Program-made: the position numbers and the translations under genes | The notes under the pieces: generated by a model | What the model saw: only the letters and a program-made list of their open reading frames with translations | The model's database searches: none | What the model was told of the DNA's origin: nothing | Shown: in pieces, positions 1 to 64,000 of the stretch | How the letters are laid out: each line of letters starts with the position of its first letter | Position numbering within the stretch: position 1 is the stretch's first letter | Origin: an uncultured virus (IMG/VR IMGVR_UViG_3300031758_009234) | Lineage: Duplodnaviria > Heunggongvirae > Uroviricota > Caudoviricetes | Strand: one strand, 5' to 3' | DNA: 64,000 bases | IMG/VR virus record: IMGVR_UViG_3300031758_009234 | Span: 1 to 64,000 of that record

Positions 1-55
1 CCCATTCACGACTTAAACAAACCACTCCGTCATGATCTAAAAATATTACCTTCAT
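1..55 (-). CDS. HAD-family phosphatase, N-terminal part only (runs off window start)
   Basis: Hand translation MKVIFLDHDGVVCLSREW carries the HAD motif I DxDGV; TATTTTTG promoter element at 60-67 on the minus strand. Confidence 0.65.
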   Translation of the reverse strand, partial: MKVIFLDHDGVVCLSREW

Positions 56-77
56 TTTACAAAAATATGAAAATTAA

Positions 78-263
78 TTATAAAAAACTACTATTTCTAT
101 TATTATTCTTAATTGATTGTATAGAGAAATCTTTTATGTCACAATCAGTAATTGGATTAGATGAATGACCATATGGAACCGCAGTATATCTCTTAACACC
201 ATCCTTATCAGTTTGAATGATTGAGTAAAGTTTTCCATCTTTTGAGTACCTAAAAATTGTCAT
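78..263 (-). CDS. hypothetical protein
   Basis: 61 aa ORF, same strand as the neighbouring gene. Confidence 0.5.
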   Translation of the reverse strand: MTIFRYSKDGKLYSIIQTDKDGVKRYTAVPYGHSSNPITDCDIKDFSIQSIKNNNRNSSFL

Positions 264-301
264 ATCTTTCTTATTTTTAATCTATTATATGTATATATTT
301 A

Positions 302-341
302 TGTCAAAATGTCATAATTAGTCTAATGGCATATAATTTGA
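302..341 (+). promoter_or_regulatory. TGTCA-AAA-TGTCA box, then 12 nt, then TGGCA-N-TTTGA (sigma54-like) element; shared with dnaK
   Basis: TGTCAAAATGTCA-N12-TGGCATATAATTTGA; the same layout occurs at 60220-60259. Confidence 0.6.
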
Positions 342-372
342 AGATACTTATATAAAAAAAGAAAAAAAAGTT

Positions 373-693
373 ATGAGAAAAATTTATTATTTATTTGATT
401 TAGTTGATTTATTTTCAAATGAAAATATTTTTGAAAATAAAATGAATTATCCAAAAGATGGTGATAAAAATTGGAACAAAACAACAGAAGAATTTGAATC
501 TAATGGAATGACTATTAAAAAAGAAACTTGGGTTAGCCTGGATGGAACATCAACGTATGTTAAAACATACACTGAAAACAAAAAGAGTATTGATGTCAAA
601 GAGCTTGAATCCGCTTTAAAAATAGCAGTTGAAAAAGAAGAATATGAAAAAGCTGCTGAACTTCGTGACCAAATTAAGAAGTTGAAGAAATAA
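373..693 (+). CDS. UvrB/UvrC (UVR) coiled-coil motif protein
   Basis: C-terminal ALKIAVEKEEYEKAAELRDQIKKL is a UVR motif; true start may be 442. Confidence 0.75.
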   Translation: MRKIYYLFDLVDLFSNENIFENKMNYPKDGDKNWNKTTEEFESNGMTIKKETWVSLDGTSTYVKTYTENKKSIDVKELESALKIAVEKEEYEKAAELRDQIKKLKK

Positions 694-724
694 AAAAAAG
701 ACCTCAAAATTGAGGTCTTTTTTA
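693..724. terminator. bidirectional intrinsic terminator
   Basis: AAAAAAAGACCTC-AAAATT-GAGGTCTTTTTT between convergent units. Confidence 0.8.
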
Positions 725-815
725 TTTTAAAAACACTATTCTGTGTTTGGGCCATCCAATATTGGATTTGACTCCACCACCTTATTTTTCTAAATAAGGA
801 AAATATGAAAGAAGA
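700..815 (-). ncRNA. candidate small structured RNA containing sequence complementary to tmRNA-like ends
   Basis: No convincing ORF; own AAAC-N18-TATAA promoter (822-848, minus) and a terminator; hairpins CCTTATTT/AAATAAGG and ATCCAATATTGGAT; plus strand reads GGGCC..TGGATTTGAC-TCCACCA. Confidence 0.4.
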
Positions 816-850
816 TATTAATTATAAATTCTTTTTGTAGAAAAGTTTTA

Positions 851-1027
851 TTATTTATCACCTTTTTCTTCTTCAACTGAAGCCGCTCTATAAGGAGTAG
901 CTAACTTCTTAATTTCACCAATGAATTTTCTTGCTTCACCAGCGTTTTTCTTAAATTTACCATTATGAGCTGCGTCAAATTTTTCCCATAAATCTTTTAA
1001 TTGTTCATAAACTTCTTGTTTTGACAT
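851..1027 (-). CDS. histone H1-like (Hc1-type, Bacteroidota-like) small protein
   Basis: Not in the ORF track; 58 aa MSKQEVYEQLKDLWEKFDAAHNGKFKKNAGEARKFIGEIKKLATPYRAASVEEEKGDK, resembling the Hc1 pattern K-AGxxARK...E(I/L)xK...(F/Y)RxxS. Confidence 0.65.
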   Translation of the reverse strand: MSKQEVYEQLKDLWEKFDAAHNGKFKKNAGEARKFIGEIKKLATPYRAASVEEEKGDK

Positions 1028-1071
1028 ATTATTTTATTTTATTTTTTAGGGTTAAGTACCCTTCGACTTTC

Positions 1072-2295
1072 TTATTCAAATAGATCCGCTGCATCACTAT
1101 CAACATATCCATCATTATCATCATCATCTCCACCCATTACTTCATTGAACTGTTTTTCAACCTCTTCAATTTCATCCAATGATTTGAATCTGAAATAATC
1201 ATTAACAATTGGTGCCATTTTTTCTAAAACATCTTGTGTAAACACCTCTTGAGTAAATAATTGTTTTGTTGTAACTGATTTCCCTAAGTGAGAAATATAC
1301 CAACGGTTTCCACCAGGAACAAACTTAATCTCACCAGTTGATTTATCAACTTCTTCTTTACCTTTTGCGATACCAATTTGTTCAAAGAATTCTGGACGAC
1401 AAAATGCGTCTAAGCCAGTGTAAGGATTCATACCATGAATAAAAGATATATCAAATCTAATTTTCTTAGGTTTTGCCAATCTATTTTTTTGAGTTTTGAA
1501 AAGTACTGTAATACCGGAAGCACCTAAATCCATTTCATCCTCTTCAGAAGTTTTTAATTTACTTTTTGACATAAATCCAATTACAGATGCTGAATAAAGT
1601 AGACCATTACCTCCGCGGAGTCGCTCTTGTGGAAAAAGATCCATTGTTAGATATGTATGGTTTGCCACCAAAAGTGGAATTTCTAAGTAACCCAAGTCTG
1701 TATTTATACTTCTAAACATAGAACCAAGTGCTTTAGCTTTAGTCATATCTTGTTTAATATCACCTTTTAATAAATCTTCTTTTTCTTTATTTGAAGCCAT
1801 TTGTCCCAAAGAATCTAAAACAATCATCAATTTAGGCATCTCATAACCAGCTAGTTTTTGTTCTTTTAACTCATCTATCAATTTTGTTAAAGTTATGTTC
1901 ACGTCTTCTACTTTATTAGATCTAACTAATCTAAATTTATCTAAAGAGTTATCAATTCCAAATTTTGGTAAGTCTTCTAAATCAATAGCCTGTTCAGTAT
2001 CAATGTATATTACTGAATATCCTAATTTCTGAGCTTGTTTAGCACATGAGTAACAAAGAAAGCTCTTACCAGCACCTGATTCACCAGCAAACGCAGTTAT
2101 TCTATTTGTAGCAATACCACCCCCTAATAATCTACCAGATAAAGCAGCATCTAATAAATAAACACCAGTTGTTATAAATTGTTTTTCTTTAATTTCTTTT
2201 TCTACTAAAATTGGAACTGATTTTGCAATATTATCTAATATTGATCCAACTTTACTAAACTCAAATTTCTTCGTTTCTTTTCCTTGTTTTGCCAT
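1072..2295 (-). CDS. uvsX: UvsX/RecA-like recombinase
   Basis: Walker A GESGAGKS, YIDTE, Walker B IVLDSLG, NHTY, GGNGLLYSAS. Confidence 0.92.
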   Translation of the reverse strand: MAKQGKETKKFEFSKVGSILDNIAKSVPILVEKEIKEKQFITTGVYLLDAALSGRLLGGGIATNRITAFAGESGAGKSFLCYSCAKQAQKLGYSVIYIDTEQAIDLEDLPKFGIDNSLDKFRLVRSNKVEDVNITLTKLIDELKEQKLAGYEMPKLMIVLDSLGQMASNKEKEDLLKGDIKQDMTKAKALGSMFRSINTDLGYLEIPLLVANHTYLTMDLFPQERLRGGNGLLYSASVIGFMSKSKLKTSEEDEMDLGASGITVLFKTQKNRLAKPKKIRFDISFIHGMNPYTGLDAFCRPEFFEQIGIAKGKEEVDKSTGEIKFVPGGNRWYISHLGKSVTTKQLFTQEVFTQDVLEKMAPIVNDYFRFKSLDEIEEVEKQFNEVMGGDDDDNDGYVDSDAADLFE

Positions 2296-2412
2296 TTTAA
2301 TTAAATTCTTTTTTATACTTTATATATTAAAAAATAATTCCCCCTTTATAAATTTTTTTAAAAACTCCAAAATAAATTATCAAGGAGGGAATAATTTATT
2401 TATATATACAAT

Positions 2413-3462
2413 ATGACTAGGGAAGAATTTTTAGAAAGAGCACGTGATAAGCATGGATATAAATATGAATATCCAAATTTGAAAGATAAAGTATTATCAA
2501 CTGATGATATAGATATAATCTATAACGGTGAACTATATAGACAAAAAGTTGTTAAGCACATAACATTGGGTCGTTGTCCAGAGAAAAATACACCAACAAA
2601 AACCACCGAGCAATTTATTAAAGAAGCTAAAGAAGTTTGGGGTGATAAATATGATTATTCATTAGTAAAATATAAGGGAGCTCTTAAAAAGGTTAAGATA
2701 ATATATGATGGTCTTATATTTGAACAGGTCGCTATTTCTCATTTACAGGGACAATGTTGTGAAAAAAATTTAACCAAAGATAATTTTATAAGAAAATCAA
2801 TAAATAAACATGGTGATAAATACGATTATTCTATGGTTAAATATATATCAGGTGATATTCCTGTTTTAATAGGATATAAAGGTGTGTATTATTTACAAAA
2901 ACCATATAATCACATAGGTGGTTCTAAACCAGAGAATATTGAATTATCAGTAAGAAAGACAACTAAAAAGTTTATACAAGAGGCTAATTTAGTTCATGAT
3001 TTTAAGTTTAGTTATGATAAAACTGATTATGTTAAGAATCAGATTAAGGTTATAATTACTTGTCCTATACATGGTGATTTTAATCAAACTCCACTTTCAC
3101 ATTTACAGGGTAATGGTTGCCCTAGTTGTAGTGAATCTCGTGGTGAAAAGTTAATTTCTAAATATTTGGATAAGAATGATATTTCATATTATAGACAGCA
3201 TAAGTTTCCTGATTGTAAGAATATATTTCAATTACCATTTGATTTTTATTTACCGAAATACAGAACTATAATAGAGTTTGATGGTAAACAACATTATGAG
3301 CCGATTGAACATTTTGGTGGTTTAGAGGCTTATGAGCGTTTAAAGGTGAATGATAAGATTAAGAATGATTATTGTGAGGATAATTATATTAATATAATAA
3401 GAATTAGATATGATCAGATTGATCGTATTTATTATATATTAAATGAGAGTTTAAGATTATAA
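2413..3462 (+). CDS. putative homing endonuclease (repeated HG(D/Y)KYDYS DNA-binding units plus a C-terminal PD-(D/E)xK/DUF559-like nuclease)
   Basis: Repeats FIKEAKEVWGDKYDYS, CPIHGDF..GCPSC, PFDFYLP..IEFDGKQH. Confidence 0.8.
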   Translation: MTREEFLERARDKHGYKYEYPNLKDKVLSTDDIDIIYNGELYRQKVVKHITLGRCPEKNTPTKTTEQFIKEAKEVWGDKYDYSLVKYKGALKKVKIIYDGLIFEQVAISHLQGQCCEKNLTKDNFIRKSINKHGDKYDYSMVKYISGDIPVLIGYKGVYYLQKPYNHIGGSKPENIELSVRKTTKKFIQEANLVHDFKFSYDKTDYVKNQIKVIITCPIHGDFNQTPLSHLQGNGCPSCSESRGEKLISKYLDKNDISYYRQHKFPDCKNIFQLPFDFYLPKYRTIIEFDGKQHYEPIEHFGGLEAYERLKVNDKIKNDYCEDNYINIIRIRYDQIDRIYYILNESLRL

Positions 3463-3879
3463 ACTAATACATACACAATAGTAATCATATCCTTGATGAC
3501 CTCTTAATAAAGGTTGTTCATACAAAACTTCCACTTTATAATTAGGATATTCGTCTTTTAGGTTATTTATAGCACCTTCCAATTTAAGAAGGAATTCATT
3601 TGTTATTTTATTAAATTCAATAAAGTCGGATATTTCTCCTTTATATCCATCTGCTGTGAATTTCACTTCTAACTCAGGACAATTTATAAATACTCTACAA
3701 TCTGTTGGGTTTCCACTTTCGGTTACTTCTTCAAGTGTTTCTGAATTGCCCCAACGGAATTCACCACATTCATTATCTTCATTATATGAATATTCCACTA
3801 AATCAGTGAAACAATGTTTGATATACTCAACATCAATTGAATTATCGGTATTTTCGTTAAATTTTCTTAGGTGTTTCAT
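3457..3879 (-). CDS. hypothetical protein, MKHLRKFNE-leader family
   Basis: N-terminus MKHLRKFNEN; paralog of 4259-4651 (YIKHCF, LKDEYPNY). Confidence 0.75.
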   Translation of the reverse strand: MKHLRKFNENTDNSIDVEYIKHCFTDLVEYSYNEDNECGEFRWGNSETLEEVTESGNPTDCRVFINCPELEVKFTADGYKGEISDFIEFNKITNEFLLKLEGAINNLKDEYPNYKVEVLYEQPLLRGHQGYDYYCVCISL

Positions 3880-4262
3880 ACTTTATATTCAATATTTATT
3901 TTTAACTCACCAATTCTATTTACAATGAAGTTAACTTCATTTCCTTCACTTTCTATATCTTTAATTATGGCGTTTATACTATTAAGTGTTTCTTGTTTAA
4001 TTCTTAATATTTCCATCTCATTTTCAATTGACGCTTTTAAAAAACCAGCATTTCCATATGGTGATCTATTCCATAATTTACCTTCAACAGGTTCCAATTT
4101 AACTTCAACATAAACACATTGAACACCTTCCACTCTTATTGGTTTTGCTATCAAAATATTAACATTATAGTAACCACTCTCTGAGATATCAGCAAAAAGT
4201 GTTTCTAGATATGATTTAGTTTCATCTTCAAAACTTTCATTAAATTTTCTTAGGTGTTTCAT
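3876..4262 (-). CDS. hypothetical protein, MKHLRKFNE-leader family
   Basis: N-terminus MKHLRKFNES; ATGA overlaps with both neighbours. Confidence 0.75.
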   Translation of the reverse strand: MKHLRKFNESFEDETKSYLETLFADISESGYYNVNILIAKPIRVEGVQCVYVEVKLEPVEGKLWNRSPYGNAGFLKASIENEMEILRIKQETLNSINAIIKDIESEGNEVNFIVNRIGELKINIEYKV

Positions 4263-4651
4263 TTTTTATTATTTATATTTATCTGGAAGTAGTCATTTGG
4301 TCTATCATCATCCTCTTCGTAATTTATTTCAATATTATAATTAGGATATTCATCTTTTAATCTTTTGATTGAGATATCAATTGATTTAATAATATGTGAT
4401 ATTCTTTCAGAATTACCAATCATTCTTTCAAAAGTTCCACCCTTAGTTATTCTAGGGATATCTATGGTTAAATCAACATATTCGTCATTAAGTGTGATTT
4501 CATCGTTTGGATTATCACGTAGATAATCTTCATGTGTATCATATTCTACATCACATTCTGGATCATCTGATAAGTCATTAAAACAATGTTTGATATATTC
4601 TATATCAAGATGCTCATTTATACTTTCGTTAAACTTTCTTAGGTGTTTCAT
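4259..4651 (-). CDS. hypothetical protein, MKHLRKFNE-leader family
   Basis: N-terminus MKHLRKFNES. Confidence 0.75.
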   Translation of the reverse strand: MKHLRKFNESINEHLDIEYIKHCFNDLSDDPECDVEYDTHEDYLRDNPNDEITLNDEYVDLTIDIPRITKGGTFERMIGNSERISHIIKSIDISIKRLKDEYPNYNIEINYEEDDDRPNDYFQININNKK

Positions 4652-5136
4652 TATTTAAATTTACCTGGGTATATTTTTCTCCACTCGTGACCTTGTGGTA
4701 CATCAGATGCTCTAACACCAAATATCTTTTTCTCTGGACAAGTATCTTCTCCGTTTAATAAGAAGTTGTTATTACAAGCCCAAACCTCAATATTTCTATT
4801 TATTCTTTGACCAACATGGAAAGGAAATCTAATATTAGCTTTATTGTCAATTGATTCTATTCTCATTGAACTATCTAATACAACTGTTATTTGTAAATTT
4901 CTATTTCTTTTTCCTGTAAAAATTAGTTCTTTAGAGTTTAAATAGCTTTCACTTATTTCATCTTCTCCATTTTCTAACTCTTGTTCCATCTCAATCTTCT
5001 TTTTCTCTTCCTCTTCATCTAAATAACTAGGTAGATTTATTTCAGTTGGAGTGTCTTGGTTCCACTTGTGTTGAAACTTTCTTGCGAAGTCTTTATATTT
5101 TTCTATCTTTCCCATAAATAATTTTTGATTATACAT
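4651..5136 (-). CDS. hypothetical protein (start may be 5115, MGKIEKYKDF)
   Basis: ORF downstream of TTAATATATA at 5137-5146. Confidence 0.7.
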   Translation of the reverse strand: MYNQKLFMGKIEKYKDFARKFQHKWNQDTPTEINLPSYLDEEEEKKKIEMEQELENGEDEISESYLNSKELIFTGKRNRNLQITVVLDSSMRIESIDNKANIRFPFHVGQRINRNIEVWACNNNFLLNGEDTCPEKKIFGVRASDVPQGHEWRKIYPGKFK

Positions 5137-5157
5137 TATATATTAAAATATAATTAT

Positions 5158-5165
5158 TATATTTG
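5158..5165 (+). promoter_or_regulatory. Bacteroidota-type -7 promoter element TAnnTTTG
   Basis: TATATTTG; also at 9169, 12019, 13668, 14553, 39557, 51448, 55074, 56130, with variants at 45283 and 57661. Confidence 0.7.
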
Positions 5166-5190
5166 TAAAACAAACAAAAAAATAAAGGTC

Positions 5191-5418
5191 ATGGGAAGAA
5201 TTAAAGATTTAGTAATTGAGTTACAAAATGAGTTTGGTTATAATATGGAATTCTTACCAGAAGATTTCAATATGGATGAATATTTAGCAAAGAGAGCTCA
5301 AGAAGTAGAAGTTAAACCATTACCATTATCGAGTGTTGATAGAGATACTTTGAATTTTGCAACTAAAGTAACATACGAACCTTTATTTTGTGACAAAGTA
5401 AAATCAAAAAATAAGTAA
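5191..5418 (+). CDS. hypothetical early protein
   Basis: MGRIKDLVIELQNEFG...; start placed downstream of the TAnnTTTG element. Confidence 0.65.
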   Translation: MGRIKDLVIELQNEFGYNMEFLPEDFNMDEYLAKRAQEVEVKPLPLSSVDRDTLNFATKVTYEPLFCDKVKSKNK

Positions 5419-5490
5419 AAAAACTTTCATATTTTCTTATAAAAGTCTCTAAAACAGAGACTTTTTTTTATTTTCTTTAATATATAGAAT

Positions 5491-5835
5491 ATGAAGGAAA
5501 TAAAGGGATTTGAAGTTGTGCATTTAAAACCAAACGCACAAAATTTAGAAATGTGGATAGCATATGACATTGAAAGTAAAATGGCTATTGGACACATTTT
5601 CATGACTATTGAAAATAATCAAAAGATAAAATTCTTAGATGCTTGGGTTGATGAGGATCACCGAAGAAAAGGAATATTCAGATCTCTGTGGGACACCAGA
5701 TGGGACTTTGTAAATCAAAATTACAAAGGATATCTTGTTTATGCTTGGTGTAAAGATACTTCTCTTCCTCTTCTATTAGAGAAAGGTTTCGAACCAGGTG
5801 AAATAGTTACTTATGTAGAAAAATTTATAAACTAA
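5491..5835 (+). CDS. GNAT acetyltransferase
   Basis: WVDEDHRRKGIFRSL acetyl-CoA binding motif A; LLLEKGF. Confidence 0.8.
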   Translation: MKEIKGFEVVHLKPNAQNLEMWIAYDIESKMAIGHIFMTIENNQKIKFLDAWVDEDHRRKGIFRSLWDTRWDFVNQNYKGYLVYAWCKDTSLPLLLEKGFEPGEIVTYVEKFIN

Positions 5836-5876
5836 AATATCTTTTAAATATATACTAATAAATAAAAGTATATACT

Positions 5877-6056
5877 ATGCCAGCAAAAGATAAAATGTTT
5901 TCATTAAGACTTCCAGCAAAATTTTTAGAAGAATATAAAGAATTTTGTGATGAACATTCTATAAACATCTCTAAAAGGATTAGAAAATTCATGGAGAAGG
6001 ACTTAGAAGCTTGGAGAATTAGAAAACAACAAATGAATAACAAAAATAGTAATTAA
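5877..6056 (+). CDS. ribbon-helix-helix DNA-binding protein
   Basis: Not in the ORF track; MPAKDKMFSLRLPAKFLEEYKEFCDEHSINISKRIRKFMEKDLEAWRIRKQQMNNKNSN has an RHH beta-alpha-alpha pattern. Confidence 0.65.
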   Translation: MPAKDKMFSLRLPAKFLEEYKEFCDEHSINISKRIRKFMEKDLEAWRIRKQQMNNKNSN

Positions 6057-6799
6057 AAATAATCAGATTTATAAACCCATTTGTAACCACAATGGGTTTT
6101 TCTCTTACCATTACAAACATTTATAACATTAGATTTTTGATATCCAGCTTTTTCAATATCAACTAAACTTACCCATTCACAAATAAGGTTATTATCCATA
6201 TCTAATTGTAGTATTATATCTTTAGATTTTCCATAATTCCAAGATTTTTTACCTTTTTTCGAATCCGAAATTTTATTCTTAGTTTCATTTGATAATTTCT
6301 TACCAAGATTTATATCCCTCAATTTAGCTTTGGTATCTTCTGATAATACTTTACCTCTTTGTGATTCGGACATCTTTTTCTTAGTCTCATCTGATGTTAC
6401 TCTATCCTTTCTAGCCAATCTTAATTTCTTTTTAGTTTCTTCCGTGTGTTTCTTTCCCCACATAGGATGGTTTTCACCAGAGACATCTCTACCAAAAAAA
6501 CCATTTACCATTGCAAGAGACTCATTTATATAATCTTTTGAATTAACTACATCAAACTCTATATGTAGTTTCAATTCTTCTGATAGTGCATCTAATCTTG
6601 TATCATGATATGATAATATTTGTATTTTAAATAAATGTATATTATTATCTATTTCATCATAGAATATTTTTCTATATTTAATTGATCTTATACTACCAAA
6701 ATATTTTCCAGATTTTATTTTCTCTTCCGATGTAGATCCTATATAAAATTTAGGCAATTTATATCCACTATAAGTGACTAAGTATGTAACATATTTCAT
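6053..6799 (-). CDS. GIY-YIG-type homing endonuclease with NUMOD3/NUMOD1 repeats
   Basis: YVTY..FYIGS; HPMWGKKHTEETKKKL repeats; VCNGKRKTHCGYKW. Confidence 0.85.
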   Translation of the reverse strand: MKYVTYLVTYSGYKLPKFYIGSTSEEKIKSGKYFGSIRSIKYRKIFYDEIDNNIHLFKIQILSYHDTRLDALSEELKLHIEFDVVNSKDYINESLAMVNGFFGRDVSGENHPMWGKKHTEETKKKLRLARKDRVTSDETKKKMSESQRGKVLSEDTKAKLRDINLGKKLSNETKNKISDSKKGKKSWNYGKSKDIILQLDMDNNLICEWVSLVDIEKAGYQKSNVINVCNGKRKTHCGYKWVYKSDYF

Positions 6800-6846
6800 A
6801 TACTATATATAAAAAGTATAACTACCTACTTGTATTATCCAAAACT

Positions 6847-9084
6847 TTATTCATAAGATGGGAATTTAGGTAAAAAAATTCGAGAATTCGCATTATCTGC
6901 GAATATTAAGTGTTTAGAATCATCTCCTATTATATACATATTAAGTATCTTATTGTGATAACTTTCTGGTATAATATCATTAAATAATCTAATATTAGTT
7001 ACTTTCATATCTGATCCAATCAATTTACAAGTATTGATTGTATCACTTTCGATTAGATATTCAAATGGTGTTATATCAGTTGTGTTATAATACACTTTTC
7101 TTAATATTGTACTAATTAAAGATCCTGCTCTTGATTCATCATCAACATTTCTCTTATAAATCCATTGATCAATCTTTCTTTGTCTTTGGTCAATATTAAT
7201 AGTATAACAATACCAAACTCCTTCTTCTAAAGCCACAGTATCATTTGTCTCATAACCCATTAAATCAAAAGTATAAGTATCAGAGTTTAAAGTAACTGTA
7301 ATTTTATCATTCTTTAAATCAAATTTATAACCTTGATTTGTAGCATCATTATAATTTGTAAATAAATTATAATTATCATCTATTACATAATTATGTATAT
7401 TAAACCATATATAATATGATAGATTGTCGGATTCTCTTAAATAATTTCTCATATTCAAATATTGAACACCTACTTCACCAAAAGTAATTGAAGCTAAGTC
7501 ATAATTAGAACGTGATACAATAGTTGATGAATTTTCAATTAACTCTTTATCTATTGCAGCTGTATAAGATAGTCTTATAGGATCTTTAGTAAGAGGTGCT
7601 AATTGTTCTTTATTTGCAATAGCGTTTTTAGCTTCATTAATATCATTCCCGAATAATTCATCAATTGTACTATTCTTAGTTAACTTATCAACAGTTTGTT
7701 TAACATCATTATTAGAGTAATTGATATTTGCTGATTTGTTGAATTTTTTCAATATTAATTTGTAATAAACAGCAGAGTTGTTAAAATTTCTAAATTGCTG
7801 TGCATGATCTACTGTAAATAATCTATTTATGTCACAGAAATAAAGAAAATCTTCTTTAGCTGGTCTTCTTTGTGGACCAAATATTTCTTTAAACTGTTGC
7901 TTAGTTATATGAACCTGCATAGTTTCAAATAGATTTAAATCAAATTGATTCATCACTATTTGAGAGTCAGGAAAGTTGTTTTGATCGACAGAAACTTTTA
8001 AATCTCCTTGACAAACAACATTATATAATTGATATTCATTAAATATTTTATCTTCACCTTTTTTATCTGGATCTGTAGCAAAATAAATTACTTTATGACC
8101 AAATACTTGTTGAGCATCATTACTTAACTTTTGTAGTAAATTCATTGCTGAATTTTGTTGATATGGATTATATAGATTTGCTTTATCATCAGTTGATAAC
8201 TGAGGTAAATTACTACCATCCGTAGCACAATTCTGACCATTAATACCTGTTGTATTTGAAGCTGGTACAAAATTCCCGTTAGCGTCTGTGTAACCCAACA
8301 TATTAGACTGACAACATTCTCTAATTCCAAATAAATTTGTTTTAAAATAATCTTTACTAACATTTTGAAAGTCACCAATTAAGTTAATATCTTGTATAGT
8401 TACTGTTGAATTTGAGTTATTTGTTATACTATATTCTATTTGAAAAAATCTAATTGGATTTATTCTCAATGTTGAAATGTTTTGTGTTGTTAAAAACTCC
8501 CAGTTAGACCATGTTTTACTATTATCTTGTGAAAATCTATATTTAATATCAACATTAGTTAAGTTACTACCAGATATTATTTCTATATCAGTTATTCTAA
8601 AAACTTTATAAATAAAAGGAGCTTTCATTATAATTGTTTTACCAGATGCAATACTTATTGTCGAACCATCGGTTACTTCTTCTCTTTCTAATTCACCCTC
8701 TAATGAATATTCCAAAAGCTTAACATTTCCAATATCAGAAGTACCAGTTCTAACCCATTTAATCTCTAAATACATCGGAAATGCAGCCGACCAATCAGGA
8801 AAGTTTTCAAAATATTTTGTTAAATCTAACCAAGCAGACCAATCATAACCATTTCTAGATATTCTATAATAATGTTTTAAATATCTAGTTGGTGTTAATC
8901 CTAAAGTATCATAACTAAATTTTGTAAATCTCTTAACATTTTGTAAATTTGGAAAAGATAAAATATATTCACTATCTATACTTGTAAATATAGGAGTAGC
9001 ATTTGATGCTGTAGCAGAAGCTGTTATATCAAATTTATTTGATATTAATATTTTACCAGCTAACTCGTCATATTTTATTTGCAT
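6847..9084 (-). CDS. virion structural protein with a T4 gp14-like neck domain and a C-terminal LamG-like domain
   Basis: FGHKVIYF..IFNEY..F(D)L..VHITKQQF..RPAKEDFLYF..NRLFTV resembles gp14; TTAATATATA upstream. Confidence 0.55.
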   Translation of the reverse strand: MQIKYDELAGKILISNKFDITASATASNATPIFTSIDSEYILSFPNLQNVKRFTKFSYDTLGLTPTRYLKHYYRISRNGYDWSAWLDLTKYFENFPDWSAAFPMYLEIKWVRTGTSDIGNVKLLEYSLEGELEREEVTDGSTISIASGKTIIMKAPFIYKVFRITDIEIISGSNLTNVDIKYRFSQDNSKTWSNWEFLTTQNISTLRINPIRFFQIEYSITNNSNSTVTIQDINLIGDFQNVSKDYFKTNLFGIRECCQSNMLGYTDANGNFVPASNTTGINGQNCATDGSNLPQLSTDDKANLYNPYQQNSAMNLLQKLSNDAQQVFGHKVIYFATDPDKKGEDKIFNEYQLYNVVCQGDLKVSVDQNNFPDSQIVMNQFDLNLFETMQVHITKQQFKEIFGPQRRPAKEDFLYFCDINRLFTVDHAQQFRNFNNSAVYYKLILKKFNKSANINYSNNDVKQTVDKLTKNSTIDELFGNDINEAKNAIANKEQLAPLTKDPIRLSYTAAIDKELIENSSTIVSRSNYDLASITFGEVGVQYLNMRNYLRESDNLSYYIWFNIHNYVIDDNYNLFTNYNDATNQGYKFDLKNDKITVTLNSDTYTFDLMGYETNDTVALEEGVWYCYTINIDQRQRKIDQWIYKRNVDDESRAGSLISTILRKVYYNTTDITPFEYLIESDTINTCKLIGSDMKVTNIRLFNDIIPESYHNKILNMYIIGDDSKHLIFADNANSRIFLPKFPSYE

Positions 9085-9145
9085 AACATATATATTAAAT
9101 TATAAAACTTACTTAAATTTTTTATTTAAAATAATTCTAAATAAT

Positions 9146-9176
9146 TTTGTGGATAAATAAATAATATCTATATTTG
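9146..9176 (+). promoter_or_regulatory. Bacteroidota sigma-A-type promoter (-33 TTTG, 19 nt, -7 TATATTTG)
   Basis: TTTG 9146-9149 and TATATTTG 9169-9176. Confidence 0.7.
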
Positions 9177-9207
9177 TATTATAAATAAGAAACTAAAAAA
9201 AAGAGCG

Positions 9208-10443
9208 ATGAATATCAAAGAGAAATTTTTAGAATTAACATCAAGAACATATCCAAATGGTACAGAAGAACAATTGTTTCCAATTCTACATTCTACTGTT
9301 GATGGTTTACAAACTGATGAATTCGGTAACCTCTTTATTAAGATAGGTGAGAGTGACGTGATGTTTACATCACACTTAGATACTGCTACTTCCGCTTTAT
9401 CTCCAGTAAAACACGTTATTGAAGAAAACATAATCAAAACAGATGGTACTTCTATCTTAGGTGCTGATGATAAAGCTGGTGTGACTATTATGTTGTATAT
9501 GATTAAAAACAACATCCCAGGTCTTTACTACTTTTTCTTAGGTGAAGAAGTTGGTTGTATCGGTTCTAAGAAAGTTGCTGAAGTTCAAAAGAAAGAAAAA
9601 ATTGAAGGTATTAACAAAGTTGTTTCTTTTGATAGACGTGGTACTTCTTCAATTATCACACACCAAACTTCTAGACGTTGTTGTTCAGAAGAATTCGGTG
9701 AAGCTCTTTCTAAACAATTCAATGAAGTTGAATCAACATTTGATTATAAAAATGACGATACTGGTGTTTTAACTGACTCTGTACAATTTATCTCAATCTA
9801 TCCAGAGTGTACAAACATTTCAGTTGGTTATTATAGTGAACACACTTTTTCCGAAAGACAAGATATTGATCACTTAACAAAATTAGCTGAAGCTTGTTTA
9901 AAAGTAAATTGGGCTGAACTTCCAGTTAAACGTGACCCTTCTGTTACAGAATATAAATCATACAAAAGCTACGGATCTTACTGGGATGATGATTACGGTT
10001 ATGGATATGGTAGAAGTTACACATCTTCTTGGAATTCTACAAGTGTGAGTAAAGTTAAAACAGAAAATGTTTGGTTCCACGATAGAAAATACAACTACTT
10101 GTCTAAAGTAGAGATTGAATCTTTATCTAAGAAAGTTGTGTCAGTTGATTTATGTAAAGAGCGTATCTCTTATGAGCAAAACTTAATTGAAGATTTACTT
10201 GTATCATTGGATATTGAGTATATTGATACTGAATGGGATGGTTTCAAATTAACAGTTTACTACAAATTGAACCACAAAACAGATTGTACACGTAACGACT
10301 TGTTAGAGTACTTACCTGAATTAGACTACTCAAATGGTGATGATTTAGGTGAAGCAACAGTTACTCCTGGTGGAAACTTACCAAGTAAAACTGATGATGA
10401 ATATGATTGGGGAGCTTGGGGTGGTTACTGTGACTCTTTCTAA
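9208..10443 (+). CDS. M20/M28 zinc peptidase
   Basis: FTSHLDT, LGADDKAG, GEEVGCIGS, SFDRRG, YYSEHT. Confidence 0.88.
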   Translation: MNIKEKFLELTSRTYPNGTEEQLFPILHSTVDGLQTDEFGNLFIKIGESDVMFTSHLDTATSALSPVKHVIEENIIKTDGTSILGADDKAGVTIMLYMIKNNIPGLYYFFLGEEVGCIGSKKVAEVQKKEKIEGINKVVSFDRRGTSSIITHQTSRRCCSEEFGEALSKQFNEVESTFDYKNDDTGVLTDSVQFISIYPECTNISVGYYSEHTFSERQDIDHLTKLAEACLKVNWAELPVKRDPSVTEYKSYKSYGSYWDDDYGYGYGRSYTSSWNSTSVSKVKTENVWFHDRKYNYLSKVEIESLSKKVVSVDLCKERISYEQNLIEDLLVSLDIEYIDTEWDGFKLTVYYKLNHKTDCTRNDLLEYLPELDYSNGDDLGEATVTPGGNLPSKTDDEYDWGAWGGYCDSF

Positions 10444-10526
10444 TAATAACTAATGAAAAAGACTGATCTAAAAATCAGTCTTTTTCACTTTTTAATACTA
10501 TAATATATATAAACAAAAGTTTTTAT

Positions 10527-10700
10527 ATGGCTAAGAATGGGGATATAATTTTTCTTGAAAGAAGGCTTCAAGAATTATTAGAGAAGGAGGATTACGAAAG
10601 AGCTGCTATCGTAAAAAGATGGATTGATGAATTAACTATTTTTTACGATAAAAAAAAGAAAATTTTGGAAGATGATTTATCTAAAAACAAACAAAGATAA
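10527..10700 (+). CDS. small UVR-motif protein
   Basis: Not in the ORF track; MAKNGDIIFLERRLQELLEKEDYERAAIVKRWIDELT... Confidence 0.6.
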   Translation: MAKNGDIIFLERRLQELLEKEDYERAAIVKRWIDELTIFYDKKKKILEDDLSKNKQR

Positions 10701-10950
10701 TATAGTTTCAATTTCAAGAGAAAATATAAAAAGTCAACAAGATGAATTTCCTAGATACGTTGAATTTGTTGATAGTGTTATTATAGAAAGTTACGATTCA
10801 ATCGATACTTTGAAGTTTAAAGATATTAACCCTATAATTACAATAAACATAAATTCAACTATTCAATATAGAGTAGAGTACAAAGGTGATCCAGATGATT
10901 TTTTAAAATCAATTATTAGAGACAACAAACTAAACGATTTATTAAAATGA
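10672..10950 (+). CDS. hypothetical protein, C-terminal tag family
   Basis: Ends IIRDNKLNDLLK. Confidence 0.7.
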   Translation: MIYLKTNKDNIVSISRENIKSQQDEFPRYVEFVDSVIIESYDSIDTLKFKDINPIITININSTIQYRVEYKGDPDDFLKSIIRDNKLNDLLK

Positions 10951-11291
10951 TAAAAGGTAGAGTTCTTTATGATTCTGATATAAAAGATCATAATAAATTA
11001 GGAGTTTATGGTATTTTTGATACCAAAAAAGTAACTTGGGAATATTTTGTTATATCTTATATTTCTAAAAACAATGAAATATCATTAACGGCTGAAATAT
11101 GTACCTATGGAAATACAAAACCAACTTTTGATGATATTAAAAGATATGGGTTAAAAGTAAATGAAATTGAAGTTGGTAAAAAATTCATTTTAGATTATAA
11201 ATCTAAATGGGAAAGTGGATTAAATGTAACAACACAAGAAGATAGAGATAGAAAACTAAACGAAATTTTAGACAATGAGAACACTAACTGA
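10947..11291 (+). CDS. hypothetical protein, C-terminal tag family
   Basis: Ends DRDRKLNEILDNENTN. Confidence 0.7.
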   Translation: MIKGRVLYDSDIKDHNKLGVYGIFDTKKVTWEYFVISYISKNNEISLTAEICTYGNTKPTFDDIKRYGLKVNEIEVGKKFILDYKSKWESGLNVTTQEDRDRKLNEILDNENTN

Positions 11292-11526
11292 AATATACAA
11301 TAACAAATACGATGTAAGAGAATCAGAAATTCCTAGAGAGTTTTACAAAAGCTTTCAAGAATTCATGTTTGGATCAACTTGTTACAAAGACGATTCCTCT
11401 GGTGAGGATGAATTTGTTTATTACATATCAGATTTTAAAATGTGGTATAGACTTAACATAAAAGAAATAGAATTATACGAAAAAAGACAAGAAAGAGATG
11501 ATAAAATTAATAAATTATTAGATTAA
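11275..11526 (+). CDS. hypothetical protein, C-terminal tag family
   Basis: Ends ERDDKINKLLD. Confidence 0.7.
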   Translation: MRTLTEIYNNKYDVRESEIPREFYKSFQEFMFGSTCYKDDSSGEDEFVYYISDFKMWYRLNIKEIELYEKRQERDDKINKLLD

Positions 11527-11563
11527 TTTATATCATGATGTTACATGTTTTTATATATAGCTT

Positions 11564-12016
11564 ATGTATCAAGTATTTAAAATGATATTTACACAAAATT
11601 CATATGAATTGAACAATGAGTACTCAAAATTATCTGAGCACGAAAAAGAAACAATTGCAAATATTTTACCAGATGGTTATTTTGAATTTAATGATAAATT
11701 AGAACAATTTAATTTATTTTTGATAATAACTAAAGAAGATTTAGATAGATATGCTAAAATACTTGATGAAAATTTTATTCGTTTTAAATTAAAAAATATA
11801 ACTAAGGATCTTTTAAATGGACTAGACATTCAAGAACATTTAAAAGATTATATAAATCCTTTAAATAGACATCGATTCAATACCTTTAAAATGAAGTTAG
11901 AAGAATGGATAAATCAAAATTTAGACATAGATACTATTTTAGATAGAATAAATCAAATTGGTATTGAAAATCTAACTAAATTAGAAATAAAGTTTTTGGA
12001 TAATTATAAAGTTTAA
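11564..12016 (+). CDS. hypothetical protein with a C-terminal DUF6576-like helix pair
   Basis: LDIDTILDRINQIGIENLTKLEIKFLD. Confidence 0.6.
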   Translation: MYQVFKMIFTQNSYELNNEYSKLSEHEKETIANILPDGYFEFNDKLEQFNLFLIITKEDLDRYAKILDENFIRFKLKNITKDLLNGLDIQEHLKDYINPLNRHRFNTFKMKLEEWINQNLDIDTILDRINQIGIENLTKLEIKFLDNYKV

Positions 12017-12050
12017 TGTATATTTGTAAATAACTCTAAAAAAAAATATT

Positions 12051-12218
12051 ATGAAATCACTTTTTATTAAAGCATTAAGACCTGTTCTTCAAATTTACGC
12101 TAACTTCTTAATCACACAATTAGAAACTGATAATTTAGACTTATATGAACATTATATGTCACAAGCTGTTTTATTAGATTTCTGTGCAACTGAATACTAT
12201 GATATTTATTTAGACTAA
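12051..12218 (+). CDS. small hypothetical protein
   Basis: 55 aa MKSLFIKALRPVLQIYANFL...; follows a TAnnTTTG element and its stop overlaps the next start. Confidence 0.6.
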   Translation: MKSLFIKALRPVLQIYANFLITQLETDNLDLYEHYMSQAVLLDFCATEYYDIYLD

Positions 12219-12595
12219 TGAAAAAATTATACTTAGACGATTTAAGAATACCAAAAGACTCTATCGGATTTGTTCCAGATAATTTAAACCAATTTTATTG
12301 GGCTAACGACTGGACTATCGTTAGAAACTTTTGGGAGTTCTGTAATTATATCCAAAAGTTTGGATTACCAGACTTTATTTCTTTCGATCATGATTTAGCT
12401 GACGAACACTATGTTAGTGACGTTAACTATAATGATTATAAAGAAAAAACTGGATATGAGGCAGCAAAATGGTTAGTTGATTGGTGTTTTGATAACAAAA
12501 AATCATTACCAGATTTTGTTGTACATTCGGCTAATACTGTTGGTAAAGTAAATATTGAAAGTTATTTAAATAACGCTAAAAAACATTTACTATGA
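12218..12595 (+). CDS. cyclic-phosphate-processing receiver-like domain protein
   Basis: KLYLDDLRIP, ISFDHDLA, KTGYEAAKWL, VHSANTVG. Confidence 0.75.
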   Translation: MKKLYLDDLRIPKDSIGFVPDNLNQFYWANDWTIVRNFWEFCNYIQKFGLPDFISFDHDLADEHYVSDVNYNDYKEKTGYEAAKWLVDWCFDNKKSLPDFVVHSANTVGKVNIESYLNNAKKHLL

Positions 12596-12903
12596 ATTTT
12601 TTAAAGGCTCACTTAGTAGCAAACATTAAAAGACTTTATAAAGATTATGAAACTAAATTAGGATTAGATCCTAGTGTTAAATTTTTATATCTTGATGAAC
12701 CAGTATTAACCACTAAGAAAAAAATTAATAGAATTAATGCTTGGTACCCATATGCTTTAGATGAAGTTGTAAATAGTGGTTGGCATGATTTAAAAGGTGG
12801 TGAGATAAAAGAGATTTGGCAAAAAATTAAAAGTAATAAAGTCTATGTTGTAAAAAACATTGGTGGTAAATTCTATAAAGTGAGAAAAAAAGATGATATT
12901 TAA
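12592..12903 (+). CDS. hypothetical protein
   Basis: ORF within an operon, overlapping its neighbours. Confidence 0.65.
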   Translation: MNFLKAHLVANIKRLYKDYETKLGLDPSVKFLYLDEPVLTTKKKINRINAWYPYALDEVVNSGWHDLKGGEIKEIWQKIKSNKVYVVKNIGGKFYKVRKKDDI

Positions 12904-13663
12904 TTTAAGAGATATTAACTTCTATTATAATGGTGTTAGTGAAGATCACAATGTCACATATGATTGTGAGAATAATGGATGCCATGATGAAGGTATATGT
13001 CGTTGTGGTATGATAACAGATGTTTATATCACAGATGTTGATATTACTCGTATATCAAATATTATTTATGATACTATCAATGATGGTGATAATGATTTAT
13101 CAATAAAGAGAAATGTTAAGTTAGATCTTTTGCTAAATGGTTATGGAAAAGATATGGATCTTTATATGATAGATCGTATTCTTAGAAAATGGAAAGTATA
13201 TGATCCGAATTCTTGGGATGTTGATATTTGTGGTGGATATTATGGTCAAGAAATCGAAGATATTTTACTTAAACAAAATATCTGTGATGAATTAAACTCA
13301 GAGATAATTAAAGCTCTTTCAATTGAACCTTTAGGTGAACGAGTTGAGTATCTCTTAAAATTAGAATATAATAAAATTCTACCTGAATTAAAAGAAAGTG
13401 AATGGTCATTAGAAATTGTTGATTTGGATAAAATTATTTTTGGTAGTGAACATCATGTAAAAAAATGTAAAAAAGAGATTGAGAAAGGATCTGTAAAATA
13501 CAGAGGATATTTCTATGATGATAAAAATTATAACACGGTATTAACTAAGTTAATAAGAGGTGTTGCCATTAAAAAAGGAGATAATTATAGATTGATTGAT
13601 GGATACCATCGTTGTTTATCAACCGGAAATAACAGAGTTAAACTTTTGATTGCTAAAAAATAA
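12893..13663 (+). CDS. hypothetical protein with a C-terminal ParB/Srx-like motif
   Basis: YRLIDGYHR; N-terminal Cys cluster. Confidence 0.6.
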   Translation: MIFNLRDINFYYNGVSEDHNVTYDCENNGCHDEGICRCGMITDVYITDVDITRISNIIYDTINDGDNDLSIKRNVKLDLLLNGYGKDMDLYMIDRILRKWKVYDPNSWDVDICGGYYGQEIEDILLKQNICDELNSEIIKALSIEPLGERVEYLLKLEYNKILPELKESEWSLEIVDLDKIIFGSEHHVKKCKKEIEKGSVKYRGYFYDDKNYNTVLTKLIRGVAIKKGDNYRLIDGYHRCLSTGNNRVKLLIAKK

Positions 13664-13679
13664 TTATTATATTTGTATT

Positions 13680-14147
13680 ATGAAAGCTAAAATATTTATA
13701 TTGATTGGAGTACCAATGTCAGGTAAATCAACTTGGGTAAGAGAAAACTACCCAAACACTAAAGTTATATCTAGAGATGATATAGTTTTAGAAGTACATG
13801 GATCTAACGATTATAATAAAGCTTTTAATGAAGTTAATCAAAAAGAAGTTAATCGAATATTAGACGAACGCTTATTAGATGCTTCTAAATCAAACGAAGA
13901 TGTTATCATAGATATGACTAACATGACTTCTAAAAGAAGAAGATCAACTCTTAAATATTTCACTGACTTCTACAAAGAAGCAGTTGTATTCCCCGTTTTA
14001 TCAAACGAAGAATATGATAGAAGAAATAAAATAAGAACTGTTAACGAAAACAAATCAATACCATTAGCAGTTTTAAGAACTATGCTTAACTCTTATCAAT
14101 CACCAACCAAAGAAGAAGGATTTGATAAAATAACTGTATTAAAATAA
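13680..14147 (+). CDS. polynucleotide kinase-like P-loop kinase (AAA_33)
   Basis: GVPMSGKST, ISRDDI, VIIDMTN..RR, PTKEEGFD; near-leaderless after TATATTTG. Confidence 0.85.
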   Translation: MKAKIFILIGVPMSGKSTWVRENYPNTKVISRDDIVLEVHGSNDYNKAFNEVNQKEVNRILDERLLDASKSNEDVIIDMTNMTSKRRRSTLKYFTDFYKEAVVFPVLSNEEYDRRNKIRTVNENKSIPLAVLRTMLNSYQSPTKEEGFDKITVLK

Positions 14148-14149
14148 TT

Positions 14150-14497
14150 ATGATAACTGTTAAAAAAGCAATACAAGAATTATCAGATGCTGTTACAGCA
14201 TCTGGTAAATCATTAGAACAAATTGGAAAAGTCCCGGTATTTGAATATTTGAGGCAGGCTGGTATAAACCAGGATAGTTTCAATGATATTTGGAATAAGT
14301 TGGTTGAATTACATACCAAACCAATTGTTACTGCGGTTGGGTCGAAAGTTGATTGGGGTACCGGAATTTCAGGAAAATCTGGTAATATGGGTACATCAGG
14401 ACCAGTAGGTGTAATTCAAAATAATCCAGTACCTCAAGAAAAACAAAGAGTTCCGAGGAAATCAGTCTTTGGTGAGATTAAGAAAATAGCCGGGTAG
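14150..14497 (+). CDS. hypothetical protein
   Basis: 115 aa ORF. Confidence 0.6.
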   Translation: MITVKKAIQELSDAVTASGKSLEQIGKVPVFEYLRQAGINQDSFNDIWNKLVELHTKPIVTAVGSKVDWGTGISGKSGNMGTSGPVGVIQNNPVPQEKQRVPRKSVFGEIKKIAG

Positions 14498-14580
14498 TAA
14501 AAAAATACTAAAAATAACTCCATCATTATTTGGTGGAGTTAAACTTATGCCTTATATTTGTTATATAAATAATAAGACAT

Positions 14581-14943
14581 ATGACAACTATCAACAACAT
14601 CGACATTTCAAAATTAAAATACGTAGAAGGACAATTTATTCCATCTAAAGATTTTTCTGATTATATTGATGAAGATACAACGTATGTTTCTGAAGAGGGT
14701 TATATCTACTTAGATAATGAAGATGATATCTGTGTTGATATTAAATTCGAACAAAATATTTCCGGTTATATTACAGGTTGTCCTGGAGACTACTGGACAC
14801 CAGCTTCTTATTCAGCTGTTATTGAAGATGATAGTTTTGATATCTTATCTTTAGAAATTGATGGTGAAGAAGTTGAACTTACTAAAGAAATCGAAGAGAT
14901 TTTAAACTCTATTGTTAGAGAGAAAATTTATGGAGTTAAATAA
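14581..14943 (+). CDS. acidic hypothetical protein
   Basis: ORF after the TTTG-N20-TATATTTG promoter; PGDYWTP motif. Confidence 0.65.
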   Translation: MTTINNIDISKLKYVEGQFIPSKDFSDYIDEDTTYVSEEGYIYLDNEDDICVDIKFEQNISGYITGCPGDYWTPASYSAVIEDDSFDILSLEIDGEEVELTKEIEEILNSIVREKIYGVK

Positions 14944-15215
14944 TGAACAAGGAAATTATTGAACAGTATATACACGAATTATGTTATAAAAAATCATCAT
15001 CTGAAAATCCATATTTAGATGTCAAGGATCTTAAAATAAATAAAATTGCTATTTTAAATGATGTTGTTGAGACTGTTTACTATTTTAACTTAACAAGTCG
15101 AAAAGATCCTAATATAAAAATGGAAATAAAAGGACATCATAAATTCACAAAAAAAGATTTTATACCTTACTTGAGAGATAAAAGACTAGAAGATTTATTG
15201 AAATCCATAGACTAA
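14943..15215 (+). CDS. hypothetical protein, C-terminal tag family
   Basis: Ends YLRDKRLEDLLKSID. Confidence 0.7.
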   Translation: MNKEIIEQYIHELCYKKSSSENPYLDVKDLKINKIAILNDVVETVYYFNLTSRKDPNIKMEIKGHHKFTKKDFIPYLRDKRLEDLLKSID

Positions 15216-16549
15216 CTCTGTGGTTTCTTCTCTAAATTAATTTCAACACCTTCTTTTTTGAAGTAAGATGAAATCAATCCTTCTAAAACTAATAGTAAAC
15301 AAATCAAACCAAATATCTTAATAACAGAATCCATTCCAGAAATATCTACTATTAACTTAGAGAATAACTTAAATACCAAATTCCAAGGTTCCTCTAATTG
15401 AGAAACTCCAAACTGAGTAAATATAACTTTACTTGGTGAATCAATTAAATTAGGAATACCTAATATAACAGCGTTTAATGCTGCGAATTCAAACACACCC
15501 GGACCACCTAATGCTTTTACAAAATTTGAAAGACCTTTTGCTGCATTTTTAGATATTAAATTTATAGAAGTTGAGATTAAAGCTTTCATAGGCGCTAATA
15601 ACAAAAGAATAACTTTCAATACTAATTTCATCCACCATTTAGTTTTTCCTTCCTCTGGTGGTGAGGTTTGTTTCATATCTAAAAACCATTTCATAAACCA
15701 ATCTTTAGCATCTAAAACTTTATCAGAAACACTTTTAACAGCCTTAACATCACCAACATTTTTAGTAAACTCATTTCCGTCTTTATCTTTGAAAGTTATA
15801 GTATCACCATCAATTTTAAAAATTTCTTTCTCAGCAGTTTCACCATTATCCCTTGTATAAGAAACTTTATCACCTACTTTAAAATCCTCATTTATTGAGT
15901 AAAAACTTTTAAGAATATCAAATGATTCTAATTTTAATTCATCTTCTATATTTGAAACTTCAGCTTCAGCATCTGAGATAACTTTATCATCTACCGTTTC
16001 AATTTTTTTATTGAATGATGAAACAAACTTTGTTTTTAAAAAGTCAGTTGTTTGTTTAATGTTTGATAAATCACTTTTTAATTCTTCTTTGTCTATTTTC
16101 TTCTGAGTTATCAACTCAACTATTTTCTTGTCAATTGGTTGTTTGAATTGAGTTGTTATGTTCTTAACATTGTTTTGACTAATATTTAAAAGAACTTTTA
16201 TAATTGCTTCAAAAAACTTTACAACACCTGATATTAAAGACTTCATACCTTCTTTAATCTTTAAAAGTTTTTCTTTTATAGTAGAAAACATTTTACCACC
16301 AACCTTTTTACCATTATCATAAACTGTTTTAAAGAAATCTTTAATTCCAAATTCTTCTTTCAATAAATCAATTTTATGACTTATTAAATTCTCTTTAATG
16401 AATAATTTTTCTTCGTTAGTGAATATAGATGATCTTAAACTCATTTCCCATATCGAATTTGAGAAGTCATTAAATATCTGCTTTTCAATAATTGGAACCT
16501 GTTTTCTAACAGATTTTACAAATGATTTATAGTCTCTTATATAGTCCAT
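15212..16549 (-). CDS. putative late/virion-associated protein with C-terminal hydrophobic helices
   Basis: MDYIRDYKSF leader, SH3-like FKVGDKVSY unit, hydrophobic C-terminal third; TTAATATATA upstream. Confidence 0.6.
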   Translation of the reverse strand: MDYIRDYKSFVKSVRKQVPIIEKQIFNDFSNSIWEMSLRSSIFTNEEKLFIKENLISHKIDLLKEEFGIKDFFKTVYDNGKKVGGKMFSTIKEKLLKIKEGMKSLISGVVKFFEAIIKVLLNISQNNVKNITTQFKQPIDKKIVELITQKKIDKEELKSDLSNIKQTTDFLKTKFVSSFNKKIETVDDKVISDAEAEVSNIEDELKLESFDILKSFYSINEDFKVGDKVSYTRDNGETAEKEIFKIDGDTITFKDKDGNEFTKNVGDVKAVKSVSDKVLDAKDWFMKWFLDMKQTSPPEEGKTKWWMKLVLKVILLLLAPMKALISTSINLISKNAAKGLSNFVKALGGPGVFEFAALNAVILGIPNLIDSPSKVIFTQFGVSQLEEPWNLVFKLFSKLIVDISGMDSVIKIFGLICLLLVLEGLISSYFKKEGVEINLEKKPQS

Positions 16550-16552
16550 AGA

Positions 16553-16590
16553 TTATATATTAAAAATAGAATTCTTAATTTTAATATATA
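16553..16590. promoter_or_regulatory. back-to-back TTAATATATA late-type promoter motifs
   Basis: TATATATTAA (minus) and TTAATATATA (plus), each a few nt from a divergent ATG; the motif recurs at about 20 sites. Confidence 0.65.
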
Positions 16591-16594
16591 AAAT

Positions 16595-18511
16595 ATGAAG
16601 ATAAGAAAACTCGGAGATAAAAAATGGAAAGTATTGATTTTTCAAGGATCACCTAGAGATCCTGATACTTGTCCTAATATGGAATCAAAAACTCACAAAG
16701 TAATTGAGTATGTTATAGAAAAATGGTCTCCATTTTTAGAAATAAAAGTTATTGATTTATCTGTAAATAAATCTAAAAAACCAAATATACAACCTTGTAA
16801 GGGTTGTGTTTCAACTGCTGGCGGATTTCATTGTATCGCAGAAGGTGAGAGAGTTGAGACTAAATATGGATATAAAAAAATTGAAGATATCTTAATAGGA
16901 GATGAATTATCAACCGGAACCGTTTATAATTTTATGAAAACCGGTGATAATTCTATTATATATGAGGTTACAACAAGCGACGGAAGAAAAATAAAATTAA
17001 CTGATAATCATCCTATAAAAGTAATAAATCCTATTTACAAAAATAATAATAAAAAAAAACTAAAAGGATATACTGAAGAATGGATCGATGTTAAGAATCT
17101 AAAAACCGGTGATAGAATACCATTTAAATTTACTGGTGAATTTAAAGAAGATGAATCAAATTTAGATAAATATCTTTTATGTGGCTTATTATGGGGAGAT
17201 GGAGCGGTTCATCATAAAAGACTTAAATTATGTTATGATGTAAGAGATGAAATTCTAATTGAAAAACTATCTAATAATTTTAATATCTCAATTTCTGAGA
17301 AGGGAGTTATATCAAAAAATACCGAAGTTAAATGGATAAAATTTAATGACAATGAAACCAATTTATTTATCAACAATCTTATATTTGAAGAAAAAAACAA
17401 GAATATATATGATCGAAGAATTCCAGAATCCATAATGAATTCATCAAAAAGTCAAGTTTCTAATTTTTTAAATGGTTGGTTTGCTAGTGATGGATCAATT
17501 ATTAAAAGAAATAATAGAGGAAACGATTATTATGAAATAAATCTAACAAGTGTTAGTAAAGATTCTTTAAGAGATTGTCAATTGCTACTTTCTAAATTTG
17601 GTATAAAATCATCTATAACCTATTTGGATCATATAGAAACTTTTAGGTTTAATAAATTTATAAAAAGAGCATCTATGTTAGTTATAAGTGGCCTTAATGC
17701 TAATATTTTTATGGAAAAAATAGGAATATTTAATAAGGATTATAAATTTAAAAAAATTTCTTATAGAAAATCTAAAAATTATGACTATTATGGTAAAGTC
17801 GAAAAAATAGAAGAAATTGGTAGATCAAATGTTTATGATATATCTGTTTCAAAATCACATAAATTTATATGTGAAGGTATAGAAGTTCACAATTGTCACT
17901 TTCCTTGTAGTTGTTATTTCAAAGGGATGAAAGAACCTGATTTACTTTCAGAGTTAAATGTTTATGAATTACTACAAGAGGCTGATGCTTTTTTAGTATT
18001 TTCTCCAATACACTGGCACTCCTTATCATCACAAGTTAAAACTCTTTTTGATAGATTGGTCAGTGTTAATCAAACTCTTACAATTGATGATGCCAAGAAA
18101 CTAATGGGTTCTGATAATATTAAAAGATCAGAAGTTACTGGTAAGTTCGCTAAGTCTGGTAAATATGACAATCTTCTAAGAAATCATTTAGAAGGTAAAG
18201 TTGGTGGATTTTACGCACATGGTGATGACGGTGCTGATGATTATGAGGGTAAAGAATTACCAGAATCATATTCCGATGTATTTGATGATGGTTTTTCAAA
18301 TAATGCCAAAAATGTCGTAATGCCATTCGTAATGCAACTTAAATATTCTGGAGTTTGGGTTCCTGATAATTTAATAGAAACGTTTTATACAAATAAAAAT
18401 ATTAATTATTATGTAGCTAATAAGTTAAAGAATAAAGAACTTTATGATAGAGCCGATAATTTAATCAATAATCTTTTAGATTATTTAGATGAAAAAAATA
18501 AAGAAATATAA
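16595..18511 (+). CDS. flavodoxin-fold (NAD(P)H-dependent FMN reductase / iron-sulfur flavoprotein-like) protein interrupted by an intein
   Basis: QGSPR, PCKGC, ADAFLVFSPIHWHSLSSQVKTLFDRL, LEGKVGG. Confidence 0.85.
   Translation: MKIRKLGDKKWKVLIFQGSPRDPDTCPNMESKTHKVIEYVIEKWSPFLEIKVIDLSVNKSKKPNIQPCKGCVSTAGGFHCIAEGERVETKYGYKKIEDILIGDELSTGTVYNFMKTGDNSIIYEVTTSDGRKIKLTDNHPIKVINPIYKNNNKKKLKGYTEEWIDVKNLKTGDRIPFKFTGEFKEDESNLDKYLLCGLLWGDGAVHHKRLKLCYDVRDEILIEKLSNNFNISISEKGVISKNTEVKWIKFNDNETNLFINNLIFEEKNKNIYDRRIPESIMNSSKSQVSNFLNGWFASDGSIIKRNNRGNDYYEINLTSVSKDSLRDCQLLLSKFGIKSSITYLDHIETFRFNKFIKRASMLVISGLNANIFMEKIGIFNKDYKFKKISYRKSKNYDYYGKVEKIEEIGRSNVYDISVSKSHKFICEGIEVHNCHFPCSCYFKGMKEPDLLSELNVYELLQEADAFLVFSPIHWHSLSSQVKTLFDRLVSVNQTLTIDDAKKLMGSDNIKRSEVTGKFAKSGKYDNLLRNHLEGKVGGFYAHGDDGADDYEGKELPESYSDVFDDGFSNNAKNVVMPFVMQLKYSGVWVPDNLIETFYTNKNINYYVANKLKNKELYDRADNLINNLLDYLDEKNKEI
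16832..17893 (+). mobile_element. intein with LAGLIDADG homing endonuclease (354 aa)
   Basis: Starts CIAEG, block B LTDNHP, LAGLIDADG-like LCGLLWGDG and FLNGWFASDG, ends VYDISV..HN followed by Cys+1. Confidence 0.93.
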
Positions 18512-18999
18512 TGAAAAAGTTTTTTGAGTTTTTTGATGATGAAGATTTAAAATCAAGATTTGAAATACCTTATTTAAAGGGAGAAATGGATAAAGAGATT
18601 TCTAAAAATTTTACAAAAATACCTTTAAGTTCTGGTGATGAGAATACAGATAAATTAGTTGAGAATGTTTTAATTCAATATCCAATACTAACTAAGTTTC
18701 AGTCACAGTTAGTCGATCATGATGGAGATAGATTTGTAGCTTTTTATGCAACTTCATATAAACCAGTACAAGGTATGACTTTTTATGCTCAAGCTGGATT
18801 AGCTTTTATAGAAGATACTTATGTTATTACTTTAATATTGAAAGATGTTGAAGATGACGATCAAGATAATTGGGAGATTAGAGATTATGAAGTAACAGAA
18901 ATGGAAGATGTTTATTCTATAATGGACTCTTTTATGATGGCTTGTGAAAAACTTAATATAGTTAAACCAGAAGATAAATTCTCTATAATGAGAAACTAA
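18511..18999 (+). CDS. hypothetical protein
   Basis: 162 aa; MKKFFEFFD leader-like N-terminus. Confidence 0.65.
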   Translation: MKKFFEFFDDEDLKSRFEIPYLKGEMDKEISKNFTKIPLSSGDENTDKLVENVLIQYPILTKFQSQLVDHDGDRFVAFYATSYKPVQGMTFYAQAGLAFIEDTYVITLILKDVEDDDQDNWEIRDYEVTEMEDVYSIMDSFMMACEKLNIVKPEDKFSIMRN

Positions 19000-19208
19000 G
19001 ACTTCTTAATTAAATGCCAAGTATTTACTAATATAACACCACTATTCAAAAGAATTAGTGGTGTTCTTCCATGATAAAAGGCGTAAAATAAAAAGATGAC
19101 ACATCCTATATTATTTAATATTCTAAGCCACTTTACATTTTTTACAACAAAAGATATAAAAATTATAACTGACCCAACATATGCTAAAAATTCAATGTAA
19201 CTATACAT
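18996..19208 (-). CDS. small inner-membrane protein (YgjV-like)
   Basis: Hydrophobic; ISFVVKNVKWLRILNNIGCVIFLFY..ILLN. Confidence 0.7.
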   Translation of the reverse strand: MYSYIEFLAYVGSVIIFISFVVKNVKWLRILNNIGCVIFLFYAFYHGRTPLILLNSGVILVNTWHLIKKS

Positions 19209-19252
19209 ATTGTATATATAAATAAAAAAAACCACTGAAATTCAGTGGTTTT

Positions 19253-19339
19253 TTATATTAATCTTCTTCCTCTTGATAGTCTTTTTAAATTTTCAGGATC
19301 TCCCGAAATTTCCAATCTGTTGTCGCAATTATTTTCCAT
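19253..19339 (-). pseudogene. short remnant resembling a DUF1281/YubB-type N-terminus
   Basis: MENNCDNRLEISGDPENLKRL then an early stop (28 aa). Confidence 0.35.
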
Positions 19340-19523
19340 AATATTCAATTTTAAAAGTTACATGACATATATAAACTAAAATATAAAAGTTTAAAATAAA
19401 CTTAATTTATTTTTTAAACTATAATAATTAGTTTTTGAATAGTGATTAAAAAGAGGCTTAAAGATTTATTTTTAAGACCTCTTTTTTTTGTAAATGAAAA
19501 AACATTATTTTTATAAATAAGTA

Positions 19524-19967
19524 ATGAATATTTATAATGAACTATCACTACTACTTCCTATAACAATAAAAATACTAGTAGCAACAATATGTGGATCACT
19601 AGTTGGTTGGGAAAGAGAAAAGAAAAATAAATTTGCTGGTCTTAGAACAAACCTTCTAATTTGTGTTGGATCAGCAATTTTTACTATTGGTTCCTTTTAT
19701 GCAGGAACTTTGTACAATGTTGACCCAACTCGTATCCTATCAACAATAGTTACTGGTATGGGATTTTTAGGTGGTGGTGTTATTATGAGAGATAATGATA
19801 AAATGATTGGTATAACAACCGCGGCTTTTATCTGGGTAATATCTGGAATTGGAATATTAGCTGGAATGGGTTTAGTTCTTATACCTATAATTTTAACAAT
19901 AGGACTTTTAATAGTCACTAGATATTTTGAAAAAGTAGAAAGATATATAAGAAATGATAGAAATTGA
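19524..19967 (+). CDS. mgtC: MgtC/SapB family membrane protein
   Basis: GWERE..AGLRT, DPTRI..IVTGMGFLGGGVI, GITTAA. Confidence 0.92.
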   Translation: MNIYNELSLLLPITIKILVATICGSLVGWEREKKNKFAGLRTNLLICVGSAIFTIGSFYAGTLYNVDPTRILSTIVTGMGFLGGGVIMRDNDKMIGITTAAFIWVISGIGILAGMGLVLIPIILTIGLLIVTRYFEKVERYIRNDRN

Positions 19968-20442
19968 AAGAAAATTCCTTTTAAAGGCAATGCCTGATAT
20001 TCTTCCAAGTGAGATTATAAAAATAGACCAATTTTATTTTAAAAATAAAGAAGGTATTTGGGAAAGAGTTAGACAATACGATTCTAATGTAAATGGTAAG
20101 AAATGGATTCATACCATAAAATATAGAATTAATGATATGTCAAACGAAGAAGTAGAAAAAGAAATATCTAAAAAAGAGTTTGATAAGTTTAAAACTAAGT
20201 GTTATACAAATAAATTAAACGCTCGTCATATAAGAAAAGAAAGATGGGTTTATCCAGATGGTGACTTAAAATGGGAAGTTGATTTATTTAAAGATAATTA
20301 TCACTTAATTATTGCTGAGATTGAAATACCATCAGAAGATTATGAATTAAATATTCCCGAATTTATAAATAAAAAGAGTTTATTGGAAGTCACCGGATTA
20401 AAACAATTTAGTAATCGTAGTCTTTCTATTAAACTAAAATAA
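19954..20442 (+). CDS. CYTH-domain protein
   Basis: EIERKFL, WEVDLF, IAEIE, EVTG..FSN. Confidence 0.88.
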   Translation: MIEIERKFLLKAMPDILPSEIIKIDQFYFKNKEGIWERVRQYDSNVNGKKWIHTIKYRINDMSNEEVEKEISKKEFDKFKTKCYTNKLNARHIRKERWVYPDGDLKWEVDLFKDNYHLIIAEIEIPSEDYELNIPEFINKKSLLEVTGLKQFSNRSLSIKLK

Positions 20443-20456
20443 TTTTTCTAATATAA
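20431..20456 (+). promoter_or_regulatory. AAAC-N17/18-TATAA promoter class (putative middle promoter)
   Basis: Same spacing at 19398, 21380, 24423, 56996, 59333 (+) and at 848, 38303, 54863 (-). Confidence 0.55.
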
Positions 20457-20461
20457 ACTCT

Positions 20462-21055
20462 ATGGAAAAATTAGAATTAAGGATGTATGGATTCGTGCCA
20501 TATAACATTAGTGAAATACAAAAAGGAATACAATTTGGACACACCGTAGTTGAATATGGATTAGTAAATCATTTAGATAATGATTACTTAAATTGGGCTA
20601 AGTATAATAAAACATTTATTATTCTTAATGGTGGTACCTCAAACCACTCTGTTGATAGATATAGAGAAGAAGCTTTCAATAAAGGTTGGAGAGAAGATGA
20701 AACTTATGTTGGATCAATGGAAACAATTAAAACCACTTTAGAAGAAAATGATGTTAAGATTGCTACTTTCTACGAACCAGATTTAAATGATATGTTATCT
20801 GGTATTTGTTTTATTGTGGATGAAAGAGTTTTTAATAAGAAATACTTAGGTCTTGGAGATTGGATTGTTGAAAACTATGGTGATATGATTATGGATAATC
20901 ATGGTTTTGGATTCAATGTTTCAAGATTAGAAAAACAAATAAAGTATTCCGAGATACCAAAAGAACAAAAAATCTATCAAAAATGGGTTGAGTACATTGG
21001 TGGTGAAAAGAATGTATTTCTTAGAGACTACTTATCAAAATTTAGATTAGCATGA
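20462..21055 (+). CDS. peptidyl-tRNA hydrolase 2 (PTH2)-like phage protein
   Basis: RMY..KGIQFGH, TFIILNGG, FYEPDLNDMLSGICF. Confidence 0.6.
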   Translation: MEKLELRMYGFVPYNISEIQKGIQFGHTVVEYGLVNHLDNDYLNWAKYNKTFIILNGGTSNHSVDRYREEAFNKGWREDETYVGSMETIKTTLEENDVKIATFYEPDLNDMLSGICFIVDERVFNKKYLGLGDWIVENYGDMIMDNHGFGFNVSRLEKQIKYSEIPKEQKIYQKWVEYIGGEKNVFLRDYLSKFRLA

Positions 21056-21399
21056 CAACTTGGTTAAAAATAGAAGATAATATTTTCGAGATTATTAAAT
21101 CTGAACATCAATTCACTATTGATAATAGTTGGACTTCTAGTTTTTTTTCAATAGATACTAAATCTAATCCAACTTATTTTGATATAATACTTAATTACTA
21201 TTCGAGTAAAAAAGTTTTTGATTGGGAAGATAATAAATCAAAGGGGTTTTCAGCTAGTATAAAAACGATGGATATTTTTGATAATATTTTATCTTTTACA
21301 ATAAAGAGTAAAGAGTGGGGTATCAAGGATAAAGCTTATGAAAGAAACGAAAGATTAGAACAAATACTACCAGAAGAAAAAACTTCTGATGAAAAATAA
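21052..21399 (+). CDS. hypothetical protein, C-terminal tag family
   Basis: Ends ERNERLEQILPEEK... Confidence 0.65.
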   Translation: MTTWLKIEDNIFEIIKSEHQFTIDNSWTSSFFSIDTKSNPTYFDIILNYYSSKKVFDWEDNKSKGFSASIKTMDIFDNILSFTIKSKEWGIKDKAYERNERLEQILPEEKTSDEK

Positions 21400-21439
21400 A
21401 ATATAATAAATTACTTTGTAACCAAAATTTTTTAATAAT

Positions 21440-23629
21440 ATGGGAAAAACTAATAAAGACAATCAGTATTACAAAAACTTACCTGATGTGAGAATGGCTA
21501 TTGAAGATGATGATGATGATGATAAGACATTCTCTTCATCTTCTAAGAAATCTGATACTAAATCTAAAACTCCAGTTTTAGATACATATAGTCGTGATTT
21601 GACTAAAATGGCTGAAGAGGGTAGATTAGACCCTATCGTAGGTCGTGAAAAAGAAATTGAAAGAGTTTCACAAATTCTTTCTCGTAGAAAGAAAAACAAT
21701 CCAATTTTAATTGGTGAACCAGGTGTTGGTAAATCTTCAATTGCTGAAGGATTAGCACTTAGAATTGTTCAAAGAAAAGTATCTAGACTTCTTTTTAATA
21801 AAAGAGTTGTTATGCTTGACTTAGCATCTATGGTCGCTGGTACTAAATACCGTGGACAATTTGAGGAAAGAATTAAGGCTTTAATGGCTGAAATGGAAAA
21901 AAATCCTGATGTCATCCTTTTCATTGATGAAATTCATACTATGATTGGTGCTGGTGGAGCTTCTGGATCAATGGATGCTTCCAATATGTTTAAACCAGCT
22001 TTAGCAAGAGGTGAAATTCAAATCATTGGTGCTACTACTTTAGACGAGTATAGAAAACACATTGAAAAAGATGGAGCGTTAGAAAGACGTTTTCAAAAAG
22101 TTCAAGTTGAACCTGCTACTCCAGAAGAGACAATGATTATCATTGGTAATATTAAAGATAAATATGAGTCACATCACAATGTTACTTACACACCGGAAGC
22201 AATTAAGGCTTGTGTTGATTTAACTTCTCGTTATATGACTGATAGATTTTTACCAGATAAGGCTATTGATGCTATGGATGAAGCTGGATCAAGAGTTCAT
22301 ATTTCAAATATTGTTGTTCCAAAAGAAATTACAGATATTGAAAACAAAATATTGGAGATTAAGGATCAAAAACATGATGTTATCAGATCTCAAAAATACG
22401 AAGAGGCTGCTAAATTAAGAGATACTGAGAGAAAGTTGAACGATGCTTTGGAAAAGGCTAGAAAAAACTGGGAAGAAGAATCATCTAAAAATCGTCAAAT
22501 TGTAACTGAGGATAATGTAGCAGAGGTTGTATCAATGATTACAGGTATTCCTTTACAAAAAGTAAGTGAAAAGGAAAACAATAGACTTGCTAAAATGGGT
22601 CAAGAAATTGCTGGTAAAGTAGTTGGTCAAGATGAAGCTGTTAAGAAAGTAGTTAGAGCTATTCAAAGAGGTAGAGTTGGTATGAAAGATGCTAACAGAC
22701 CTGTATTCAGTGGTATGTTGATTGGTAACTCTGGTGTTGGTAAAACTGAGTTGGCTAAACAAATCGCTAAATATCTATTTGACTCTGAGGACTCTTTAAT
22801 TAGATTGGATATGTCTGAATATATGGATAAAATTTCAATTTCTAAAATTCAAGGTTCAGCTCCAGGATATGTTGGTTATGAAGATAGTAACGTTCTTGAT
22901 AGAATTAGAAGAAAACCTTATTCTGTTATTCTTTTTGATGAGATTGAAAAAGCAAATCCTGAGGTATTTAACTTATTCTTACAAATGTTAGATGATGGTC
23001 ACATGACTGATTCACACGGTAGAAAAGTAAGTTTTAAAAATTGTATTATTTTAATGACTTCTAACGTAGGTACAAGACAAGTTAAAGATTTTGGTACTGG
23101 AGTTGGTTTCTCTACTAAAACAAGAGAAAGTCAAAATGAAGAACACATTAAGGCGATTTTAGATAAAGAGTTGAAAAATAAATTTGCTCCTGAGTTTATC
23201 AATAGATTAGATGACATTATCTACTTTAGAGATTTAGGTAAAAATGAAATCTTGAAAATTGTTGATTTAGAATTAAATAAAACAATTAAGAGAGCATCTG
23301 ACATTGGTTTCCCAATTGAAATCACAGATGAATTAAAAGATCATCTTGTTGAAGTTGGTTATGATCCTAAATTTGGTGCTAGACCTTTAAAGAGAGCTAT
23401 TCAAAGATGGGTTGATGATATAATTACTGATTATATTATTGAAAATAATCCAGAAGAAGGAACAAAATTCTTATGTGATTATAATAAAGAGGATGAACAA
23501 TCTTTTATTAAACCTATCCACACACCAAGTGAAATTAAAGAGTTACAAGAACATTTACTACCAGAAGTAAAGAATGATGATGTTAAGGTTGAGAAACCAA
23601 AACGAACAAGAAAAAAGAAAGATGAATAA
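21440..23629 (+). CDS. clpC: ClpC/ClpB-like AAA+ unfoldase lacking the N-terminal Clp repeat domain
   Basis: GEPGVGKS, FIDEIH, UVR-type middle domain KYEEAAKLRD, GNSGVGKT, GVGF (IGF-loop-like), FGARPLKR. Confidence 0.9.
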   Translation: MGKTNKDNQYYKNLPDVRMAIEDDDDDDKTFSSSSKKSDTKSKTPVLDTYSRDLTKMAEEGRLDPIVGREKEIERVSQILSRRKKNNPILIGEPGVGKSSIAEGLALRIVQRKVSRLLFNKRVVMLDLASMVAGTKYRGQFEERIKALMAEMEKNPDVILFIDEIHTMIGAGGASGSMDASNMFKPALARGEIQIIGATTLDEYRKHIEKDGALERRFQKVQVEPATPEETMIIIGNIKDKYESHHNVTYTPEAIKACVDLTSRYMTDRFLPDKAIDAMDEAGSRVHISNIVVPKEITDIENKILEIKDQKHDVIRSQKYEEAAKLRDTERKLNDALEKARKNWEEESSKNRQIVTEDNVAEVVSMITGIPLQKVSEKENNRLAKMGQEIAGKVVGQDEAVKKVVRAIQRGRVGMKDANRPVFSGMLIGNSGVGKTELAKQIAKYLFDSEDSLIRLDMSEYMDKISISKIQGSAPGYVGYEDSNVLDRIRRKPYSVILFDEIEKANPEVFNLFLQMLDDGHMTDSHGRKVSFKNCIILMTSNVGTRQVKDFGTGVGFSTKTRESQNEEHIKAILDKELKNKFAPEFINRLDDIIYFRDLGKNEILKIVDLELNKTIKRASDIGFPIEITDELKDHLVEVGYDPKFGARPLKRAIQRWVDDIITDYIIENNPEEGTKFLCDYNKEDEQSFIKPIHTPSEIKELQEHLLPEVKNDDVKVEKPKRTRKKKDE

Positions 23630-23696
23630 TCTTTAAAAAGAGAGAGAGATTAAACTCTCTCTTTTTTATTTTATATAAATAAAAAATAATTAAATA

Positions 23697-24422
23697 ATGA
23701 ATAGATTTGTTTTTATAATCCCATATAGAAACGTCATTAACTATATTCAAGATTGTGCTAAGTCAATTATTGGTCAGAAATACCAAAATTGGATAGCTAT
23801 TTTTTGTGATGATGCTTCAAATGATGGTACTTCTTTCAATTTACCAAAAGATGAAAGATTTACTTTAAGAAAAAATAAAGAAAGAATTACTGCCTTACCT
23901 AACATACACTATGGTATAGTTGAATCTAATTTAGATGATGAGGATATCATTTGTATTTTAGATGGTGATGATTTTTTAGTGACACCAGATGCTTTAGATA
24001 TTTTAAATTCTTTATATCAAGACAATACTTTACTTACCTATGGTCAGTATGTTTGGCCAAATGGTCAAATTGGTCATTGTAAACCATATACAAGAGAAGA
24101 GTTTAAACAACTTAGAAATGGCGGATATTGGGCTTCTCACATGAGAACTTATAAATATAAGTTATATAAGGAGTTAATGAATCAAGATCCTGAATTAAAT
24201 TGTTTCAAAGATAAAAATGGCGATTTTTATACTATGAGTTGTGATGTTGCTACAATGACACCACTTATGGAAATTGCTGGGTTTGATAGAATAAAATTCA
24301 ATCCTAATCCTATCTATTATTACAGAATACACCAACAAAATGATCATTTTGTTGACTCTAAATTACAGAAAGACGTTGCTGATGAACTTTTTGCTAAAAA
24401 TAGTTTTCAAGAAATGAAATAA
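23697..24422 (+). CDS. glycosyltransferase family 2
   Basis: FIIPYRN, CDDASNDGT, ILDGDD. Confidence 0.88.
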   Translation: MNRFVFIIPYRNVINYIQDCAKSIIGQKYQNWIAIFCDDASNDGTSFNLPKDERFTLRKNKERITALPNIHYGIVESNLDDEDIICILDGDDFLVTPDALDILNSLYQDNTLLTYGQYVWPNGQIGHCKPYTREEFKQLRNGGYWASHMRTYKYKLYKELMNQDPELNCFKDKNGDFYTMSCDVATMTPLMEIAGFDRIKFNPNPIYYYRIHQQNDHFVDSKLQKDVADELFAKNSFQEMK

Positions 24423-24463
24423 AAACTTTGTTATAAAAACAAATATAAAAAATAAAAAATAAT

Positions 24464-25087
24464 ATGCTTTTAGATTTTAACGGTATTTTAAGAAAATACA
24501 ACATGGAGATTAATGGTGTTCTACATATTGGAGCTCACTATGGTGAAGAACATTCATTATATAAAATGAATAATATAAATAAGATTGTTTATTTTGAACC
24601 TTTGAAAAATAACTTCCAAGTATTGGAATCAAAAGTTGGTTCAGATGCAACTTTATATAACATTGCTTTAGGAGCAGAAGAAAAAGAAATTGAAATGTTT
24701 GTTGAAACAGCAAATAATGGTCAATCTTCTTCTATATTAGAACCAGCTTTACACTTAGTACAATATCCTGGTATTGTTTTTCACGATAGGGAAATGGTAC
24801 AGATGAAAAGATTAGATGATGTTATTGATAACTCAAATAAAGAATACAACTTTATTAATATTGATGTTCAAGGATATGAGTTAGAAGTTTTTAAAGGAGC
24901 TACCGAAACATTAAAAAATGTAGATTACATCATTGCTGAAATTAACAGAGATGAGGTTTATAAAAACTGTGCTAAAATAGATGAGTTGTGTCAATTCTTG
25001 GGTCAATTTGGTTTTGTATTTGTAGAACAAAACTGGGTAGGTGGTACTTGGGGAGATGGTCTTTTTGTTAAAAAAAATAAATTATAA
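24464..25087 (+). CDS. FkbM family methyltransferase
   Basis: LHIGAHYGEE, FEPL, NIDVQGYELEVFKGA. Confidence 0.9.
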   Translation: MLLDFNGILRKYNMEINGVLHIGAHYGEEHSLYKMNNINKIVYFEPLKNNFQVLESKVGSDATLYNIALGAEEKEIEMFVETANNGQSSSILEPALHLVQYPGIVFHDREMVQMKRLDDVIDNSNKEYNFINIDVQGYELEVFKGATETLKNVDYIIAEINRDEVYKNCAKIDELCQFLGQFGFVFVEQNWVGGTWGDGLFVKKNKL

Positions 25088-25830
25088 TGAGAAAAATTTC
25101 AATTGCTATACCTTATTACAATAATAGCAAATTTATGAAAGAAACTCTATCTTATCCAATTACGGATGATAGAGTTTCTGAAATAATAATTTGTGATGAT
25201 AACTCATCTGATTTAGATGAGTTAAAAGTTATTATATCTGAATTAAACTCAGATAAAGTTAAACTTATTGAAAATAGTGAGAACTTAGGTGTTTATCTTA
25301 ACAAGATAAGAGCTATAAAAAATTGTAGTAATGATTGGGTTATTTTATTTGATTCTGATAATGTTATTGGTGAAAATTATATCAATCACCTATATGAAAT
25401 AGATGATTGGAATAGTGATACGATATACGCACCAGCTTTCATCGAGAAAATAAACGAGAATGGTCATCACGATAGTTATTTTGATTATAGAATTTATTCA
25501 GGATTAATAACTAAAGAGAACTTCAGAAATTTAGATCACTTTAATAGTTTATTTCAAACTATGATGAATACTTGTAACTATTTTGTCAACAAAGAAAATT
25601 ATATAAAATGTTCCGAAAAAAACAGTCCAAACTATGACACTAGGTTAATATCTTCTTTAGATTCAATTACATTGTTATCTGATTGGCTAACATCCGATAA
25701 TAAACTGTTTTTAATAAAAGATATGGGATATAAACATAGAATACATAGTAACTCTTCCTATTTAAAACATATGAATAAGATTAATGAAGGTGAGTGGACT
25801 AGACAGTTATATCAAAAAATTATGAGCTAA
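25087..25830 (+). CDS. glycosyltransferase family 2
   Basis: ISIAIPYYN, CDDNSSD, LFDSDN. Confidence 0.85.
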   Translation: MRKISIAIPYYNNSKFMKETLSYPITDDRVSEIIICDDNSSDLDELKVIISELNSDKVKLIENSENLGVYLNKIRAIKNCSNDWVILFDSDNVIGENYINHLYEIDDWNSDTIYAPAFIEKINENGHHDSYFDYRIYSGLITKENFRNLDHFNSLFQTMMNTCNYFVNKENYIKCSEKNSPNYDTRLISSLDSITLLSDWLTSDNKLFLIKDMGYKHRIHSNSSYLKHMNKINEGEWTRQLYQKIMS

Positions 25831-25831
25831 A

Positions 25832-26572
25832 ATGAATATATCTTTATGTATACCAAATTATGAAAGAATTGAAATATTAATTGATTCTTTTATCAAAGTT
25901 TTAAATGATGATAGAATATCAGAAATTGTTATAATGGATGATAACTCATCAAATTATGCTAATATAAAATTAGCATTAGATGGATTATCTAATAACAAAA
26001 TCAAACTATATAAACAAGATATAAATTTAGGAACATTTTTTAATAAACTTGAGTGTGTTAAAAAAGCGGAGAATGAATATATAATTTTATTAGACTCTGA
26101 TAATATTATTGATGTAACATACATTGATAAAATATATCAAACTGATTGGTCTAAGAATAAACTAATATCACCAGAAAGATTAATTCATCATGAACATAAC
26201 ATGTGGAATGAAAAAGGTATTTTTATAAAATATACTAAATTTAATGGGGTTAGGATTGATAAGGCATTTTGTAAAAAACACTTTTTAGATGGTGGTGACT
26301 TATTAGATGTCTTATTAAATACTGGTAATTTTTTTGTTAATAAAGAATCATATATAAAATCATTTGATATAAACACATTTAATAGAGATGTTGATATTTG
26401 TGATGTTGGATTTTTTAATTATTTATTTTTAAGTTCAAATGAAACCAATTATATAGAAGTTTGTCCTGATTTAGAATATACACATAGAGTACACCAAGGT
26501 AGTTACTATATGAATAATTCTTCTAAAAGTGGTAATCAAATTAATATACTAAAAAATATTTTTACACAATGA
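25832..26572 (+). CDS. glycosyltransferase family 2 (paralog of the previous gene)
   Basis: ISLCIPNY, MDDNS, LLDSDN, NTGNFFVNKE. Confidence 0.85.
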   Translation: MNISLCIPNYERIEILIDSFIKVLNDDRISEIVIMDDNSSNYANIKLALDGLSNNKIKLYKQDINLGTFFNKLECVKKAENEYIILLDSDNIIDVTYIDKIYQTDWSKNKLISPERLIHHEHNMWNEKGIFIKYTKFNGVRIDKAFCKKHFLDGGDLLDVLLNTGNFFVNKESYIKSFDINTFNRDVDICDVGFFNYLFLSSNETNYIEVCPDLEYTHRVHQGSYYMNNSSKSGNQINILKNIFTQ

Positions 26573-27411
26573 TGATACAAACACCTGACTCATTAAGAGT
26601 TGTTATAAATGTTCACTATCCACCTTTTAACTCACAAATATTTGAAGAGTTTTTTTATAGTAAATATTTACAAAACCAGATAGAAACTGAGAGAATATAC
26701 CTTCCAATTTTTTGGACAAGTTTGTATGTTAATAGAAACTATGGTAATGGAGATTTATCCGATATTCAAAATTTTATTGATAATCTAGATAAAGATAAAA
26801 AATATTATACAATTGTTCAATACGATGATAATATTTTAAATAACTTTGGTGATTTAGATATTAAAATATTTGCTATGGGTGGTCATGGTAAATATTCCGA
26901 TAAATGTTATCCAATTCCGTTGAATTGTTTACCACCACCAAATATTTTTATAAATCCTGATAAAGATATATTTGCTTCTTTTATTGGTAGTGATACACAC
27001 CCAGTTAGAGTCGCAATGAGAAATTCATTAGGAGGTGATTCTAAGTACTTTATTTCACAACCAATTGGTTATGAACAATTTAGAGATGTTATGTCGAGAA
27101 GTATTTTTTCTCTTTGTCCAAGAGGATATGGTGAAACATCCTTTAGAATATGTGAAGCTCTTCAAAACGAATCTATACCAGTCTATATTTATGATAACCC
27201 ACTAGTTCCTTTTAATACTGAATTTAATTTTGATGAGATTGGAGTACAAATTCATGTTAATGATATTTCAAAATTAGATGAAATATTATCTTCTAAAACA
27301 CCTGAGGATATAAATAGATATGTTGAGAGAGGTAGAGAGATTTATAAAAAATATTTTGACTATGATGGATGTTTTAACTCTATTATAGAAATATTACAAA
27401 AAAATAATTAA
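26569..27411 (+). CDS. exostosin-like (GT47) glycosyltransferase
   Basis: DIFASFIG..R, SIFSLCPRGYGETSFRICEAL..IPVYI. Confidence 0.85.
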   Translation: MMIQTPDSLRVVINVHYPPFNSQIFEEFFYSKYLQNQIETERIYLPIFWTSLYVNRNYGNGDLSDIQNFIDNLDKDKKYYTIVQYDDNILNNFGDLDIKIFAMGGHGKYSDKCYPIPLNCLPPPNIFINPDKDIFASFIGSDTHPVRVAMRNSLGGDSKYFISQPIGYEQFRDVMSRSIFSLCPRGYGETSFRICEALQNESIPVYIYDNPLVPFNTEFNFDEIGVQIHVNDISKLDEILSSKTPEDINRYVERGREIYKKYFDYDGCFNSIIEILQKNN

Positions 27412-27414
27412 AAG

Positions 27415-28227
27415 ATGATTTCAGTTTATTTTAATGGTAGATTAGGTAATCAAATATTTCAATATTTAGCTACTAGATTAGCATCATATAACAGTGGTAT
27501 TAAATTTTTTGTACCAAAAAGTAAAGAAGAAGGTAATAATTTAGCAAATTATTGTAGAAAGTTTGGATACTATGAGATGTCAAATCCATCAAATCCACAT
27601 TATTGGATTGGTGATAAACTATTTGATATAGACTTTGGTGAAATCGATGGTGATTTACTACACAAACAAGAAGAAGGATCTCTTGATAATGTATCAGATA
27701 ATACTTTTTTAAATGGTTTTTTTCAATCCGAAAACTATTTTATAGATAAAAAAGATTTAGTAAAATCTTGGATTCCTATTAGAAAAGAAAATATAGATAA
27801 AACAATTGATTTGATTCAAAAATATCCAATTGATGAATATTGTTATATACACTTCAGAGGAGCTGATTATAAAGATATTCATCATTGGTACTTACCTATT
27901 ACTTACTATCAAGATGCTATTGATAAAGTTAGAGAAGTAAAAAATGATTTAAAGTTTTTAGTAATAACGGATGATGTTGAGGAGGCTAAGAAATTTTTCC
28001 CAGATTTTGATGTTATTAGTAATGAGATGGAAATTGATTTTTGCTTACTTTATCAATCTAAATATACGGTTATACCAAATTCTTCTTTTTCTTGGTGGGC
28101 TAGTTGGTTAAATGATGATAATATAATTACTGTTGCTCCTGAAAGATGGTTTAATTATAATGTTGGTGGTGAATTTGATCCTCCTAAAATTAAAAGTGAT
28201 AAATTCACATACATTGATAAAAAATAA
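27415..28227 (+). CDS. alpha-1,2-fucosyltransferase-like (GT11)
   Basis: GRLGNQIFQY, GFFQSENYF, HFRGADY, NSSFSWW. Confidence 0.9.
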   Translation: MISVYFNGRLGNQIFQYLATRLASYNSGIKFFVPKSKEEGNNLANYCRKFGYYEMSNPSNPHYWIGDKLFDIDFGEIDGDLLHKQEEGSLDNVSDNTFLNGFFQSENYFIDKKDLVKSWIPIRKENIDKTIDLIQKYPIDEYCYIHFRGADYKDIHHWYLPITYYQDAIDKVREVKNDLKFLVITDDVEEAKKFFPDFDVISNEMEIDFCLLYQSKYTVIPNSSFSWWASWLNDDNIITVAPERWFNYNVGGEFDPPKIKSDKFTYIDKK

Positions 28228-28234
28228 AAAGATT

Positions 28235-29020
28235 ATGATTATAAGTAAAATACAAGGTGGTTTAGGAAATCAAATGTTTCAATGGGCTTATGGTAGATAT
28301 TTATCTCATAAACATGATACCGAGTTGAGATTAGATACTAATTTCTATAATTATAGATTACCCGGTACAACTCAAAGAGAGTTTTTATTAAATAGATTTA
28401 CAAACATTTCAACAAATACAGATTTAAGAGTATCATTAGTTGGTCCTATCTATAAAATAGAAGATAATTTTATTTTTAAAGAGGTGCCAAAGCCAGTGAA
28501 TGTAAATTATTATCTAGATGGATATTGGCAAAGTGAAAAATATTTTAAAGAAATAGAATCTTTGATTAGAGAAGATTTTAAACCAAGTGATGAGATGTTG
28601 AGTAAACTATTAAAAACTCCATTGATTGATAAAAATAATATTTCACTTCATATAAGAAGAACTGATTATGTTACCTCAAATGGTTATCATCCAGTACAAT
28701 CTATTGAGTATTATAATAAAGCAGTTGAGACAATTGGTGAATATGATTACATCTTTGTTTTTTCTGATGATATAAAATGGTGTAAAGAAAATTTACATTT
28801 TGATAATATGATATTTATGGAAGGTTTTACTGACATTCAAGATTTATATTTGATGTCTTTTTGTAAGAATAATATTATTGCTAATAGTTCATTCAGTTGG
28901 TGGGGGGCTTGGTTAAATAATAATATGAATAAAAAAGTAGTTGCTCCTGAGAAATGGTTTGGTGATATGGCTAATATTAACACAACTGATATTATACCAG
29001 AAAGTTGGATAAAGATATGA
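28235..29020 (+). CDS. alpha-1,2-fucosyltransferase-like (GT11)
   Basis: GGLGNQMFQ, GYWQSEKYF, HIRRTDY, ANSSFSWWGAW. Confidence 0.92.
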   Translation: MIISKIQGGLGNQMFQWAYGRYLSHKHDTELRLDTNFYNYRLPGTTQREFLLNRFTNISTNTDLRVSLVGPIYKIEDNFIFKEVPKPVNVNYYLDGYWQSEKYFKEIESLIREDFKPSDEMLSKLLKTPLIDKNNISLHIRRTDYVTSNGYHPVQSIEYYNKAVETIGEYDYIFVFSDDIKWCKENLHFDNMIFMEGFTDIQDLYLMSFCKNNIIANSSFSWWGAWLNNNMNKKVVAPEKWFGDMANINTTDIIPESWIKI

Positions 29021-30123
29021 AGTATGATTATTTAATAGTTGGATCGGGATTATTTGGCTCAGTTTTTGCTAGAGAAATGAAAAACTCTGGTAAAAGTTGT
29101 TTAATTATTGAAAAGAGAAAACATATTGCCGGTAACCTTTATACTGAGAATATACATGGTATCAATGTTCATAAATATGGACCTCATATATTTCATACTT
29201 CGGATGATAAAGTTTGGGAATATGTTAATAAGTATGCTAAGTTTAATCATTTTAGATATGAACCTTTAGCAAACTATAATGGTGAGATTTATAATCTACC
29301 ATTCAACATGAATACATTTGGTAAAATGTGGAATATTTTTACACCTGAAGAGGTTAAATCTAAAATAGATTCTCAGAGAATAAATATTGATAATCCAAGA
29401 AATTTAGAAGAGTTTGCTCTTTCTATGGTTGGTAAAGATATTTATGAAAAACTAATCAAAGAATATACAAAAAAACAATGGGGTAAAGATCCTTCTGAAT
29501 TACCAACTTCTATAATTAAAAGAATACCAATTCGATTTAAATATGATAATAACTATTATAGAGATAAATATCAAGGTATACCAATTGGTGGATATACTAA
29601 GATGATAGAAAATATAGTTGGTGATATAGAAGTAATTTATGGTGAAGATTTTTTATCTAAACGTGAATATTATGAATCTATATCAAATAAAATTGTTTAC
29701 ACTGGAAAGATTGATGAGTTTTTTGATTATGAATTTGGTAAATTAGAATATAGAAGTTTAAGATTTGATGAAGAAATATTACCTATCTCAAATTATCAAG
29801 GTGTTGCTGGTGTTAATTACACTAGCGAGAATGTATCATATACCCGTATAATAGAACATAAACACTTTGACTTATTAGATGATACTAAATACACTATAAT
29901 AACCAAGGAGTATCCACAAAAGTATAATGGTGAAAATGAAGCTTACTACCCTGTTAATGATTATTTAAACAATTCTATATATAATCTCTATAAAGAAAGA
30001 AGTAAAGCTTTAGATAAATATATCTTTGGTGGTAGATTAGCAAATTATAAATATTATGACATGCACCAAGTAATAGCAGAAGCTTTAAAAAAATCAAAAG
30101 ATGAGATATGGTCGAAGTTGTAA
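29017..30123 (+). CDS. glf: UDP-galactopyranose mutase
   Basis: IVGSGLFG, HKYGPHIFHT, YQGIP, GRLANYKYYDMHQ. Confidence 0.95.
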   Translation: MKYDYLIVGSGLFGSVFAREMKNSGKSCLIIEKRKHIAGNLYTENIHGINVHKYGPHIFHTSDDKVWEYVNKYAKFNHFRYEPLANYNGEIYNLPFNMNTFGKMWNIFTPEEVKSKIDSQRINIDNPRNLEEFALSMVGKDIYEKLIKEYTKKQWGKDPSELPTSIIKRIPIRFKYDNNYYRDKYQGIPIGGYTKMIENIVGDIEVIYGEDFLSKREYYESISNKIVYTGKIDEFFDYEFGKLEYRSLRFDEEILPISNYQGVAGVNYTSENVSYTRIIEHKHFDLLDDTKYTIITKEYPQKYNGENEAYYPVNDYLNNSIYNLYKERSKALDKYIFGGRLANYKYYDMHQVIAEALKKSKDEIWSKL

Positions 30124-30719
30124 TAGCTAAATATAAAGAAGATATAAGTTGGACAAAACTATTTAAGAGATCTAAACTTTTTATTTATGACAAAAGTGGT
30201 GATGATAATGGTTATATAAATTTACCAAATTTTGGTAGAGAAGCTCATACCTATCTATATCATATAGTTAATAATTATGATAATTTATCTGATTATGTTT
30301 GTTTCCTACAAGGTAATCCATATGATGGAGTAAAGGGTAATTTAAGTCAAAATATTGAGACTATTGACTCTTATAACGGATCAGACTTTCTTTGTTTATC
30401 ACATCTTTTAAAATGTAACTTGGATGGCGGACCTGTACACCCTGGTTTGAATATAAAAGAAATTATATTTGATAAATATTTTGAAAATAGTCCAAATGAA
30501 TTATATTTTATAGTAGGAGCTCAATTTTTAGTTAGTAGAAATTTTATAAAAATGAGACCTAAGCAATTTTATATTAACCTACTAAGTGAGTTTGATAGAG
30601 ATGATATAAATGATACAGTGATTCCACCACATAAAGGTGGTGGTGTTAATAAAATGCCGTGGATAATGGAGAGAATTTGGTTCTATGTATTTAACGAAAA
30701 ATATAAATTAAAATTATGA
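30108..30719 (+). CDS. DUF3431-like glycan-related protein
   Basis: VVIAKYKEDISW, PNFGREAHTYLYHIV, GAQFLVSR. Confidence 0.75.
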   Translation: MVEVVIAKYKEDISWTKLFKRSKLFIYDKSGDDNGYINLPNFGREAHTYLYHIVNNYDNLSDYVCFLQGNPYDGVKGNLSQNIETIDSYNGSDFLCLSHLLKCNLDGGPVHPGLNIKEIIFDKYFENSPNELYFIVGAQFLVSRNFIKMRPKQFYINLLSEFDRDDINDTVIPPHKGGGVNKMPWIMERIWFYVFNEKYKLKL

Positions 30720-31477
30720 TTAACGAAAAAGATATTTGTTTTGTAACAACAACACTATATACTAAATTTTTGAATTATCAATCAAAAATTTTAAAGAGTA
30801 ATTTTCCTGAAAGTCAACATATAGTAGTTGATGGTAGAAAGGAATGGCCCAATTCTTGGTTTTATTGGATTGAAGAAGTTAAAAAAACTGATTGTAAATA
30901 CTTTGTTCATATTGATGAAGATTTCTTTTTAACATCAAAGGATGAGTTTTTAAAAGCTGTTCAGAAACTTGAAAGTGTTGATATACTTGGTGTATCAGAT
31001 GGATATTCTCAATTTAGAGGTGCTAATCCAGTGGCTATTAATGCTTTTTTACTTATGGGTAAAATTGAATTTTTGAGAAAAGTTAATTTCTCAAATATAC
31101 AATTTGGGTTTCATCCTGTTAATGGTTGGCTTAATAACTATGGAATTAAGTTTGAAGAAGATTATAAAAAAGATTTTAAATATCAACACGAAATTCAAGG
31201 TGGTTCTAATTTTAATTATGAACAAGAGCCTTACTACGCATTTTTATGGACTATGAAAAAGTTAGGTTGTAAATTTGATTATTTATATCCACACTTTGAT
31301 GAGAGATTTAAATCGACAAATCCTAGATTAGATAAAGATTCACCAGATATAGGAATTCATATGTGGTATACAAGAAACTGGTCTAGTAATGAAGATGTAC
31401 ATGGTATGACTAATATTGATAGATACAATTCTGTTGAAAGTTATATACTTGAAAATTTAATATTAGAAAATGAATAG
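30716..31477 (+). CDS. putative GT-A fold glycosyltransferase
   Basis: DxD-like HIDEDFF; lies in the glycan cluster. Confidence 0.55.
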   Translation: MINEKDICFVTTTLYTKFLNYQSKILKSNFPESQHIVVDGRKEWPNSWFYWIEEVKKTDCKYFVHIDEDFFLTSKDEFLKAVQKLESVDILGVSDGYSQFRGANPVAINAFLLMGKIEFLRKVNFSNIQFGFHPVNGWLNNYGIKFEEDYKKDFKYQHEIQGGSNFNYEQEPYYAFLWTMKKLGCKFDYLYPHFDERFKSTNPRLDKDSPDIGIHMWYTRNWSSNEDVHGMTNIDRYNSVESYILENLILENE

Positions 31478-32153
31478 AGTTTATATAAATGTTGCTGTGA
31501 TGGGTTCTGTTAATGAAGTTTTGACAAACCTATTAAATAGAATTAAAGATAGTAGTTTATACGAAAATTGTGATGTAATCAATTTAGTCATTAATGGTGA
31601 TATAAACTTATTAAAGGTGAATTTAGATGATCCTAAATATAAAATTTGGAATAAATATAAAGATACTTCATATAATGAGTTTCCAACTTTAGATCTAATT
31701 TGGAAACATTCACAAGACGAAGATTTCAATGTTCTTTATTTACACACAAAAGGAGTAAGTAGAAATCATCCTTTTATAACGGATTGGACTAATTACTTAT
31801 CTTATTTTAGTATAAATAAATGGGAAGATAGATTAGAAGAGTTAAAAGAGAATGATTGTACTGGTGTTAATTTAAGAGGTAATCCAGAAGATATCAAATT
31901 TCATCCTATGTATTGGGGATATGGTAAAGCCCCTAAACATTATTCTGGTAATTTTTGGTGGAGTAAATCTTCACATATTAAAAATTTATGTAATCCAATC
32001 ACTTGGATGCCTAATAATGATTATCTGAAATGGAGAATGATGTGTGAAATGTGGGTTTGTCAATTACCAGAATCAAAATACTATAATGCTCATACATCAG
32101 ATGTTGATCATTACCAAAATCCATATCCAGGAGAATTATATGAAACAGTTTAA
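31470..32153 (+). CDS. putative glycosyltransferase-like protein
   Basis: EFPTL, YLHTKGVS, HYSGNFWW motifs typical of proteins in viral glycan clusters. Confidence 0.6.
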   Translation: MNRVYINVAVMGSVNEVLTNLLNRIKDSSLYENCDVINLVINGDINLLKVNLDDPKYKIWNKYKDTSYNEFPTLDLIWKHSQDEDFNVLYLHTKGVSRNHPFITDWTNYLSYFSINKWEDRLEELKENDCTGVNLRGNPEDIKFHPMYWGYGKAPKHYSGNFWWSKSSHIKNLCNPITWMPNNDYLKWRMMCEMWVCQLPESKYYNAHTSDVDHYQNPYPGELYETV

Positions 32154-32301
32154 TCCCAGTGATGAGTTATCGAAGTTACTTTCTCAAGAATTAGCTAAGT
32201 CTATTGATAAAGAAATTATGAATGAACTATTTAGACTTTTTCCAAAAGTAACAATGAGTAGAAGAAATAAAATTAATAAAATATACAAAAAAGGTGATTA
32301 A
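32140..32301 (+). CDS. small protein with a capsid-like helix and the C-terminal tag
   Basis: MKQFNPSDELSKLLSQELAKSIDKEIMNEL...RRNKINKIYKKGD. Confidence 0.6.
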   Translation: MKQFNPSDELSKLLSQELAKSIDKEIMNELFRLFPKVTMSRRNKINKIYKKGD

Positions 32302-32306
32302 ATTAA

Positions 32307-32951
32307 TCACCTTTTTTTTCTCCAATGAGCAACTAAGTAGTTATCACCTATTAAATTATTATCAATAATAACTGGTGTATCAAAGTCTTCAAGTATTTTT
32401 GCTTTATTATAAAGAAACTCAATATCATAGAAGTTAAAATGAAATGTCATTGTAAATTCTTTAGATGTTACTTTTTGTTGTGAGTAATTAAATGTATTAT
32501 CACTTAAAGCTTTTAATATTATTTCATAAAATCGAATTATATAGATAGCATCTCTGTGTATATCAACACAAGTAATAGTAAATGGATAAAGAAATTGATT
32601 ATCTAAATCTAAATAGTGTTTTGTTACAATATCAAATAAAAGCCAATAATTTAAATCAGAGTCAACAGATCTAAAAGTTATTGTTAACTCGTGAGTTGTT
32701 GATATATCCTGAACATTTTTAGCAGGTTTGAATTGTCTTTCTTTACCTCTTGGTAGAACTTGTTTTGGTAAATCAATAGAAATACCTGGAAAGTTAACAG
32801 ATTTAATAGTAGAGTTAATATAATCTATTATATTTTCGTATTGAACCCAATTCTTTTCAAGAATAGGCTTATATGTCTCAACTAACTCTGGCTTTAAAAA
32901 GTTACTCGGTAAATTAAATATAAACTGACTGGACTGTGAACTTAACCTCAT
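32307..32951 (-). CDS. T4 tail tube/tube-terminator-like structural protein (gp19/gp3-like)
   Basis: IKSVNFPGISI, LTITFRSVDSDLNYW, FTMTF..Y pattern. Confidence 0.55.
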   Translation of the reverse strand: MRLSSQSSQFIFNLPSNFLKPELVETYKPILEKNWVQYENIIDYINSTIKSVNFPGISIDLPKQVLPRGKERQFKPAKNVQDISTTHELTITFRSVDSDLNYWLLFDIVTKHYLDLDNQFLYPFTITCVDIHRDAIYIIRFYEIILKALSDNTFNYSQQKVTSKEFTMTFHFNFYDIEFLYNKAKILEDFDTPVIIDNNLIGDNYLVAHWRKKR

Positions 32952-32968
32952 TTATTTATTATTAATTT

Positions 32969-35098
32969 TTATGGTTTTTTATTAGGTGTTGTTTGACCTG
33001 AAATTAACTTTCTAGTAACGATAGCAGTTTCTTTTGGCATCTTAGGATCTTTAATGATATCTGGTGCCTTAGGAGCTTCATTATTAAGAATTTGAATATT
33101 ATCAAGACTGTCGTAAATTTTAAATAATCCAGTATAAATAACTGTACTATTAGCACCTGTTGTACCAACAATATAAAAAATATTTACTTTAGCATCATAA
33201 ATCTTTTTAACATTTAAAAATTTAGATTCAGGTATTTTAAATACAACTTGTCCTAACTTTAAGTTTACTTCTTTTGATTCAGTCATCAATTTAAAATCAT
33301 GTGATGATGTATCATTTTTTATAACCATTTTAACTTCTGTAAAAGATGTTAAATCTAAATAGTCTGGTTGTGTACTAACACCACTTGCAATAACAAACTT
33401 CATTATGTTATCAAATGGATATATTAATACTTGTAATTTTCCAATACCATAGAAAGTTGTGCTATTAACTATTGAGTTTTCTGATTTTGCTATAATATTA
33501 AATCTATCAACAAAAACTGGAAAAGGTACTTTTACTTCTTGGACTTGTACATTTCCAGCACCACCGCCTCCACCAAGACCCGCTCCGTTTCCGCCACCAG
33601 CACCACCAGCGCCTGTGTTTACATTAGGATAACCACCATTTGGATTACCAGAACCACCCGCTCCGGTTCCTGTACCAGCACCTGTACCAACACCTGTACC
33701 AGCACCTGTACCAGCACCTGTACCAGTGCCTGTTCCGTTTCCAGTACCGGTTCCTAAACCATTTGTATTATTAATATTGTTTCCTTGATTTTGTAAAGCT
33801 AATAGATCTTTAAATGTTCCATTTGATCCAGAAAATAGTGCTTTTCCTATAGCTATTCCATTTTTATATCCAACACCTATTTGTTTTCCAAAATTTCTAC
33901 CAGATACAGAATTTGATTTACCTAAAGAGTTAGTATTCCCTAATAAAGCAGCATCTATATTATTTTTAATATTATAAACTTTTGGTTTTAATGCGTTATC
34001 TAAATTTATTTTAGATAAACGTATGCTATATTTGGTTATTTCATCTTGTAACATACCATAAGAAGCTCTTCTTAATATAAACGAATCATCAACTGAATCT
34101 ATAAGTCTCATTTCAACATCTATAATTGCGGTTGTTGTTGAGAATTTAATAATTGGTCTATAATCAACTGTTTCGTTAAAACCATCATTTATAGTAACTG
34201 TTGTCTTTTTACCTCTTATATTTTGCTCATAAGTAATAATATCATACTGAACATAGTATCTACGTCCTTCTCTTACAGAATCATCAATAAACTTTTTAAA
34301 CTCAGCAATATTATTATTATATGTTCCAAATATTTCAAAATAATCACCATCGGATGAGTGTTGAATTTTTAATCCTAATCTTTCAAATTCTGGTGTTTGT
34401 GGTAAAGTTGTCGTAACTTTAGTTCCTAAAATATAATTTGTTCTACCATTAATCGTCTCAATACCATCAACAAAGTAAAAATCTATGAAAATTGGAGATG
34501 TTGAGCTTAAACCAATACCATCCGTTAAATTAAAATTAATACTATTTTCTTTTGGATATTCTCCAGTTAGTTGAGCTGCAACTTCACTAACAGCTGGTAT
34601 ATCAATTGATATATTTTTACCCCATAGTTTTTCTTGAAAATAAAGTGGTGGTGCTGAATAATTTAGTAAATTTGATTGACTAGTATTAGTCATGTCAAAA
34701 AAGAAATTTGATAAATCAAAACTTATTGTATTTGTTCTATCAAATGTATAAACTTTAATATAAAAACCTAAATGCTCACCGAAAGTCCAGTTTACTGGAA
34801 TATGAATTTTAACTGTATCATGTCTGACTGGTATACCAACTGAATAGTCTTTATATTGTAAATATGAATAGTAAGTCGTATCAACTACTGAAAACTTACC
34901 TGATATTGCATCTAATCTAAAAAGTTGATTTGATGGTATATTACCAGAAACACCATCTGGATCACCAACGTATGATCTTCTTCTATCTCTTGAGTCAATT
35001 AATATTTGATATTTCTCAGCTATAAGATTACCATCATTATAAATATATTCTAATAATATATCTTTATCTAATTTTAAATATTTTGAAATCTTAGCCAT
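32969..35098 (-). CDS. large putative structural protein with a Gly-rich insertion
   Basis: 709 aa; TTAATATATA upstream; (GTGA)n tract. Confidence 0.6.
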   Translation of the reverse strand: MAKISKYLKLDKDILLEYIYNDGNLIAEKYQILIDSRDRRRSYVGDPDGVSGNIPSNQLFRLDAISGKFSVVDTTYYSYLQYKDYSVGIPVRHDTVKIHIPVNWTFGEHLGFYIKVYTFDRTNTISFDLSNFFFDMTNTSQSNLLNYSAPPLYFQEKLWGKNISIDIPAVSEVAAQLTGEYPKENSINFNLTDGIGLSSTSPIFIDFYFVDGIETINGRTNYILGTKVTTTLPQTPEFERLGLKIQHSSDGDYFEIFGTYNNNIAEFKKFIDDSVREGRRYYVQYDIITYEQNIRGKKTTVTINDGFNETVDYRPIIKFSTTTAIIDVEMRLIDSVDDSFILRRASYGMLQDEITKYSIRLSKINLDNALKPKVYNIKNNIDAALLGNTNSLGKSNSVSGRNFGKQIGVGYKNGIAIGKALFSGSNGTFKDLLALQNQGNNINNTNGLGTGTGNGTGTGTGAGTGAGTGVGTGAGTGTGAGGSGNPNGGYPNVNTGAGGAGGGNGAGLGGGGGAGNVQVQEVKVPFPVFVDRFNIIAKSENSIVNSTTFYGIGKLQVLIYPFDNIMKFVIASGVSTQPDYLDLTSFTEVKMVIKNDTSSHDFKLMTESKEVNLKLGQVVFKIPESKFLNVKKIYDAKVNIFYIVGTTGANSTVIYTGLFKIYDSLDNIQILNNEAPKAPDIIKDPKMPKETAIVTRKLISGQTTPNKKP
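33669..33728. repeat. 12-bp tandem repeat CCTGTACCAGCA x~5 encoding (GTGA)n
   Basis: Directly visible in the sequence. Confidence 0.85.
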
Positions 35099-35154
35099 TT
35101 AAGTCTATAATGTTTTAGATATATATTAAAAAAGAAAACCTCTCATTTATACAA

Positions 35155-35556
35155 TCAGAGGTTTTCTTTTAATAGTCTTTCTTTAACACATTCAACTATT
35201 TGTTCTTCGGTTAAATCTGGATGATTTAAACAAATTTGTTTATATAATTCTTGTTCTTCTAAAGCTAATTTTTCAATTTCTTTATTGATTGGATTAGTAA
35301 AGTTTTCTAACTTTTTCCCTTCAGTTTCTATTTCATCAATTATTTTTAGTAACTCATTTAAAGAAGAATAACTTTCGTTGTTTTTATTTTCCTCTTTTTT
35401 CATGTCCTTTTCTAAATTATCAAGTTTTTTATAAGCATCATTCAACATTTGTAACGTTTCTTTTGCTTTTTCTTGATACTTATTTAAATCACTTAACATA
35501 TTGATATAAGTTTTTCTAATATTAACAGCTGCTAATAAGAATCTTTCGTCTATCAT
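35155..35556 (-). CDS. coiled-coil hypothetical protein
   Basis: 133 aa helical ORF. Confidence 0.7.
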   Translation of the reverse strand: MIDERFLLAAVNIRKTYINMLSDLNKYQEKAKETLQMLNDAYKKLDNLEKDMKKEENKNNESYSSLNELLKIIDEIETEGKKLENFTNPINKEIEKLALEEQELYKQICLNHPDLTEEQIVECVKERLLKENL

Positions 35557-36464
35557 TGTTGCTCAGTCTCTTTTTTGGCTCTTGGTTTTCGAGTGACTTT
35601 TTTTACTTCAGAAACTTTAATTTCTTCTTTTTCTTGTTTTAAATTTCTTTTTGTTGAAGCTATTGGTTTTTTTCTAGTTGTTGTTTTTTTAACTGATTTG
35701 TTATAAACCATTTCTTTTATCTTTTCAGAAATTTGAAATTTTAAATTTTCTGGATTTTTTAATAAATCATTAGCTATTTCAGATGCTAAGAAATCTATAA
35801 TACTTTTTTCATATGAATCCTCCATCATTTCAATAAAGTCTAATCTAGGAATTTTATTATTTAGAGTTAAATCTAAACTAAACTCAACTACTTTTTTGGC
35901 ATTTCTGAACATTATGTGAATTGGATCTTCTGGTTTAGCAAGAGGTCTTTGAACAACATCACCTTCTTCATTTCTTTGAACCTCTACTCTTTGCACATTA
36001 TTATCAACAACTGGAGGTATATAAGTTTGTTGTGGTGGTGTTGGTAATTCTTCATCATCGATTAATCTAGATAAAGCTTCCTGTTGTCTAACAGTTGCTT
36101 CTCTATTATCAATCACACCATACTTTCTAGCCAATTCCTCTCTTTCATCTTCAATTGATGAATAAACAACCGCACTATCATCACTAGTTGGTCTAACTTG
36201 ACCACTATAATTAGACATATTTACAGTTCCATCATCAACCATATTATCGGTTGGTATGTTTTTAATTGTTTCAGTTAATGATTCAAAAGCTGATCTATTA
36301 TTAAGAAATGAACGAGGATCAATTTCTTCTACAAAGTAATTTGTATCACCTAATCTTCGAACATCAATTTTTTGTTTGTTTTCTAGAATTGCGATATTTT
36401 CAAATGAATCAATTACCTTAACAACCTCTCCAGTTCTAATATCTCTAAATTTTTTACCTTTCAT
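35553..36464 (-). CDS. hypothetical protein
   Basis: 303 aa ORF with a Lys-rich tail. Confidence 0.7.
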   Translation of the reverse strand: MKGKKFRDIRTGEVVKVIDSFENIAILENKQKIDVRRLGDTNYFVEEIDPRSFLNNRSAFESLTETIKNIPTDNMVDDGTVNMSNYSGQVRPTSDDSAVVYSSIEDEREELARKYGVIDNREATVRQQEALSRLIDDEELPTPPQQTYIPPVVDNNVQRVEVQRNEEGDVVQRPLAKPEDPIHIMFRNAKKVVEFSLDLTLNNKIPRLDFIEMMEDSYEKSIIDFLASEIANDLLKNPENLKFQISEKIKEMVYNKSVKKTTTRKKPIASTKRNLKQEKEEIKVSEVKKVTRKPRAKKETEQQ

Positions 36465-36509
36465 AAAAATATATATATTTTTTAACTTCTGATTATATAT
36501 ATCTAAACC

Positions 36510-37190
36510 TTATTTGTTTAAATCAAAATCTATTTTATCCCTTTTAATAAACCTATTAGTATAAGAATCCAATGGTTGAAGATTTGTATAATGATTCAAC
36601 TTTATAACATCGTCCTCGTTGATCGCACTGGATAACGGAATTATATGATCTATATCCCAAATTACTCCATAATTATCCCAAGACATATCACCAACAAATC
36701 TTTCCTCTAAATAATTTTTAAAAAACTCAATATCACAACCCAAAATATCTATCGACTTTTTATTCTTAGATAAACCTTTACATTTAATGGAGTTTCTTAT
36801 TATCCTAGATATAACAGATTTTAACTTAAAAATGGGATCATTTTTTCTCCTCTCTCGCTGATAATTTGTTTTATACGATCTTATTTTTTCTCTATTTATC
36901 CTTGAATATTCTGACTTATATTTCTTTATTTTTTCTCTATTTTCTTCAGAATATTCTTTTTGATAAGTTAACTTTCGTTCCCTGTCTAAATTATATCTTT
37001 CTTTCTCTCTTTCTTTTATAGAGTCTTTATTTTTAGAATAGTATTCTTTTGATTTCTCTTTTAATTTCTCTTTATTTCTAAGAGCATATTCCTTTTTATA
37101 TAAACTCTCACATTCTTTACAAGAATTTTTTGTTTTTACGAATAAGATCAATTCTTTTTCAATTCCACATTTTATACAAATTTTAGTCAT
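36510..37190 (-). CDS. HNH-type homing endonuclease
   Basis: CxxC..CxxC; MSWDNYG..WDIDHIIP..HYTNLQPL..N. Confidence 0.85.
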   Translation of the reverse strand: MTKICIKCGIEKELILFVKTKNSCKECESLYKKEYALRNKEKLKEKSKEYYSKNKDSIKEREKERYNLDRERKLTYQKEYSEENREKIKKYKSEYSRINREKIRSYKTNYQRERRKNDPIFKLKSVISRIIRNSIKCKGLSKNKKSIDILGCDIEFFKNYLEERFVGDMSWDNYGVIWDIDHIIPLSSAINEDDVIKLNHYTNLQPLDSYTNRFIKRDKIDFDLNK

Positions 37191-37253
37191 AAGTTATATA
37201 TAAAAAAAGTGTCCTCTTTTTTGAGGACACTTTTTTTATTGATTTTTCAAATC

Positions 37254-38228
37254 TTACAAATCTGAAAAGAAATCGTCTTCCGATTCTACTTGTGTAGTAG
37301 TAGTCTTTTGAGTAAACGTTTCTTCGAACTCAAAATCATCTGAAGATGGTTTTGTTTCAGTTTTAGTCGCTGAGAATGAAGAAGAAGCTTTTCCAGTTAA
37401 GAAGTTAACGATTTCGTTAATCTTACCATTTTGCTCATCAGTCAATCTTTTTGGTGCGTATTCCTCTAAATCATGCTCTCTATCTGTTAAGAAATCTTTA
37501 ACAATAGATTGAGCTTCTGGTTTAACTCTTACTTTACCATCAATTTCGATAGTTGGTACATTTTTGAATACACCGTTTTTGAATACTGGTAAAGAAGTTG
37601 TCTCACTTTTAAAAGTTGACATTTTATAATCTGGGTAAGTTTCATCACCTGTTTGAATTTCTTTAACAATAAGTACGAAATCTTTTCCTTCTGCTAAATC
37701 AAATACATTACAAGGTACTCCAGAAATTTCACCATTTTTCTCTTGAGAGATTTTATCTTTAATAGTTTTACCGTATTGGAAAATCATAATTTTACCAACT
37801 AATTCTGGTTGTTGTTCATCTTCAACTACAAGAACATAAGAGTAATACTTTTTAGAATATTTTAATTGTCTTGCTTTTTCAATTAAAACTGCGTTTTTAG
37901 AGTTTGTCATTGTGTAATACAAATCTGTTAAAGCACATTTCTCATTGAAGTTTTTTGGACTATCAAACCATCCAGCTAATTCTCTAGGGTTTTTGATATC
38001 TACGAAGTGTGTGATTTTCTCGATAGCCATTTGACCTACTTTACCTTCTTTTGTTAAGTTAGGTAAAAGTCTAACTACTGATCTCCATCCTCTTTTTTTG
38101 TCTTTCACTTTTGAAAGATCTACTCGGTAAATACCGTCGTTGTTTGTTGTTGTCTTTTGCTCATTTAAGAAGTCCATTTTGCTGTCTAAGCCTCCATTAA
38201 ATAGATCATCAATGTTTTCATTTGCCAT
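37254..38228 (-). CDS. T4 gp32-like single-stranded DNA-binding protein
   Basis: VVRLLP, YYSYVLVVEDEQQPELVGKIMIFQYGKTI, FDLAEGKDF, YPDY; acidic tail DDFFSDL. Confidence 0.88.
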   Translation of the reverse strand: MANENIDDLFNGGLDSKMDFLNEQKTTTNNDGIYRVDLSKVKDKKRGWRSVVRLLPNLTKEGKVGQMAIEKITHFVDIKNPRELAGWFDSPKNFNEKCALTDLYYTMTNSKNAVLIEKARQLKYSKKYYSYVLVVEDEQQPELVGKIMIFQYGKTIKDKISQEKNGEISGVPCNVFDLAEGKDFVLIVKEIQTGDETYPDYKMSTFKSETTSLPVFKNGVFKNVPTIEIDGKVRVKPEAQSIVKDFLTDREHDLEEYAPKRLTDEQNGKINEIVNFLTGKASSSFSATKTETKPSSDDFEFEETFTQKTTTTQVESEDDFFSDL

Positions 38229-38301
38229 AATTGCTTTTTATTTATTTTTAATACTGACTTTGTTGTCAGTTAATATTTATATTAGAAATAATTTGGAAAG
38301 T

Positions 38302-38451
38302 TTAATTTTTTTTCATATATTCCTCAATTAATTTCTCTATAACTTTTGATTTATCTAAAAGATTATCATCTATATGCTTTTCAAAAACTTCATATAAATT
38401 TGGATCCATAGAAAAATATATTTTTAATTTTCTTTTAGTTTTAATTTTCAT
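38302..38451 (-). CDS. ribbon-helix-helix protein
   Basis: Not in the ORF track; MKIKTKRKLKIYFSMDPNLYEVFEKHIDDNLLDKSKVIEKLIEEYMKKN. Confidence 0.6.
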   Translation of the reverse strand: MKIKTKRKLKIYFSMDPNLYEVFEKHIDDNLLDKSKVIEKLIEEYMKKN

Positions 38452-38466
38452 ATTTTATTTTATATT

Positions 38467-39054
38467 TTAATCAGACCATTTGTTTCCTTTAGATAGATTA
38501 TCCTTAGCCCATAGTGGTTGAAAATTAGTGTAATGGTTTAACTCGTATATCTCATCTTCTGTATTAGCCCAACTTATCGGCGTTTTGTGGTCTAAGTGCC
38601 ATTTACCATGATTTTCCCAAGTCATTCCTTCATTGAATTGACTTTCTATGTGAATTTTGAATTCTTCAAATGAACAGCCTAGTATATTATTCACTTTTGA
38701 TTTTTTTGAAAATCCTCTTTTCTTAATCGATGTGTAAATCAACTTTCTTATAGATATCGATAGTTTAAATAGATTATCATATTTTTTTCTTTCATTTATA
38801 TAAATATTTCTATTTTCTCTATTCTCTTCTTGATATTTTTTATTTCTCTCTATTATATAATCTTTATTTTTAGAGTAATTTTCTCTAGATCTCTGTATAA
38901 GAATATCTCTATTATCAATATAATATTCTTTCATTTTTTCTTTTCTAGAATCATTATATTTTTTATTTAAAATTTTATTACATTCTATACAAACTGACCA
39001 TCTTTTAAATTGAGATAAATCTTTTTCTAATTCACATTTACTGCATTTTTTCAT
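38467..39054 (-). CDS. HNH-type homing endonuclease
   Basis: MTWENHGKWHLDHKTP..NFQPLWAKDNLSKG. Confidence 0.85.
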   Translation of the reverse strand: MKKCSKCELEKDLSQFKRWSVCIECNKILNKKYNDSRKEKMKEYYIDNRDILIQRSRENYSKNKDYIIERNKKYQEENRENRNIYINERKKYDNLFKLSISIRKLIYTSIKKRGFSKKSKVNNILGCSFEEFKIHIESQFNEGMTWENHGKWHLDHKTPISWANTEDEIYELNHYTNFQPLWAKDNLSKGNKWSD

Positions 39055-39075
39055 AAGTTATATATTAATATATAA

Positions 39076-39108
39076 CTTCTACCTTTTCTACCTTTTCTAC
39101 CTTTTCTA
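39076..39108. repeat. 9-bp tandem repeat (CTACCTTTT)x3+
   Basis: CTTCTACCTTTTCTACCTTTTCTACCTTTTCTAC upstream of the HNH gene. Confidence 0.85.
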
Positions 39109-39109
39109 C

Positions 39110-39352
39110 TTAATTTTGTTGGTTAATTCCCATAATCTTTTCAGATAAATATTCTGTATAAGCAATACTACCCAAACTCTCTTTTGTGTATTGAGAATAA
39201 TCTGGCTTATACCATCTACTATCAAAATAATTATTATGTGAATTATCAATTACTTCACCCCTAAAAATTTTTAAGATTTTTTGAGCTCTTAAAAAAGAAT
39301 TATATCCAACATCATTTCTATATGGATCAACACTTATATAATATGGGTTCAT
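39110..39352 (-). CDS. hypothetical protein with an internal tag-like motif
   Basis: ISVDPY..LRAQKILKIF. Confidence 0.55.
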   Translation of the reverse strand: MNPYYISVDPYRNDVGYNSFLRAQKILKIFRGEVIDNSHNNYFDSRWYKPDYSQYTKESLGSIAYTEYLSEKIMGINQQN

Positions 39353-39519
39353 TTTCTAATTGTTTTAATACGTTCAACTTGATATTTCATTATATCGACA
39401 TTTTTATATTGGTTTAAGAAATCAACTATTTTTTTATACATCTCAATAGGTGTTTCTAATAAAATACATCCATATGGATAAACCCCCTCATTTATAAACT
39501 CAATATATTTTTTTATCAT
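39349..39519 (-). CDS. small leader-family protein, possibly truncated
   Basis: Not in the ORF track; MIKKYIEFINEGVYPYGCILL... Confidence 0.55.
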   Translation of the reverse strand: MIKKYIEFINEGVYPYGCILLETPIEMYKKIVDFLNQYKNVDIMKYQVERIKTIRK

Positions 39520-39585
39520 ATTCTATATATTTATATCGCCATTCCAAAAAAGTTATTATATTTGTAAAACAAAATAAGACGAGTT

Positions 39586-39756
39586 ATGGAAAGATATTCA
39601 ATGAAAGAGGTTTTAAAACAAAAGTATGGAGAAGTAGAAAAATCTAAAGGTGGTAAAGTTGCTACCAAAAGAGCTACTAAAAATGCTGAGAAAAAAGAAA
39701 CTGGTAAATATGTTACCAAAATCGTAGATGGTGTTAAATATATGGTTTTGAAATAA
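39586..39756 (+). CDS. small basic early protein
   Basis: MERYSMKEVLKQKYG...VKYMVLK, downstream of TATATTTG. Confidence 0.65.
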   Translation: MERYSMKEVLKQKYGEVEKSKGGKVATKRATKNAEKKETGKYVTKIVDGVKYMVLK

Positions 39757-40157
39757 TGACTAGTGAAGAAATAATAGAAGGCAATAAAATCATAGCTGAG
39801 TTTATGGTTCCTAACTGGGAACTTCTTAAATCAGATACTTATGAGGGTGGAATTGAAACTAAAGACTTATGGGTAGCCGCGAGTCTTTGTAGTGAAGAAT
39901 ATGGAACACTAAGATATCATATTTCATATGACTCACTCTTTAGAGTGATTGATAAATTAGAAGAAGATATTTATAATTGGGTTACTTTATCTGGTCATAG
40001 ATGTTTAATAGAAGAAAAATGTCCATATAGTGGTAAAGTCTATAAAAAAGTAGAGTATAACGGACTAAACTCAAAAGGTAGTAAAATAGAAAACTACTGG
40101 AGAACAGTAGTTGATTTTATAAAATATCTCAATGAAGAAAAAAAGAGTGATTTATAA
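39756..40157 (+). CDS. hypothetical phage protein
   Basis: GNKIIAEFM..YHISYDSLFRVIDKLE..VVDFIK. Confidence 0.7.
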   Translation: MTSEEIIEGNKIIAEFMVPNWELLKSDTYEGGIETKDLWVAASLCSEEYGTLRYHISYDSLFRVIDKLEEDIYNWVTLSGHRCLIEEKCPYSGKVYKKVEYNGLNSKGSKIENYWRTVVDFIKYLNEEKKSDL

Positions 40158-40173
40158 TCACTCTTTTTTTTTA

Positions 40174-40497
40174 TTAGTTTAAACTATAATAACCTGGGCC
40201 AGGATAACCTTCAAATCCTGGAGGTGGTCCATCTTGATCATCGTCTTCATCTTCATCATAATAATCTTCATCATCGTCATCCGAATCAAAATCAAAACCC
40301 ATATTTACCAATTCAGACATAACTTCATCGGTTAGTTTCATATCACCTTTTCTTTCTTCCATGTAATTATCAAACATACCTACTGTGAACTTACCTTTTT
40401 CCTTTTTAATTTCTTCTAGTTTTGGTAGAATATCTTCAGCAATTTCTTCAGCTAAACTCTTATCATTATAACCTTCAAACGTTTTTAAATATTTCAT
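40174..40497 (-). CDS. leader-family protein
   Basis: MKYLKTFEG. Confidence 0.7.
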   Translation of the reverse strand: MKYLKTFEGYNDKSLAEEIAEDILPKLEEIKKEKGKFTVGMFDNYMEERKGDMKLTDEVMSELVNMGFDFDSDDDDEDYYDEDEDDDQDGPPPGFEGYPGPGYYSLN

Positions 40498-40512
40498 ATC
40501 TATTTTTATTTT

Positions 40513-40743
40513 TTAAATTCTCTTGAAATTATTTATCTCAACACACATATCAATATCTTCATAAGATTCACCATCAGAAACATCACTACCTTGTTCAACT
40601 AGAAACTTATTTAACTCTTCTCTTGTAGGCATTTGTGGGTGCTCAATAAAATAGATGTAGTGATCAGAACTTTCACTTGTAGTCGTTAAAACAAATTGTT
40701 TCATCTGACTATTATTTTCATTATATTTATTTAAGTATTTCAT
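40513..40743 (-). CDS. leader-family protein
   Basis: MKYLNKYNEN (start reassigned to 40743). Confidence 0.7.
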   Translation of the reverse strand: MKYLNKYNENNSQMKQFVLTTTSESSDHYIYFIEHPQMPTREELNKFLVEQGSDVSDGESYEDIDMCVEINNFKRI

Positions 40744-40753
40744 ATTGTATTTT

Positions 40754-41398
40754 TTATTTTTTAATGTATTCATATACATATTTTTTAAATCTCTTTTGAG
40801 TTTCTAAATCCATAGAAGAATAAACATTTTGAATCCAAGATACTTTTTTACCACCTCTCAAAACATCTAAAATATCATCATCACTCATTCCCACTTTTCT
40901 ACATTGAACAATAAATGAGTCAGCATAAGCCATAACTTCATCGGTTGAACTAAAATATTTCTTATGATCCACTGGTGATCTTTCTAAGTTTCTTATAGTT
41001 ACATCTGGTCTTCTTTGAGCTTGTTGTTTATGTACAGATTCGTGTCTTAATACTTCTTCCAAAAAGTCTAATAACCTATTCTTTAATGGACTATTAATAG
41101 ACTTTATAAACTCATTCTCATCTATACAGATATACATTTTATTAGTATAAACATTATGAGCTCCCCATCGAATACCACCCATTAATGGAGGCATATCAAC
41201 CGGAACCAACTCGATTTCCTTTTTTGTTTGTAGTTTAGATTTAAAGTATTCAACATCAACAAACTCAACATTCATATCATTGAATATCTCTTTTAAGTTA
41301 TCTAATGTTATGTTACTCATTGATCTAACTTTTTCAAGAGCTTCCGTGAAATCATATGGTTGAATTACAGCCTCATTAAATCTTTTCAAATATTTCAT
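40754..41398 (-). CDS. leader-family zincin-like metallopeptidase
   Basis: MKYLKRFNEA; HExxH in LRHESVHKQQ; downstream Glu in DEVMAYA. Confidence 0.7.
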   Translation of the reverse strand: MKYLKRFNEAVIQPYDFTEALEKVRSMSNITLDNLKEIFNDMNVEFVDVEYFKSKLQTKKEIELVPVDMPPLMGGIRWGAHNVYTNKMYICIDENEFIKSINSPLKNRLLDFLEEVLRHESVHKQQAQRRPDVTIRNLERSPVDHKKYFSSTDEVMAYADSFIVQCRKVGMSDDDILDVLRGGKKVSWIQNVYSSMDLETQKRFKKYVYEYIKK

Positions 41399-41421
41399 AA
41401 TGTATATATTAATTTTAATTA

Positions 41422-41766
41422 TTAATTTCTTCTTATATATGATATGTGTAAATTATAATTGATATAATCAATTGAGAATGTCGCTGGATTTCTAATTGAT
41501 TTAGAATCAACTTCTCCTCTTCTATACAATCTGAATCCAAATCCTTTAAGATAATTATCCAAATGGTTAAATACATCTGATATTTCATCTAAAGTAAATT
41601 TATTCTTTGATGAGATATCGATTGTAACTTGATCAACTGGTTTATCAAAATAACTAATAGTATATTTAAAATAACTTGGTAGTTCCATCAAAACATCTTC
41701 AATATATTCCTTATCAGGTAATTCTAAAACAGATTCAAACAACTTAAAGCTTTTTATCCTTTTCAT
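41422..41766 (-). CDS. leader-family protein
   Basis: MKRIKSFKLFES. Confidence 0.7.
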   Translation of the reverse strand: MKRIKSFKLFESVLELPDKEYIEDVLMELPSYFKYTISYFDKPVDQVTIDISSKNKFTLDEISDVFNHLDNYLKGFGFRLYRRGEVDSKSIRNPATFSIDYINYNLHISYIRRN

Positions 41767-42230
41767 ATTTTATTTACTTTTTTATTTTCTTCAAGATTGT
41801 CCATCAATTTATTCATATAACCTCTCAAATCAATTGTGTACGCAACACGAACTCTATTACTAGACATTCCTATTCTATTACCAATACACACATAATCTAA
41901 ATGTTCTTTTAATAAACGAAGAAACCTTTCTAATAAATCTTTATTTTTATCTTGTTCAACTTCATCCATAGTAACCATAAGCATTAAACCATTTCCATCA
42001 TCATCACCATGAAAGGTTGAACTAAAATCATCACAAGAACGACCAAATCTATCCTCATTTTTTAAATAAATAGATTGAATATTTACTTTACAATCAACTA
42101 AATGATCTTCTAACTCATAAAGTATACCTTCTATATCCTCTCTAACCTCAGATAGAACAACAACTCTATCTTTTGCCGTCATTTTACTACCTGTTGATTC
42201 AAACAACTTAAAACTTTTTATCCTTTTCAC
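41763..42230 (-). CDS. leader-family protein (GTG start)
   Basis: MKRIKSFKLFES, the same leader as its neighbour. Confidence 0.7.
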   Translation of the reverse strand: MKRIKSFKLFESTGSKMTAKDRVVVLSEVREDIEGILYELEDHLVDCKVNIQSIYLKNEDRFGRSCDDFSSTFHGDDDGNGLMLMVTMDEVEQDKNKDLLERFLRLLKEHLDYVCIGNRIGMSSNRVRVAYTIDLRGYMNKLMDNLEENKKVNKI

Positions 42231-42233
42231 AAT

Positions 42234-42524
42234 TTATTTATTTTGTTTATTATCTTCACCTTTAAACGGACCTAACATACCTTTTAAGTTCCAAGAAGAG
42301 ACAAACTTCTTGTTGTGTTTTTCATAGTCTTCATATGACTCAATACCACTATCAATAGGATTTTCAATATATTGAATGTTAGCACCTTGTTTATTCATAT
42401 CAGAAATACGATTACCAATATCAGTTTTAGCTGACATCTTCATAACTTTTTTTAACTGATCTACTGTTTGTTGACGAGGTAAAGCCTCATTTATACTAAA
42501 CTCTTCAAATTTCAATATCTTCAT
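42234..42524 (-). CDS. leader-family protein
   Basis: MKILKFEEFSINE. Confidence 0.7.
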   Translation of the reverse strand: MKILKFEEFSINEALPRQQTVDQLKKVMKMSAKTDIGNRISDMNKQGANIQYIENPIDSGIESYEDYEKHNKKFVSSWNLKGMLGPFKGEDNKQNK

Positions 42525-42534
42525 ATTCTATATA

Positions 42535-42897
42535 TTAATTTTTACGACTATAAATACCAACCGACAGTGCATAATTATATGAGTTATCCGGTAAATCATA
42601 GAACTTAACATCTTCTAATTCATATCCTTCAAACCTAATTTTATATTGTGGTAATCTTGGAATATCTTTTAATCTCTTTTCACCAAGTTCTTTAGCCATT
42701 TGTACCATTTCATCTCTATCATAAACATCATAGTTTGAAAAACATCTATCACACCAACCTTCGGTATAAATAATTTTATCTCCAATTTTAGTTATGATAT
42801 TTGTTTGAGATGGAATATCAGAATCGGGTATAGAGTTTACTAAGTCCGATAATTCGGATTCAAAGTTAAAACTCTCAAATAATTTAAGTTTTTTCAT
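42535..42897 (-). CDS. leader-family protein
   Basis: MKKLKLFES. Confidence 0.7.
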   Translation of the reverse strand: MKKLKLFESFNFESELSDLVNSIPDSDIPSQTNIITKIGDKIIYTEGWCDRCFSNYDVYDRDEMVQMAKELGEKRLKDIPRLPQYKIRFEGYELEDVKFYDLPDNSYNYALSVGIYSRKN

Positions 42898-42941
42898 TAT
42901 TTATATATTTAATTTTTAATATATAAAAATAAAACGACAAG

Positions 42942-43247
42942 ATGAAAAATATCAAAACTTGGGATATGTTCAACGAAGGTAAAACAATGAAAGCATCTAA
43001 ATCATCTGATTCTGATGTTAAAGTTGAAAAATTCAGAGAAACTATTGAGAACTTCTTGAAAAATATGAAAGACGCTAAAGTTAAAACTGTTGGTACAGAT
43101 TTAGAAGTTAACTTAGAAGATGTTAAAGTTCAAGTAATGTTCCGTAAAGATTATGTTGGTGTTAAGAAAGTAGGTGAGAAAGCCGAAGAATTCAAATACG
43201 ACCAATTAGGAAAAATTAAAAGTGAAATCAAAAAACACTTAAAATAA
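42942..43247 (+). CDS. leader-family protein
   Basis: MKNIKTWDMFNE; TTAATATATA upstream. Confidence 0.7.
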   Translation: MKNIKTWDMFNEGKTMKASKSSDSDVKVEKFRETIENFLKNMKDAKVKTVGTDLEVNLEDVKVQVMFRKDYVGVKKVGEKAEEFKYDQLGKIKSEIKKHLK

Positions 43248-43258
43248 AAAAAAACCAC

Positions 43259-43612
43259 TCAATTGAGTGGTTTTATTATTTCTTCTATTATTTCATTTCT
43301 CGATTCAGACTTAATCATATTAAGTAAATCCCCATATGTAATTTCTTCACTTAATAATTCATCTTTGTAATAAATATCAAACTCAGCAAAACTAGCAGTG
43401 TCTCCATCCATTCTTGGTAATTCACCATCATATCCTCTATACGAAACCATTGTAAGTCCTCTGAAAAATCCCCAACCACTTGAAACTAATAGATTTTGAT
43501 TCCATTCAGTGTAATCAGATTCTATTGTAACTTCGGTTCCACCAACATAATATTCATCTGGTTTTGCAATGAATTTAAAGTCCTTTAAAAAATCAATCTT
43601 AGAAATCATCAT
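43259..43612 (-). CDS. hypothetical protein, C-terminal tag-like
   Basis: Ends [14 protein letters not shown]. Confidence 0.6.
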
Positions 43613-44558
43613 CTAAACTATCAAAGTCAATATTCTTATCAGAAGCTTTTTGATATTCAGAAACTCTTTTCTCGAAGAAGTTAGATTTGTTTTGTAAAGA
43701 AAGCATATCCATAAAATCAAAAGGATTTTCAGAGTTATAAACTTTCTTACAACCTAATTCAGTTAACCAGAAGTCAGCAACGAACTCTATGTATTGTTGC
43801 ATCATCTTAGCGTTCATACCAATTAAAGAAACTGGTAAAGAATCAGTAACGAATTCTTTTTCAATCTCAACTGCTTCAGTAATAATCTCAGTAATTCTTT
43901 CAGCACTAACTTTATTCGTGATGTATTTGTTATGTAACAAACAAGCGAACTCACAGTGTAAACCTTCATCTCTTGAAATTAACTCATTAGAGAATGCTAA
44001 ACCTGGCATTAAACCTCTTTTCTTTAACCAGAAAATAGAACAGAATGATCCAGAGAAAAAGATACCTTCAACAGCAGCAAAGGCAATTAATCTTTCAGCA
44101 AATGAATCAGATTCAATCCATTTAAGTGCCCACTCAGCTTTCTTTTTAACAGATGGTACTGTTTCAATAGCATTGAATAAATGATCTCTTTCTTTAGAAT
44201 CTTTGATATAAGTATCAATCAATAAAGAGTAAGTTTCAGAGTGAACATTCTCCATTGCTATTTGAAAACCATAAAAACTTTTAGCCTCTGGATACTGAAC
44301 TTCTTTTAAGAAATTCTCAGCTAAGTTTTCATTTACGATACCATCAGATGCAGCGAAGAATGCTAAAACATTTTTAATATAATGTTTTTCATCATCATTT
44401 AATTTTTCATTCCAGTCAGTTAAATCTTGTGCTAAATCAATCTCTTCGCTCGTCCAAAATGACATTTCAGCAGTTTTATACTTTTCCCAAATGTCATGAT
44501 ATTTCAACGGAAACATCACAAAACGACTTTTGTTTTCTTTTAAAATATGTTCTTCCAT
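43599..44558 (-). CDS. nrdB: ribonucleotide reductase class Ia beta subunit
   Basis: [44 protein letters not shown]. Confidence 0.96.
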
Positions 44559-44611
44559 AATAATTTATTTTGTTTTTTTTATATATTCAATTTGAAATTT
44601 GTTTAGTTTTT

Positions 44612-44704
44612 AAAAAAAGAAAACCACCGAGGAGCGAATTCAGTGGTTTTCAAAAATATAGTCCACCCAGAGGGGCTTTAACTATAACGGGTCCTAAGCC
44701 GTTT
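44612..44704 (-). ncRNA. candidate structured small RNA complementary to 23S rRNA H69-H71
   Basis: Minus strand ACGGCUUAGGACCCGUUAUAGUUAAAGCCCCUCUGGGUGGACUAUA...AAAACCACUGAAUUCGCUCCUCGGUGGUUUUCUUUUUUU; nested hairpins and a terminator. Confidence 0.5.
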
Positions 44705-45257
44705 CTTTAAATTTATTACCTTTTGACAAATTATCTTTTGCCCAAAGTGGTTGTAAGTTTGATAGAGAATTTACTGTACTCAATTTTGTATTTTTATTAA
44801 ATTTACTTATTGGTTTTTTATGATCAATATGCCATTCACCATAATTATCCCAAGACATTCCGTCTTTAAATTGACATTCTATTCTTTGTTTCAATTTAAG
44901 ACTATTATACCCTAAAATCTCAAATGTTTTTTTATTCTTTTTTACTCCAAAATATTTTAAACATCTTCTTAGAATATCCCTAGCTGAATTTCCGATTCTA
45001 ATATTTAGATTATTTTTTCTAAGTTCCTTTCTTCTCTCCGAATAACTACTCTCATAATTCTTTGATTTTATTTTATAATCACCGGTATTCCTATATAATC
45101 GTTTTCTTTCTAAAACTCTATTAGTATTTGATTTGTAATGTTTTTTAACCATATCTTTTGAGCAATCTTTACAATAAATTTGATATCCAGTTTTAGAATT
45201 TTTCTTCTTGTGAAAATCACTCAACTCTTTATCAATGGAACATTTTTTACAAATCAT
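44694..45257 (-). CDS. HNH-type homing endonuclease
   Basis: MSWDNYGEWHIDHKKP..NLQPLWAKDNLSKG. Confidence 0.85.
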   Translation of the reverse strand: MICKKCSIDKELSDFHKKKNSKTGYQIYCKDCSKDMVKKHYKSNTNRVLERKRLYRNTGDYKIKSKNYESSYSERRKELRKNNLNIRIGNSARDILRRCLKYFGVKKNKKTFEILGYNSLKLKQRIECQFKDGMSWDNYGEWHIDHKKPISKFNKNTKLSTVNSLSNLQPLWAKDNLSKGNKFKETA

Positions 45258-45295
45258 ATTTTATATATTAAAAAATTATCCGTATGTTTGCTATT

Positions 45296-45679
45296 ATGAA
45301 AAGGTTATTTTTAGACGATTGGCGAATTCCTAGAGACTGTGCTACTTATATGTGGCAAAGAAAGGTGAATTGTACCGTATTCCACGAAGAATGGGATATA
45401 GTAAGATCGTATGGTCAATTTAAATCTTGGATAATTGAAAATGGTATACCAGATTTAGTAGCATTTGATTATGATTTAGCTGATGTTGAAGAATTAAAAG
45501 AAGAACTTCCATTTGAATATTGGTTTAATCTAGATGAAAATAGAGTTTATACTGGATTGGATTGTGTTATTTTTTTACTTAACTATTGTAAAGAAAGAAA
45601 CTTAAACTTTCCTGAATATATTATTCATTCAGCAAATCCGGATGGAAGTGATGAAATAAAAAAACTTTTAGCTGTGTAA
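45296..45679 (+). CDS. cyclic-phosphate-processing receiver-like domain protein (paralog of 12218)
   Basis: RLFLDDWRIP, AFDYDLA, TGLDC, IHSANPDG. Confidence 0.75.
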   Translation: MKRLFLDDWRIPRDCATYMWQRKVNCTVFHEEWDIVRSYGQFKSWIIENGIPDLVAFDYDLADVEELKEELPFEYWFNLDENRVYTGLDCVIFLLNYCKERNLNFPEYIIHSANPDGSDEIKKLLAV

Positions 45680-45695
45680 GATATACAATGTTTAT

Positions 45696-45917
45696 ATGAG
45701 AGCTTTTTTGATTATAGACACAGAAGATTTAAGAAAAGAAATTGAGGTAACACATACTCAAGTAAACTCCTTAATACCTATTATTAAGAAGATAAATAAA
45801 AATCATAGTGATTATCAATCACATGATTCATGGGAATTATTTGTGGAAATTTTAAACACAGAACCCGTAATAAGTGTTGATGATATAACATCAATAAATA
45901 TCTCATATCATATTTAG
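45696..45917 (+). CDS. hypothetical protein
   Basis: 73 aa ORF. Confidence 0.55.
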   Translation: MRAFLIIDTEDLRKEIEVTHTQVNSLIPIIKKINKNHSDYQSHDSWELFVEILNTEPVISVDDITSINISYHI

Positions 45918-45941
45918 TAATTAATTATAAAACAACATAAA

Positions 45942-46256
45942 ATGTTAAAACACGAAGTTAAAATTGAGTTTCAAAACTCAGAAGTTTTAAAATCTATTAT
46001 TGAAAAATCCTACTTTGAGGAAGGAACTAATGGTAAATTATTTGGTAAAAGTAATTACTTAGTTATGTCTAGTGACATAGAACCAGAAGCATTTGAAATC
46101 TTAAAAGAAGTTAAAAACTCAACAGTTAAAATCTGTAATCAAGAAATTATCGATGGTTCAATGAGATTTATCGTTGAGGAAACTGAAGGTGAGTTGAGAA
46201 TGTATCCAGCATCTATTTATTGTGTAAAAGAAGAAGATAAGTATAGCTTTTATTAA
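45942..46256 (+). CDS. hypothetical protein
   Basis: 104 aa ORF. Confidence 0.65.
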   Translation: MLKHEVKIEFQNSEVLKSIIEKSYFEEGTNGKLFGKSNYLVMSSDIEPEAFEILKEVKNSTVKICNQEIIDGSMRFIVEETEGELRMYPASIYCVKEEDKYSFY

Positions 46257-46900
46257 TATTCAAAATTATATTTATTACTTTTAAGTAAATTTATTCTTCT
46301 TTTTGTTATACAACAATTATCTATACCACCTATGATATAAGGTGGTATAGACTCTTTAAAACCTTGATAAATTGATATTTTATGGTCTATCGTCGGATAT
46401 GACATATCATTGGAGTTTAATTTCATATTTTCCAAAATGTTCTCTTTATCATAAAAATCAAGACCATCCCAAATCTCAAATAAATAAGGTTTATTTCTAT
46501 TGGTTATTCTATTAACTAATTTTCTATATTTTTTAAAATCAATAGAAGATTCAAATGGTATATAAATACCCTTTTCCTCTTTAGTTTTTATCATCTTATT
46601 CGAATTATTATATTTTGAGTCACCATATATTCTTTCTTTTGTAATAGAAGTCTTTTTATTTTTACAACCTTTACATGAATAATAATTATATCTACTTTTA
46701 TTCCTCAAATAGGCTCTATATTGTAGCTTTTTATGAGATCCACATATTTCACAACAACAATCTATTATAATTGGACTTTTATGAGATAAATGATTTATGT
46801 CAATTTCTATAATATCATACATCTTAACATCATAAAATTCACTTAGTCTGTTATAGTTTAGAGGAACTATTGTCGTTTTTATCTTTTTTGTTAATAACAT
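46253..46900 (-). CDS. HNH-like endonuclease (putative homing endonuclease)
   Basis: CEIC..CKGC; YPTIDHKISI..DNCCITKRRINLLK. Confidence 0.65.
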   Translation of the reverse strand: MLLTKKIKTTIVPLNYNRLSEFYDVKMYDIIEIDINHLSHKSPIIIDCCCEICGSHKKLQYRAYLRNKSRYNYYSCKGCKNKKTSITKERIYGDSKYNNSNKMIKTKEEKGIYIPFESSIDFKKYRKLVNRITNRNKPYLFEIWDGLDFYDKENILENMKLNSNDMSYPTIDHKISIYQGFKESIPPYIIGGIDNCCITKRRINLLKSNKYNFEY

Positions 46901-46977
46901 AAGATTCGTAATTTAATATATATATTAAATTACGAATGTCTGCTAATGGACATATGATAAAAAAATAAATTTTCCTT

Positions 46978-47997
46978 ATGATAAAACTTGATTGGAATGA
47001 TATTAGTATAGTACCAGCGATGATCTCTTCAATTTCTTCAAGAAGTGAGATAAATCCATATTTAAATGATAAGTTACCACTATTTACAGCTCCTATGGAT
47101 ACAGTAATAGATGAGAAAAACATAAATGAATTTGAAAAAAACTATATAAACATTTGCTTACCAAGAAATGTTAAGTATGATACTTTAAAAAATGATAACT
47201 ATTTTTACTCTTATGGATTAGACGAAATCTACAATTTATACAATTCAGATTCTAAATTACCAAAGAAGGTTCTTATTGACGTAGCAAACGGAAATATGCT
47301 TAGACTTTGGGAGGTTTCTAAACTATTAAAGGAAAAATTTGGAGACAACATTGAACTTATGGTTGGTAATATCGCTAATCCAAAAACTTATAGAGAATTT
47401 TGTGAAATTGGTGTTGATTGGATCAGAGTTGGTATTGGTGGTGGTTCTGCTTGTACAACTTCAGCTAACGTCGCTATTCACTATCCAATGGCTTCTTTAA
47501 TAAGAGAATGTAAAGATCTTTCTTATGGTGTTGATAAACCAACAAAGATTATCGCTGATGGTGGATTTAAAAACTTTTCAGATATAATTAAAGCTTTAGC
47601 GATGGGTGCTGATGCTGTTATGTTGGGTGGTGTTTTCAACAAATGTTTAGAAAGTTGTAGTGATAGTTTTTCTAAAAACGAATTAGGAGACTTTACACAA
47701 CTATCTAAAGAAGAAGCTGAGAAATACTTTGATGAAGGTGCTACTATCTATAAGTATTATAGAGGTATGTCAACAAAAGAAGTTCAAAAGTCTTGGAATA
47801 GAAAAGTAATTAAAACTGGAGAAGGCATTAGTAAATATAATAATGTAGAATATAAATTATCTGGTTGGTGTGAAAACTTTACAGATTATTTAAAGTCTGC
47901 TATGTCTTATACCGGGTGTAGAACTTTAGAAGAATACTGTGGAGAAGTTGAGTGGATTCAAATTAGTGATAACGCTTTTAATAGATTTAATAAGTAA
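46978..47997 (+). CDS. GMP reductase / IMP dehydrogenase family
   Basis: TAPMDTV, IDVANG, RVGIGGGSACTT, ADGG, YRGMST, SAMSYTG. Confidence 0.9.
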   Translation: MIKLDWNDISIVPAMISSISSRSEINPYLNDKLPLFTAPMDTVIDEKNINEFEKNYINICLPRNVKYDTLKNDNYFYSYGLDEIYNLYNSDSKLPKKVLIDVANGNMLRLWEVSKLLKEKFGDNIELMVGNIANPKTYREFCEIGVDWIRVGIGGGSACTTSANVAIHYPMASLIRECKDLSYGVDKPTKIIADGGFKNFSDIIKALAMGADAVMLGGVFNKCLESCSDSFSKNELGDFTQLSKEEAEKYFDEGATIYKYYRGMSTKEVQKSWNRKVIKTGEGISKYNNVEYKLSGWCENFTDYLKSAMSYTGCRTLEEYCGEVEWIQISDNAFNRFNK

Positions 47998-48026
47998 ACA
48001 AAAAACCAGTCAATGACTGGTTTTTT

Positions 48027-48653
48027 TTATTCATTATCTATTGATATAATATAATCTATTAGAGATTTGATACTATCAAACTTTTTAGTTCTATATTGAA
48101 CGAGATATAATTCATTCTCACTAACATAATTAACCTTATGATCATAATCTTCTAAATGTTCATATTGAACACCAAACTGAACAATATCTTTATGTTCACC
48201 ATTTATTGTATAATTAACTCTTTTTAAGTTATCACCTAAAAATTTCATACTTTTTATGATTAAATCTAAATCAGTATTATCGAAATAGAATTTACTTAAT
48301 TTAAAAGCAAATTGGTTTGTATCTGGATTAAATCCAGATGTAAAAAAACCTTTAAGTTGTTCAAAATACTTATTTGAGATATTATATTTTTTACTCGTTG
48401 TTCCATGACCGTGTTCAAATATCCAATCACATTGTTCTTTATTAAAATCAAATATACTAACCGGTAATGACTTAGAATGAGATTCTTCACCCTCTTCTTT
48501 TCTTTTTGTTAGAACAGCATTTATATCTCTAATTTTATCACCCAATTCGTTATATTCAATTCTTGACCAATGTAATAACTCTTCAAGATCCTCTGTATCC
48601 ATTGAATCATAAGAATGAACTTTATTTTCGTTATAACTCTTTATGTATTTCAT
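48027..48653 (-). CDS. leader-family protein
   Basis: MKYIKSYNEN. Confidence 0.7.
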   Translation of the reverse strand: MKYIKSYNENKVHSYDSMDTEDLEELLHWSRIEYNELGDKIRDINAVLTKRKEEGEESHSKSLPVSIFDFNKEQCDWIFEHGHGTTSKKYNISNKYFEQLKGFFTSGFNPDTNQFAFKLSKFYFDNTDLDLIIKSMKFLGDNLKRVNYTINGEHKDIVQFGVQYEHLEDYDHKVNYVSENELYLVQYRTKKFDSIKSLIDYIISIDNE

Positions 48654-49618
48654 TACTTTATATTTTTATTTTCATAATTGTGGTTTAATGTAATTCTCAT
48701 AAATGTTCTACGTTTACCTTTACTAATCAAAAGAGTTTCATGTGGTGTATTACTTGACATAAAATACAATTGATTCTTTTCAAATACAACTTTTCTATCA
48801 TCGGTCAATTGTTCTTGCATTTTTTCAAATGAACCTTCTCCTAAAATCTCACCATAGAACTCACCACTCCAAGCCTGACACCCAACTTCAGTTGATACAG
48901 TTAGAATACCTCCTTTACTTTCAGACACATAATCAGCAATTGGAATAATAACATCTTTATACGGTAATACCCAATCCATTTTAACATGAGAGTTATCAGA
49001 CTTAGCTTCATATTGATACTCTTTTATACGAGCACCTCCCCAACTTGGTTGTGGTTCAGCACCACCCCAAGAAGCTTTAAAATCATCATCGTACCTAGCA
49101 CCACCCCAACTTGGCTTTGGTTCAGCACCACCCCAACTTGGCTTTGGTTCAGCACCACCCCAAGAAGCTTTAAATTCATCCTCGTAATCTTCAACATCAT
49201 CGAAGAAATCATCACTTAAAACATCATCAACTTTTGTCTCGTTTAATTTTTTGAAGTTAGGATCAACACAAAAATTACCATCAATATGAACTCCTTCTCT
49301 TCTAAGAAACTCATCAGTTGTGAAGAATTTAGTATCAATTGTAACATAGTGTGTATTCGCGCCTTCTTGTAGAGGTATATTTTTAATTACTTCATTAAAA
49401 GCTTCCTCCCATATTTTAAATCCTTCGGGTAAAGAAACCCAACCTCCTGTATTTTCAAATGGCATAACACTTAATTTAAAATCTCCAAACTCTGGATCTG
49501 GTAAAATAACTTCACCTAGATTTTTAACATTAGTTCTGTGATAGTTAACATTTTCTATCAATCTAACATTATTTCTTAAACTCTCTTTAAAATTTTCAAT
49601 ATTTTTCAAATACTTCAT
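48653..49618 (-). CDS. leader-family protein with a 2OG-Fe(II) dioxygenase-like motif set and SWGGA repeats
   Basis: MKYLKNIENFKE; GVHIDG ... PHET..RTFMRITL (HxD..H..R). Confidence 0.6.
   Translation of the reverse strand: MKYLKNIENFKESLRNNVRLIENVNYHRTNVKNLGEVILPDPEFGDFKLSVMPFENTGGWVSLPEGFKIWEEAFNEVIKNIPLQEGANTHYVTIDTKFFTTDEFLRREGVHIDGNFCVDPNFKKLNETKVDDVLSDDFFDDVEDYEDEFKASWGGAEPKPSWGGAEPKPSWGGARYDDDFKASWGGAEPQPSWGGARIKEYQYEAKSDNSHVKMDWVLPYKDVIIPIADYVSESKGGILTVSTEVGCQAWSGEFYGEILGEGSFEKMQEQLTDDRKVVFEKNQLYFMSSNTPHETLLISKGKRRTFMRITLNHNYENKNIK
49030..49172 (-). repeat. 27-bp-based in-frame repeats encoding (P/A)SWGGA(EPK/R) x5
   Basis: GCACCACCCCAACTTGGCTTTGGTTCA repeated. Confidence 0.85.
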
Positions 49619-49649
49619 ACTTCATATTATTTTTTTATTACTTTATATA

Positions 49650-50551
49650 TTAAATATCAGATTTATATTTCCATATATAACCACCACTAGATTTTGATTT
49701 ACCAGTACAAACACTTCTTATACCCTGTGTCAATATACCCAAATCAACAGAGGCTGCTTTATATTCTCATACTCTTTTATGAAATTTCCATTTAAATCAT
49801 ATTGATATATCGGTTTGAATTTATCACCTCCTTTATTAAAACTAACCGGTGTTAGATCACCTTCAAATCTCCACACATATCCACCAACCATTTTAACTTT
49901 ATTCTTACAACATTTTGATATATTGCCATGTGATAGGTTATTTATTTTAGAAGCGTTATTTATTGAGGGGTAAATATTTATTAAATTCATATCAATATCA
50001 TACTGATAAACCGATTTACAGTCTTGTATTAAGATATCATTTAACTTTTGTTCTTCTGTTTTAGAATCCTCATATCTTTTATTAGATATTCTTAATTTAT
50101 CACGTTCTTCTTCTTTACTAAAACGTTCTTTAGCTTTAATACTCAATTCTTTCTTAGTTTCCTCTGATAGAATAAGTTTATAGTTTTTATACCTTTCAAT
50201 CTGTGATTCAGACATTTTTTTCTTTGTTTCATCGGACATTTTTTTATTCTTATTTCCACCTGAGTCCGTATTTGTCAGAGGATGTCCCTCACTTTTAAAT
50301 TTATCAATCCAATATATTTCTCTTTCGCATACCTCATTATATGATAATATATTCTCCTCAATTGACTCAATTATAGGTTTTAAACCATTTAATTTTAAAC
50401 TTTTAACCCAATTTGATTTATGAGATTTTGAGTTTTCCGAATAATGAGATTTAAGTCTTTGTTTTAAATCATTAAATGTTAATCCAATATATCTAATTTC
50501 ATTAGATATTGGGTCTATGAGCTTGTATATAGTATATTTTATTTCTTCCAT
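49650..50551 (-). CDS. GIY-YIG homing endonuclease with NUMOD3/NUMOD1; frameshift in the last NUMOD1
   Basis: YTIYKL..RYIGLT..RLKSH; the ORF stops at 49730 but another frame continues AASVDLGI..VCTGKSKSSGGYIWKYKSDI to 49650. Confidence 0.8.
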
Positions 50552-50604
50552 ATACTATATATAATTTATTTTAACCTCCCCCCGTTAAAATTGTGTCGTT
50601 TTGG

Positions 50605-51405
50605 TTATTTCTTCACCATAAAAAAGAAACTGGAATTTGATTGACCCTTGATTTCATCCTCCACTTCTTTAACTTCTTCTTTACCTTGAGATATTAAATC
50701 TGCGCTATTTATTTTTATCGAACCGGGAAGTTGAAAATCATAACGACCAACCATATTACCCAACATAACTTTAGACCAACCAACACAATACTTATAAAAA
50801 AGATCATCTTTAAATAAATTTTCTCTTGGTATGTTAGCATAAGCCTCCATAACAACATCATATTTAACATCAGTTAATATGTGTATTCTGTGATTTAAGT
50901 GATTGAAGTGGTGTTTAAGTGTATATTTATTTAACTGATTTAACATATCACTCATGTTATCTAATACAGTTTTATATAAACCTAATTCACCAATAGTTGT
51001 TACATAAGATGATAGATATGGTTGATTTGTAACACCTAAGTTAACTGATAAATTTGGTGTATTAATACCTAATTGAAATAAACTATCTCCTCGTACTTCA
51101 TAAAGATAAGCAACTGACTGAATTTCACATGGAACTTCAACATATCTATAACTCGTAAATTCTTCGGTGAAGAAAGCTTCTTTTCTTATTAAGAAGTACA
51201 TTTTCTGTACAGCGTATTGGTACCATCTGTAAAAATAAGGAAGAGCTCTATTTTCTATTATTTGTCTAACACTAGCATCTGGTAAAGTTTTAGGTAAAGC
51301 ACACGCAATTGTTAACTCGGTTTGAACCAAATCAACCATTTCTTCAATTGTGTAGCCACCTTGGTAAGGAACATATTCATCACCATAACCGTTTAAATCA
51401 GCCAT
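50605..51405 (-). CDS. T4 gp13-like neck/head-completion protein
   Basis: C-terminal MVGRYDFQLPGSIKINSADLISQGKEEVKEVEDEI resembles the gp13 LPGG motif. Confidence 0.75.
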   Translation of the reverse strand: MADLNGYGDEYVPYQGGYTIEEMVDLVQTELTIACALPKTLPDASVRQIIENRALPYFYRWYQYAVQKMYFLIRKEAFFTEEFTSYRYVEVPCEIQSVAYLYEVRGDSLFQLGINTPNLSVNLGVTNQPYLSSYVTTIGELGLYKTVLDNMSDMLNQLNKYTLKHHFNHLNHRIHILTDVKYDVVMEAYANIPRENLFKDDLFYKYCVGWSKVMLGNMVGRYDFQLPGSIKINSADLISQGKEEVKEVEDEIKGQSNSSFFFMVKK

Positions 51406-51475
51406 AAAAATTATTTTATTTTAGTGTATATATTAAAATAATTTTACTATATTTGTAAGACAAAATCGGAGAGTT

Positions 51476-51652
51476 ATGAAAGGGAAAATTAAAATCGGAA
51501 AAATTACACAAGAGCAAATCTTAACAGTTTATAAGAAAGCGTCTAGAGAGATGGAATTAGAGAACTCTACTGGTTGGGTTGCTAAACATAAAGTTCATAA
51601 ATCAGCTAAGAACTATACAAGAAAAGATAAACACAAAGTTAGCTTTGTATAA
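51476..51652 (+). CDS. small basic protein, possibly an ArfA-like ribosome-rescue factor
   Basis: Not in the ORF track; ...KKASREMELENSTGWVAKHKVHKSAKNYTRKDKHKVSFV. Confidence 0.5.
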   Translation: MKGKIKIGKITQEQILTVYKKASREMELENSTGWVAKHKVHKSAKNYTRKDKHKVSFV

Positions 51653-51681
51653 TAAAAAAAGAGAGAATTTAATTCTCTCTT

Positions 51682-51855
51682 TTATTTTGAATATATTTTT
51701 CTAATTTTAGATTGTCTATTTGAAATTATCCATCGTCTCAATTCTTCAATGAACAAATTATCTGGGTATATTCTACCATTATTCCTATTCATTCGATCAA
51801 ATTTTTGTAAAACTCCGTGTAAAATATATTTACCATCAACTATTTCTACTTTCAT
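51682..51855 (-). CDS. small protein with a prohead-protease-like fragment and the C-terminal tag
   Basis: Not in the ORF track; [61 protein letters not shown] overlap with dnaJ. Confidence 0.65.
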
Positions 51856-52922
51856 ACTTTAAATGTATTTGAGTTTTTAAACTTCTCTAAAATCATTCTT
51901 TCATCAAGTGGAATATCTTTTGGTATTTTCAAATTAAATTTTATATAAAGATCTCCTAAACCATAATTTAAGTCTGGAATACCTTTACCTGAAATTCTAA
52001 TTGTTTTCCCGTGTTCTGTTCCAGCTTCAACTAAAACCGGTATATCACCATGTGGTGTTGATACAGTTATATTATTACCACAAAGAGCATCTATAACAGA
52101 TATTGTTTTTTCTACAACTATATTATTACCTTCTCTTTTGAATGAGAAGTCTTGAGCTTCTTCTATAATAATAAAAAGATCACCTGGTATTCCATTTCTA
52201 ACATCATTTCCATTACCATTCATTTTCAACTGCATTCCATTTGAAACACCTGCTGGTACTTGAATATCAACTACTTGTTCTTGTAAAGTAGTACCATCTC
52301 CATGGCAATGATTACACTTATTGTGAATTTGTTCACCAGAACCTCCACAATCTGGACAATGTGTTTGAGTTCTTACTTGTCCAAATGGTGTATTTTGAAC
52401 AACAACTCTTTGTCCTGTTCCATTACAAACTAAACATTCTCTTACATCAGAACCTCCTTTTCCATCACAAGGATTACATTTTACTTGTCTTCTGTATTTT
52501 AATTTTTTAGTTGTTCCTTTAAGTATCTCATCAATATTAACAACAACTTTAATTCTTAAATCACCACCTTTTTTAGTTCTTTGTCTTTGTTGTTGTCTTC
52601 CACCAAAAGGATTACCACCAAAGATATCACCAAACTGTGAAAATATATCATCCATTGAAAATCCGTGACCACCACCAAATGGATTACCTCCTCCAAATGG
52701 ATTACCACCAGTTGAACCAAATCTATCATAACTCTGGCGTTTAGAAGGATCGCTAAGAGTTTCATAAGCTTCAGCCGCCTCTTTAAATTTAGCCTCTGCT
52801 TCTGGATTATTAGGATTTTTATCTGGATGAAACTGCATAGCCATCTTACGATAAGCTTTTTTAATTTCATCATCAGTTGCTCCTTTATTAACTCCTAAAA
52901 TAGTATAATAGTCTTTATTCAT
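51852..52922 (-). CDS. dnaJ: DnaJ chaperone
   Basis: J domain with HPD, G/F region, four CxxCxGxG repeats. Confidence 0.96.
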
Positions 52923-52934
52923 TTTTTAGATTTT

Positions 52935-53261
52935 TTATTTTAATATATTATTTAGTAATATGTCTCTTTTAATAGATTTAAGAGGTTCATTAAATCTTAT
53001 TTTTGTATTTGAATTATAATCAAACCAAAATGAATCATTTTCATAAGTAGTCCAATTATAATCTTTTTTTGTATGAAATCTTAAAATTGGTAGTTTATTC
53101 ATAATATCTCTACATAGTTCAATGATTTTATCTTCATCAAACTCTTCCTCATCTATTTTATTAACCTCATCACAAAAGTAGTCCATTACTTCACCAACAG
53201 TCTCATTAACTACTCTTAAATAGTTTTTATCTGTTCTAGTACTTTCGATATACCAATTCAT
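52935..53261 (-). CDS. hypothetical protein, C-terminal tag family
   Basis: Ends KRDILLNNILK. Confidence 0.65.
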   Translation of the reverse strand: MNWYIESTRTDKNYLRVVNETVGEVMDYFCDEVNKIDEEEFDEDKIIELCRDIMNKLPILRFHTKKDYNWTTYENDSFWFDYNSNTKIRFNEPLKSIKRDILLNNILK

Positions 53262-53794
53262 TTTAATGTCTTTTTAAGTTTCAAATCTCTTATCTCTAAT
53301 TTAATTTCATCATATGTTTTATTTCTACAATTAGAAATCATTTTGTTTATATAGTTTTGACAAACTAAGTTTAAAGTTTCTATACCCATATCTAAATACT
53401 TAAACTCTATTAAACAATTTTTAATTTTTGGTAGAAAGTCAACTAAATAGTTGATAAAATCATCAACATCCCAATATAGTTGAAATAATTCTAGCTTTTT
53501 ATCACCATATTCCGAGAAATTAAATAAAGTTGGTTTGTTTATAAAAACCATAGACCAAGTTTTTCTAATGGCTGGTATGATAAGTACTTCTAGTTCATCC
53601 TCATCATCACCAATTTTACCAGATAATAAACTAAAAACCTCAATTCTATTATCTAAAACATATTCTAAATCAGATTTAAGATTTGATTTTAATTCATCAT
53701 CAACACCAGTAAGCATAGAATCAACAAGACTTTGTTTATATAAGTCTTGTTGTAATAATTCTATAAAGCTTTTTTTGTTTACTGGTAAGTTCAT
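53258..53794 (-). CDS. hypothetical protein, C-terminal tag family
   Basis: Ends EIRDLKLKKTLK. Confidence 0.65.
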   Translation of the reverse strand: MNLPVNKKSFIELLQQDLYKQSLVDSMLTGVDDELKSNLKSDLEYVLDNRIEVFSLLSGKIGDDEDELEVLIIPAIRKTWSMVFINKPTLFNFSEYGDKKLELFQLYWDVDDFINYLVDFLPKIKNCLIEFKYLDMGIETLNLVCQNYINKMISNCRNKTYDEIKLEIRDLKLKKTLK

Positions 53795-54321
53795 TATTCA
53801 CCTAATATGATTTTAGGATATCTAAATGGTTTACCATCTAATGTATATCCCTTACTAACAACATCAACAATTTTCTTTTCACCAATTGGTAAAATTGATA
53901 TAACTTCGTGTAAATCAGTATCATACTCTTCAGTTTGAATAGTTTCAATTCCTTGACCTTTTAAAAACTTTTCAATTTTAGAAGCGATTAACTCAACACC
54001 TTCTCGAGCTGAATCATCTTTAATATTTTTGATTGCTAAAGAAATATCAGAGTCCATATCCAAAATAGAAGTAATCATAGAAACTTTTGTATTATTTCTT
54101 AATTCTTCTTTTTCTTTGATAACTCTTTTTTTATAGTTATCAAATTCAGCAGCTAATCTTAAATAATTATTATTTGATTCTTTTAATTGTTCTTCTAAAT
54201 GAGAAACGTGTAGTCTTGGATTATCTTCTAATACAATTTCTTCATTCTTACCAGTTAAGTCAAGACCAACTTTTTGATCATCAATTTTCATACTCTCTAC
54301 TTCAATCTTTTTATCTTCCAT
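53794..54321 (-). CDS. grpE: GrpE nucleotide exchange factor
   Basis: YLRLAAEFDNYKKR, DLHEVI, VSKGYTL. Confidence 0.93.
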   Translation of the reverse strand: MEDKKIEVESMKIDDQKVGLDLTGKNEEIVLEDNPRLHVSHLEEQLKESNNNYLRLAAEFDNYKKRVIKEKEELRNNTKVSMITSILDMDSDISLAIKNIKDDSAREGVELIASKIEKFLKGQGIETIQTEEYDTDLHEVISILPIGEKKIVDVVSKGYTLDGKPFRYPKIILGE

Positions 54322-54325
54322 TTTA

Positions 54326-54814
54326 TTAATAATTAAATTTTAACATTTTCTTTATTGTTGCGGAGTTGTAAAACTCATAAGTAACATTCTTATCAACTAC
54401 TTTGTGTATTTCTAATTTTTCAACTTCTAATTTAAAGTTATCAACATATTCAACTAATTCTCTAAGAGATTTAGCATAAGATGCTGATGGTACCCAATAA
54501 TCCGGAAACTTATCTAAAAATTTATCAACAGCTGTATCGAATGTTTTCTTTCTAATAAGTAAATATTCATTCACTTTAGAAGATTTGTTTGTTAAGATTT
54601 CAATGATGTAATTATTAAATTTGAAAATTAAGTTATCAGTTTCAATAACTTTTAAAAGTCCAATAACAAGAGCATCTTGTTCAGAGATAGAAACTTCAGT
54701 ATTTTCCCTTAAAATTCTCTCAGCTTCTTTATCGGAACCACCTAAAATGTAATAAACGTAAGTGTCCCATAAACATCTTTTAACTATATCTTCTGGATAT
54801 ATATTTATAGTCAT
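54326..54814 (-). CDS. hypothetical protein
   Basis: 162 aa ORF heading the grpE-dnaJ unit. Confidence 0.7.
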   Translation of the reverse strand: MTINIYPEDIVKRCLWDTYVYYILGGSDKEAERILRENTEVSISEQDALVIGLLKVIETDNLIFKFNNYIIEILTNKSSKVNEYLLIRKKTFDTAVDKFLDKFPDYWVPSASYAKSLRELVEYVDNFKLEVEKLEIHKVVDKNVTYEFYNSATIKKMLKFNY

Positions 54815-54896
54815 AATATTATAATATTTTTCTTTATTATAGAAACATACATATATAAAGTTTATAATGTAATATATAACACAAAAAAATTAAAGA

Positions 54897-55073
54897 ATGA
54901 AGCATAAAATCAAAACACCAAACGGAGTAGGAACTCTAGAGAAAATATACGCTAGTGAATTGGGGTTTTTAATGGTTAGAGTTTACTTTCCTGATACAAA
55001 ATCATTTATAACATATAATGTTGATAAGTTAGAAAATTTTTTAGAAAATACACAATTAAAATTAGAAAAGTAG
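54897..55073 (+). CDS. small hypothetical protein
   Basis: MKHKIKTPNGVGTLEKIYASELGFLMVRVYF... Confidence 0.6.
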   Translation: MKHKIKTPNGVGTLEKIYASELGFLMVRVYFPDTKSFITYNVDKLENFLENTQLKLEK

Positions 55074-55099
55074 TATATTTGTGGAAAATTTAAAAAGTA

Positions 55100-55165
55100 A
55101 TGGAACAGACAAAATACAATCGGACATATCATCTACCTTGGTCACCAGGATCAACAAATGATGAT
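55100..55165 (+). pseudogene. orphan 5' fragment of an RNA ligase gene
   Basis: MEQTKYNRTYHLPWSPGSTNDD versus MSKYPRTYHLPFSPGTTNDD at 56169. Confidence 0.85.
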
Positions 55166-56082
55166 AATTTATTTAAAACTAAAGAAGTTAAATCTTTAGT
55201 TTTTTTTATTTCACTTTCCCATATGTATATCACAAAATAACCTATTTCTTCCGCTTTTATCCTTTTATCTCTATCTTTATCCCATATATCAGATACTTTC
55301 TTATAACCACCTGGGAATTTAATACTTTCATCTATATTATAGATCTCTGGATTACAATGCCAATAATCACCATTTACTTCAATTAAAATGTTAGTATTCA
55401 CTAACCTAAAATCAAATAATTTACCCTTTAGTGGGAATTGAGTTGTATATGATATTGATAGATTGTTAAGAACTTCTGATATTTTGGTTTCTAAATTAGA
55501 TTTGCCATTATAATTAAATATTTTATTTTTTTGTTCATCATTTAAATTGTTCCAATATTTTTTAATTGATTCTTTTTGTTTACACTTTCTTATTTCATTT
55601 TCATCATCAGTTAAATTGTTCCAAGCAAAATTATTATCTATTATCCATTTTTTAAATTCATTATTTTTGAATATGTTATCAACACCATAATTTTTCATAA
55701 ATGTGTCTGATTTTTTATTTTTAATATCCAATACCTTTGACACATTATCAACTCCATACTTCTCCATACAAGTTTTTTTATACTTAATAGATGATATTAA
55801 TTTTGAACTTTCTGAAATACTCCTCTTAGGTATTGAATAATACTCCAAAAGAAATATAAAAGATTTAAAATCGATATTAAAATCATTTTTAATATCAACT
55901 AGACTTTTTAAATTCTCAACATAATTTAATGTAATAACCTCTCTTTTTGAAATATGTGGAAAATTTTTTTGAATAAACATAAATTTTATTTCTCTTTTAT
56001 CATTTGTAGTTTTTAATTTACAATGATATATGTGTGGGTTATTAAAAACCACAACATCACAAAAGGGACACTTTCTAATCAT
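55129..56082 (-). CDS. putative homing endonuclease (KYGVDN repeats plus DUF559/Vsr-like nuclease)
   Basis: KTCMEKYGVDN x2; IEVNGDYWHCNP..D..K..GY..IYIWE. Confidence 0.8.
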   Translation of the reverse strand: MIRKCPFCDVVVFNNPHIYHCKLKTTNDKREIKFMFIQKNFPHISKREVITLNYVENLKSLVDIKNDFNIDFKSFIFLLEYYSIPKRSISESSKLISSIKYKKTCMEKYGVDNVSKVLDIKNKKSDTFMKNYGVDNIFKNNEFKKWIIDNNFAWNNLTDDENEIRKCKQKESIKKYWNNLNDEQKNKIFNYNGKSNLETKISEVLNNLSISYTTQFPLKGKLFDFRLVNTNILIEVNGDYWHCNPEIYNIDESIKFPGGYKKVSDIWDKDRDKRIKAEEIGYFVIYIWESEIKKTKDLTSLVLNKLSSFVDPGDQGR

Positions 56083-56168
56083 ACATTATATATTAAAGTG
56101 AAAAAGTTGTTTTTTACCATTTTTTCAGTTATATTTGTAACATAAACAATATTTTTGAATATCTTATC

Positions 56169-56813
56169 ATGAGTAAATACCCAAGAACATATCATTTACC
56201 TTTCTCACCCGGTACTACCAATGATGATAGAATATCTGAGAGTGTTAAATCTATTTTGGGTATTGATATTATCATAACCGAAAAGTTAGATGGATCTAAC
56301 TCATCGATGATAAATGAGGGTGTCTTTGCTAGATCACATATAGATTTTTCTAAAAATCCATGGGATAATGAAGTTAGACAACTACACGAAATAAAAGTAA
56401 AAGGTAATTTAGAAGATGATGTTTTTTTATTCGGTGAGAATATGGAAGGCATTCATTCAATAGAATATACAAATTTAAAATCATACTTTTATTTATTTGG
56501 TGTTAGAGATAATAACATCTGGACACCTTGGAGTGTGGTTGAAGAATATTCTTACTTATTGGATTTACCACTTGTACCAGTTTTATTTAAAGGTATTGTA
56601 AATACCGAAAAAGAATTAAAAGACTTAGTTATGGGTTTTGTAACAGAACAATCTGAATTAGGTGGATCAAGAGAAGGTATTGTCGTAAGAAATGCTGGTG
56701 TGTTTCATAATGATAATTTCTCGGATAATGTAATGAAATGGGTTAGAAAAGGTCATGTTCAGACAGATGAACATTGGACCAAGAATTGGAAAAAATCAAA
56801 TATAAATTATTAA
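56169..56813 (+). CDS. RNA ligase (Rnl2-like adenylyltransferase domain)
   Basis: TEKLDGSN (motif I), FGEN, EGIVVR, KWVR. Confidence 0.85.
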   Translation: MSKYPRTYHLPFSPGTTNDDRISESVKSILGIDIIITEKLDGSNSSMINEGVFARSHIDFSKNPWDNEVRQLHEIKVKGNLEDDVFLFGENMEGIHSIEYTNLKSYFYLFGVRDNNIWTPWSVVEEYSYLLDLPLVPVLFKGIVNTEKELKDLVMGFVTEQSELGGSREGIVVRNAGVFHNDNFSDNVMKWVRKGHVQTDEHWTKNWKKSNINY

Positions 56814-56814
56814 T

Positions 56815-56997
56815 ATGACAATAGAAGAAAAAATTAAACTTAACAAAGAAATTAGATCTTATAAAGGTGATAATCAATTTATCATTTCTTTACAGAAAGC
56901 TCTGAAAGGTAATTATGTTCAAAAAGTAGAACATAATGGTAAGAATGTTAAAATTCTTTCTGATAAACAATACGAAGCAGCTAAGATAAATTTCTAA
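56815..56997 (+). CDS. small hypothetical protein
   Basis: YKGDNQFIISL..LSDKQYEAA. Confidence 0.6.
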   Translation: MTIEEKIKLNKEIRSYKGDNQFIISLQKALKGNYVQKVEHNGKNVKILSDKQYEAAKINF

Positions 56998-57027
56998 ACA
57001 TTATATTCTACTCAGTATATAATCAAT

Positions 57028-57225
57028 ATGGAAAATTATATTGAAGATATGAAATTATTAGGAACCGTACACTCTCACGGTTCAATAGATGAATATTACC
57101 ATGTAAGAATTAAAGATGGTAAACAAACAACATTTGAATTTAGAGTTGTTAAACATACAAAACAGAGAGTGAGTAGTTATAAAATAGATCAATCAGATCT
57201 ACCAAAATCAATAGAACTTCAATGA
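57028..57225 (+). CDS. small hypothetical protein
   Basis: 65 aa ORF overlapping the next gene. Confidence 0.55.
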   Translation: MENYIEDMKLLGTVHSHGSIDEYYHVRIKDGKQTTFEFRVVKHTKQRVSSYKIDQSDLPKSIELQ

Positions 57226-57638
57226 GAGTAGGATTTACATGTTCTTGCTTTGACCTTTTTCATGCTGGTCATATTATGATGTTGAAAGAAGCTAAATCAA
57301 TTTGCGATTATTTAATTGTTGGATTACAAACAGATCCTACAATAGATAGACCAGAAAAGAATAAACCAATACAAAGTGTTGTTGAAAGATTTATTCAATT
57401 AGAGGCTTGTAAATATGTAGATGAAGTTGTTGTTTACGCAACTGAAAAAGACTTACTAGATATTCTTTATTCTTATCCGATTAATGTTAGAATAGTTGGA
57501 GAAGAATATAAAGATAAAGACTTCACAGGTAAAGATCTATCACACATAGAAATGTATTACAACTCTAGAAAACATTCATTCTCAACAACCGAACTAAGAG
57601 GTAGAGTTATCGAAAGATATAAAAGTGATAAAAAATAA
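57222..57638 (+). CDS. cytidylyltransferase (TagD/RfaE-like)
   Basis: FDLFHAGH (HxGH), KYVDEV, FSTTELR. Confidence 0.9.
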   Translation: MRVGFTCSCFDLFHAGHIMMLKEAKSICDYLIVGLQTDPTIDRPEKNKPIQSVVERFIQLEACKYVDEVVVYATEKDLLDILYSYPINVRIVGEEYKDKDFTGKDLSHIEMYYNSRKHSFSTTELRGRVIERYKSDKK

Positions 57639-57791
57639 TATTATTTTATTAATTTTTCCGTATTTTTGTAAAATGAAATTTGAACGTGTTAAAAAAATCA
57701 TACAAAAAATAGATTGGATTTGGGTATTCTTTCCCATTTACTATTATTGGAAAGATATAGATGATTTAACTTAACTTAAAATTTTAATAAG

Positions 57792-59015
57792 ATGTACAAT
57801 ATACCAACATATAACGAAGCTGTCAAACTAACTCAAGGTAAAAGATATGTACCTGAGATAGATCAATATTTAGACGCTGCTTTCTACGAGGCTAAACTTG
57901 TAGTTGATGGGTATAATGTATCTATATTCAACTATCGTTTAGCAACTTACAATGACTTTAAATACAACGATGCTTTTGAATTAAGAGGTTTAGTTTACGT
58001 CTTTAATGAAGATGGTTCTGTGTATAAATCATATAGATTGTTACATAAATTTTTCAACTTAAACCAAGTTGAAGAAACTCAATACTCTTTAGTAAAAGAT
58101 CGAGTTGTTAAATCTGTTTTCAATAAAGAAGATGGTTCTATTGGTTCTTTCATAAAATTACCAAACGGAAATGTTGTTGCTAAATCTAAAATGTCTTTTG
58201 AATCAGACCAAGCTTATGGTATGAACAAAATATACAACTCTAACGCAGATATAAAAAGATTTGTTGATTGGTCATTAGATAACGATTTAGTTGCTGTATT
58301 TGAGTATGTGGCTCCACACAACCGTATAGTTTTAAAATATGATAAAGAAGAATTAATCTTATTAAGATTAAGAAGAAACTCTACTGGTGAATACTTAAAC
58401 CTCCACGATTATTCAGATGTTATAGGTGATTTAAAAACTGCTGAGTCTTTTGATCTATCATTAGATGAATTGGTTGAATTGGCTAAAACTGTTGAAGGTG
58501 TTGAAGGTTGGGTAGTTGACTTAGATGGTTTATTTGTTAAAATAAAAACTGTTTGGTATTGTGAAAGACATGGTCTTTTAACAGAAGACTTGTATCGTGA
58601 AAACATACTAGTTAAATACATATTAGATGATAAAATAGATGATGTCTTAGGTCAAATCCCAGAAGATGAAAAAGAAGCACACGCTCGTATAGAAAAAATA
58701 ATAGCGGCTGTCTCTAAGGCAGTTAAAATGAAAGTTGATTCTATATTAGAAGATTGGAAAGTGTTTCAAACTATGGCTGATGGTAAAGATTGGACTGGTG
58801 ATTTAAAAGATCAACTAATGAGAAAGTCTTATGCTATGAAGTATAAGAAAACTAAAAATTTTGGAGCTGTGATGTCTATGGCGAAAGGTAACGATGTCTA
58901 TGATATAGTTACTGAACAAATAGCTAAGGAAACTTTTAGATTACAAAATGCGAGAGCGTTTTTATTTCAAATAGATCCAACTCTAAACTTTAAAGATGGT
59001 GAAATAGAAGATTAA
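57792..59015 (+). CDS. T4 RNA ligase 1-like
   Basis: ELRGLV, HKFFNLN, KEDGS (motif I), FEYVAPHNRIV, EGWVV, VKIKT. Confidence 0.9.
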   Translation: MYNIPTYNEAVKLTQGKRYVPEIDQYLDAAFYEAKLVVDGYNVSIFNYRLATYNDFKYNDAFELRGLVYVFNEDGSVYKSYRLLHKFFNLNQVEETQYSLVKDRVVKSVFNKEDGSIGSFIKLPNGNVVAKSKMSFESDQAYGMNKIYNSNADIKRFVDWSLDNDLVAVFEYVAPHNRIVLKYDKEELILLRLRRNSTGEYLNLHDYSDVIGDLKTAESFDLSLDELVELAKTVEGVEGWVVDLDGLFVKIKTVWYCERHGLLTEDLYRENILVKYILDDKIDDVLGQIPEDEKEAHARIEKIIAAVSKAVKMKVDSILEDWKVFQTMADGKDWTGDLKDQLMRKSYAMKYKKTKNFGAVMSMAKGNDVYDIVTEQIAKETFRLQNARAFLFQIDPTLNFKDGEIED

Positions 59016-59035
59016 GGGAGGTGAAATATCCTCTC

Positions 59036-59320
59036 TTAAAAACTTCTAAAATCTTTTACACCACCTATATTCTGTAAAATTGGTGAGCTATTTTTAATTG
59101 ATGGTTTGGAACTAACTGTAATCACATCATCTAAACCTAAACTAGACTTCATCAAGTCTGGATACTTTGTAAAGTAATCCGTTAAGAATTTAATATTCTC
59201 TTCCTCTGATTTATCATTATCCCAAAGATGTCCAAGATTTTGTTTATTTGTTTCAATATAATCAACAACTTCTTTATTAATAACTGGATTCCAATTAGAC
59301 CACTCAACTATATACTTCAT
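59036..59320 (-). CDS. hypothetical late protein
   Basis: TTAATATATA upstream; MKYIVEW. Confidence 0.65.
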   Translation of the reverse strand: MKYIVEWSNWNPVINKEVVDYIETNKQNLGHLWDNDKSEEENIKFLTDYFTKYPDLMKSSLGLDDVITVSSKPSIKNSSPILQNIGGVKDFRSF

Positions 59321-59363
59321 ATTTTATATATTAAACTTTCAATATTGAAATTCTATAAATGAT

Positions 59364-60230
59364 ATGAACACATTATATGGGATGGTTACACTTAAAGTAA
59401 CCAATGAATATGCGGATAAAGCGGTTGATTCATTTTTGAGAAATACTTATTTAGAACCAGGTGACAGATTTATAATGATTGATAATGATGGTGATTTTAA
59501 ATCAAATTGGAATAATGGTAGAATAAAAGAAGAAGATATTATAGTAAATAGTAAAATTGAAAATTTTTCTCATAACATGAATATTCTTATGAGAATTGCG
59601 GTTGAAGAAGAAAAAAACCTTATCTTCATGAGTAATGATGTTATCTTTACTCCAAATTGGTCAAAGTTATTGGGGAATAGTGATTATATACTAACTGTTC
59701 CATCTTGTAATCAAACACATACCGATTTGGGAATACCTGGATTTTTATCACTAAATGACTTTAATGAAAGATATGATATACTAAATCAGATATCAGAACA
59801 CGTTAATAAACAACCATCTTACTTTCAAAGAATGCTAATGGCTTTTTATGTTTGTAGAATACCACTAAAGATAATAAAAGAAGTTGGTGAGTATGATGAA
59901 ATGTTTACCGTTGGTGGTGAAGATGTTGATTATAGACTAAGATGTTTAATGAAAGGTTTTGGTGTCACTTATACACCATCATTCCTATTACATTTTAATG
60001 GAAAATCTTCTTGGAATGGAGTTGAAAATACACAACAAATAAAAGAAAGAGAATATAAGTACACAATGCAATTTATATCTAAATGGGGATTAGATTTAAA
60101 AGATCTTTGTTTAGTTAATACTGATGTTATGAGAGTTGTAAATAAATATAACCTATACAACTTTATGAACGAAGGTAACTATAATGGTTTACTATTATAT
60201 GTCATAAATAAAACAAGTATGTCAAAATGA
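59364..60230 (+). CDS. glycosyltransferase family 2-like
   Basis: IDND, MSNDVIF, VGEYDE..GGEDVDY..LHFNGKS. Confidence 0.8.
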   Translation: MNTLYGMVTLKVTNEYADKAVDSFLRNTYLEPGDRFIMIDNDGDFKSNWNNGRIKEEDIIVNSKIENFSHNMNILMRIAVEEEKNLIFMSNDVIFTPNWSKLLGNSDYILTVPSCNQTHTDLGIPGFLSLNDFNERYDILNQISEHVNKQPSYFQRMLMAFYVCRIPLKIIKEVGEYDEMFTVGGEDVDYRLRCLMKGFGVTYTPSFLLHFNGKSSWNGVENTQQIKEREYKYTMQFISKWGLDLKDLCLVNTDVMRVVNKYNLYNFMNEGNYNGLLLYVINKTSMSK

Positions 60231-60259
60231 CATATAAATTAAAGTGGCACACAATTTGA
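60220..60259 (+). promoter_or_regulatory. TGTCA-AAA-TGACA box plus sigma54-like TGGCAC..TTTGA upstream of dnaK
   Basis: TGTCAAAATGACA-N12-TGGCACACAATTTGA. Confidence 0.6.
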
Positions 60260-60289
60260 CAATGTATAAATAAAAAACAAAAATAAAAT

Positions 60290-62170
60290 ATGGCAAAAGA
60301 CGTAATTATTGGAATTGACTTAGGAACAACTAACTCGTGTGTAGCAGTAGTTGAAGGTGGTGAACCAATCGTAATCAGTAATGCTGAAGGTAAAAGAACA
60401 ACTCCTTCTATTATTTCATTTACAGAAAATGATAGAAAGATTGGTGATCCAGCAAAAAGACAAGCGGTTACTAACCCTAAAAAAACTATCTACTCAATTA
60501 AAAGATTTATTGGTAAAGATTTTAATGTTTGTAAAGATGAGGTAACTAGAGTACCTTATGAAGTAGTTTCAAACGGAGCTAATGTACCTACTGTTAAAAT
60601 CGATGATAGAAATTATACTCCACAGGAGTTATCAGCAATGATTCTTCAAAAGATGAAGAAAACAGCTGAAGATTATTTAGGATATGAAGTGAAAAGAGCG
60701 GTTATTACCGTACCAGCTTACTTCGGTGATGCTGAGAGAACTGCAACTATTGAGGCTGGTGAAATCGCTGGTTTAAAAGTTGAAAGAATTATCAACGAAC
60801 CTACAGCAGCGGCTTTAGCGTATGGTTTAGATAAGAAAAACACAGACTCTAAAATTTTAGTATTTGACTGTGGTGGTGGTACTCATGACGTTTCTGTGTT
60901 AGAGATTGGTGATGGTGTATTTGAAGTAAAATCTACTGACGGTGATACTCACTTAGGTGGTGACGACTTTGATAATGCAATTATTACTTGGATGGTTGAA
61001 GAATTCAAATCTGAAAACTCTATGGATTTATCAAAAGATCCTATGGCTTTACAAAGATTGAAAGATGCGGCTGAAAAAGCTAAAATTGAATTATCTTCTA
61101 CATCTGAAAGTGAAATTAACTTACCTTACATCACAGCTAGAGACGGAATGCCTCTTCACTTTGTTAAGAAATTAACTAAGGCTAAATTTGAACAATTAAC
61201 TTCATCTTTAGTTGATAGAGCTATCAGTTGTGCTAAATCAGCTTTGAAAAACGCAGGTTTAAAACCAGCTGATATTGACGAAGTTATCTTAGTAGGTGGT
61301 TCTACAAGAATTCCAGCAATTCAAGATGCTATTGAAAGTTATATTGGTAAGAAACCAAACAAATCCGTGAACCCTGATGAAGTTGTTGCTTTAGGTGCGG
61401 CTATTCAAGGAGCTGTTTTAACCGGTGGTATTACTGACGTTTTACTTTTAGATGTTACTCCACTTTCTTTAGGTATTGAAACAATGGGTGGTGTGTTTAC
61501 TAAATTAATTGAAGCAAACACTACTATTCCAACTAAGAAAAGTGAAACATTCTCAACAGCATCCGATAATCAACCTTCAGTAGAATTACACGTTTTACAA
61601 GGTGAAAGAGCGATGGCTAAAGACAACCGAACTTTAGGTCGTTTCCACTTAGATGGTATCATGCCAGCTCCAAGAGGAATTCCTCAAATCGAGGTGACTT
61701 TTGATATAGATGCTAATGGTATCTTATCTGTACACGCTAAAGATAAGGCAACTGGTAAAGAAAATAAAATCCGTATCGAAGGTGGTTCTCAATTAACTAA
61801 AGAAGAAATTGAGAAAATGAAAGCTGAGGCTGAGGCAAATGCTGAAGCAGATGCTAAAGAAAGAGAGTTAGTTGATAAAATAAACTCAGCAGACTCAATG
61901 ATTTTCCAAACCGAAAAACAAATTAAAGAGTTTGATGAAAAATTAACAGCTGATGATAAGAATGCTTTGAACGCTGACCTTGACGAATTGAAGAAAGCTC
62001 ATTCCGATAAAGATGTTCAAAGAATTGATGAATCAATCAGTAAGTTAAACTCGACTTGGAATACAATTTCAACTAAGTTGTATGAACAAAGTCAAACTGA
62101 ACAAACAACAGAAAATACTTCCAGTGGTAATGATGGAGTAGATGATGTTGATTTTGAAGAAGTAAAATAA
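60290..62170 (+). CDS. dnaK: DnaK/Hsp70
   Basis: [38 protein letters not shown]. Confidence 0.98.
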
Positions 62171-62229
62171 TTTAAAAAAGTCCTTGAGAAATCAAGGACT
62201 TTTTTATTATATTTATATAAAATTATTAT

Positions 62230-62619
62230 ATGGAAACAAGAACCGCTAAATTAGCAGCAACCGCTCTTATCTTTAACGAAGATAAATCTAAACTATTAGG
62301 TGTATCAAGAAAAGATGATACAACTAAATTTGGATTACCTGGAGGTAAAGTAGATGTTGGTGAAACATTATATGACGCTTTAGTTAGAGAATTAAAAGAA
62401 GAAACAGGATTAGATGTAAACTCAGCAAAACCAATTTTCTTTAGAGAAGATGGTGATTTTGTTGCTGTTGTTTATTTAGTAACTGATTGGTCTGGTGAAG
62501 TTTCAACAACCGAAAAGGGAGTTGTTAAGTGGATTACTTTTGAGGATTTAAAACACGGTGCTTTTTCTGAATATAATACTATGTTAGAAGAACATTTAAG
62601 GTTTATCAAACTTTTATAA
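62230..62619 (+). CDS. NUDIX hydrolase
   Basis: [23 protein letters not shown]udix box. Confidence 0.92.
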
Positions 62620-62658
62620 TAAAAAATTTAATATATAATAAAAAATTATTATATTTAC

Positions 62659-63153
62659 ATGAAATACATCAAAAGATTTAAAGTCAACGAAAATATGAGC
62701 GGTAAGAAAATTGTTTACGTAGATATGGACGACACTCTTTGTGATTTTACAGGTCCTTTTAGAAGTGGTCAACAAAATACAGAGGCTTCAGAGGATGAAC
62801 CAATTAGAAAGTGGCCTCAGTCAAAAGTTGGTTTTTTCTTAGGTTTACAACCACTACCAGGAGCAATCGAAGGAATGAATACCTTGATGTCTAAGTATGA
62901 TGTTTGGATTTTAACTAGACCATCTATTAAAAACATTCACTGTTATACCGAAAAAGCTGAATGGATTAAGAAATATTTTGGTGAAAAAATGTTAGAGAAT
63001 ATGATTATTTGTCCAAATAAATCCCTTGTTAAAGGAGACTACTTAATTGATGATGATACAAGACATGGTCAAGTTGAATTTGAAGGAGAACATATTCATT
63101 TTGGTAAGGAAAAATTTCCTAATTGGGATTCAGTTATAGAATACTTAATGTAA
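62659..63153 (+). CDS. 5'(3')-deoxyribonucleotidase (HAD) with an N-terminal leader
   Basis: MKYIKRFKVNE then VYVDMDDTLCDF, EKAEWI, GDYLIDD. Confidence 0.88.
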   Translation: MKYIKRFKVNENMSGKKIVYVDMDDTLCDFTGPFRSGQQNTEASEDEPIRKWPQSKVGFFLGLQPLPGAIEGMNTLMSKYDVWILTRPSIKNIHCYTEKAEWIKKYFGEKMLENMIICPNKSLVKGDYLIDDDTRHGQVEFEGEHIHFGKEKFPNWDSVIEYLM

Positions 63154-63365
63154 TGTTTATTTATTGTATAAATAATCGAGGTTTGGAGAAATATCTAACC
63201 ATCAATAAAAAATATGAAAATATTGAAGATTTTGTAGAAATTGATGAAGATTTTAACTGGTATAGAATTATCAATGATAAAAACATATCAGGAACATATG
63301 ATAAATCAAGATTTGTGACAGTTGATAAGTGGAGAGAAATTCAATTAAATAAATTATTAAAATAA
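63153..63365 (+). CDS. small protein, C-terminal tag family
   Basis: Ends WREIQLNKLLK. Confidence 0.65.
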   Translation: MFIYCINNRGLEKYLTINKKYENIEDFVEIDEDFNWYRIINDKNISGTYDKSRFVTVDKWREIQLNKLLK

Positions 63366-63403
63366 AAAAACCCAACTTTTTCAAGTTGGGTTTTTTTCAT
63401 TTA

Positions 63404-64000
63404 TTACCATTCATCATCATCATCATCTCCATCGCCATAAGAATCATCTTCACCATATCCTTCCCACGTACCATCAGTATGTTGACAATATCTAATTCTA
63501 TCTTCATTTAAACCTTCAATATCGCTATCGTTAGCAGCTTTATTATTTTCAACATCAATACAATACATAGTATCCATATAAGGATACATATCAAACTCAG
63601 CTCTATCTAAATCACAAACAATATCTGGTCTAGTAATCGTTCTTGATCCATTAGAAATATCTCTACCCCCGTATCCTTGATTTGTTTTATAAAAGAATCC
63701 TTCTTTTTCAGCGAATTGTTTGAATAATTCCGTATCACTTTCATAAGCTGTGTAAATTCTATCCATAAAATCTACTTTTTCACCATTGACAGTACAGTTT
63801 CTCCAAAGAATTGCTCTACCTTTAATTTTATTAGATTGATAAACACCATCAACAACTTCACCTTCATCCGAATAAAGTATAACTAATTCAACATTTTCAT
63901 TATCACAATAAATTGCTAACTTTGTTCTACTAGCACTTTTCATACAAGAATTATTTAATGAACCACCACCACTTACATATCTCAAACCATTATACCAGTG
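63404..64000 (-). CDS. conserved phage hypothetical protein (5' end outside the window)
   Basis: GSLNNSCM, GRAILW, FMDRIYT, PYMDT motifs. Confidence 0.7.
   Translation of the reverse strand, partial: HWYNGLRYVSGGGSLNNSCMKSASRTKLAIYCDNENVELVILYSDEGEVVDGVYQSNKIKGRAILWRNCTVNGEKVDFMDRIYTAYESDTELFKQFAEKEGFFYKTNQGYGGRDISNGSRTITRPDIVCDLDRAEFDMYPYMDTMYCIDVENNKAANDSDIEGLNEDRIRYCQHTDGTWEGYGEDDSYGDGDDDDDEW

Follow-up and report, generated by a model that had tools for sequence, protein, structure and literature searches.

A conserved RNA module at gene 3' ends in giant phages, with complementarity to both ends of tmRNA

Analysis of the window, a 64,000-nucleotide stretch of an uncultured tailed-phage record (IMG/VR IMGVR_UViG_3300031758_009234), together with its relatives, revealed a single-copy RNA module, shared by well over 150 different sequences from phages and metagenomes and always at the end of a transcription unit. 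Bacteria rely chiefly on the tmRNA-SmpB system for ribosome rescue, and the system is a candidate target for antibiotics. The module probably pairs with tmRNA, since it is complementary to both tmRNA ends and frequently lies behind a phage tmRNA gene, and it may either block tmRNA or help its maturation. The reading we prefer, to which we give a probability of roughly 45%, is that the module is a 3' trailer- or 3' UTR-derived RNA whose partner is the acceptor end of tmRNA. Pairing would take place in cis inside pre-tmRNA and, in the window phage, in trans on mature tmRNA, probably blocking charging.

The element and its locus

The element stretch forms the gap between two convergent ORFs: a 106-aa ORF with a UVR motif on the plus strand (373..693; PF02151, 40.2 bits) and a 58-aa ORF on the minus strand (851..1027), weakly similar to Hc1 histone-like proteins (Pfam Hc1 20.9 bits, below the 23.5 cut-off), which probably supplies the element's transcript. 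Read along the minus strand, the stop codon of the latter is followed by a lineage-specific spacer (803..850) that constitutes its 3' UTR, and then by an invariant UUU (800..802) directly 5' of hairpin P1 (alignment columns 3–5, identical in 77/77 distinct members). P1 (780..799; CCUUAUUU-AGAA-AAAUAAGG) consists of 8 bp and a 4-nt loop, and all 616/616 of its alignment cells are paired. The linker UGGUGGA (773..779) complements the tmRNA 3' terminus UCCACCA exactly, and its first 3–4 nt are unpaired in predicted folds. It runs into the variable hairpin P2 (748..776; UGGAGUCAAAUCCAAUAUUGGAUGGCCCA, family consensus TGTCGGCCC), which is followed by a small predicted hairpin, AACAC...GUGUU (732..747), confined to this lineage and missing from the other family members displayed. 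An intrinsic terminator (694..723; core GACCUC/GAGGUC) with 13 pairs and a run of eight U closes the unit and also serves the convergent plus-strand ORF; the structures of P2 and the terminator come from folding single sequences only.

These features agree in part with a first-pass annotation of the same DNA. Its hairpin, CCTTATTT/AAATAAGG, is P1, and its minus-strand terminator was likewise recovered. The tmRNA-like plus-strand sequence that it placed at 748–778 is present but one base off, as GGGCCATCCAATATTGGATTTGACTCCACCA occurs once in the window, at 749–779. The stretch had also been described as a GC-rich island; GC at 700–789 (0.33–0.37) equals that of the flanking coding DNA and exceeds only that of the adjacent spacers (0.17–0.22).

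The same annotation assigned the element its own promoter, AAAC-N18-TATAA at 848–822. This was absent from the 18 sites found by a scan for sigma-70-like promoters, for which 18.3 are expected by chance. The proposed promoter sits in a 58-nt spacer, where the RNA contig of one relative has 14 other letters. No separate promoter is indicated: in RNA-library contigs from four studies the upstream ORF is continuous with P1 and UGGUGGA; a 201-nt metatranscriptome contig covers 761–961 of the window. These contigs are unstranded and may contain DNA, and the uncovered parts of 300–2400 carry no meaning. All four RNA-library contigs stop 9–17 nt beyond UGGUGGA, which could mark a true end of the RNA, or a place where assembly broke off at the border of a 31-nt block common to co-occurring strains.

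Searches for known RNA classes gave no assignment. ARAGORN called no tRNA or tmRNA gene in the window, and Rfam found no tmRNA there at the gathering score, nor at E values up to 10 within 600–1000. Both programs found nothing at the element in 45 + 46 + 11 related loci. The low-scoring Rfam matches in the window and the related loci were only to leader and terminator models, on account of the terminator. The element itself, of about 31 nt, has no T-arm and no tag and does not fit the tmRNA model (RF00023). Two-piece permuted tmRNA models (RF01849, RF01851) matched in 0/5 related large genomes, and no Rfam match was obtained in the window. Sub-threshold tmRNA-model matches in the large genomes fell mostly within tRNA arrays, and the best of them (L245:1501–1631) is a tRNA-like gene with a long insert on which ARAGORN makes no call. 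A T-box riboswitch was also rejected: there was no Rfam T-box match, the element follows genes instead of leading them, and P2 shares no bases with the terminator.

On the evidence of the window by itself, chance could account for the tmRNA likeness: with up to 3 mismatches, 0.39 occurrences of the 16-mer GGATTTGACTCCACCA are expected, and a match was obtained in 31/100 shuffles; both strands of the element also fold equally well (z −4.99 and −5.80). It is only because of the evidence from relatives that we regard the element as more than a chance match.

Conservation, strand and neighbourhood

The module was found once in each of the 71 contigs of the viral set, and at least 105 distinct copies were recovered by the metagenome scan. 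Each of five large genomes (186–635 kb) also carried one copy, even with 3 mismatches permitted; given one copy per genome and per contig, dispersed or tRNA-linked repeats were rejected. A scan anchored on the hairpin, which did not require UGGUGGA, gave 118 matches, with TCCACCA preceding 82, A/GCCACCA with the same build in 9 and unrelated chance occurrences making up 27, so that the full build was present in 91/118. Scanning 185,579 bacterial species genomes gave 8 matches, 0/8 with the module build.

About 25 positions are invariant, although the neighbouring recombinase is just 64–87% identical between phages. The linker is the most conserved part, with UGGUGGA in 73/77 distinct copies, UGGUGGU in 2 and UGGUGGC in 2, whereas P2 is variable. 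The first-pass annotation had asked whether homologues conserve the anti-tmRNA segments, and the answer is divided: UGGUGGA is kept and GUCAAAUCC is not. The 3' half of P2 has the consensus GUCGGCCC, which complements tmRNA nucleotides 2–9 and, in some members, extends up to nucleotide 20. For an attP-like site the tmRNA 3' block alone would be expected, beside an integrase; the element also resembles the tmRNA 5' end and is variable in its middle.

Wherever family members were inspected, P1 was found to start 3–13 nt past a tmRNA, a tRNA or a stop codon, with a terminator after P2. Downstream of the module, ORF starts show no conservation. A family of 91–93-aa proteins without Pfam or PHROG match is encoded upstream in 44/69 loci. 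The best database relatives are uncultured phages of 634–642 kb; these GenBank genomes do not align over 700–850 at the syntenic place, and in two of them the element lies slightly further away.

The minus strand is fixed as the functional one by G·U covariation in P1 and by UUCG terminator loops, in line with the strand originally proposed. P1 pair 10–21 on that strand is GC in 34, GU in 26 and AU in 17 members, and pair 6–25 is CG in 74, AU in 2 and UA in 1; read on the plus strand, P1 would carry A.C mismatches in 26/77. The relatives have C(UUCG)G terminator loops and long U-runs on the minus strand, whose fold was the more stable in 44/47. A test of P2 only was ambiguous, with 50 of 78 copies favouring minus and 28 plus.

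The neighbourhood gave support for a link to trans-translation, as the first-pass annotation had supposed, and this support is independent, the element lying beside phage tmRNA and smpB genes that played no part in its selection. Among the matches listed, 16/105 metagenome copies begin 3–13 nt after a tmRNA 3' end, 3 further copies lie 80–193 nt past a tmRNA and 4 stand behind tRNA genes, while 80/105, like most viral copies, follow protein genes with no UCCACCA partner upstream. In the viral set, tmRNA linkage was seen in L131, L132 and L137/L171, and smpB was located 1.5–2.2 kb upstream on the same strand in 13/69 loci. All five large relatives encode SmpB, have no detectable tmRNA and keep one exact copy of the element each. 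As to the architecture of these loci, an HNH endonuclease gene separates tmRNA and element in L132, and group I introns occur in tmRNAs neighbouring the element.

Complementarity to tmRNA

Complementarity was scored as the best value over a panel of 52 Bacteroidota tmRNA ends; all 52/52 tmRNAs examined end in UCCA(CCA). Runs of at least 12 nt anchored at tmRNA nucleotides 1–2 were found in 15/78 elements (shuffles: mean 1.34, maximum 6 in 100 rounds), the best 5'-anchored run being 20 nt, and 3'-anchored runs of at least 13 nt in 12/78 (shuffles: mean 0.58, maximum 4). The shuffles preserve nothing beyond base composition, and because the family members are related, their counts cannot be treated as independent. 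Only a minority of elements show extended complementarity; at the 5' end a run of about 9 nt is typical, a length reached by 17% of shuffles. In the window, the 5' half of P2 prolongs the linker's complementarity to the tmRNA 3' strand to a total of 10 nt, and the 3' half bears out the match to tmRNA 5' ends noted in the first-pass annotation, with GGCCC at the P2 3' end complementing nucleotides 2–6 and GUCAAAUCCAA complementing about nucleotides 10–20.

In predicted cofolds with full tmRNAs, P1 and the terminator were kept while the linker and P2 paired with tmRNA nucleotides 1–20 and the last 7–14 nt. The ddG ranged from −12.6 (window) to −31.3, compared with means of −1.3 to −2.0 for shuffled linker and P2, and the observed value was reached by 0/25 shuffles in each of 4 tests. 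For the window element, ddG was −12.6 with L271, −12.7 with L270 and −12.3 with the tmRNA of phage L137 (0/25 shuffles equal), so that host-type and phage-type tmRNAs are paired about equally well. RNAduplex, applied to whole element and whole phage tmRNA, was uninformative because it allows huge loops, and 97% of shuffles scored as well. An uninterrupted lower stem was present in only 21/78 elements, 11/21 of which have an A.C mismatch opposite G3.U70.

In the local folds of copies adjacent to tmRNA genes, UCCACCA is predicted to pair with UGGUGGA in cis and to lengthen P1. All 6/6 copies folded gave such a hairpin, composed of 7 bp, a bulge of 6–8 nt and a further 8 bp, at energies between −11.6 and −18.3 kcal/mol. 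In all 7/7 cognate pairs, the tmRNA of the same phage was matched over exactly 7 nt at its 3' end and 3–8 nt at its 5' end, and P2 did not covary with the phage tmRNA beside it. Linked and unlinked copies have equal complementarity to the host panel, and the idea that longer antisense evolved in tmRNA-less phages was dropped on that ground.

Possible function, rival readings and significance

On the preferred reading, the module typically belongs to a phage tmRNA gene, as its 3' trailer, and in the window phage it forms the 3' UTR of a small gene for a histone-like protein. Its parts, UUU, P1, single-stranded UGGUGGA, P2 and intrinsic terminator in that order, close the transcription unit and mirror the acceptor end of tmRNA: UGGUGGA, often several nucleotides longer, complements the tmRNA 3' strand with its ACCA tail, and the 3' half of P2 complements nucleotides 1/2–9 and beyond. 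UGGU, stacked on P1, may pair with the free ACCA tail as a toehold; pairing would then spread along the acceptor stem, and the tmRNA 5' strand so freed would be caught by P2's 3' half. In pre-tmRNA the equivalent pairing would arise in cis. As no phage tmRNA was found in the window phage, the module would act there in trans, on the tmRNA of the host or of another phage. The CCA end and the G3.U70 helix would thereby be hidden from alanyl-tRNA synthetase, and trans-translation would be switched off or delayed. The conservation, strand and single copy of the module, its position beside tmRNA and smpB and its complementarity are observed; we infer the release of a separate small RNA, its pairing in cells and its inhibitory effect, the last of which the first-pass annotation had already put forward. 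Against this reading, smpB is kept in all five large relatives, which fits poorly with simply shutting down trans-translation. Of the seven seed nucleotides, three would have to displace pairs of a stable acceptor stem. The lack of covariation with the neighbouring tmRNA, the similar pairing of the window element with host-type and phage-type tmRNAs and the equal complementarity of linked and unlinked copies also count against it.

Several features of the data can be accommodated by a purely cis-acting 3' trailer of phage pre-tmRNA or pre-tRNA, a reading that we consider rather unlikely, in which the module terminates transcription and its long bulged hairpin guides or times 3' processing. The copies that begin 3–13 nt past a tmRNA end (16/105 among the matches listed), the bulged hairpin predicted in every tmRNA-adjacent copy folded, the cognate complementarity that ends at exactly 7 terminal nucleotides, and the constant position at the close of a transcription unit would all follow. 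In tmRNA-less phages such as that of the window, the module would then survive merely as a terminator and 3'-end stabiliser of the upstream gene, but UGGUGGA and both P1 arms are invariant even in copies without an upstream UCCACCA (80/105 of those listed, and most viral ones), one exact copy is kept in each of the five large genomes without detectable tmRNA, and a 3' processing hairpin does not need 5'-end complementarity of up to 20 nt. Another reading is a relic or selfish cassette of copied tmRNA gene ends, comparable to tRNA-linked repeats, which would be a mobile compact terminator with no base-pairing function; the likeness of the element's antisense to the two ends of a tmRNA joined 5' to 3', its occurrence behind many different genes, the HNH gene in L132 and the group I introns are in keeping with such an origin. 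We hold this to be improbable, as the module is strictly single-copy, is absent from the bacterial genomes scanned and shows compensatory and wobble changes in P1, and decaying relics lack a pattern of some 25 invariant positions across phages so diverged in their recombinase.

The P1 arms are invariant in sequence as well as in pairing, which suggests sequence-specific recognition, and the invariant part might accordingly bind a partner other than tmRNA: a protein recognising UUU-P1-UGGUGG, tRNA ends (G1G2, A73, CCACCA) or the 16S anti-Shine-Dalgarno sequence. The upstream 91–93-aa protein family, the variation of linker position 7 in 4/77 copies and the resemblance, by eye, of AAGGUGGUG to a Shine-Dalgarno site with one mismatch speak for this possibility, to which we attach a low probability; it leaves the position behind tmRNA genes and the complementarity of P2 to tmRNA 5' ends unexplained, and ORF starts downstream are not conserved. 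The first-pass annotation had further considered an SmpB decoy, for which the plus strand would have to be functional and to fold into a small acceptor helix like that of tmRNA (GGGCC...UCCACCA, with G3.U70 and CCA), luring SmpB or alanyl-tRNA synthetase. The likeness of the plus sequence to a tmRNA 5' end joined to a 3' end, the better plus-strand fold of P2 alone in 28/78 copies and the presence of SmpB without detectable tmRNA in the five large relatives would suit a decoy. The family evidence disfavours that strand and makes it very improbable: P1 would contain A.C mismatches in a third of members (26/77), the terminators and U-runs are oriented the opposite way, the flanking genes offer neither room for nor sign of a plus-strand promoter, there is no T-arm, ARAGORN and Rfam find nothing, and in the members with the longest likeness, such as L024, the 5' and 3' parts are unable to form an acceptor stem together.

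The preferred reading, a trailer- or UTR-derived RNA pairing with tmRNA, places the module near small RNAs cut from tRNA 3' trailers and mRNA 3' UTRs, of which the 3' external transcribed spacer of the E. coli glyW-cysT-leuZ operon is an example. Like these, it occupies the end of a transcription unit, shares the intrinsic terminator of that unit and has a conserved single-stranded pairing segment between hairpins, here a predicted accessible seed complementary to its putative target. It differs in being encoded by phages and in its presumed partner, which would be the tmRNA acceptor end instead of sRNAs or mRNAs, and its processing is putative. In T-box riboswitches the discriminator, UGGN, stacks on a helix while paired to the NCCA at the tRNA 3' end; the phage element similarly has UGGU beside a helix, able to pair with ACCA-3' and just ahead of a terminator, but it has neither a specifier domain nor an antiterminator/terminator switch and lies at a gene 3' end, not in a leader. 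Retroviral primer-binding sites start with TGG and complement the 3' end of a tRNA including CCA. The element is alike in its TGG start complementing a tRNA-like 3' end including CCA; it has no nearby reverse transcriptase and also complements the partner's 5' end, which priming does not need.

As reported in PMC7038980, synthetic antisense oligonucleotides to tmRNA lower trans-translation in vitro by >95% and discriminate between two tmRNA variants; those are man-made DNA, whereas the phage element is a natural structured RNA complementary to both acceptor-stem strands. The available sections of PMC7162821 report that huge phages carry tmRNA and SmpB genes and that the predicted hosts of uncultured phages of 634–642 kb are Bacteroidetes; they concern the same phage group and pathway, and a tmRNA-complementary RNA is not described in them. 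A natural RNA pairing with the tRNA-like end of tmRNA was found neither among the literature matches listed nor in Rfam 15. The module may be a phage 'anti-tmRNA' and the first natural RNA antagonist of trans-translation, one that uses ACCA as a toehold, opens the acceptor stem and clamps both strands, although we regard this as possible but doubtful. If it is true, giant phages would silence the ribosome-rescue RNA of the host or of a rival phage while bringing their own SmpB, and many lineages would also bring a tmRNA whose acceptor stem is matched over at most 7 terminal nucleotides plus a few 5' G's.

The module is an unannotated RNA family that genome annotators can now recognise, and it illustrates a possible targeting of the acceptor stem of a stable RNA by strand invasion. 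Its association with tmRNA and smpB genes across many uncultured giant phages from lakes, rivers and the sea offers a testable handle on why such phages carry genes for trans-translation.

The window locus and its genomic setting

The motif GGGCCATCCAATATTGGATTTGACTCCACCA is present once in the window, on the plus strand at 749–779, one base away from the 748–778 at which the first-pass annotation had recognized it. It lies inside a 157-nt gap separating two convergent ORFs, one of 106 aa with a UVR motif (373..693, plus strand) and one of 58 aa with a weak Hc1 histone-like match under the Pfam cut-off (851..1027, minus strand); a UvsX-like recombinase gene (1072..2295, minus strand) is located farther upstream of the RNA module described here. 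The terminator and hairpin that had been proposed from sequence inspection were both found, as a strong two-way terminator at 694–723 and an 8-bp AT-rich hairpin (P1) at 780–799. The proposed GC-rich island was not borne out, the GC content of the element not being above that of neighbouring genes, and a promoter scan did not detect the proposed dedicated promoter at 848–822. ARAGORN and Rfam searches of the window revealed no tRNA, tmRNA or known RNA family at the element, and its tmRNA likeness, assessed within the window alone, was not beyond chance.

The window lies on a 76.9-kb huge-phage fragment with an estimated completeness of 29%, whose closest database relatives are uncultured phages of 634–642 kb; genomes >634 kb are predicted to replicate in Bacteroidetes (PMC7162821). 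Other features include an 11-codon ORF (MKEDINYKFFL, 805–840, plus strand) that begins 5 nt past P1, is preceded by AAGGA, lies within a lineage-specific spacer and is missing from relatives. Three tandem paralogous ORFs of 140, 128 and 130 aa, each starting MKHLRKFNE and with overlapping stop and start codons, occupy 3457–4651 (minus strand). A 349-aa ORF (2413–3462, plus strand) contains three internal repeats of an (H)GDKY(D/E)Y-type module, and its C-terminal part resembles, by eye only, a small endonuclease domain.

Distribution, anatomy and strand of the module

Among 44 loci encoding relatives of the recombinase (64–100% protein identity, two being near-identical copies of the window phage), the hairpin was found in 17 (≤3 mismatches, within 3 kb), every one preceded by TCCACCA, and the surrounding DNA searched at the other 27 contained no match with ≤3 mismatches. 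A pattern scan of IMG/VR identified 71 contigs, some of 436–483 kb, with a single copy apiece. A second scan was keyed to the hairpin alone and so ignored both TCCACCA and the variable hairpin pair; it gave at least 118 matches, and among the 118 listed, TCCACCA preceded 82, ACCACCA or GCCACCA occurred with the same build in 9, and 27 were unrelated chance matches. Metagenomes, including lake, river and marine samples, yielded at least 105 distinct copies, at least 88 of them new. The five large genomes of the window clade (186–635 kb; three 95–98% complete) carried exactly one copy each with 3 mismatches allowed; two of them (G002, 436 kb; G003, 476 kb) are labelled 'provirus' in IMG/VR, yet are 95–97% complete phage genomes. 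An exact-pattern scan of bacteria and archaea (185,579 species, one genome each) returned 8 matches, apparently within long open reading frames; none had the module build, so that, judged by this exact pattern, the module is specific to phages.

When 77 distinct copies were aligned and read as the window minus strand, the shared parts were an invariant UUU 5' of P1; P1 itself, CCUU(R)UUU-NNNN-AAA(Y)AAGG; the linker UGGUGGA (window 773–779; 73/77, with UGGUGGU and UGGUGGC in two copies each); P2, a variable hairpin (window 748–776) with the consensus end UGUCGGCCC; an A-rich spacer; and a terminator consisting of a GC-rich hairpin followed by a U-run. The linker was thus the conserved one of the two putative anti-tmRNA segments, P2 being variable. 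P1 was paired in 616/616 alignment cells. One of its pairs varied (G-C in 34 copies, G·U in 26, A-U in 17), and both sides of its closing pair were altered in three cases. The opposite strand would turn the 26 wobble cases into A·C mismatches, and the reverse intermediate was not seen, the unbiased hairpin-only scan (at least 118 matches) included. The terminators had C(UUCG)G loops and long U-runs on the same strand as the minus-strand module, and the minus-strand fold was the more stable in 44/47 copies. P2 by itself was ambiguous (50 minus vs 28 plus) and the two strands of the window copy folded equally well, so the strand call depends on the family evidence, which favours the minus strand, as the first-pass annotation had assigned it.

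Metatranscriptome contigs from four studies showed the upstream ORF continuous with P1 and UGGUGGA, and a 201-nt contig with a single mismatch spanned window 761–961; as these contigs are unstranded, they are evidence of presence and continuity only. All four RNA-library contigs over P1 (X16–X19) ended 9–17 nt beyond UGGUGGA, within P2; either the RNA itself ends there or assembly broke off beside a 31-nt block common to strains.

Neighbourhood of tmRNA and smpB genes

Gene neighbours were tallied within 2.5-kb flanks of 69 distinct viral loci. SmpB (Pfam, 156 bits) was encoded on the same strand 1.5–2.2 kb upstream of the module in 13, and 44 had a gene for a family of 91–93 aa proteins upstream, likewise on the module's strand. 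This family (…FKLFLKM…FFNG…HIPY…SKIEALVT; loci L124–L241, e.g. at -429..-153 relative to P1 in L125) had no match in Pfam or PHROG, and often lies downstream of smpB and an unknown protein of 246–291 aa.

Two loci (L137 and L171) carried a genuine phage tmRNA, scoring 99.3 bits with Rfam, on the same strand, 148 nt upstream of the module. Two others contained a phage tmRNA (tag ANATVGHFVTEGAEVVA) split by a T-loop group I intron and missed by both ARAGORN and the Rfam tmRNA model. In L131 (1866–2489) this tmRNA ends 11 nt before UUU and 14 nt before P1, so the pre-tmRNA there has the module as its 3' trailer and terminator; in L132 (about 3747–3139, minus strand) the tmRNA has a terminator of its own, and an HNH endonuclease gene separates this terminator from the module. 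Among those listed of the at least 105 metagenome copies, 16 began 3–13 nt past a tmRNA 3' end and 3 lay 80–193 nt past a tmRNA, 4 were preceded by tRNA genes at a distance of up to about 420 nt, 1 had its nearest upstream tRNA genes farther off in the flank, 1 had a flank too short to judge, and 80 were mostly behind ORFs, with P1 a few nt past the stop codon. As just one of the hundreds of genes of a phage is a tmRNA gene, chance does not account for this neighbourhood, which also had no role in the first spotting of the element.

All five large window-clade genomes encode SmpB (E about 1e-52; loci L250–L254). No tmRNA was found in them with the Rfam tmRNA model, BLAST with related phage tmRNA, two permuted-tmRNA models or a search for the T-loop intron; their SmpB therefore appears to be an orphan. 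The 76.9-kb fragment of the window phage contains neither an smpB nor a tmRNA gene, and in a near-identical 186-kb contig smpB is 117 kb distant from the module. A tRNA array of G003 includes a tRNA-like gene (C1:221075–221205; L245:1501–1631) with a GGGGATG acceptor, normal D- and T-arms and a ~57-nt insert, scoring 31 bits with the tmRNA model and receiving no ARAGORN call.

Predicted pairing with tmRNA ends and proposed function

We compared the module with a panel of 52 tmRNAs, all drawn from the phylum to which a Flavobacterium genome belongs (Bacteroidota). All 52 terminate in UCCA(CCA), and UGGUGGA is, as originally proposed, the exact complement of UCCACCA. The P2 consensus 3' end GUCGGCCC pairs, wobble allowed, with nt 2–9 of GGGG-YY-GAC-type tmRNA 5' ends such as GGGGUCGAC and GGGGCCGAC. 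Contiguous complementary runs (G·U allowed, best score over the 52 tmRNAs) were counted against shuffles preserving base composition only, in elements that are related and hence not independent. Runs anchored at tmRNA nt 1–2 reached ≥12 in 15/78 elements (shuffles: mean 1.34, maximum 6, 100 rounds) and ≥9 in 40/78 (17% of shuffled values); those anchored at the 3' end reached ≥13 in 12/78 (mean 0.58, maximum 4) and ≥10 in 31/78 (mean 10.7, maximum 17). The longest 5' run was 20 nt (L024 vs one panel tmRNA).

When whole modules were cofolded with whole mature tmRNAs, P1 and the terminator were retained, and the linker and P2 were predicted to pair with tmRNA nt 1–20 and the final 7–14 nt. Four family members showed net gains of -31.3, -29.2, -19.3 and -16.9 kcal/mol; shuffled linker and P2 gave means of -1.3 to -2.0, and in each of four tests 0/25 shuffles reached the gain observed. 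For the window copy, two panel tmRNAs gave gains of -12.6 and -12.7 and another gave -6.5. Several phage tmRNAs contain UUGGAUUUGAC, to which GUCAAAUCCAA of the window copy is perfectly complementary, and the predicted gain with them was -9.9 to -12.6; these similar values favour neither a host nor a phage tmRNA as the partner of this copy.

Behind tmRNA genes, local folds paired UCCACCA with UGGUGGA of the trailer, lengthening P1 to 7 bp, a bulge and the 8-bp hairpin (6/6 folded, -11.6 to -18.3 kcal/mol), so the same seven nucleotides would contact the tmRNA end within the precursor. At mRNA ends without a tmRNA gene, as in the window, the module is unchanged, which implies a trans-acting partner; tmRNA is the sole one indicated by sequence and neighbourhood. 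Pairing would begin with UGGU binding the free ACCA tail as a toehold, stacking on P1, and could then extend into the tmRNA acceptor stem, with the 3' half of P2 capturing the freed 5' strand. This would mask the CCA end as well as the G3·U70 helix that alanyl-tRNA synthetase requires. Pairing of synthetic antisense oligonucleotides with tmRNA can abolish in-vitro trans-translation and can discriminate two tmRNA variants (PMC7038980).

Some results do not fit a simple version of this reading. Modules matched their adjacent cognate tmRNA over exactly 7 terminal nt at the 3' end and 3–8 nt at the 5' end (7/7 pairs), and in three viral module-tmRNA pairs the duplex energies were not clearly better than those of shuffles. 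tmRNA-linked and unlinked copies did not differ in their match to the panel, and extended complementarity was confined to a minority of copies. The module might instead be a purely cis-acting trailer that persists as a terminator, which we regard as unlikely. Another ligand, be it a protein, tRNA CCACCA ends generally or the anti-Shine-Dalgarno sequence, seems improbable, and we give similarly little credence to a relic or selfish cassette made of copied tmRNA ends. Where the likeness to tmRNA is long, no pairing is possible between the plus-strand 5' part and the 3' part, which favours the antisense reading over a mini-tmRNA; a plus-strand decoy is very improbable.

The module family is absent from Rfam 15, and in the portion of the tmRNA literature consulted no natural RNA with complementarity to the ends of tmRNA was described. 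Base-pairing RNAs from transcript 3' ends are already known as a general kind; new here are tmRNA as the putative partner, a design that would clamp both of its strands, and the association with tmRNA genes of phages. It is doubtful that the module truly antagonizes trans-translation in the host, and retention of smpB by all large relatives would be odd if simple shutdown were the goal. The antisense reading in full, including trans action in the window phage, falls slightly short of even odds. The selected function of the module is probably to pair with a tmRNA end, either in cis or in trans (probability about 0.7).

Follow-up and report, generated by a model that had tools for sequence, protein, structure and literature searches.

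Clamp-binding peptides at the C-terminus are known from the tails of T4 gp43, gp55 and gp33 and from the PIP box, and libraries of F-box and BC-box adaptors occur in eukaryotes, poxviruses and Legionella, although we know of no such adaptor library in bacteriophages. The CTS of T4-type phages is N-terminal and is removed on head maturation. As described in PMC3012670, the T-even CTS is a short conserved tag on diverse, unrelated counter-defence proteins that gives them one destination, the prohead core. SPO1 Gp53 is an early 25-kDa phage protein described as adaptor-like on host ClpCP, which docks on the host Clp ATPase and redirects it (PMC6873191). Core phage proteins are also reported as the known triggers of STAND receptors (PMC13581612).

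Here we analyse a family of small proteins with a common C-terminal motif in a 64,000-nucleotide stretch of DNA from an uncultured virus (the window). A sequence-only reading had listed eleven C-terminal copies and one internal copy, giving as coordinates the gene starts (low ends) and not the motif positions. The genes concerned, with the chaperone genes around them, are the following.

10527..10700, + strand: 57-aa UVR-motif ORF, ahead of three tagged genes (context)
10672..10950, + strand: 92-aa protein, tag RDNKLNDLL at 10918-10944, PWM 28.0
10947..11291, + strand: 114-aa protein, tag RDRKLNEIL at 11244-11270, with 50% identity to a tagged LR745206.1 homologue
11275..11526, + strand: 83-aa protein, tag RDDKINKLL at 11494-11520, with 52% identity to a tagged LR745206.1 homologue
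14943..15215, + strand: 90-aa protein, tag RDKRLEDLL at 15174-15200
21052..21399, + strand: 115-aa protein directly before clpC, tag RNERLEQIL at 21343-21369
21440..23629, + strand: ClpC-type ATPase without N-domain (context, tested as hub)
32140..32301, + strand: 53-aa protein with capsid-like helix, variant tag RRNKINKIY at 32260-32286
39110..39352, - strand: 80-aa protein, RAQKILKIF internal, unlikely to belong to the family
43259..43612, - strand: 117-aa protein, tag RNEIIEEII at 43274-43300
51852..54321, - strand: grpE (53794-54321), two tagged genes, dnaJ (51852-52922)
51682..51855, - strand: 57-aa protein after dnaJ, variant tag RQSKIRKIY at 51691-51717
52935..53261, - strand: 108-aa protein between grpE and dnaJ, tag RDILLNNIL at 52941-52967
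53258..53794, - strand: 178-aa all-helical protein after grpE, tag RDLKLKKTL at 53264-53290
60290..62170, + strand: DnaK (context)
63153..63365, + strand: 70-aa protein, tag REIQLNKLL at 63333-63359

Definition and enrichment of the motif

All 12 quoted 9-mers were found in frame within the named ORFs, the 11 C-terminal ones lying 1-9 residues ahead of the stop. These 11 share an Arg at position 0 and hydrophobic residues at +4, +7 and +8, and the tag consensus is a helix of sequence R-[DEN]-x-K-[LI]-x-x-[IL]-[LGI], with a variant class R-[KRQ]-x-K-I-x-x-I-[FY]. The literal pattern first proposed, R-x-x-(K/R)-(I/L)-x-x-(I/L), captures seven of the 11 C-terminal cases and misses the other four. 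With the PWM cut-off for tag membership set at 11 bits, 10 of the 11 score 13-31 bits, and RQSKIRKIY (51682), which at 6.4 falls under it, was assigned to the variant class. The internal RAQKILKIF (39110), with a PWM score of -1.2 and 50 residues away from the C-terminus, should probably be removed from the family.

The C-terminal tag is real. In the last 22 residues of the proteins of this 76.9-kb megaphage contig the original pattern occurs in 10/116 proteins against null means of 0.27-0.62 (maximum 4 in 2000 shuffles) and the strict core in 13/116 against shuffle means of 0.07-0.31 (maximum 3), both patterns having been picked after the proteins had been inspected. Because of this post hoc choice, the independent test is the same regular expression applied to related megaphages, where it matches 87/618 proteins in G003 and 137/941 in LR745206.1, against 1.4 and 2.6 expected; outgroups have 0-1 matching proteins each.

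Protein-level selection and modularity

The tag is selected as protein. Its synonymous codons vary about as they do genome-wide, and of the 341 matches in all six frames 324 lie in frame inside called genes, while most of the out-of-frame or 'uncalled' matches end at a stop, like missed genes. The motif could in principle be the by-product of a DNA or RNA element at gene ends, such as a promoter, ribosome site or recombination repeat; many tagged genes do overlap the next start, and codons with a third-position A are modestly favoured at +7 and +8 (ATA 69% vs 45%). However, most information lies in codon position 2, all Leu/Ile and Arg codon families are used and the matches are nearly all in frame. 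The codon data largely refute such an element, to which we give almost no chance.

The claim that the N-terminal parts are mutually unrelated is borne out by 13 families among 13 bodies; elsewhere each of 118 bodies is a family of its own, and 170 bodies fall into 169 families. Bodies that are homologous keep their tag (44/45 and 47/51), the same bodies exist untagged in other lineages and a Vibrio phage, the 52935 protein is conserved and tagged clade-wide, and both relatives found for the 63153 protein retain the tag. The tag has also been inserted in loops of the DinG-like and UvsW-like helicases of tag-rich lineages, and is absent at that place, where aligned, from LR756504.1, LR756501.1, PAU and pT24. 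In both structure models it is predicted as a separate helix, at residues 94-105 of the 21052 protein and inside helix 161-177 of the 53258 protein; the fold search with the latter gave a best Z of 6.0 and no distinctive match. Orthologue retention, gain by bodies untagged elsewhere and selection on the protein thus agree with the view of a constant helix on variable, unrelated domains.

Known domains, where present, lie on the bodies, with Pfam matches for 8/116 and PHROGs matches for 14/127 tagged G003 proteins (both at E<=0.001). The tag profile itself gave no match in the PDB at E<=10 or among 1.84 billion representatives, searches in which a 30-column profile has little power. A likeness to the second helix of UVR was dropped by eye, the spacing being off by one residue.

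Lineages differ in dialect, with R0, +4, +7 and +8 constant and +1 and +3 altered, as would be expected of a ligand that tracks its partner. The tag is net basic, and its invariant Arg lies centrally on the hydrophobic face. A basic, amphipathic, C-terminal helix might also be a membrane anchor of the MinD/FtsA type; lipid binding, however, would need neither a near-invariant Arg 0 nor dialects at +1 and +3, and the tag offers three or four aliphatic positions only and almost no aromatics. We regard an anchor as very improbable. Transmembrane helices are not clearly enriched in tagged proteins (9/120 vs 16/324; 9/179 vs 45/562).

Occurrence, hosts and expression

In the tag-rich megaphages about 9-20% of genes are tagged, up to 184 per genome, and the pattern is enriched in the complete 640-kb phage G009. 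The same consensus is found in small phages of siphovirus type, the complete ones measuring about 29-31 kb, where 45/282 genes of the sampled loci, or 16%, are tagged; without the seed genes 29 are tagged against 2.1 expected. None of the 45 tagged small-phage bodies matches a megaphage protein, one small phage has a gene for a relative of the late sigma of megaphages, and the cultured relative P12024L has 0/58 genes tagged. The tag thus occurs in two unrelated phage groups. The hosts of both are probably Bacteroidota; one small-phage relative sits in a Bacteriovoracaceae bin. No natural copy of the motif was found in host proteins of 24 (E<=0.02) and 401 (E<=0.01) Bacteroidota genomes, and a DNA pattern scan of prokaryote genomes gave scattered matches, with no fetched locus above 2 kb carrying two tagged genes among the matches listed.

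Upstream of unit-head genes, a late-type ATATATA is found for 13/129 tagged, 647/1477 other and 71/75 CTS-like genes, and a host-like TAnnTTTG for 48/129, 260/1477 and 5/75, respectively. The roles that we assign to these promoters suggest that tagged genes are expressed early. The CTS-like (capsid-targeting-like) family is a separate, N-terminal one in the same phages, and tag and CTS-like motif meet on no protein by matrix (about 23 expected) and on 3/494 by a loose pattern.

Early-type promoters and exclusion from CTS-like proteins are also what would be seen if the tag were a degron, through which a host protease makes early, potentially toxic proteins short-lived. Its position in the last 8-29 residues, with mostly 0-2 residues after the motif (none in half of the LR756504.1 cases), fits as well. 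Against this, tails reach about 20 residues, some copies are internal, in the conserved helicases and other proteins, and some tagged proteins, at 35-41 aa, are little more than the tag. We consider a degron unlikely.

The chaperone genes and the partner of the tag

The sequence-only reading placed tagged genes beside clpC, grpE-dnaJ and a UVR-motif ORF, which is right as a description, and took the tag to dock on one hub, such as the phage ClpC/DnaK machinery, its bearers being F-box-like substrate adaptors; its alternative was a shared localisation or oligomerisation signal, which may still apply. More specifically, the dock could be the phage's N-domain-less ClpC or its DnaK/DnaJ/GrpE. A Clp ATPase of this N-domain-less kind is indeed encoded in five tag-rich records (G000, G003, LR745206.1, G004 and LR756504.1, covered in full or part), whereas tag-poor LR756501.1 has a full-length Clp and LR756500.1 and PAU no match; orthologous tagged genes stay by clpC and within grpE-dnaJ clade-wide, and the clade also encodes ClpP, ClpS and UVR proteins. 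However, the phage ClpC is not necessary, since small phages and G009 carry the tag or pattern and a search of G013 and G009 for Clp ATPases gave no match. Nor is it sufficient: 44 of 49 other viral Clp loci, many of them close kin, are N-domain-less, yet only 2/1023 genes are tagged. Adjacency is unspecific too, as tagged genes lie next to 11/84 core genes in every one of the three genomes, ligase and SbcC among the core genes concerned, and the chaperone-gene adjacency is inherited synteny of orthologues. The UVR-motif ORF (10527) gave no homologue in the other genomes compared. A phage ClpC/DnaK hub thus seems improbable, and the substrate-adaptor idea survives only as a putative adaptor for a host protease.

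We hypothesise instead, at about even odds, that the tag is a docking helix read by a protein of the Bacteroidota host, which collects early accessory proteins, a minority of them cut-down capsid-, protease- or tail-tube-like copies. The tag would be a portable helix of two to three turns, with the invariant Arg and the hydrophobics at +4, +7 and +8 on one face plugging into one groove. That groove would belong to one partner in the infected cell, most likely host-encoded, and the handle, added to numerous small early proteins and to loops in two helicases, would gather host-takeover and anti-defence cargo there. Occurrence in phages of about 30 kb makes a host partner likely, and a reader on the host side is supported by the same consensus in both phage groups, with 0/45 small-phage bodies matching megaphage proteins and Bacteroidota as the probable hosts of both. 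It may be noted that small phages could also exploit a megaphage-encoded reader in co-infection. The analysis shows the motif, selection on it as protein, and its modularity, distribution and link to promoter type; its role as a ligand, a host-encoded reader, early timing and all cargo functions are inferred from these.

Among candidate partners, we tentatively favour a surface on an AAA+ protease or chaperone of the host, for example the ClpC N-domain, with a DNA-associated hub, such as the beta clamp, a somewhat weaker candidate. The closest cellular relatives of the 21440 ClpC-type ATPase are mostly from Flavobacteriales/Bacteroidia (64-71%). Complex prediction that paired the tag with the core of phage ClpC and the N-domain of a Flavobacteriales ClpC scored 0.00, the partner's own fold being uncertain, and so speaks neither for nor against binding; phylogenetic profiling left a shared core of about 140 genes, a set too large to point to one reader. 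A tag within conserved helicases is a poor fit to a protease adaptor.

The reader could alternatively be another megaphage protein, a sliding clamp or replication-factory scaffold, which small phages exploit or jam in co-infection. The megaphage polymerase tail matches the core spacing, Val standing at +4 (LR745206.1, G004), two helicases have gained the tag (SF2, internal copies), dialects track megaphage lineages, and the hydrophobic residues are spaced much as in clamp-binding tails of T4 type and in PIP boxes. That i, i+3, i+4 spacing is, however, generic for amphipathic helices; the C-termini of RNase H, clamp loader and gp41 helicase are untagged, and small phages own their portal, terminase, tape measure and holin and have no tagged body in common with megaphages. 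A gp45-type clamp was found by PF09116 in 0/5 records, where it may be too diverged; these include PAU, which encodes a loader relative, so the sensitivity of PF09116 is doubtful. We judge a megaphage reader to be about as unlikely as a degron.

Slightly less probable again is self-association of the helix, lending avidity to small domains or joining all tagged proteins in one assembly, as has been proposed for SHOCT-type C-terminal domains. It needs no partner gene and so fits both phage groups, and tagged genes do cluster (58 adjacent pairs vs 23 and 32 expected). From coiled-coil knowledge, though, about 9-13 conserved residues are short for an autonomous oligomer, and the basic charge and the Arg within the hydrophobic face also argue against it.

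The tagged bodies

A minority of the cargo would be truncated versions of capsid, protease, polymerase or tail-tube folds, which, under the host-reader hypothesis, could act as decoys for pattern-recognition receptors that sense core proteins (capsid, portal, terminase, tail tube, polymerase, helicase). The 21052 protein is predicted to adopt a tail-tube/Hcp-like beta fold over residues 1-91 (Foldseek probability 1.0, best E 1.1e-3, TM about 0.5-0.6); its alignment holds 14 tagged relatives, and the ESM Atlas returned unnamed viral clusters only, at 0.80, which is chance level. The 32140 helix resembles part of the major capsid protein (Gp23 E 0.0055, below the cut-off; own-clade capsid profile E 0.027), and the 51682 protein an N-terminal piece of prohead protease (E about 0.02). 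Eight core profiles match 10/481 tagged against 20/1986 untagged small proteins (p=0.06); class I tags are not enriched in core-protein pieces (5/292 vs 25/757), whereas 6/24 class II proteins match core proteins at E<=0.05, with 0 reversed hits. In the sister megaphage LR756501.1 such fragments carry a different, non-homologous tag, DPYGEE-x-W, and this second handle suggests a general megaphage strategy of tagging accessory proteins with exchangeable labels.

Small orphans make up much of the megaphage gene set, and with one handle on 9-20% of genes a single pull-down would assign a common site of action to more than 100 unknown proteins per genome; the tagged phages of about 30 kb offer small systems for such tests. 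Should the partner prove to be a protease, phages would redirect bacterial proteolysis programmably and at library scale, and the motif would be a nine-residue tool for protein targeting in Bacteroidota.

Comparison with known systems

A full-text literature search gave nothing describing the tag, which supplements and subscription papers could mention, and the main text of PMC9723777, which discusses LR745206 and LR756502, contains neither 'motif' nor 'C-terminal'. The systems named at the outset are the nearest ones.

Like clamp-binding peptides, the tag is C-terminal, on unrelated proteins and with hydrophobics at i, i+3 and i+4; unlike them, it has an invariant Arg and a Lys at +3 in place of the clamp consensus, lies mostly on orphan small proteins and occurs also in small phages. 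The T4 CTS is N-terminal, whereas the tag is C-terminal or internal, and unlike the late, virion-packaged proteins with a T4-type CTS, tagged genes mostly lack the late-type motif (13/129 vs 71/75). Up to 184 tagged genes per genome, and two unrelated phage groups, set it further apart from the CTS, with which it has in common a short tag shared by otherwise unrelated phage proteins (PMC3012670). For a phage protein on host Clp the described precedent is SPO1 Gp53 (PMC6873191). Gp53 is a single protein, however, whereas the tag is shared by a library, and tag-Clp binding is putative.

A bolder version of our hypothesis, which we hold with considerable doubt, is that unrelated Bacteroidota phages share a proteome-scale adaptor library whose constant C-terminal helix binds an AAA+ protease or chaperone of the host and whose hundred or more variable bodies, including cut-down forms of the sensed capsid, protease, tail-tube and polymerase folds, capture host defence proteins for destruction or sequestration, the sister lineage having swapped the handle. 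As in F-box/BC-box libraries, a variable domain is joined to a constant short helix in more than 100 genes, although the tag motif is much shorter and a ligase or protease partner is putative. If true, the adaptor library would be a prokaryotic counterpart of viral F-box arsenals.

The tag and its distribution

The sequence-only reading had put forward 12 peptides as examples of a C-terminal tag, a short helix with Arg at position 0 and hydrophobic residues at +4, +7 and +8. All 12 are in frame and 11 end 1-9 residues before a stop codon; the internal example, in the gene starting at 39110, has a matrix score of -1.2 and was dropped as a member. The pattern originally proposed lies at the C-terminal end of 10 of the 116 contig proteins, and a stricter core at the end of 13/116, which exceeds three null models (means 0.07-0.62, maximum 4 in 2000 trials, for both patterns on the contig). 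A regular expression fixed on this contig was then applied unchanged to other genomes. It ends 87/618 proteins in the related megaphage G003 (1.4 expected) and 137/941 in LR745206.1 (2.6 expected), with 1/1014 in the outgroup LR756501.1, a sister megaphage, 1/292 in PAU and 0/289 in pT24, and with 0/220 in 140 kb of LR756500.1. Using a matrix trained on three genomes (this contig, G003 and LR745206.1), the counts rise to 118 (G003) and 170 (LR745206.1), and the scores show a clean gap. These tags follow the consensus R-[DEN]-x-K-[LI]-x-x-[IL]-[LGI], and position -4 is frequently K, L or I. Genes were called with a purpose-made codon-score caller, which missed some short genes. The tag is a real, portable helix, carried by between a tenth and a fifth of the genes in one megaphage group and in unrelated small phages; full-text literature searches found no description of it.

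Related genomes use dialects of the tag. A dialect-neutral core ends 124/618 proteins in G003, 184/941 in LR745206.1, 50/539 in G004 and 108/922 in LR756504.1, in which Lys predominates at +1 and half of the tags end at +8. LR756501.1 has this core on only 13/1014 proteins (5.6 expected), including a small R-T-x-L-I-D-K-[IV]-L set. At the DNA level, pattern matches compared with control matches were 50 vs 3 in LR756502.1, 21 vs 1 in G012 and 24 vs 7 in the complete 640-kb phage G009. LR756501.1 carries a different tag, DPYGEE-x-W, on 94/1014 proteins, at N-terminal, internal and C-terminal positions (L136-L172), and its small carriers match core-protein profiles more often than non-carriers do (10/74 vs 9/668, p=2e-6). 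Pieces of capsid, portal, protease and sheath proteins are enriched among the DPYGEE-x-W carriers of this genome.

Synonymous codon use within the tag is similar to that elsewhere (AGA for 72% vs 78% of Arg), with a slight surplus of ATA and TTA at +7/+8, and 324/341 strong six-frame matches are in frame within called genes; the tag is a protein signal. AlphaFold2 models it as a helix following the body (the protein minus its tag) in both proteins folded, with low confidence (~58) in 21052 and high confidence in 53258. A calculated helical wheel places -4, 0, +4, +7 and +8 on one face, and since the invariant Arg is then lined up with the hydrophobic ridge, the predicted helix would be better matched to a specific groove than to a membrane.

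Modularity of the tagged proteins

The tagged bodies had been described as mutually unrelated, and this is borne out: once the tags are cut off, G003's 118 bodies fall into 118 families and the 170 of LR745206.1 into 169. Bodies with a homologue in the other genome keep the tag (44/45 in G003, 47/51 in LR745206.1). Few belong to known families (8/116 Pfam, 14/127 PHROGs), and several are untagged in other lineages, and one in Vibrio phage 2.275.O. In DinG-like and UvsW-like helicases the tag is an internal insertion, found only in tag-rich lineages.

The slot after dnaJ (window 51682-51855; L013, L015, L017, L019, L020, L025 and LR745206.1) is occupied by a variant-tagged mini-protein. Its body varies between genomes, being either of two distinct pieces of the protease or a further short body that looks repeat-like. 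It looks as if the body had been swapped and the tag retained.

The phage, its relatives and the proposed chaperone hub

The source record is 76.9 kb long with 28% G+C, of which the window covers bases 1-64000. Its neck protein is 79% identical to that of LR745206.1 (635 kb) and 75% to that of LR756502.1 (642 kb), both uncultured megaphages, ~40% to LR756504.1 and LR756501.1, and 24% to PAU and pT24. The megaphage host is probably a member of the Bacteroidota, because the closest relatives of the phage ClpC are from Flavobacteriales and other Bacteroidia (64-71%).

Other features of the window include a flavodoxin/FMN-reductase-like gene split by an intein that contains a LAGLIDADG domain (16595-18511), a run of about eleven genes (23697-32153) containing, by eye, glycosyltransferase-like genes, a methyltransferase and a sugar mutase, and MgtC-family, CYTH and 5'-nucleotidase (NT5C) genes (19524-20442, 62659-63153). 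Two cyclic-phosphate-processing receiver-domain genes and two RNA ligases (12218-12595, 45284-45679, 56169-56813, 57792-59015) might possibly serve RNA repair against host nucleases. Low-complexity repeats occur as SWGG-containing units (48653-49618) and Gly-Thr/Gly-Ala runs (32969-35098). Past the window, at 66429-71231 of the record, a 39-aa variant-tagged ORF lies at the first junction of three adjacent genes, which by eye we take to be a PrkA-YeaH-SpoVR unit.

The sequence-only reading suggested one hub protein to which the tag docks, such as the phage ClpC/DnaK machinery, pointing to tagged genes beside clpC and grpE-dnaJ. The genes upstream of clpC and between grpE and dnaJ are indeed orthologues held in place across the clade, but the arrangement is not specific to chaperone genes, as 11/84 shared core genes, DNA ligase and other non-chaperone genes included, are flanked by a tagged gene in all three genomes. 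An N-domain-less Clp ATPase in all five tag-rich megaphages read initially favoured such a hub. However, the complete genome G009 has no Clp ATPase match, and more distant viral Clp loci, which are mostly N-domain-less and partly redundant, have only 2/1023 genes tagged. We regard phage ClpC/DnaK as an unlikely hub. N-domain-less ClpC-type ATPases, as in the window (21440-23629), are common in viral contigs (44/49 loci outside this clade; L423-L470). Several UVR-motif proteins were also seen (window 373-693 and 10527-10700; G003 196916 and 389600; LR745206.1 296085), and a ClpC-M-domain-like UVR is combined with the tag in one LR745206.1 protein and one G001 protein.

Small phages and a proposed host-side reader

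Pattern scans of viral contigs returned mostly clade members, plus 31 loci whose similarity to megaphages was slight or nil. Sixteen were chosen for their small-phage-like gene sets or because they were short contigs lacking any megaphage hit; variable regions of megaphages, parts of G009, one further large phage and single chance matches made up the rest, which were set aside. The 16 loci have 45/282 genes tagged, or 29 without seed genes where 2.1 are expected. Their consensus is that of the megaphages, and 0/45 of the tagged bodies match a megaphage protein at E<1e-3. Portal genes were found in three loci scanned, L531 having in addition terminase, tape measure and holin; one tagged gene of L531 is at 9686-10033. 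Three small phages are near complete or complete:

G013: 28.8 kb, 98% complete
G014: 28.9 kb, 93% complete
G015: 31.0 kb, 100% complete

Among cultured phages, those closest to them infect Bacteroidota: by the putative capsid protein, Nonlabens P12024L/S (25%), and by the terminase, phages of Parabacteroides/Bacteroides (33-34%). P12024L itself has 0/58 genes tagged.

Genomes of ~29-31 kb can hardly accommodate a shared chaperone hub, which makes a host protein the simplest common reader, that is, the partner proposed to grip the helix. A host protein is our best estimate, held with about as much doubt as belief; alternatively, small-phage tags may be read through co-infection with a megaphage. 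The tag profile matches at 80 places in G003 and has no hit at E<=0.01 among the 401 Bacteroidota genomes sampled, so the tag is not a common host family.

A protein of one 28.8-kb phage (L259:7824-8363) matches the T4-type late sigma family and a megaphage homologue (E 1e-15). A small-phage protein (L577:11156-11317) homologous to the untagged 58-aa window protein at 54897-55073 (E 2e-11) has a degenerate, tag-like stretch at its end. The 31-kb phage contig L714, a relative of the small group (66% in the query protein), was assigned to a Bacteriovoracaceae genome bin; inspection by eye of the part listed showed no tag.

Timing and cargo

Tagged genes are clustered (58 adjacent pairs vs 23 and 32 expected) and are packed most densely toward the termini of the two long records. 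A second family, again of unrelated proteins, is defined by its N-terminus:

Window 3457-4651, 40174-42897, 48027-49618 and 62659-63153: N-terminal MK(H/Y)L(K/R)xF(N)E-type motif, ATATATA upstream

This motif resembles the T4 capsid targeting sequence. The two families are almost mutually exclusive, with no protein carrying both by matrix (~23 expected) and 3/494 by a loose pattern. Among unit-heading genes, ATATATA lies upstream of 13/129 tagged genes, 647/1477 others and 71/75 with the N-terminal motif, and TAnnTTTG, presumably the Bacteroidota -7 element, upstream of 48/129, 260/1477 and 5/75, respectively. We infer that the tagged set would be early and non-virion.

Some window cargo resembles pieces of core proteins:

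21052: tail-tube/Hcp fold, which sequence searches had failed to detect
32140: capsid-like helix
51682: start of prohead protease

In relatives, tagged bodies include capsid, protease and polymerase-like pieces. Such pieces are over-represented in the variant class R-[KRQ]-x-K-I-x-x-I-[FY] (6/24 at E<=0.05, against 0 reversed) but not in the main class (5/292 vs 25/757). Free-standing fragments of major capsid, portal, protease, sheath and terminase, tagged or untagged, are numerous in G001, G003, LR745206.1, LR756504.1 and LR756501.1, and stand-alone core-protein fragments are a general feature of these megaphages. The C-terminus of a split DNA polymerase also fits the core spacing, with Val at +4 (LR745206.1 130568, L082:10568-11992; G004 365414). 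According to PMC13581612, capsid, portal, tail tube, polymerase and helicase trigger bacterial STAND receptors, which makes the core-like minority of cargo plausible candidate decoys.

Comparison with known systems

The tag works by a logic like that of the T4 capsid targeting sequence (PMC3012670), but it fails the defining tests applied, N-terminal position and, judged by promoter motif, carriage by late, virion-packaged proteins. If the reader were a host Clp, SPO1 Gp53 (PMC6873191) would be a single-protein precedent for the tag.

Follow-up and report, generated by a model that had tools for sequence, protein, structure and literature searches.

MicroProteins, of which Id and LITTLE ZIPPER are examples, are fragments of larger proteins that comprise a single interaction module and act as competitors. 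Other short peptides serve as addresses for loading shells, such as the T4 capsid targeting sequence and the cargo-loading peptides of encapsulins, and capsid assembly is modified by small helical elements including the C-terminal helix-turn-helix of scaffold proteins, CpmB of SaPI and Sid of P4. The T4 major capsid protein gp23 contains a short, highly conserved peptide with a biological activity of its own, the 29-residue Gol region, which activates the Lit protease via EF-Tu (available text of PMC3014915). In the T4 copy of the spine helix, in turn, G292S/V306I/V307I abolishes the requirement for the gp31 co-chaperonin (available text of PMC9546572).

Almost all knowledge of huge phages comes from sequence, and the majority of their small genes are blanks. 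We describe here one such blank, whose 53-residue product appears to be a strictly conserved copy of the capsid helix that decides the chaperonin need of T4. Like MicroProteins, it is a small, selected protein that seems to derive from one module of a larger protein, making it a plausible, putative competitor; MicroProteins, however, are eukaryotic transcription regulators, and the phage micro-protein has an added, shared tail. That tail resembles address peptides in being a short terminal peptide common to unrelated proteins, but the T4 capsid targeting sequence is N-terminal, cleaved and unrelated in sequence, whereas the tag of this phage clade is C-terminal. With the assembly modifiers the micro-protein shares a predicted helix-turn-basic-helix shape and a possible action on head assembly; CpmB, Sid and the scaffold helix are not copies of a capsid protein, whereas the micro-protein is apparently capsid-derived. 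Its residues 4-33 are homologous to the spine-helix region of gp23/gp24 (PF07068; 5VF3, 7VS5, 8GMO, 1YUE), as are residues 13-61 of full-length family members to gp23 270-318 and gp24 178-216. It covers, however, just ~30-50 of more than 500 residues, without the N-arm, I-domain, A-domain and P-domain sheet, and carries a basic tail that capsid proteins lack. Unlike the ORF, which corresponds to about 270-318 and is separately encoded and conserved, Gol has no gene of its own and is located within the first quarter of gp23; the Gol region is not covered by the ORF and was dismissed as the copied segment.

The micro-protein gene and its genomic setting

We analysed a 64,000-nucleotide stretch of DNA (the window; G+C ~27%) from a 76.9-kb IMG/VR virus record with an estimated completeness of ~29% (CheckV). 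Near-identical DNA was found in lake and freshwater metagenomes. The closest GenBank relatives are two uncultured phages, LR745206.1 (634,780 bp) and LR756502.1 (642,428 bp), and further relatives are IMG/VR contigs of 313-483 kb that are 91-98% complete (CheckV). The "Moraphage" paper covers genomes of up to 307 kb, and a link to the present clade is not established in its available text (PMC12619734). Searches of Pfam and PHROGs identified, in the window, a gp32-type single-stranded DNA-binding protein, a RecA/UvsX-like protein, the small chain of ribonucleotide reductase and a complete chaperone set of ClpB, DnaK, DnaJ and GrpE (Table 1). Several homing endonucleases are also encoded, and a variable glycan cluster contains the families GT2, GT11, GT47-like, FkbM methyltransferase, UDP-galactopyranose mutase and DUF3431. 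Since the phage's own capsid gene was not found in the 76.9-kb record, capsid proteins of relatives were used for comparison.

Table 1. Positions of the micro-protein gene, its parts and the surrounding features in the window
Feature	Position	Strand	Basis or remark
Micro-protein gene	32140..32301	+	53 codons and stop; shortened member of a ~75-residue capsid-segment family
Ribosome-binding site GGAG	32130..32133	+	6 nt 5' of the ATG; direct sequence reading
Residues 4-33, apparent copy of the T4-type major capsid spine-helix segment	32149..32238	+	Pfam Gp23, hhalign
Residues 41-49, RRNKINKIY	32260..32286	+	Basic amphipathic tail fitting the clade C-terminal tag motif
Hairpin terminator	32287..32317		14 pairs and T run; common to the micro-protein gene and the converging gene
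Upstream gene	31470..32153	+	End overlaps the micro-protein start by 14 nt
Converging conserved neighbour	32307..32951	-	70-81% identity in 8 syntenic loci
Variable glycan cluster, closed by the micro-protein gene	23697..32153	+	Pfam and PHROGs
ClpB	21440-23629		
DnaJ	51852-52922		
GrpE	53794-54321		
DnaK	60290-62170		

The ORF at 32140-32301(+) translates as MKQFNPSDELSKLLSQELAKSIDKEIMNELFRLFPKVTMSRRNKINKIYKKGD. It is a real, selected gene, because it has the GGAG site, a terminator, 257 relatives, a fixed synteny and dN/dS values below 1. The terminator was the one found in a scan in which 0.4 were expected, and dN/dS ranged from 0.13 to 0.74 in 28/28 pairs drawn from eight family genes. Contigs from two additional runs, one possibly being the source sample, contained an identical micro-protein sequence.

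A profile built from the window ORF and its two GenBank homologues retrieved, at E<=0.01, the 257 proteins of the family; their length is mostly 70-75 residues, and they are encoded by phages with genomes of 313-642 kb. Among GenBank phages, the family is confined to the two huge relatives LR745206.1 and LR756502.1. The automatic name of the family cluster in the ESM Atlas is "Major capsid protein Gp23 domain-containing protein". The family consensus reads M..KTGAGGEIYSN.EAD.LSS.YG.D..DQLT.MLSEELAKEIDK.ILRGLG.EPDRNKRRKNSINKIFK, and helix, linker and tail are all nearly invariant family-wide. Both family motifs, L-S-x-E-[LI]-A-[KR]-x-I-D-[KR] in the helix and R-R-x-N-x-I-N-K-I-[FY] in the tail, occur in the window ORF. 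D8, L10, L14, S15, E17, A19, I22, D23 and L30 are invariant between the window ORF and both GenBank homologues, as are P35, R41, N43, I45, N46, K47 and I48; D23, L30, R41, N43, I45, N46 and I48 are still invariant in an alignment of 37 members, in which K47 is nearly so (>=90%). The window copy lacks ~22 N-terminal residues, including the K-T-G-A-G-G-E-I-Y-S-N block and a strand, and ELFRLFPKVTMS replaces the conserved linker G-L-E-P-D-R-N-K. A T4 protease site of the type L/I-x-E was considered for the linker and dismissed, as L-G-L-E does not fit when judged by eye. For a full-length member, AF2 (57 aligned sequences, mean pLDDT 70.8, pTM 0.36) predicted two helices only, at residues 16-53 and 57-72, joined by a turn, the second being the short basic amphipathic one at the C-terminus.

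The gene occupies the same place throughout: in the window and in 8/8 family loci, taken from genomes 91-98% complete (CheckV), it is the last gene of the variable glycan cluster and converges on a conserved tail-module gene, with one extra HD-domain gene intervening in two of the eight. The two GenBank genomes show the same arrangement. Its start overlaps the upstream gene by 11-20 nt in 8/8 related loci, assuming the first ATG as start, and three different genes take the upstream position; the upstream gene of the window matched no Pfam family. At two further loci (L016 and L017), other proteins with the same helix are encoded. In relatives, the micro-protein gene lies ~240 kb from the true capsid gene. 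The family gene is core-like rather than patchy. The converging neighbour is probably a tail tube protein, which we treat as a lead only: its look-alike Atlas clusters bear Phage_TTP_2 and Phage_T4_gp19, and the gene has no Pfam match of its own.

A copied segment of the capsid protein

Judged from profile matches, the first 33 residues of the ORF share homology with the strand and the spine helix found in major capsid proteins of the T4 type, and the likeness exceeds chance. The sole Pfam match of the ORF was Gp23 (PF07068; E 0.0055), aligning residues 4-33 with positions 168-197 of the 376-position profile, and the sole PHROG match was phrog_138, the major head protein (E 0.0089). When scored with an HMM built from six gp23/gp24-type proteins, the ORF reached 21.4 bits, while the best of 1000 shuffled versions obtained 5.0 bits and 0/1000 attained the real score. 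Profile-profile comparison of the family with a capsid alignment gave an hhalign probability of 95.5% (E 1.6e-8, 49 columns, family residues 13-61 on T4 gp23 270-318). In the same line, 37/37 aligned family members matched Pfam Gp23 at E<=0.1 (best 3.9e-7), and in a PDB sequence search T4 gp24/gp23 accounted, at the homologous place, for the top 7 of 10 matches. When four capsid proteins were shuffled 500 times each, the scores stayed at or below 9.4 bits, versus 13.0-27.4 bits for the real proteins. The original prediction of a gp23-like helix in this ORF was thereby confirmed. The T4 prohead core proteins gp67, gp68 and gp22 were also considered; their translations, compared by eye only, showed no likeness.

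Across the family, the segment appears to comprise the strand leading into the spine helix together with the helix, of which the window copy retains the helix alone. The ORF does not contain the complete HK97-type fold (N-arm, E-loop or I-linkers, P and A domains), and at 53 residues no capsid fold is possible for the micro-protein. The window copy also scored below the Pfam gathering cut-off (16.6 versus 24.4 bits), which, together with its lost N-terminal residues and conserved linker, could be taken to mark a dead relic or a chance likeness between amphipathic helices. This we regard as extremely improbable, as it is contradicted by the shuffle controls, the profile-profile match, the 257 relatives, the synteny and the dN/dS values below 1.

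Outside the family, the same capsid segment is found in four or more further small-protein architectures, where it stands by itself or within a longer chain. Proteins of 187-280 residues carry it between unrelated ends and adjoin a PARP-like gene in three contigs. In a 125-129-residue chimera (Pfam Gp23 E 5e-27), the helix is followed by a stretch like a conserved segment of the first gp23 quarter. A 99-residue huge-phage protein has the helix at its N-terminus (Pfam Gp23 E 3.4e-4) and is encoded, at one locus, directly before DnaJ and ClpA/B-like genes, and a 113-residue protein ends in the helix.

These neighbourhoods bear on the idea that the micro-protein is an accessory of virion glycosylation, linking glycan enzymes to the capsid or itself serving as a glycan acceptor. 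In the window and all eight family loci, the glycan cluster ends with the micro-protein gene, whose start overlaps the gene before it, and the unrelated chimera family stands directly before GT2, DegT and WbqC genes, with overlapping stop and start, in 4/4 loci. However, the enzymes upstream of the micro-protein gene vary between genomes, so that it has no fixed enzyme partner, other capsid-segment proteins adjoin chaperone or PARP-like genes, and glycan islands often collect accessory genes. We therefore consider a role in glycosylation very unlikely.

The C-terminal tail and sister fragment proteins

The tail RRNKINKIY, placed four residues before the stop, resembles a C-terminal tail found on ~10% of the clade's proteins, as far as motif matches can tell. 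We wrote a loose motif, R-x(2,3)-[KR]-[ILV]-x2-[ILV]-[ILFYT], after inspecting the protein ends of the window, in which the C-terminal 20 residues of 104 ORFs contained it 7 times, versus 3 times for 18,163 internal positions. The whole genome of LR756502.1 (984 ORFs called) served as an out-of-sample test and yielded 100 C-terminal matches, in ~95 ORFs, versus 45 in 181,272 internal positions, and the C-terminal enrichment was 37-fold in the window and in LR756502.1 alike. The window tail also matches the clade tag R-[DEN]-x-[KR]-[IL]-x-x-[ILV]-[LIF] within the last 20 residues.

Whether this is the very same tag is less clear-cut. The usual family tail, RRKNSINKIF, has S at the position of the tag's K. 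With a matrix derived from the LR756502.1 tags, family tails ranked in the top 0.06-0.3% of background 12-mers, and the tail of the window ORF within the top 0.3%. Because of the S for K and these matrix scores, it is plausible, not proven, that the family tail is the same tag as the others. Conversely, with a matrix derived from the family tail, ORF 32140-32301 was the only one in the window to score above 0, which does not support strict identity of the tail with the other tags. The claim of a common tag, made in the original prediction, was supported as a fit to an enriched C-terminal motif and not as a strict identity.

Since tag codons follow genome-wide usage and no conserved DNA lies downstream, the tag seems to be conserved at the protein level rather than as a cassette of DNA; the same two observations contradict its being the end of a mobile DNA cassette. 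A half UVR motif, corresponding to a ClpB M-domain reading, was set aside because the hydrophobic register is off by one, as judged by reading the sequences. In a Pfam scan of 108 proteins, comprising 103 tag-carrying ORFs, most tagged ORFs had no Pfam family at all.

A tag kept at the protein level on ~95/984 ORFs of LR756502.1 with unrelated bodies is what one would expect if the micro-protein were virion cargo or an internal protein, its tail acting as a packaging address and its capsid-like helix docking on shell or scaffold. The tail is moreover basic, the gene adjoins the tail module, and address peptides for head loading are an established idea. Against this stand the S in place of the tag's K in the usual family tail and a matrix rank that goes no further than the top 0.06-0.3% of background. 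We consider packaging as cargo rather unlikely.

By comparing the small and large ORFs of LR756502.1 with each other, we found what appears to be a repertoire of small proteins made from pieces of large phage proteins. An 81-residue ORF matches residues 32-86 of the phage's own capsid protein (E 1e-7), a tagged 59-residue ORF residues 421-451 (E 1e-3) and a tagged 61-residue ORF residues 513-546 (E 3e-7), all at 42-46% identity. A tagged 49-residue ORF matches positions 58-91 of the Pfam profile DNA_pol_B (E 1.3e-4), and three small ORFs match pieces of ClpB from the same phage. Small-ORF homologues in five further genomes include the capsid 32-86 fragment in 3/5, the 421-451 fragment in 1/5 and the 513-546 fragment in 2/5. 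In full-text literature searches, we found no paper on capsid-fragment micro-proteins or on the C-terminal tag.

The repertoire of structural-protein fragments that the original prediction had proposed is therefore present in LR756502.1, where two of the capsid fragments are tagged. The two further carriers named for the window and the suggested use of the fragments as baits were not supported. ORFs 53258-53794 and 39110-39352, which had more tentatively been taken as capsid-derived, gave no Gp23 match even at E<=10 (a search in which HMMER filters drop most matches above E ~0.1), and blastp (E<=0.01) matched neither of them to any large protein of LR756502.1, capsid included. No second capsid fragment was found in the 76.9-kb record, and the proposed tag proteins with portal or terminase fragments did not turn up in the searches made. 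Likewise, a supposed gp21-like ORF found no counterpart in this record (no PF03420 match at E<=1); the phage may encode a gp21-like protein outside the ~29%-complete record.

One way to read the whole set, which counts four or more blocks of the capsid protein, a segment of DNA polymerase and pieces of ClpB, is as fragments that guide one shared reader to the matching full-length proteins. Each copy would pair with its full-length counterpart, of its own or of a rival phage, by native-like complementation, and the common tail would bring the shared reader, which could be an unfoldase, a protease or a compartment, to the target. If true, this would be a programmable protein-targeting scheme built from self-fragments; we judge it decidedly unlikely.

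The family profile scored 27.4 and 25.0 bits on marine T4-like capsid proteins and 14.2-16.7 bits on the clade's own capsid proteins (34/34). This difference of ~10 bits would suit a weapon, that is a dominant-negative fragment that poisons canonical T4-type capsids in co-infected cells and leaves the diverged capsid of the phage itself unharmed. The further capsid fragments in LR756502.1, however, match its own capsid protein at the 42-46% identity given above, and we hold a weapon to be highly improbable.

That the helix lies closer to the T4-like consensus at large than to the capsid protein of its own phage also suits an immune decoy, the main rival of the reading we favour below. Here, the conserved capsid peptide would soak up or misdirect a host capsid sensor, and the tail would deliver the pair to a common handler. 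In support, the LR756502.1 repertoire copies several capsid blocks (32-86, 421-451, 513-546 and the helix) and a DNA_pol_B segment, Gol with its activation of Lit provides a precedent for recognition of a short gp23 peptide (available text of PMC3014915), and the 125-129-residue chimera joins the helix to a stretch that, judged by eye, resembles the conserved segment in the gp23 quarter said to contain Gol. Decoys, however, are usually patchy and fast-evolving, whereas the family gene hardly varies and has a fixed position at all loci seen; in addition, there is no known defence sensor for the spine-helix segment, and Gol lies elsewhere in gp23. On balance, we consider a decoy unlikely.

A putative mimic of the capsid spine helix

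From its sequence relationships, the 53-residue ORF probably encodes a functional molecular mimic of the capsid protein. More specifically, we tentatively favour a mimic of the capsid spine helix that acts on capsid folding or assembly, a possibility we put forward without calling it probable. The mimic would occupy a site that normally handles the spine-helix segment of unfolded or unassembled capsid protein. This site could belong to the capsid protein or to one of the conserved folding factors, for example DnaK, DnaJ, GrpE or ClpB of the phage. Occupancy would tune capsid folding or polymerisation, and the tail would couple the micro-protein to a reader of the shared tag.

Several observations lead us to favour the folding or assembly mimic. 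The gene is core-like and varies very little in helix, linker and tail, making a conserved partner likely. In T4, it is the spine helix that decides the need for gp31 (available text of PMC9546572). Finally, the phage has its own chaperone set, and one helix-bearing relative is encoded beside chaperone genes.

Other observations weigh against the mimic. The family helix resembles ordinary marine T4-like capsid proteins more closely than those of its own clade, which is odd for a helper of the phage's own capsid. As a buried element of the core, the spine helix is no natural docking surface, and the DNA-polymerase fragment among the sister micro-proteins has no place in an assembly role. The window copy lacks both the strand and the conserved linker, the chaperone adjacency is based on one locus, and two independent capsid-fragment families adjoin glycan clusters, which the mimic reading does not explain. 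A complex prediction for the micro-protein and its cognate capsid protein from one 385-kb IMG/VR genome (alignments A7 and A8) returned a score of 0.00 in a run without controls, which speaks neither for nor against the mimic.

The sister fragments of capsid, polymerase and ClpB point to micro-proteins made from the phage's own essential proteins. If true, they would form a new class of phage regulators or counter-defences, and would provide ready-made peptide probes for capsid folding as well as a handle on the reader of the tag.

Regarding expression, a search for RNA data sets that include positions 29000-35000 listed none. We considered TATAAATA as a late promoter, but its sites also stand before the gp32 and DnaK genes, so that late timing does not follow from them. 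A total of 35 sites were observed versus 22.5 expected, several of them 10-45 nt upstream of gene starts, and one, at 23674, lies 23 nt upstream of the first gene of the glycan cluster.

Capsid and polymerase segments in small proteins

Segments of the T4-type major capsid protein gp23 were found in small proteins encoded on other phage contigs (table). In the 125-129-residue chimera, which is carried by smaller phage contigs, the capsid strand and spine helix are followed by a stretch resembling the conserved first-quarter gp23 segment (PMVRRVF...VPVQPL), and its gene immediately precedes a GT2/DegT/WbqC glycan cluster. The gene for the 99-residue protein, in turn, immediately precedes DnaJ-like and ClpA/B-like genes. 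In members of the ~190-residue family, unrelated regions flank the capsid strand and helix on both the N- and the C-terminal side; the genes of this family lie downstream of a PARP-like catalytic-domain gene on contigs of 86-247 kb.

The complete 642-kb relative, LR756502.1, has three small ORFs copying other blocks of its own capsid protein. Two of these carry the C-terminal tag, and small-ORF homologues of the fragments were detected in 1-3 of 5 further genomes. A tagged ORF of the relative also matches DNA polymerase B.

Separately, a 56-residue window ORF is similar to the C-terminal 47 residues of a 263-residue LR756502.1 protein (40% identity, E 3.6e-7) and may be a further fragment-type small gene.

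Motifs shared at protein termini

Several small window ORFs without an assigned function end in the tag, R-[DEN]-x-K-[IL]-[ND]-x-[IL]-L, which is 37-fold enriched at the C-termini of window ORFs compared with elsewhere. Out-of-sample, LR756502.1 again showed 37-fold C-terminal enrichment, with the motif on ~95 of 984 ORFs. Conservation of the tag acts at the protein level. At the opposite terminus, ~10 window ORFs share the start MK(H/Y)(L/I)(K/R)xF(N/E)E, and a start of this type is also present on the capsid-fragment ORF at 80294-80539 of LR756502.1.

The UvrB/UvrC (UVR) motif of two small window ORFs resembles one in the ClpB M-domain, the same ClpB region that is matched by small tagged ORFs of LR756502.1.

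Other window genes and a candidate promoter word

The 709-residue conserved protein gave no family match; its gene lies immediately upstream of the tail-tube-like gene, a position suggesting that it may encode a sheath or other tail protein. The word TATAAATA, counted at 35 sites versus 22.5 expected, occurs 10-45 nt upstream of several window gene starts and may represent a T4-late-like promoter word.

Coordinates of features in the window, in LR756502.1 and in other phage loci (L numbers)
Feature	Location	Remark
Chimera, 125-129 residues	L016 3830-4219; L021 3998-4375; L022 3878-4255; L023 1538-1915	capsid strand and spine helix, then gp23 first-quarter-like stretch
99-residue protein	L033 5049-5348	N-terminal capsid helix; 352-kb contig
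~190-residue family	L027, L030, L031 5001-5573	
Capsid-fragment ORFs	LR756502.1 80294-80539(+), 277261-277446(+), 501868-502047(-)	
49-residue tagged ORF	LR756502.1 523495-523644(+)	DNA_pol_B, Pfam profile 58-91
56-residue ORF	window 39349-39519(-)	
Tagged small ORFs	window 10672-10950, 10947-11291, 11275-11526, 14943-15215, 21052-21399, 51682-51855	C-terminal motif
ORFs with shared start	window 3457-3879, 3876-4262, 4259-4651, 40174-40497, 40754-41398, 41422-41766, 42535-42897, 48027-48653, 48653-49618, 62659-63153	N-terminal motif
Small UVR-motif ORFs	window 373-693, 10527-10700	
ClpB	window 21440-23629	phage-encoded
DnaJ	window 51852-52922	phage-encoded
GrpE	window 53794-54321	phage-encoded
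DnaK	window 60290-62170	phage-encoded
638-residue ORF	window 16595-18511	intein with LAGLIDADG endonuclease, within flavodoxin/FMN-reductase-like protein
709-residue protein	window 32969-35098(-)	Gly/Thr/Ala-rich low-complexity stretch
TATAAATA near gene starts	window 9180, 14564, 19512, 23674, 60265 (+); 38274, 39528, 42898 (-)

Follow-up and report, generated by a model that had tools for sequence, protein, structure and literature searches.

A tagged mini-gene following dnaJ in freshwater megaphages and its relation to the N-terminal segment of T4-type prohead proteases

The window, i.e., the whole stretch of 64,000 nucleotides that was analysed, makes up most of a 76,909-base viral record (G000) and is AT-rich, with a GC content of 0.24–0.34 per 2 kb. 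The named genomes closest to it are those of two uncultured phages, 634,780 and 642,428 bases long (~71% identity over 68–78% of a 2.7-kb query). Contigs at least 99% alike over the region considered here were found in two further runs, labelled freshwater/aquatic, from two studies. The relatives used for comparison were G001 (the same phage as the window), G002 (385 kb), G003 (344 kb, GC 36.6%), W01, W02 and the locus L076. The region carries a chaperone operon on the minus strand that ends with a mini-ORF; this mini-ORF belongs to a group of freshwater megaphages. Its features and those of its neighbourhood are as follows.

51657..51683, both strands: bidirectional terminator-like hairpin of 12 pairs, directly 3' of the mini-ORF (terminator scan).
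51682..51855, minus strand: mini-ORF of 57 aa, stop codon at 51682–51684 (ORF list, conserved relatives).
51691..51717, minus strand: C-terminal tag R47-Q-S-K-I-R-K-I-Y55, followed by S-K-stop (tag census, logo).
51718..51762, minus strand: residues 32–46, first part of a long helix; a linker of variable length in the family (family alignment, AF2).
51763..51855, minus strand: body, residues 1–31, a beta-hairpin (2–6, 9–13) and a loop (AF2 model, protease profile matches).
51763..51789, minus strand: loop N-R-N-N-G-R-I-Y-P, homologous, with the body, to the N-terminal segment of S77 prohead proteases.
51852..51855, minus strand: ATGA in which the dnaJ stop and the mini-ORF start overlap, i.e., translational coupling (sequence; same arrangement in L076).
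51852..52922, minus strand: dnaJ, complete type I with J domain, Zn finger and C-terminal domain (Pfam DnaJ_C 3.5e-38, DnaJ 2.3e-29).
52935..53261, minus strand: conserved protein of 108 aa with the tag variant K-R-D-I-L-L-N-N-I-L-K (tag Arg invariant in 11/11 orthologues).
53258..53794, minus strand: conserved all-helical protein of 178 aa with the tag I-R-D-L-K-L-K-K-T-L-K (orthologues, predicted model).
53794..54321, minus strand: grpE (Pfam GrpE 3.2e-24).
60290..62170, plus strand: dnaK (Hsp70) (match G000 60305–62083, E 7.8e-250).

The mini-ORF, whose product is [57 protein letters not shown], lies where the initial annotation had placed it, contains both peptides quoted there and is coupled to dnaJ, as had been stated, through the ATGA overlap. 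The hairpin that follows, with its T run, provides the sole terminator-like sites of the segment 51300–56300 (two, one per strand, formed by the same hairpin). Since no other such hairpin occurs within 5 kb, the mini-ORF is the final gene of the chaperone operon. The 108-aa and 178-aa proteins encoded between dnaJ and grpE belong to families that are both old and in which the tag Arg is among the few invariant columns (7 in one family and 11 in the other). The model of the 178-aa protein is confident and all-helical (pLDDT 86.6, pTM 0.83); Foldseek gave no match for it in PDB and BFVD (best E 0.4 and 0.22), and neither of the two proteins has a credible PDB profile match or anything usable in the ESM Atlas. 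DnaK is encoded by all five genomes searched for it and ClpP by three of five, G002 being devoid of a ClpP gene.

Several other genes are found nearby. The space between the chaperone operon and dnaK contains two RNA ligase genes (56169–56813 and 57792–59015, plus strand), which differ in family (Pfam RNA_ligase 5.5e-25, RNA_lig_T4_1 4.8e-20). A free-standing GIY-YIG/NUMOD1 homing endonuclease gene (49730–50551, minus strand) is located 1.1 kb from the mini-ORF, beside a conserved 266-aa gene matching a head-tail adaptor family (phrog_211, 3.4e-12). The minus-strand segment 48653–49618 holds a 321-aa ORF that carries tandem S-W-G-G-A-E-P-K-P repeats in an acidic region and has no Pfam family.

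In the 27% GC DNA that surrounds the mini-ORF, the length of the open frame carries no significance by itself, and the status of the mini-ORF as a gene is therefore decided by conservation. A word-indexed search retrieved four relatives of 57–61 aa (75–98% identity), and an exhaustive search that covered 1.84 billion representatives, whatever their length, retrieved 13 matches at E ≤0.001, 12 of which are proteins of 48–64 aa with 42–82% identity. Altogether, 16 intact relatives (48–64 aa, 42–98% identity) keep the frame, and profile searches of genomes revealed more copies of the mini-gene in G002 and W01. The database names of the family members are all 'hypothetical protein', except for one evidently wrong label. 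All 12 small relatives examined follow one plan: G-[IV]-[LF]-x-x-F, then N-R-N-N-G-R-I-Y-P, a linker bearing indels and a tail built on R-x-x-K-I. In the family alignment (A2), the invariant columns are F19, N23, G27, R28 and Y30 in the body and R47, K50 and I51 in the tag, on either side of the indel-rich linker. The 13th match (P0006) is a large repeat protein of 1416 aa, 12 stretches of which resemble the mini-protein (E 1.3e-11) and which has V-D-G-K-[FY] ... F-x-x-M-N ... G in common with it; this likeness was treated as chance amplified by repetition and P0006 was taken to be unrelated. A degenerate DNA pattern of the body motif matched only three identical contigs, and locus searches with P0002 and P0005 yielded L075 as the only new match (27 residues, in the tag region).

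The L076 relative (78% identical) occupies the same place after dnaJ and differs from the window by three indels, all in frame. It is also the closest relative with DNA. Against it, the mini-ORF shows a dN/dS of 0.75 (5 synonymous and 17 non-synonymous changes) vs 0.05–0.20 for four neighbouring genes, and a dS of 0.185 vs 0.47–1.17, which indicates that the flanks of the protein evolve fast and that the constraint is loose outside of the core. The core itself, [12 protein letters not shown] (51763–51810, minus strand), is identical in both, silent sites included. An RNA element behind this silent-site identity was sought, with no Rfam match at threshold and an unremarkable folding (z-score −1.13). 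Between the window and an independent aquatic sample, the sole difference in 978 bases is a G to T change at 51714, which turns Q48, a free position of the tag, into K. Of the intact conservation that the initial annotation proposed to look for, the open frame is found and the decay typical of a pseudogene is not (16 relatives in frame, indels in frame only), while the dN/dS is high outside of the core. The two metatranscriptome runs searched, whose libraries may contain DNA, each contained one contig of 200–237 nt inside dnaJ and no contig on the mini-ORF.

The distribution of the mini-gene is sporadic: it is present in G001, G002 and W01 and absent from W02, G003 and five further related contigs, the last five of which did not yield the parent protease either. 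The mini-gene is therefore dispensable. Judged by this comparative evidence, the mini-ORF is a real, conserved accessory gene.

No paralogue of the mini-protein was detected by tblastn in the window (next best E 0.18), and PF03420 (Peptidase_S77) has no match in the 76.9-kb record, so the proteases of relatives were used to trace its origin. The A2 profile matches the N-termini of the protease-scaffold ORFs of W02 (E 6.5e-6), G002 (E 3.1e-5) and W01 (E 9.2e-5), which are 699–727 aa long and themselves match phrog_207 (head maturation protease) at E 1e-29 to 1e-33. As only the profile positions 6–48 are covered, the tag plays no part in these matches. The profile is colinear with all seven proteases tried over their residues ~21–70, with 15–25 bits (phiN3 24.7, X1 22.8, W02 20.2, KP27 18.3, G002 17.2, W01 16.4, S-8S53 15.1). 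Among the 13 family members, eight match phrog_207 (best E 1e-4) and four match PF03420 below threshold (best E 0.021). Using tblastn, a first member hit annotated prohead protease/core genes in 33 of the best 40 of 152 records (E 0.3–6), 17 Mycobacterium phage records being among the remaining 112, and a second member hit such genes in 20 of 24 rows. The window protein alone gives nothing in Pfam at E up to 1, hence does not reach the gathering score of PF03420, and has only phrog_207 at E 0.091 in PHROGs. The likeness to proteases is therefore real at the level of the profile and not at that of the single sequence.

Searches against structures speak against this origin. A PDB profile search ranks T4 gp21 (5jbl, E 0.48) under cholesterol oxidases (E 0.15). 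The AF2 model of the mini-protein obtained with the family alignment (mean pLDDT 76.9) shows the hairpin (2–6, 9–13), the loop that bears the signature and a single helix (32–56) running into the tag. Its best match in PDB has an E of 6.9 with Foldseek, and a wide VIA-align search gave only generic helices (best Z 3.2). A phmmer search of PDB with the G002 protease domain found nothing. In the ESM Atlas, clusters of 64–70-aa viral proteins carry PF03420 on 32–51% of their members, and the nearest cluster (58 aa, 158 members) carries YonD_N on 35% of them; both are leads only. YonD_N was not matched in the Pfam searches, whose copy of Pfam may not include this family, and the literature retrieved for YonD consists of clinical trials only.

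The initial annotation had described a prohead-protease N-terminal strand, loop and helix devoid of a catalytic core and fused to a common tag, and this anatomy holds, the match to gp21-type proteases being significant with the family profile. It had also stated that T4-like proteases begin with the motif; the motif does occur in them but lies 20–70 residues in, in the seven that were aligned. The family carries the strand-loop-helix with its N-R-N-G-R-x-Y-P signature and, in the detail of the motif, has N-G-R-I-Y-P, like other T4-like proteases, where the megaphage proteases have N-E-R-[IV]-Y-T. The small core proteins encoded beside gp21 in four phages (gp67/gp68 positions) score at most 1.7 bits with the mini family. 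The invariant stretches G-E-F-D-H-P-D and S-S-R-A-A-G of the parents (H72 and S127/S128), which presumably hold the catalytic His and Ser (T4 numbering), lie beyond the end of the alignment. The 57-aa protein thus covers residues ~21–60 of its parents, lacks the His and Ser of a fold of ~200 residues, and is a homologue of a protease piece and not a protease. Its body descends from approximately the first 40 residues of the T4-type (S77) prohead protease fold and includes no catalytic part.

In the megaphages, the prohead protease (L042, i.e., G002 32744–34882, and L040 and L041) continues into a scaffold-like part of ~480 aa that contains many 14-residue repeats. Over the first 240 residues of the protease, the best 120 of 1579 database relatives are 86–100% identical.

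The second half of the mini-protein ends in a motif that it shares with many other proteins, as the initial annotation had supposed. The tag has the consensus R-[DNE]-x-K-[IL]-x-x-[IL]-[LFY] and is helical; the mini-protein carries R-x-x-K-[IL]-x-x-[IL]-[LFYW] within 10 residues of its C-terminus (R47–Y55, two residues before the stop). A census was made with the pattern R-x-x-K-[IV]-x-x-[ILM]-[YFLWI] within 8–10 residues of the stop in ORFs of at least 35–40 aa, Markov shuffles serving as null. It found 26 tagged ORFs in G002 (0–3 in 8 shuffles), 10 in G003 (0–3 in 8 shuffles) and, among ORFs of at least 40 aa, 3 in G000 (mean 0.175 and maximum 1 in 40 shuffles). In G002, the pattern also occurs 10 times internally. 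A slightly looser pattern retrieves 34 ORFs in G002 and 7 in G000, and the logo of these 41 is R-[D19 N7 K6 E5]-x-K-[I29 L12]-x-x-[I32 L7]-[L25 F8 I5 Y3]-[KND], the stop following directly in 18 of them. Several synonymous codons are used at the I and L positions, which indicates that the tag is selected as protein. The tail is a genuine recurrent C-terminal motif borne by dozens of otherwise unrelated small proteins. The protease-scaffold protein does not end in it, and most tagged genes lie far from the chaperone operon (~30 are located elsewhere). A role as membrane anchor was considered and set aside, as the hydrophobic face has only three residues and the Arg and Lys are invariant. In full-text literature searches, tagged fragment proteins of phages were nowhere described.

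Most tagged proteins have no match in PHROGs or Pfam. A working class was defined by a length of at most 100 aa and a body like a segment of a larger phage protein, and the mini-protein has both properties. In the window, two further tagged loci contain such bodies.

32140..32301, plus strand: tagged mini-ORF of 53 aa from the ATG at 32140, with a capsid-like body (tag census).
10672..11526, plus strand: array of three overlapping tagged ORFs of 92, 114 and 83 aa (looser tag pattern).

The body of the former resembles a helix of T4-type major capsid proteins (Pfam Gp23 E 0.0055, phrog_138 E 0.0089) and that of the last ORF of the array (11275–11526) resembles RegA, the T4 translational repressor (Translat_reg E 0.0072, phrog_242 E 0.012); these matches are sub-threshold and, in both cases, the two libraries agree. 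In G002, three tandem tagged mini-genes with nearly identical tags carry a capsid piece (Pfam Gp23 E 0.01; Smith-Waterman score 58 to the ORF adjoining the protease, shuffle maximum 50), a protease N-terminal piece (phrog_207 E 4.9e-4) and a portal piece (Pfam Portal_T4 E 0.0034, phrog_213 E 0.0038). G002 also encodes a second kind of protease-derived tagged mini-protein (41205–41381, minus strand, 58 aa) that copies residues 132–163 of its own protease (15 of 31 positions identical, score 64 vs a null maximum of 53). In W01, the protease mini-gene lies inside an array of coupled tagged genes and is adjoined by a 48-aa peptidoglycan-binding snippet with a tag-like end (L067 1656–1802, plus strand; PG_binding_1, 5.3e-5). 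The 14-residue repeat of the protease-scaffold proteins forms the body of the tagged mini-genes found after dnaJ in two relatives. Small tagged proteins thus often look like pieces of T4-core proteins; single matches are mostly weak and it is the pattern that counts, although the recognition of conserved motifs only may be a detection bias.

The slot that follows dnaJ deserves separate consideration. Of 23 distinct lineages, 10 have a tagged ORF of at most 100 aa that starts no more than 700 nt past dnaJ, in eight of them directly at the dnaJ stop. The bodies found there are the protease piece (window and L076), a fibre-like N-terminal piece (phrog_8309, best E 1.3e-5), the scaffold repeats, a tail-fibre C-terminal piece (phrog_9942, E 1.2e-4) and one body without assignment. 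With the strict pattern, 14 of the 23 lineages have at least one tagged ORF on the grpE side, i.e., in the 1.3 kb upstream of dnaJ. The protease mini-gene is not bound to the slot after dnaJ, its distance from dnaJ being ~17 kb in G002 and ~145 kb in W01. Thus, either the slot is a hot spot at which cassettes are exchanged, or production together with DnaJ is of importance there.

The arrangement of two conserved epitopes on either side of a free linker points to an adaptor, one end of which would bind the partner of the protease's N-terminal module and the other the reader of the tag. In the reading favoured here, which is tentative and has somewhat less than an even chance, the mini-protein would be a non-catalytic mimic, docked through its tag, that acts on the head assembly of its own phage, possibly via the phage Hsp70 system. 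Its action could be viewed as follows: the protease-derived face would occupy the surface that the protease-scaffold module contacts in the prohead core, the tag helix would dock the mini-protein to a common reader, for which the phage DnaK/DnaJ/GrpE would be the best lead, and the protease-scaffold protein would be held back or chaperoned until proheads are built. DnaK prefers extended hydrophobic peptides and the tag is an amphipathic helix, which counts against an Hsp70 reader, as does the location of most tagged genes outside of the chaperone operon; the tags borne by all non-chaperone genes of this operon in most lineages, the tagged mini-genes of the slot after dnaJ, with at least four kinds of body, and the DnaK encoded by every genome searched nevertheless make it the best lead. 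According to a review (PMC9958956), T4 gp21 is a pentamer of the prohead core whose active site stays blocked by the extreme N-terminus until the removal of nine residues by cleavage. Since the mini-protein lacks this extreme N-terminus and matches the next segment, interference with subunit or core contacts, or their chaperoning, is favoured over inhibition of the active site. A target outside of the phage's own assembly would fit equally well, as the A2 profile scores the gp21 of phiN3 at least as high as the megaphage proteases (24.7 vs 16–20 bits). Extended to all tagged genes, the proposal becomes that of a tag-addressed library of peptide mimics, i.e., snippets of the phage's own core proteins (protease, scaffold, capsid, portal, fibre, endolysin, RegA) joined to a docking helix that would be read by a single reader, possibly the phage Hsp70; this extension is possible but rather unlikely.

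Two other readings would keep the same mimicry with another target. The initial annotation saw in the mini-protein an immune decoy or bait that imitates a pattern seen by a host sensor, the tag sending the sensor to sequestration or degradation. This is unlikely, even though the best-conserved residues of prohead proteases are retained in the body and sister mini-proteins copy pieces of capsid and portal proteins, which are ligands of known defence sensors. The ClpP genes of three of the five genomes would also suit such a degradation, but G002 bears ~30 tags and no ClpP. Moreover, the endolysin, RegA-like and fibre bodies make the tagged class wider than the known defence triggers, and the apparent restriction to conserved motifs may reflect the detection bias mentioned above. 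Prohead proteases themselves are reported in a preprint (PMC12991175) to trigger CBASS through their cleavage activity, which speaks for proteases as triggers, but sensing by cleavage could not be imitated by a non-catalytic fragment.

The other reading makes the mini-protein a weapon against co-infecting T4-like phages: a dominant-negative fragment would poison the prohead core of the rival, whereas the phage's own diverged protease would escape. It draws on the N-G-R-I-Y-P motif, which the mini family shares with other T4-like proteases and not with those of the megaphages, and on the higher profile scores of the phiN3 and X1 gp21. The differences in score are small, however, and the second protease fragment of G002 is nearest to G002's own protease. 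This reading is about as unlikely as that of a decoy.

It is quite improbable that the tag is a capsid-loading signal and the mini-protein a cargo packed and ejected with the DNA. Varied bodies, many of them from head proteins, a variable linker and a conserved 10-residue C-terminal peptide form an architecture that resembles that of cargo-loading peptides, but the protease-scaffold protein itself has no terminal tag. The same low probability is given to a by-product of cassette shuffling, in which a recombining mini-gene whose 3' end is the tag would capture gene fragments as functionless bodies. The different bodies of the slot after dnaJ, the nearly identical tags of the three tandem G002 mini-genes, the homing endonuclease gene 1.1 kb away, the dN/dS of 0.75 and the sporadic distribution all agree with shuffling. 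Against it, members that share 42–55% identity have retained an open frame in AT-rich DNA full of stops, together with the signature residues of the parent, and the Atlas clusters of 64–70-aa viral proteins with S77 on 32–51% of their members, although a lead only, point in the same direction. That the mini-ORF is what remains of a decaying second protease gene, or an ORF that arose by chance, as the short length and the lack of a Pfam match might suggest, is hardly credible given the 16 intact relatives of the same size over a wide range of identity, with in-frame indels only and a conserved tag.

Of the hundreds of small genes of unassigned role that huge phages carry, one now has a clear origin (the front end of the head-maturation protease) and a clear grammar (body, linker, tag), which recurs on ~30 genes of G002. 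Should the tag have one reader, its discovery would at once place a large block of megaphage dark matter in a pathway. Bodies that act by mimicry, if this is how they work, would amount to peptide inhibitors or adaptors that evolved naturally against conserved phage machines, of value for the understanding of head assembly and as tools. If the mimic library is real, it would let the phage govern or safeguard how its own large complexes are assembled, by a regulation that has not been described for viruses.

Among known systems, T4 gp21 (Peptidase S77, PF03420, PDB 5JBL) is close to the mini-protein, residues 6–42 of which are colinear with the N-terminal strand-loop-helix of gp21-type proteases, N-R-N-(N)-G-R-I-Y-P included. 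Unlike these proteases, it has 57 aa instead of ~210–700, stops before the presumed catalytic stretches and carries a tag that these proteases lack. MicroProteins and interference peptides, such as LITTLE ZIPPER and Id proteins, are small proteins derived from one interaction-competent piece and devoid of the functional domain. The mini-protein likewise corresponds to one piece of a larger protein without its functional domain, but it adds a second, common address motif, belongs to a phage, and its binding to the parent or its partners is only putative. Stand-alone propeptide-like protease inhibitors (MEROPS I9, I29) are free small homologues of the N-terminal part of proteases, as is the mini-protein. 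In T4 gp21, the block consists, according to the review (PMC9958956), of the first nine residues, whereas the mini-protein aligns from about residue 21 of its parents.

The tag, for its part, is basic, C-terminal and has an aliphatic end. In this, it is like the MuA-type ClpX recognition signal, a basic C-terminal peptide ending in aliphatic residues, but its conserved Arg and Lys and the i/i+3/i+4 spacing of its hydrophobic residues point to a helix. No unfoldase was found to be linked to the tag, and G002 is tagged without encoding ClpP. Encapsulin cargo-loading peptides and the coat-binding C-terminus of the P22 scaffolding protein are short terminal address peptides, from which the tag differs in sequence. 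The T4 capsid targeting sequence differs from the C-terminal tag in being N-terminal and cleaved off, according to the same review (PMC9958956). What the tag shares with short terminal address peptides is its nature: a short, conserved terminal peptide carried by many unrelated bodies in one genome.
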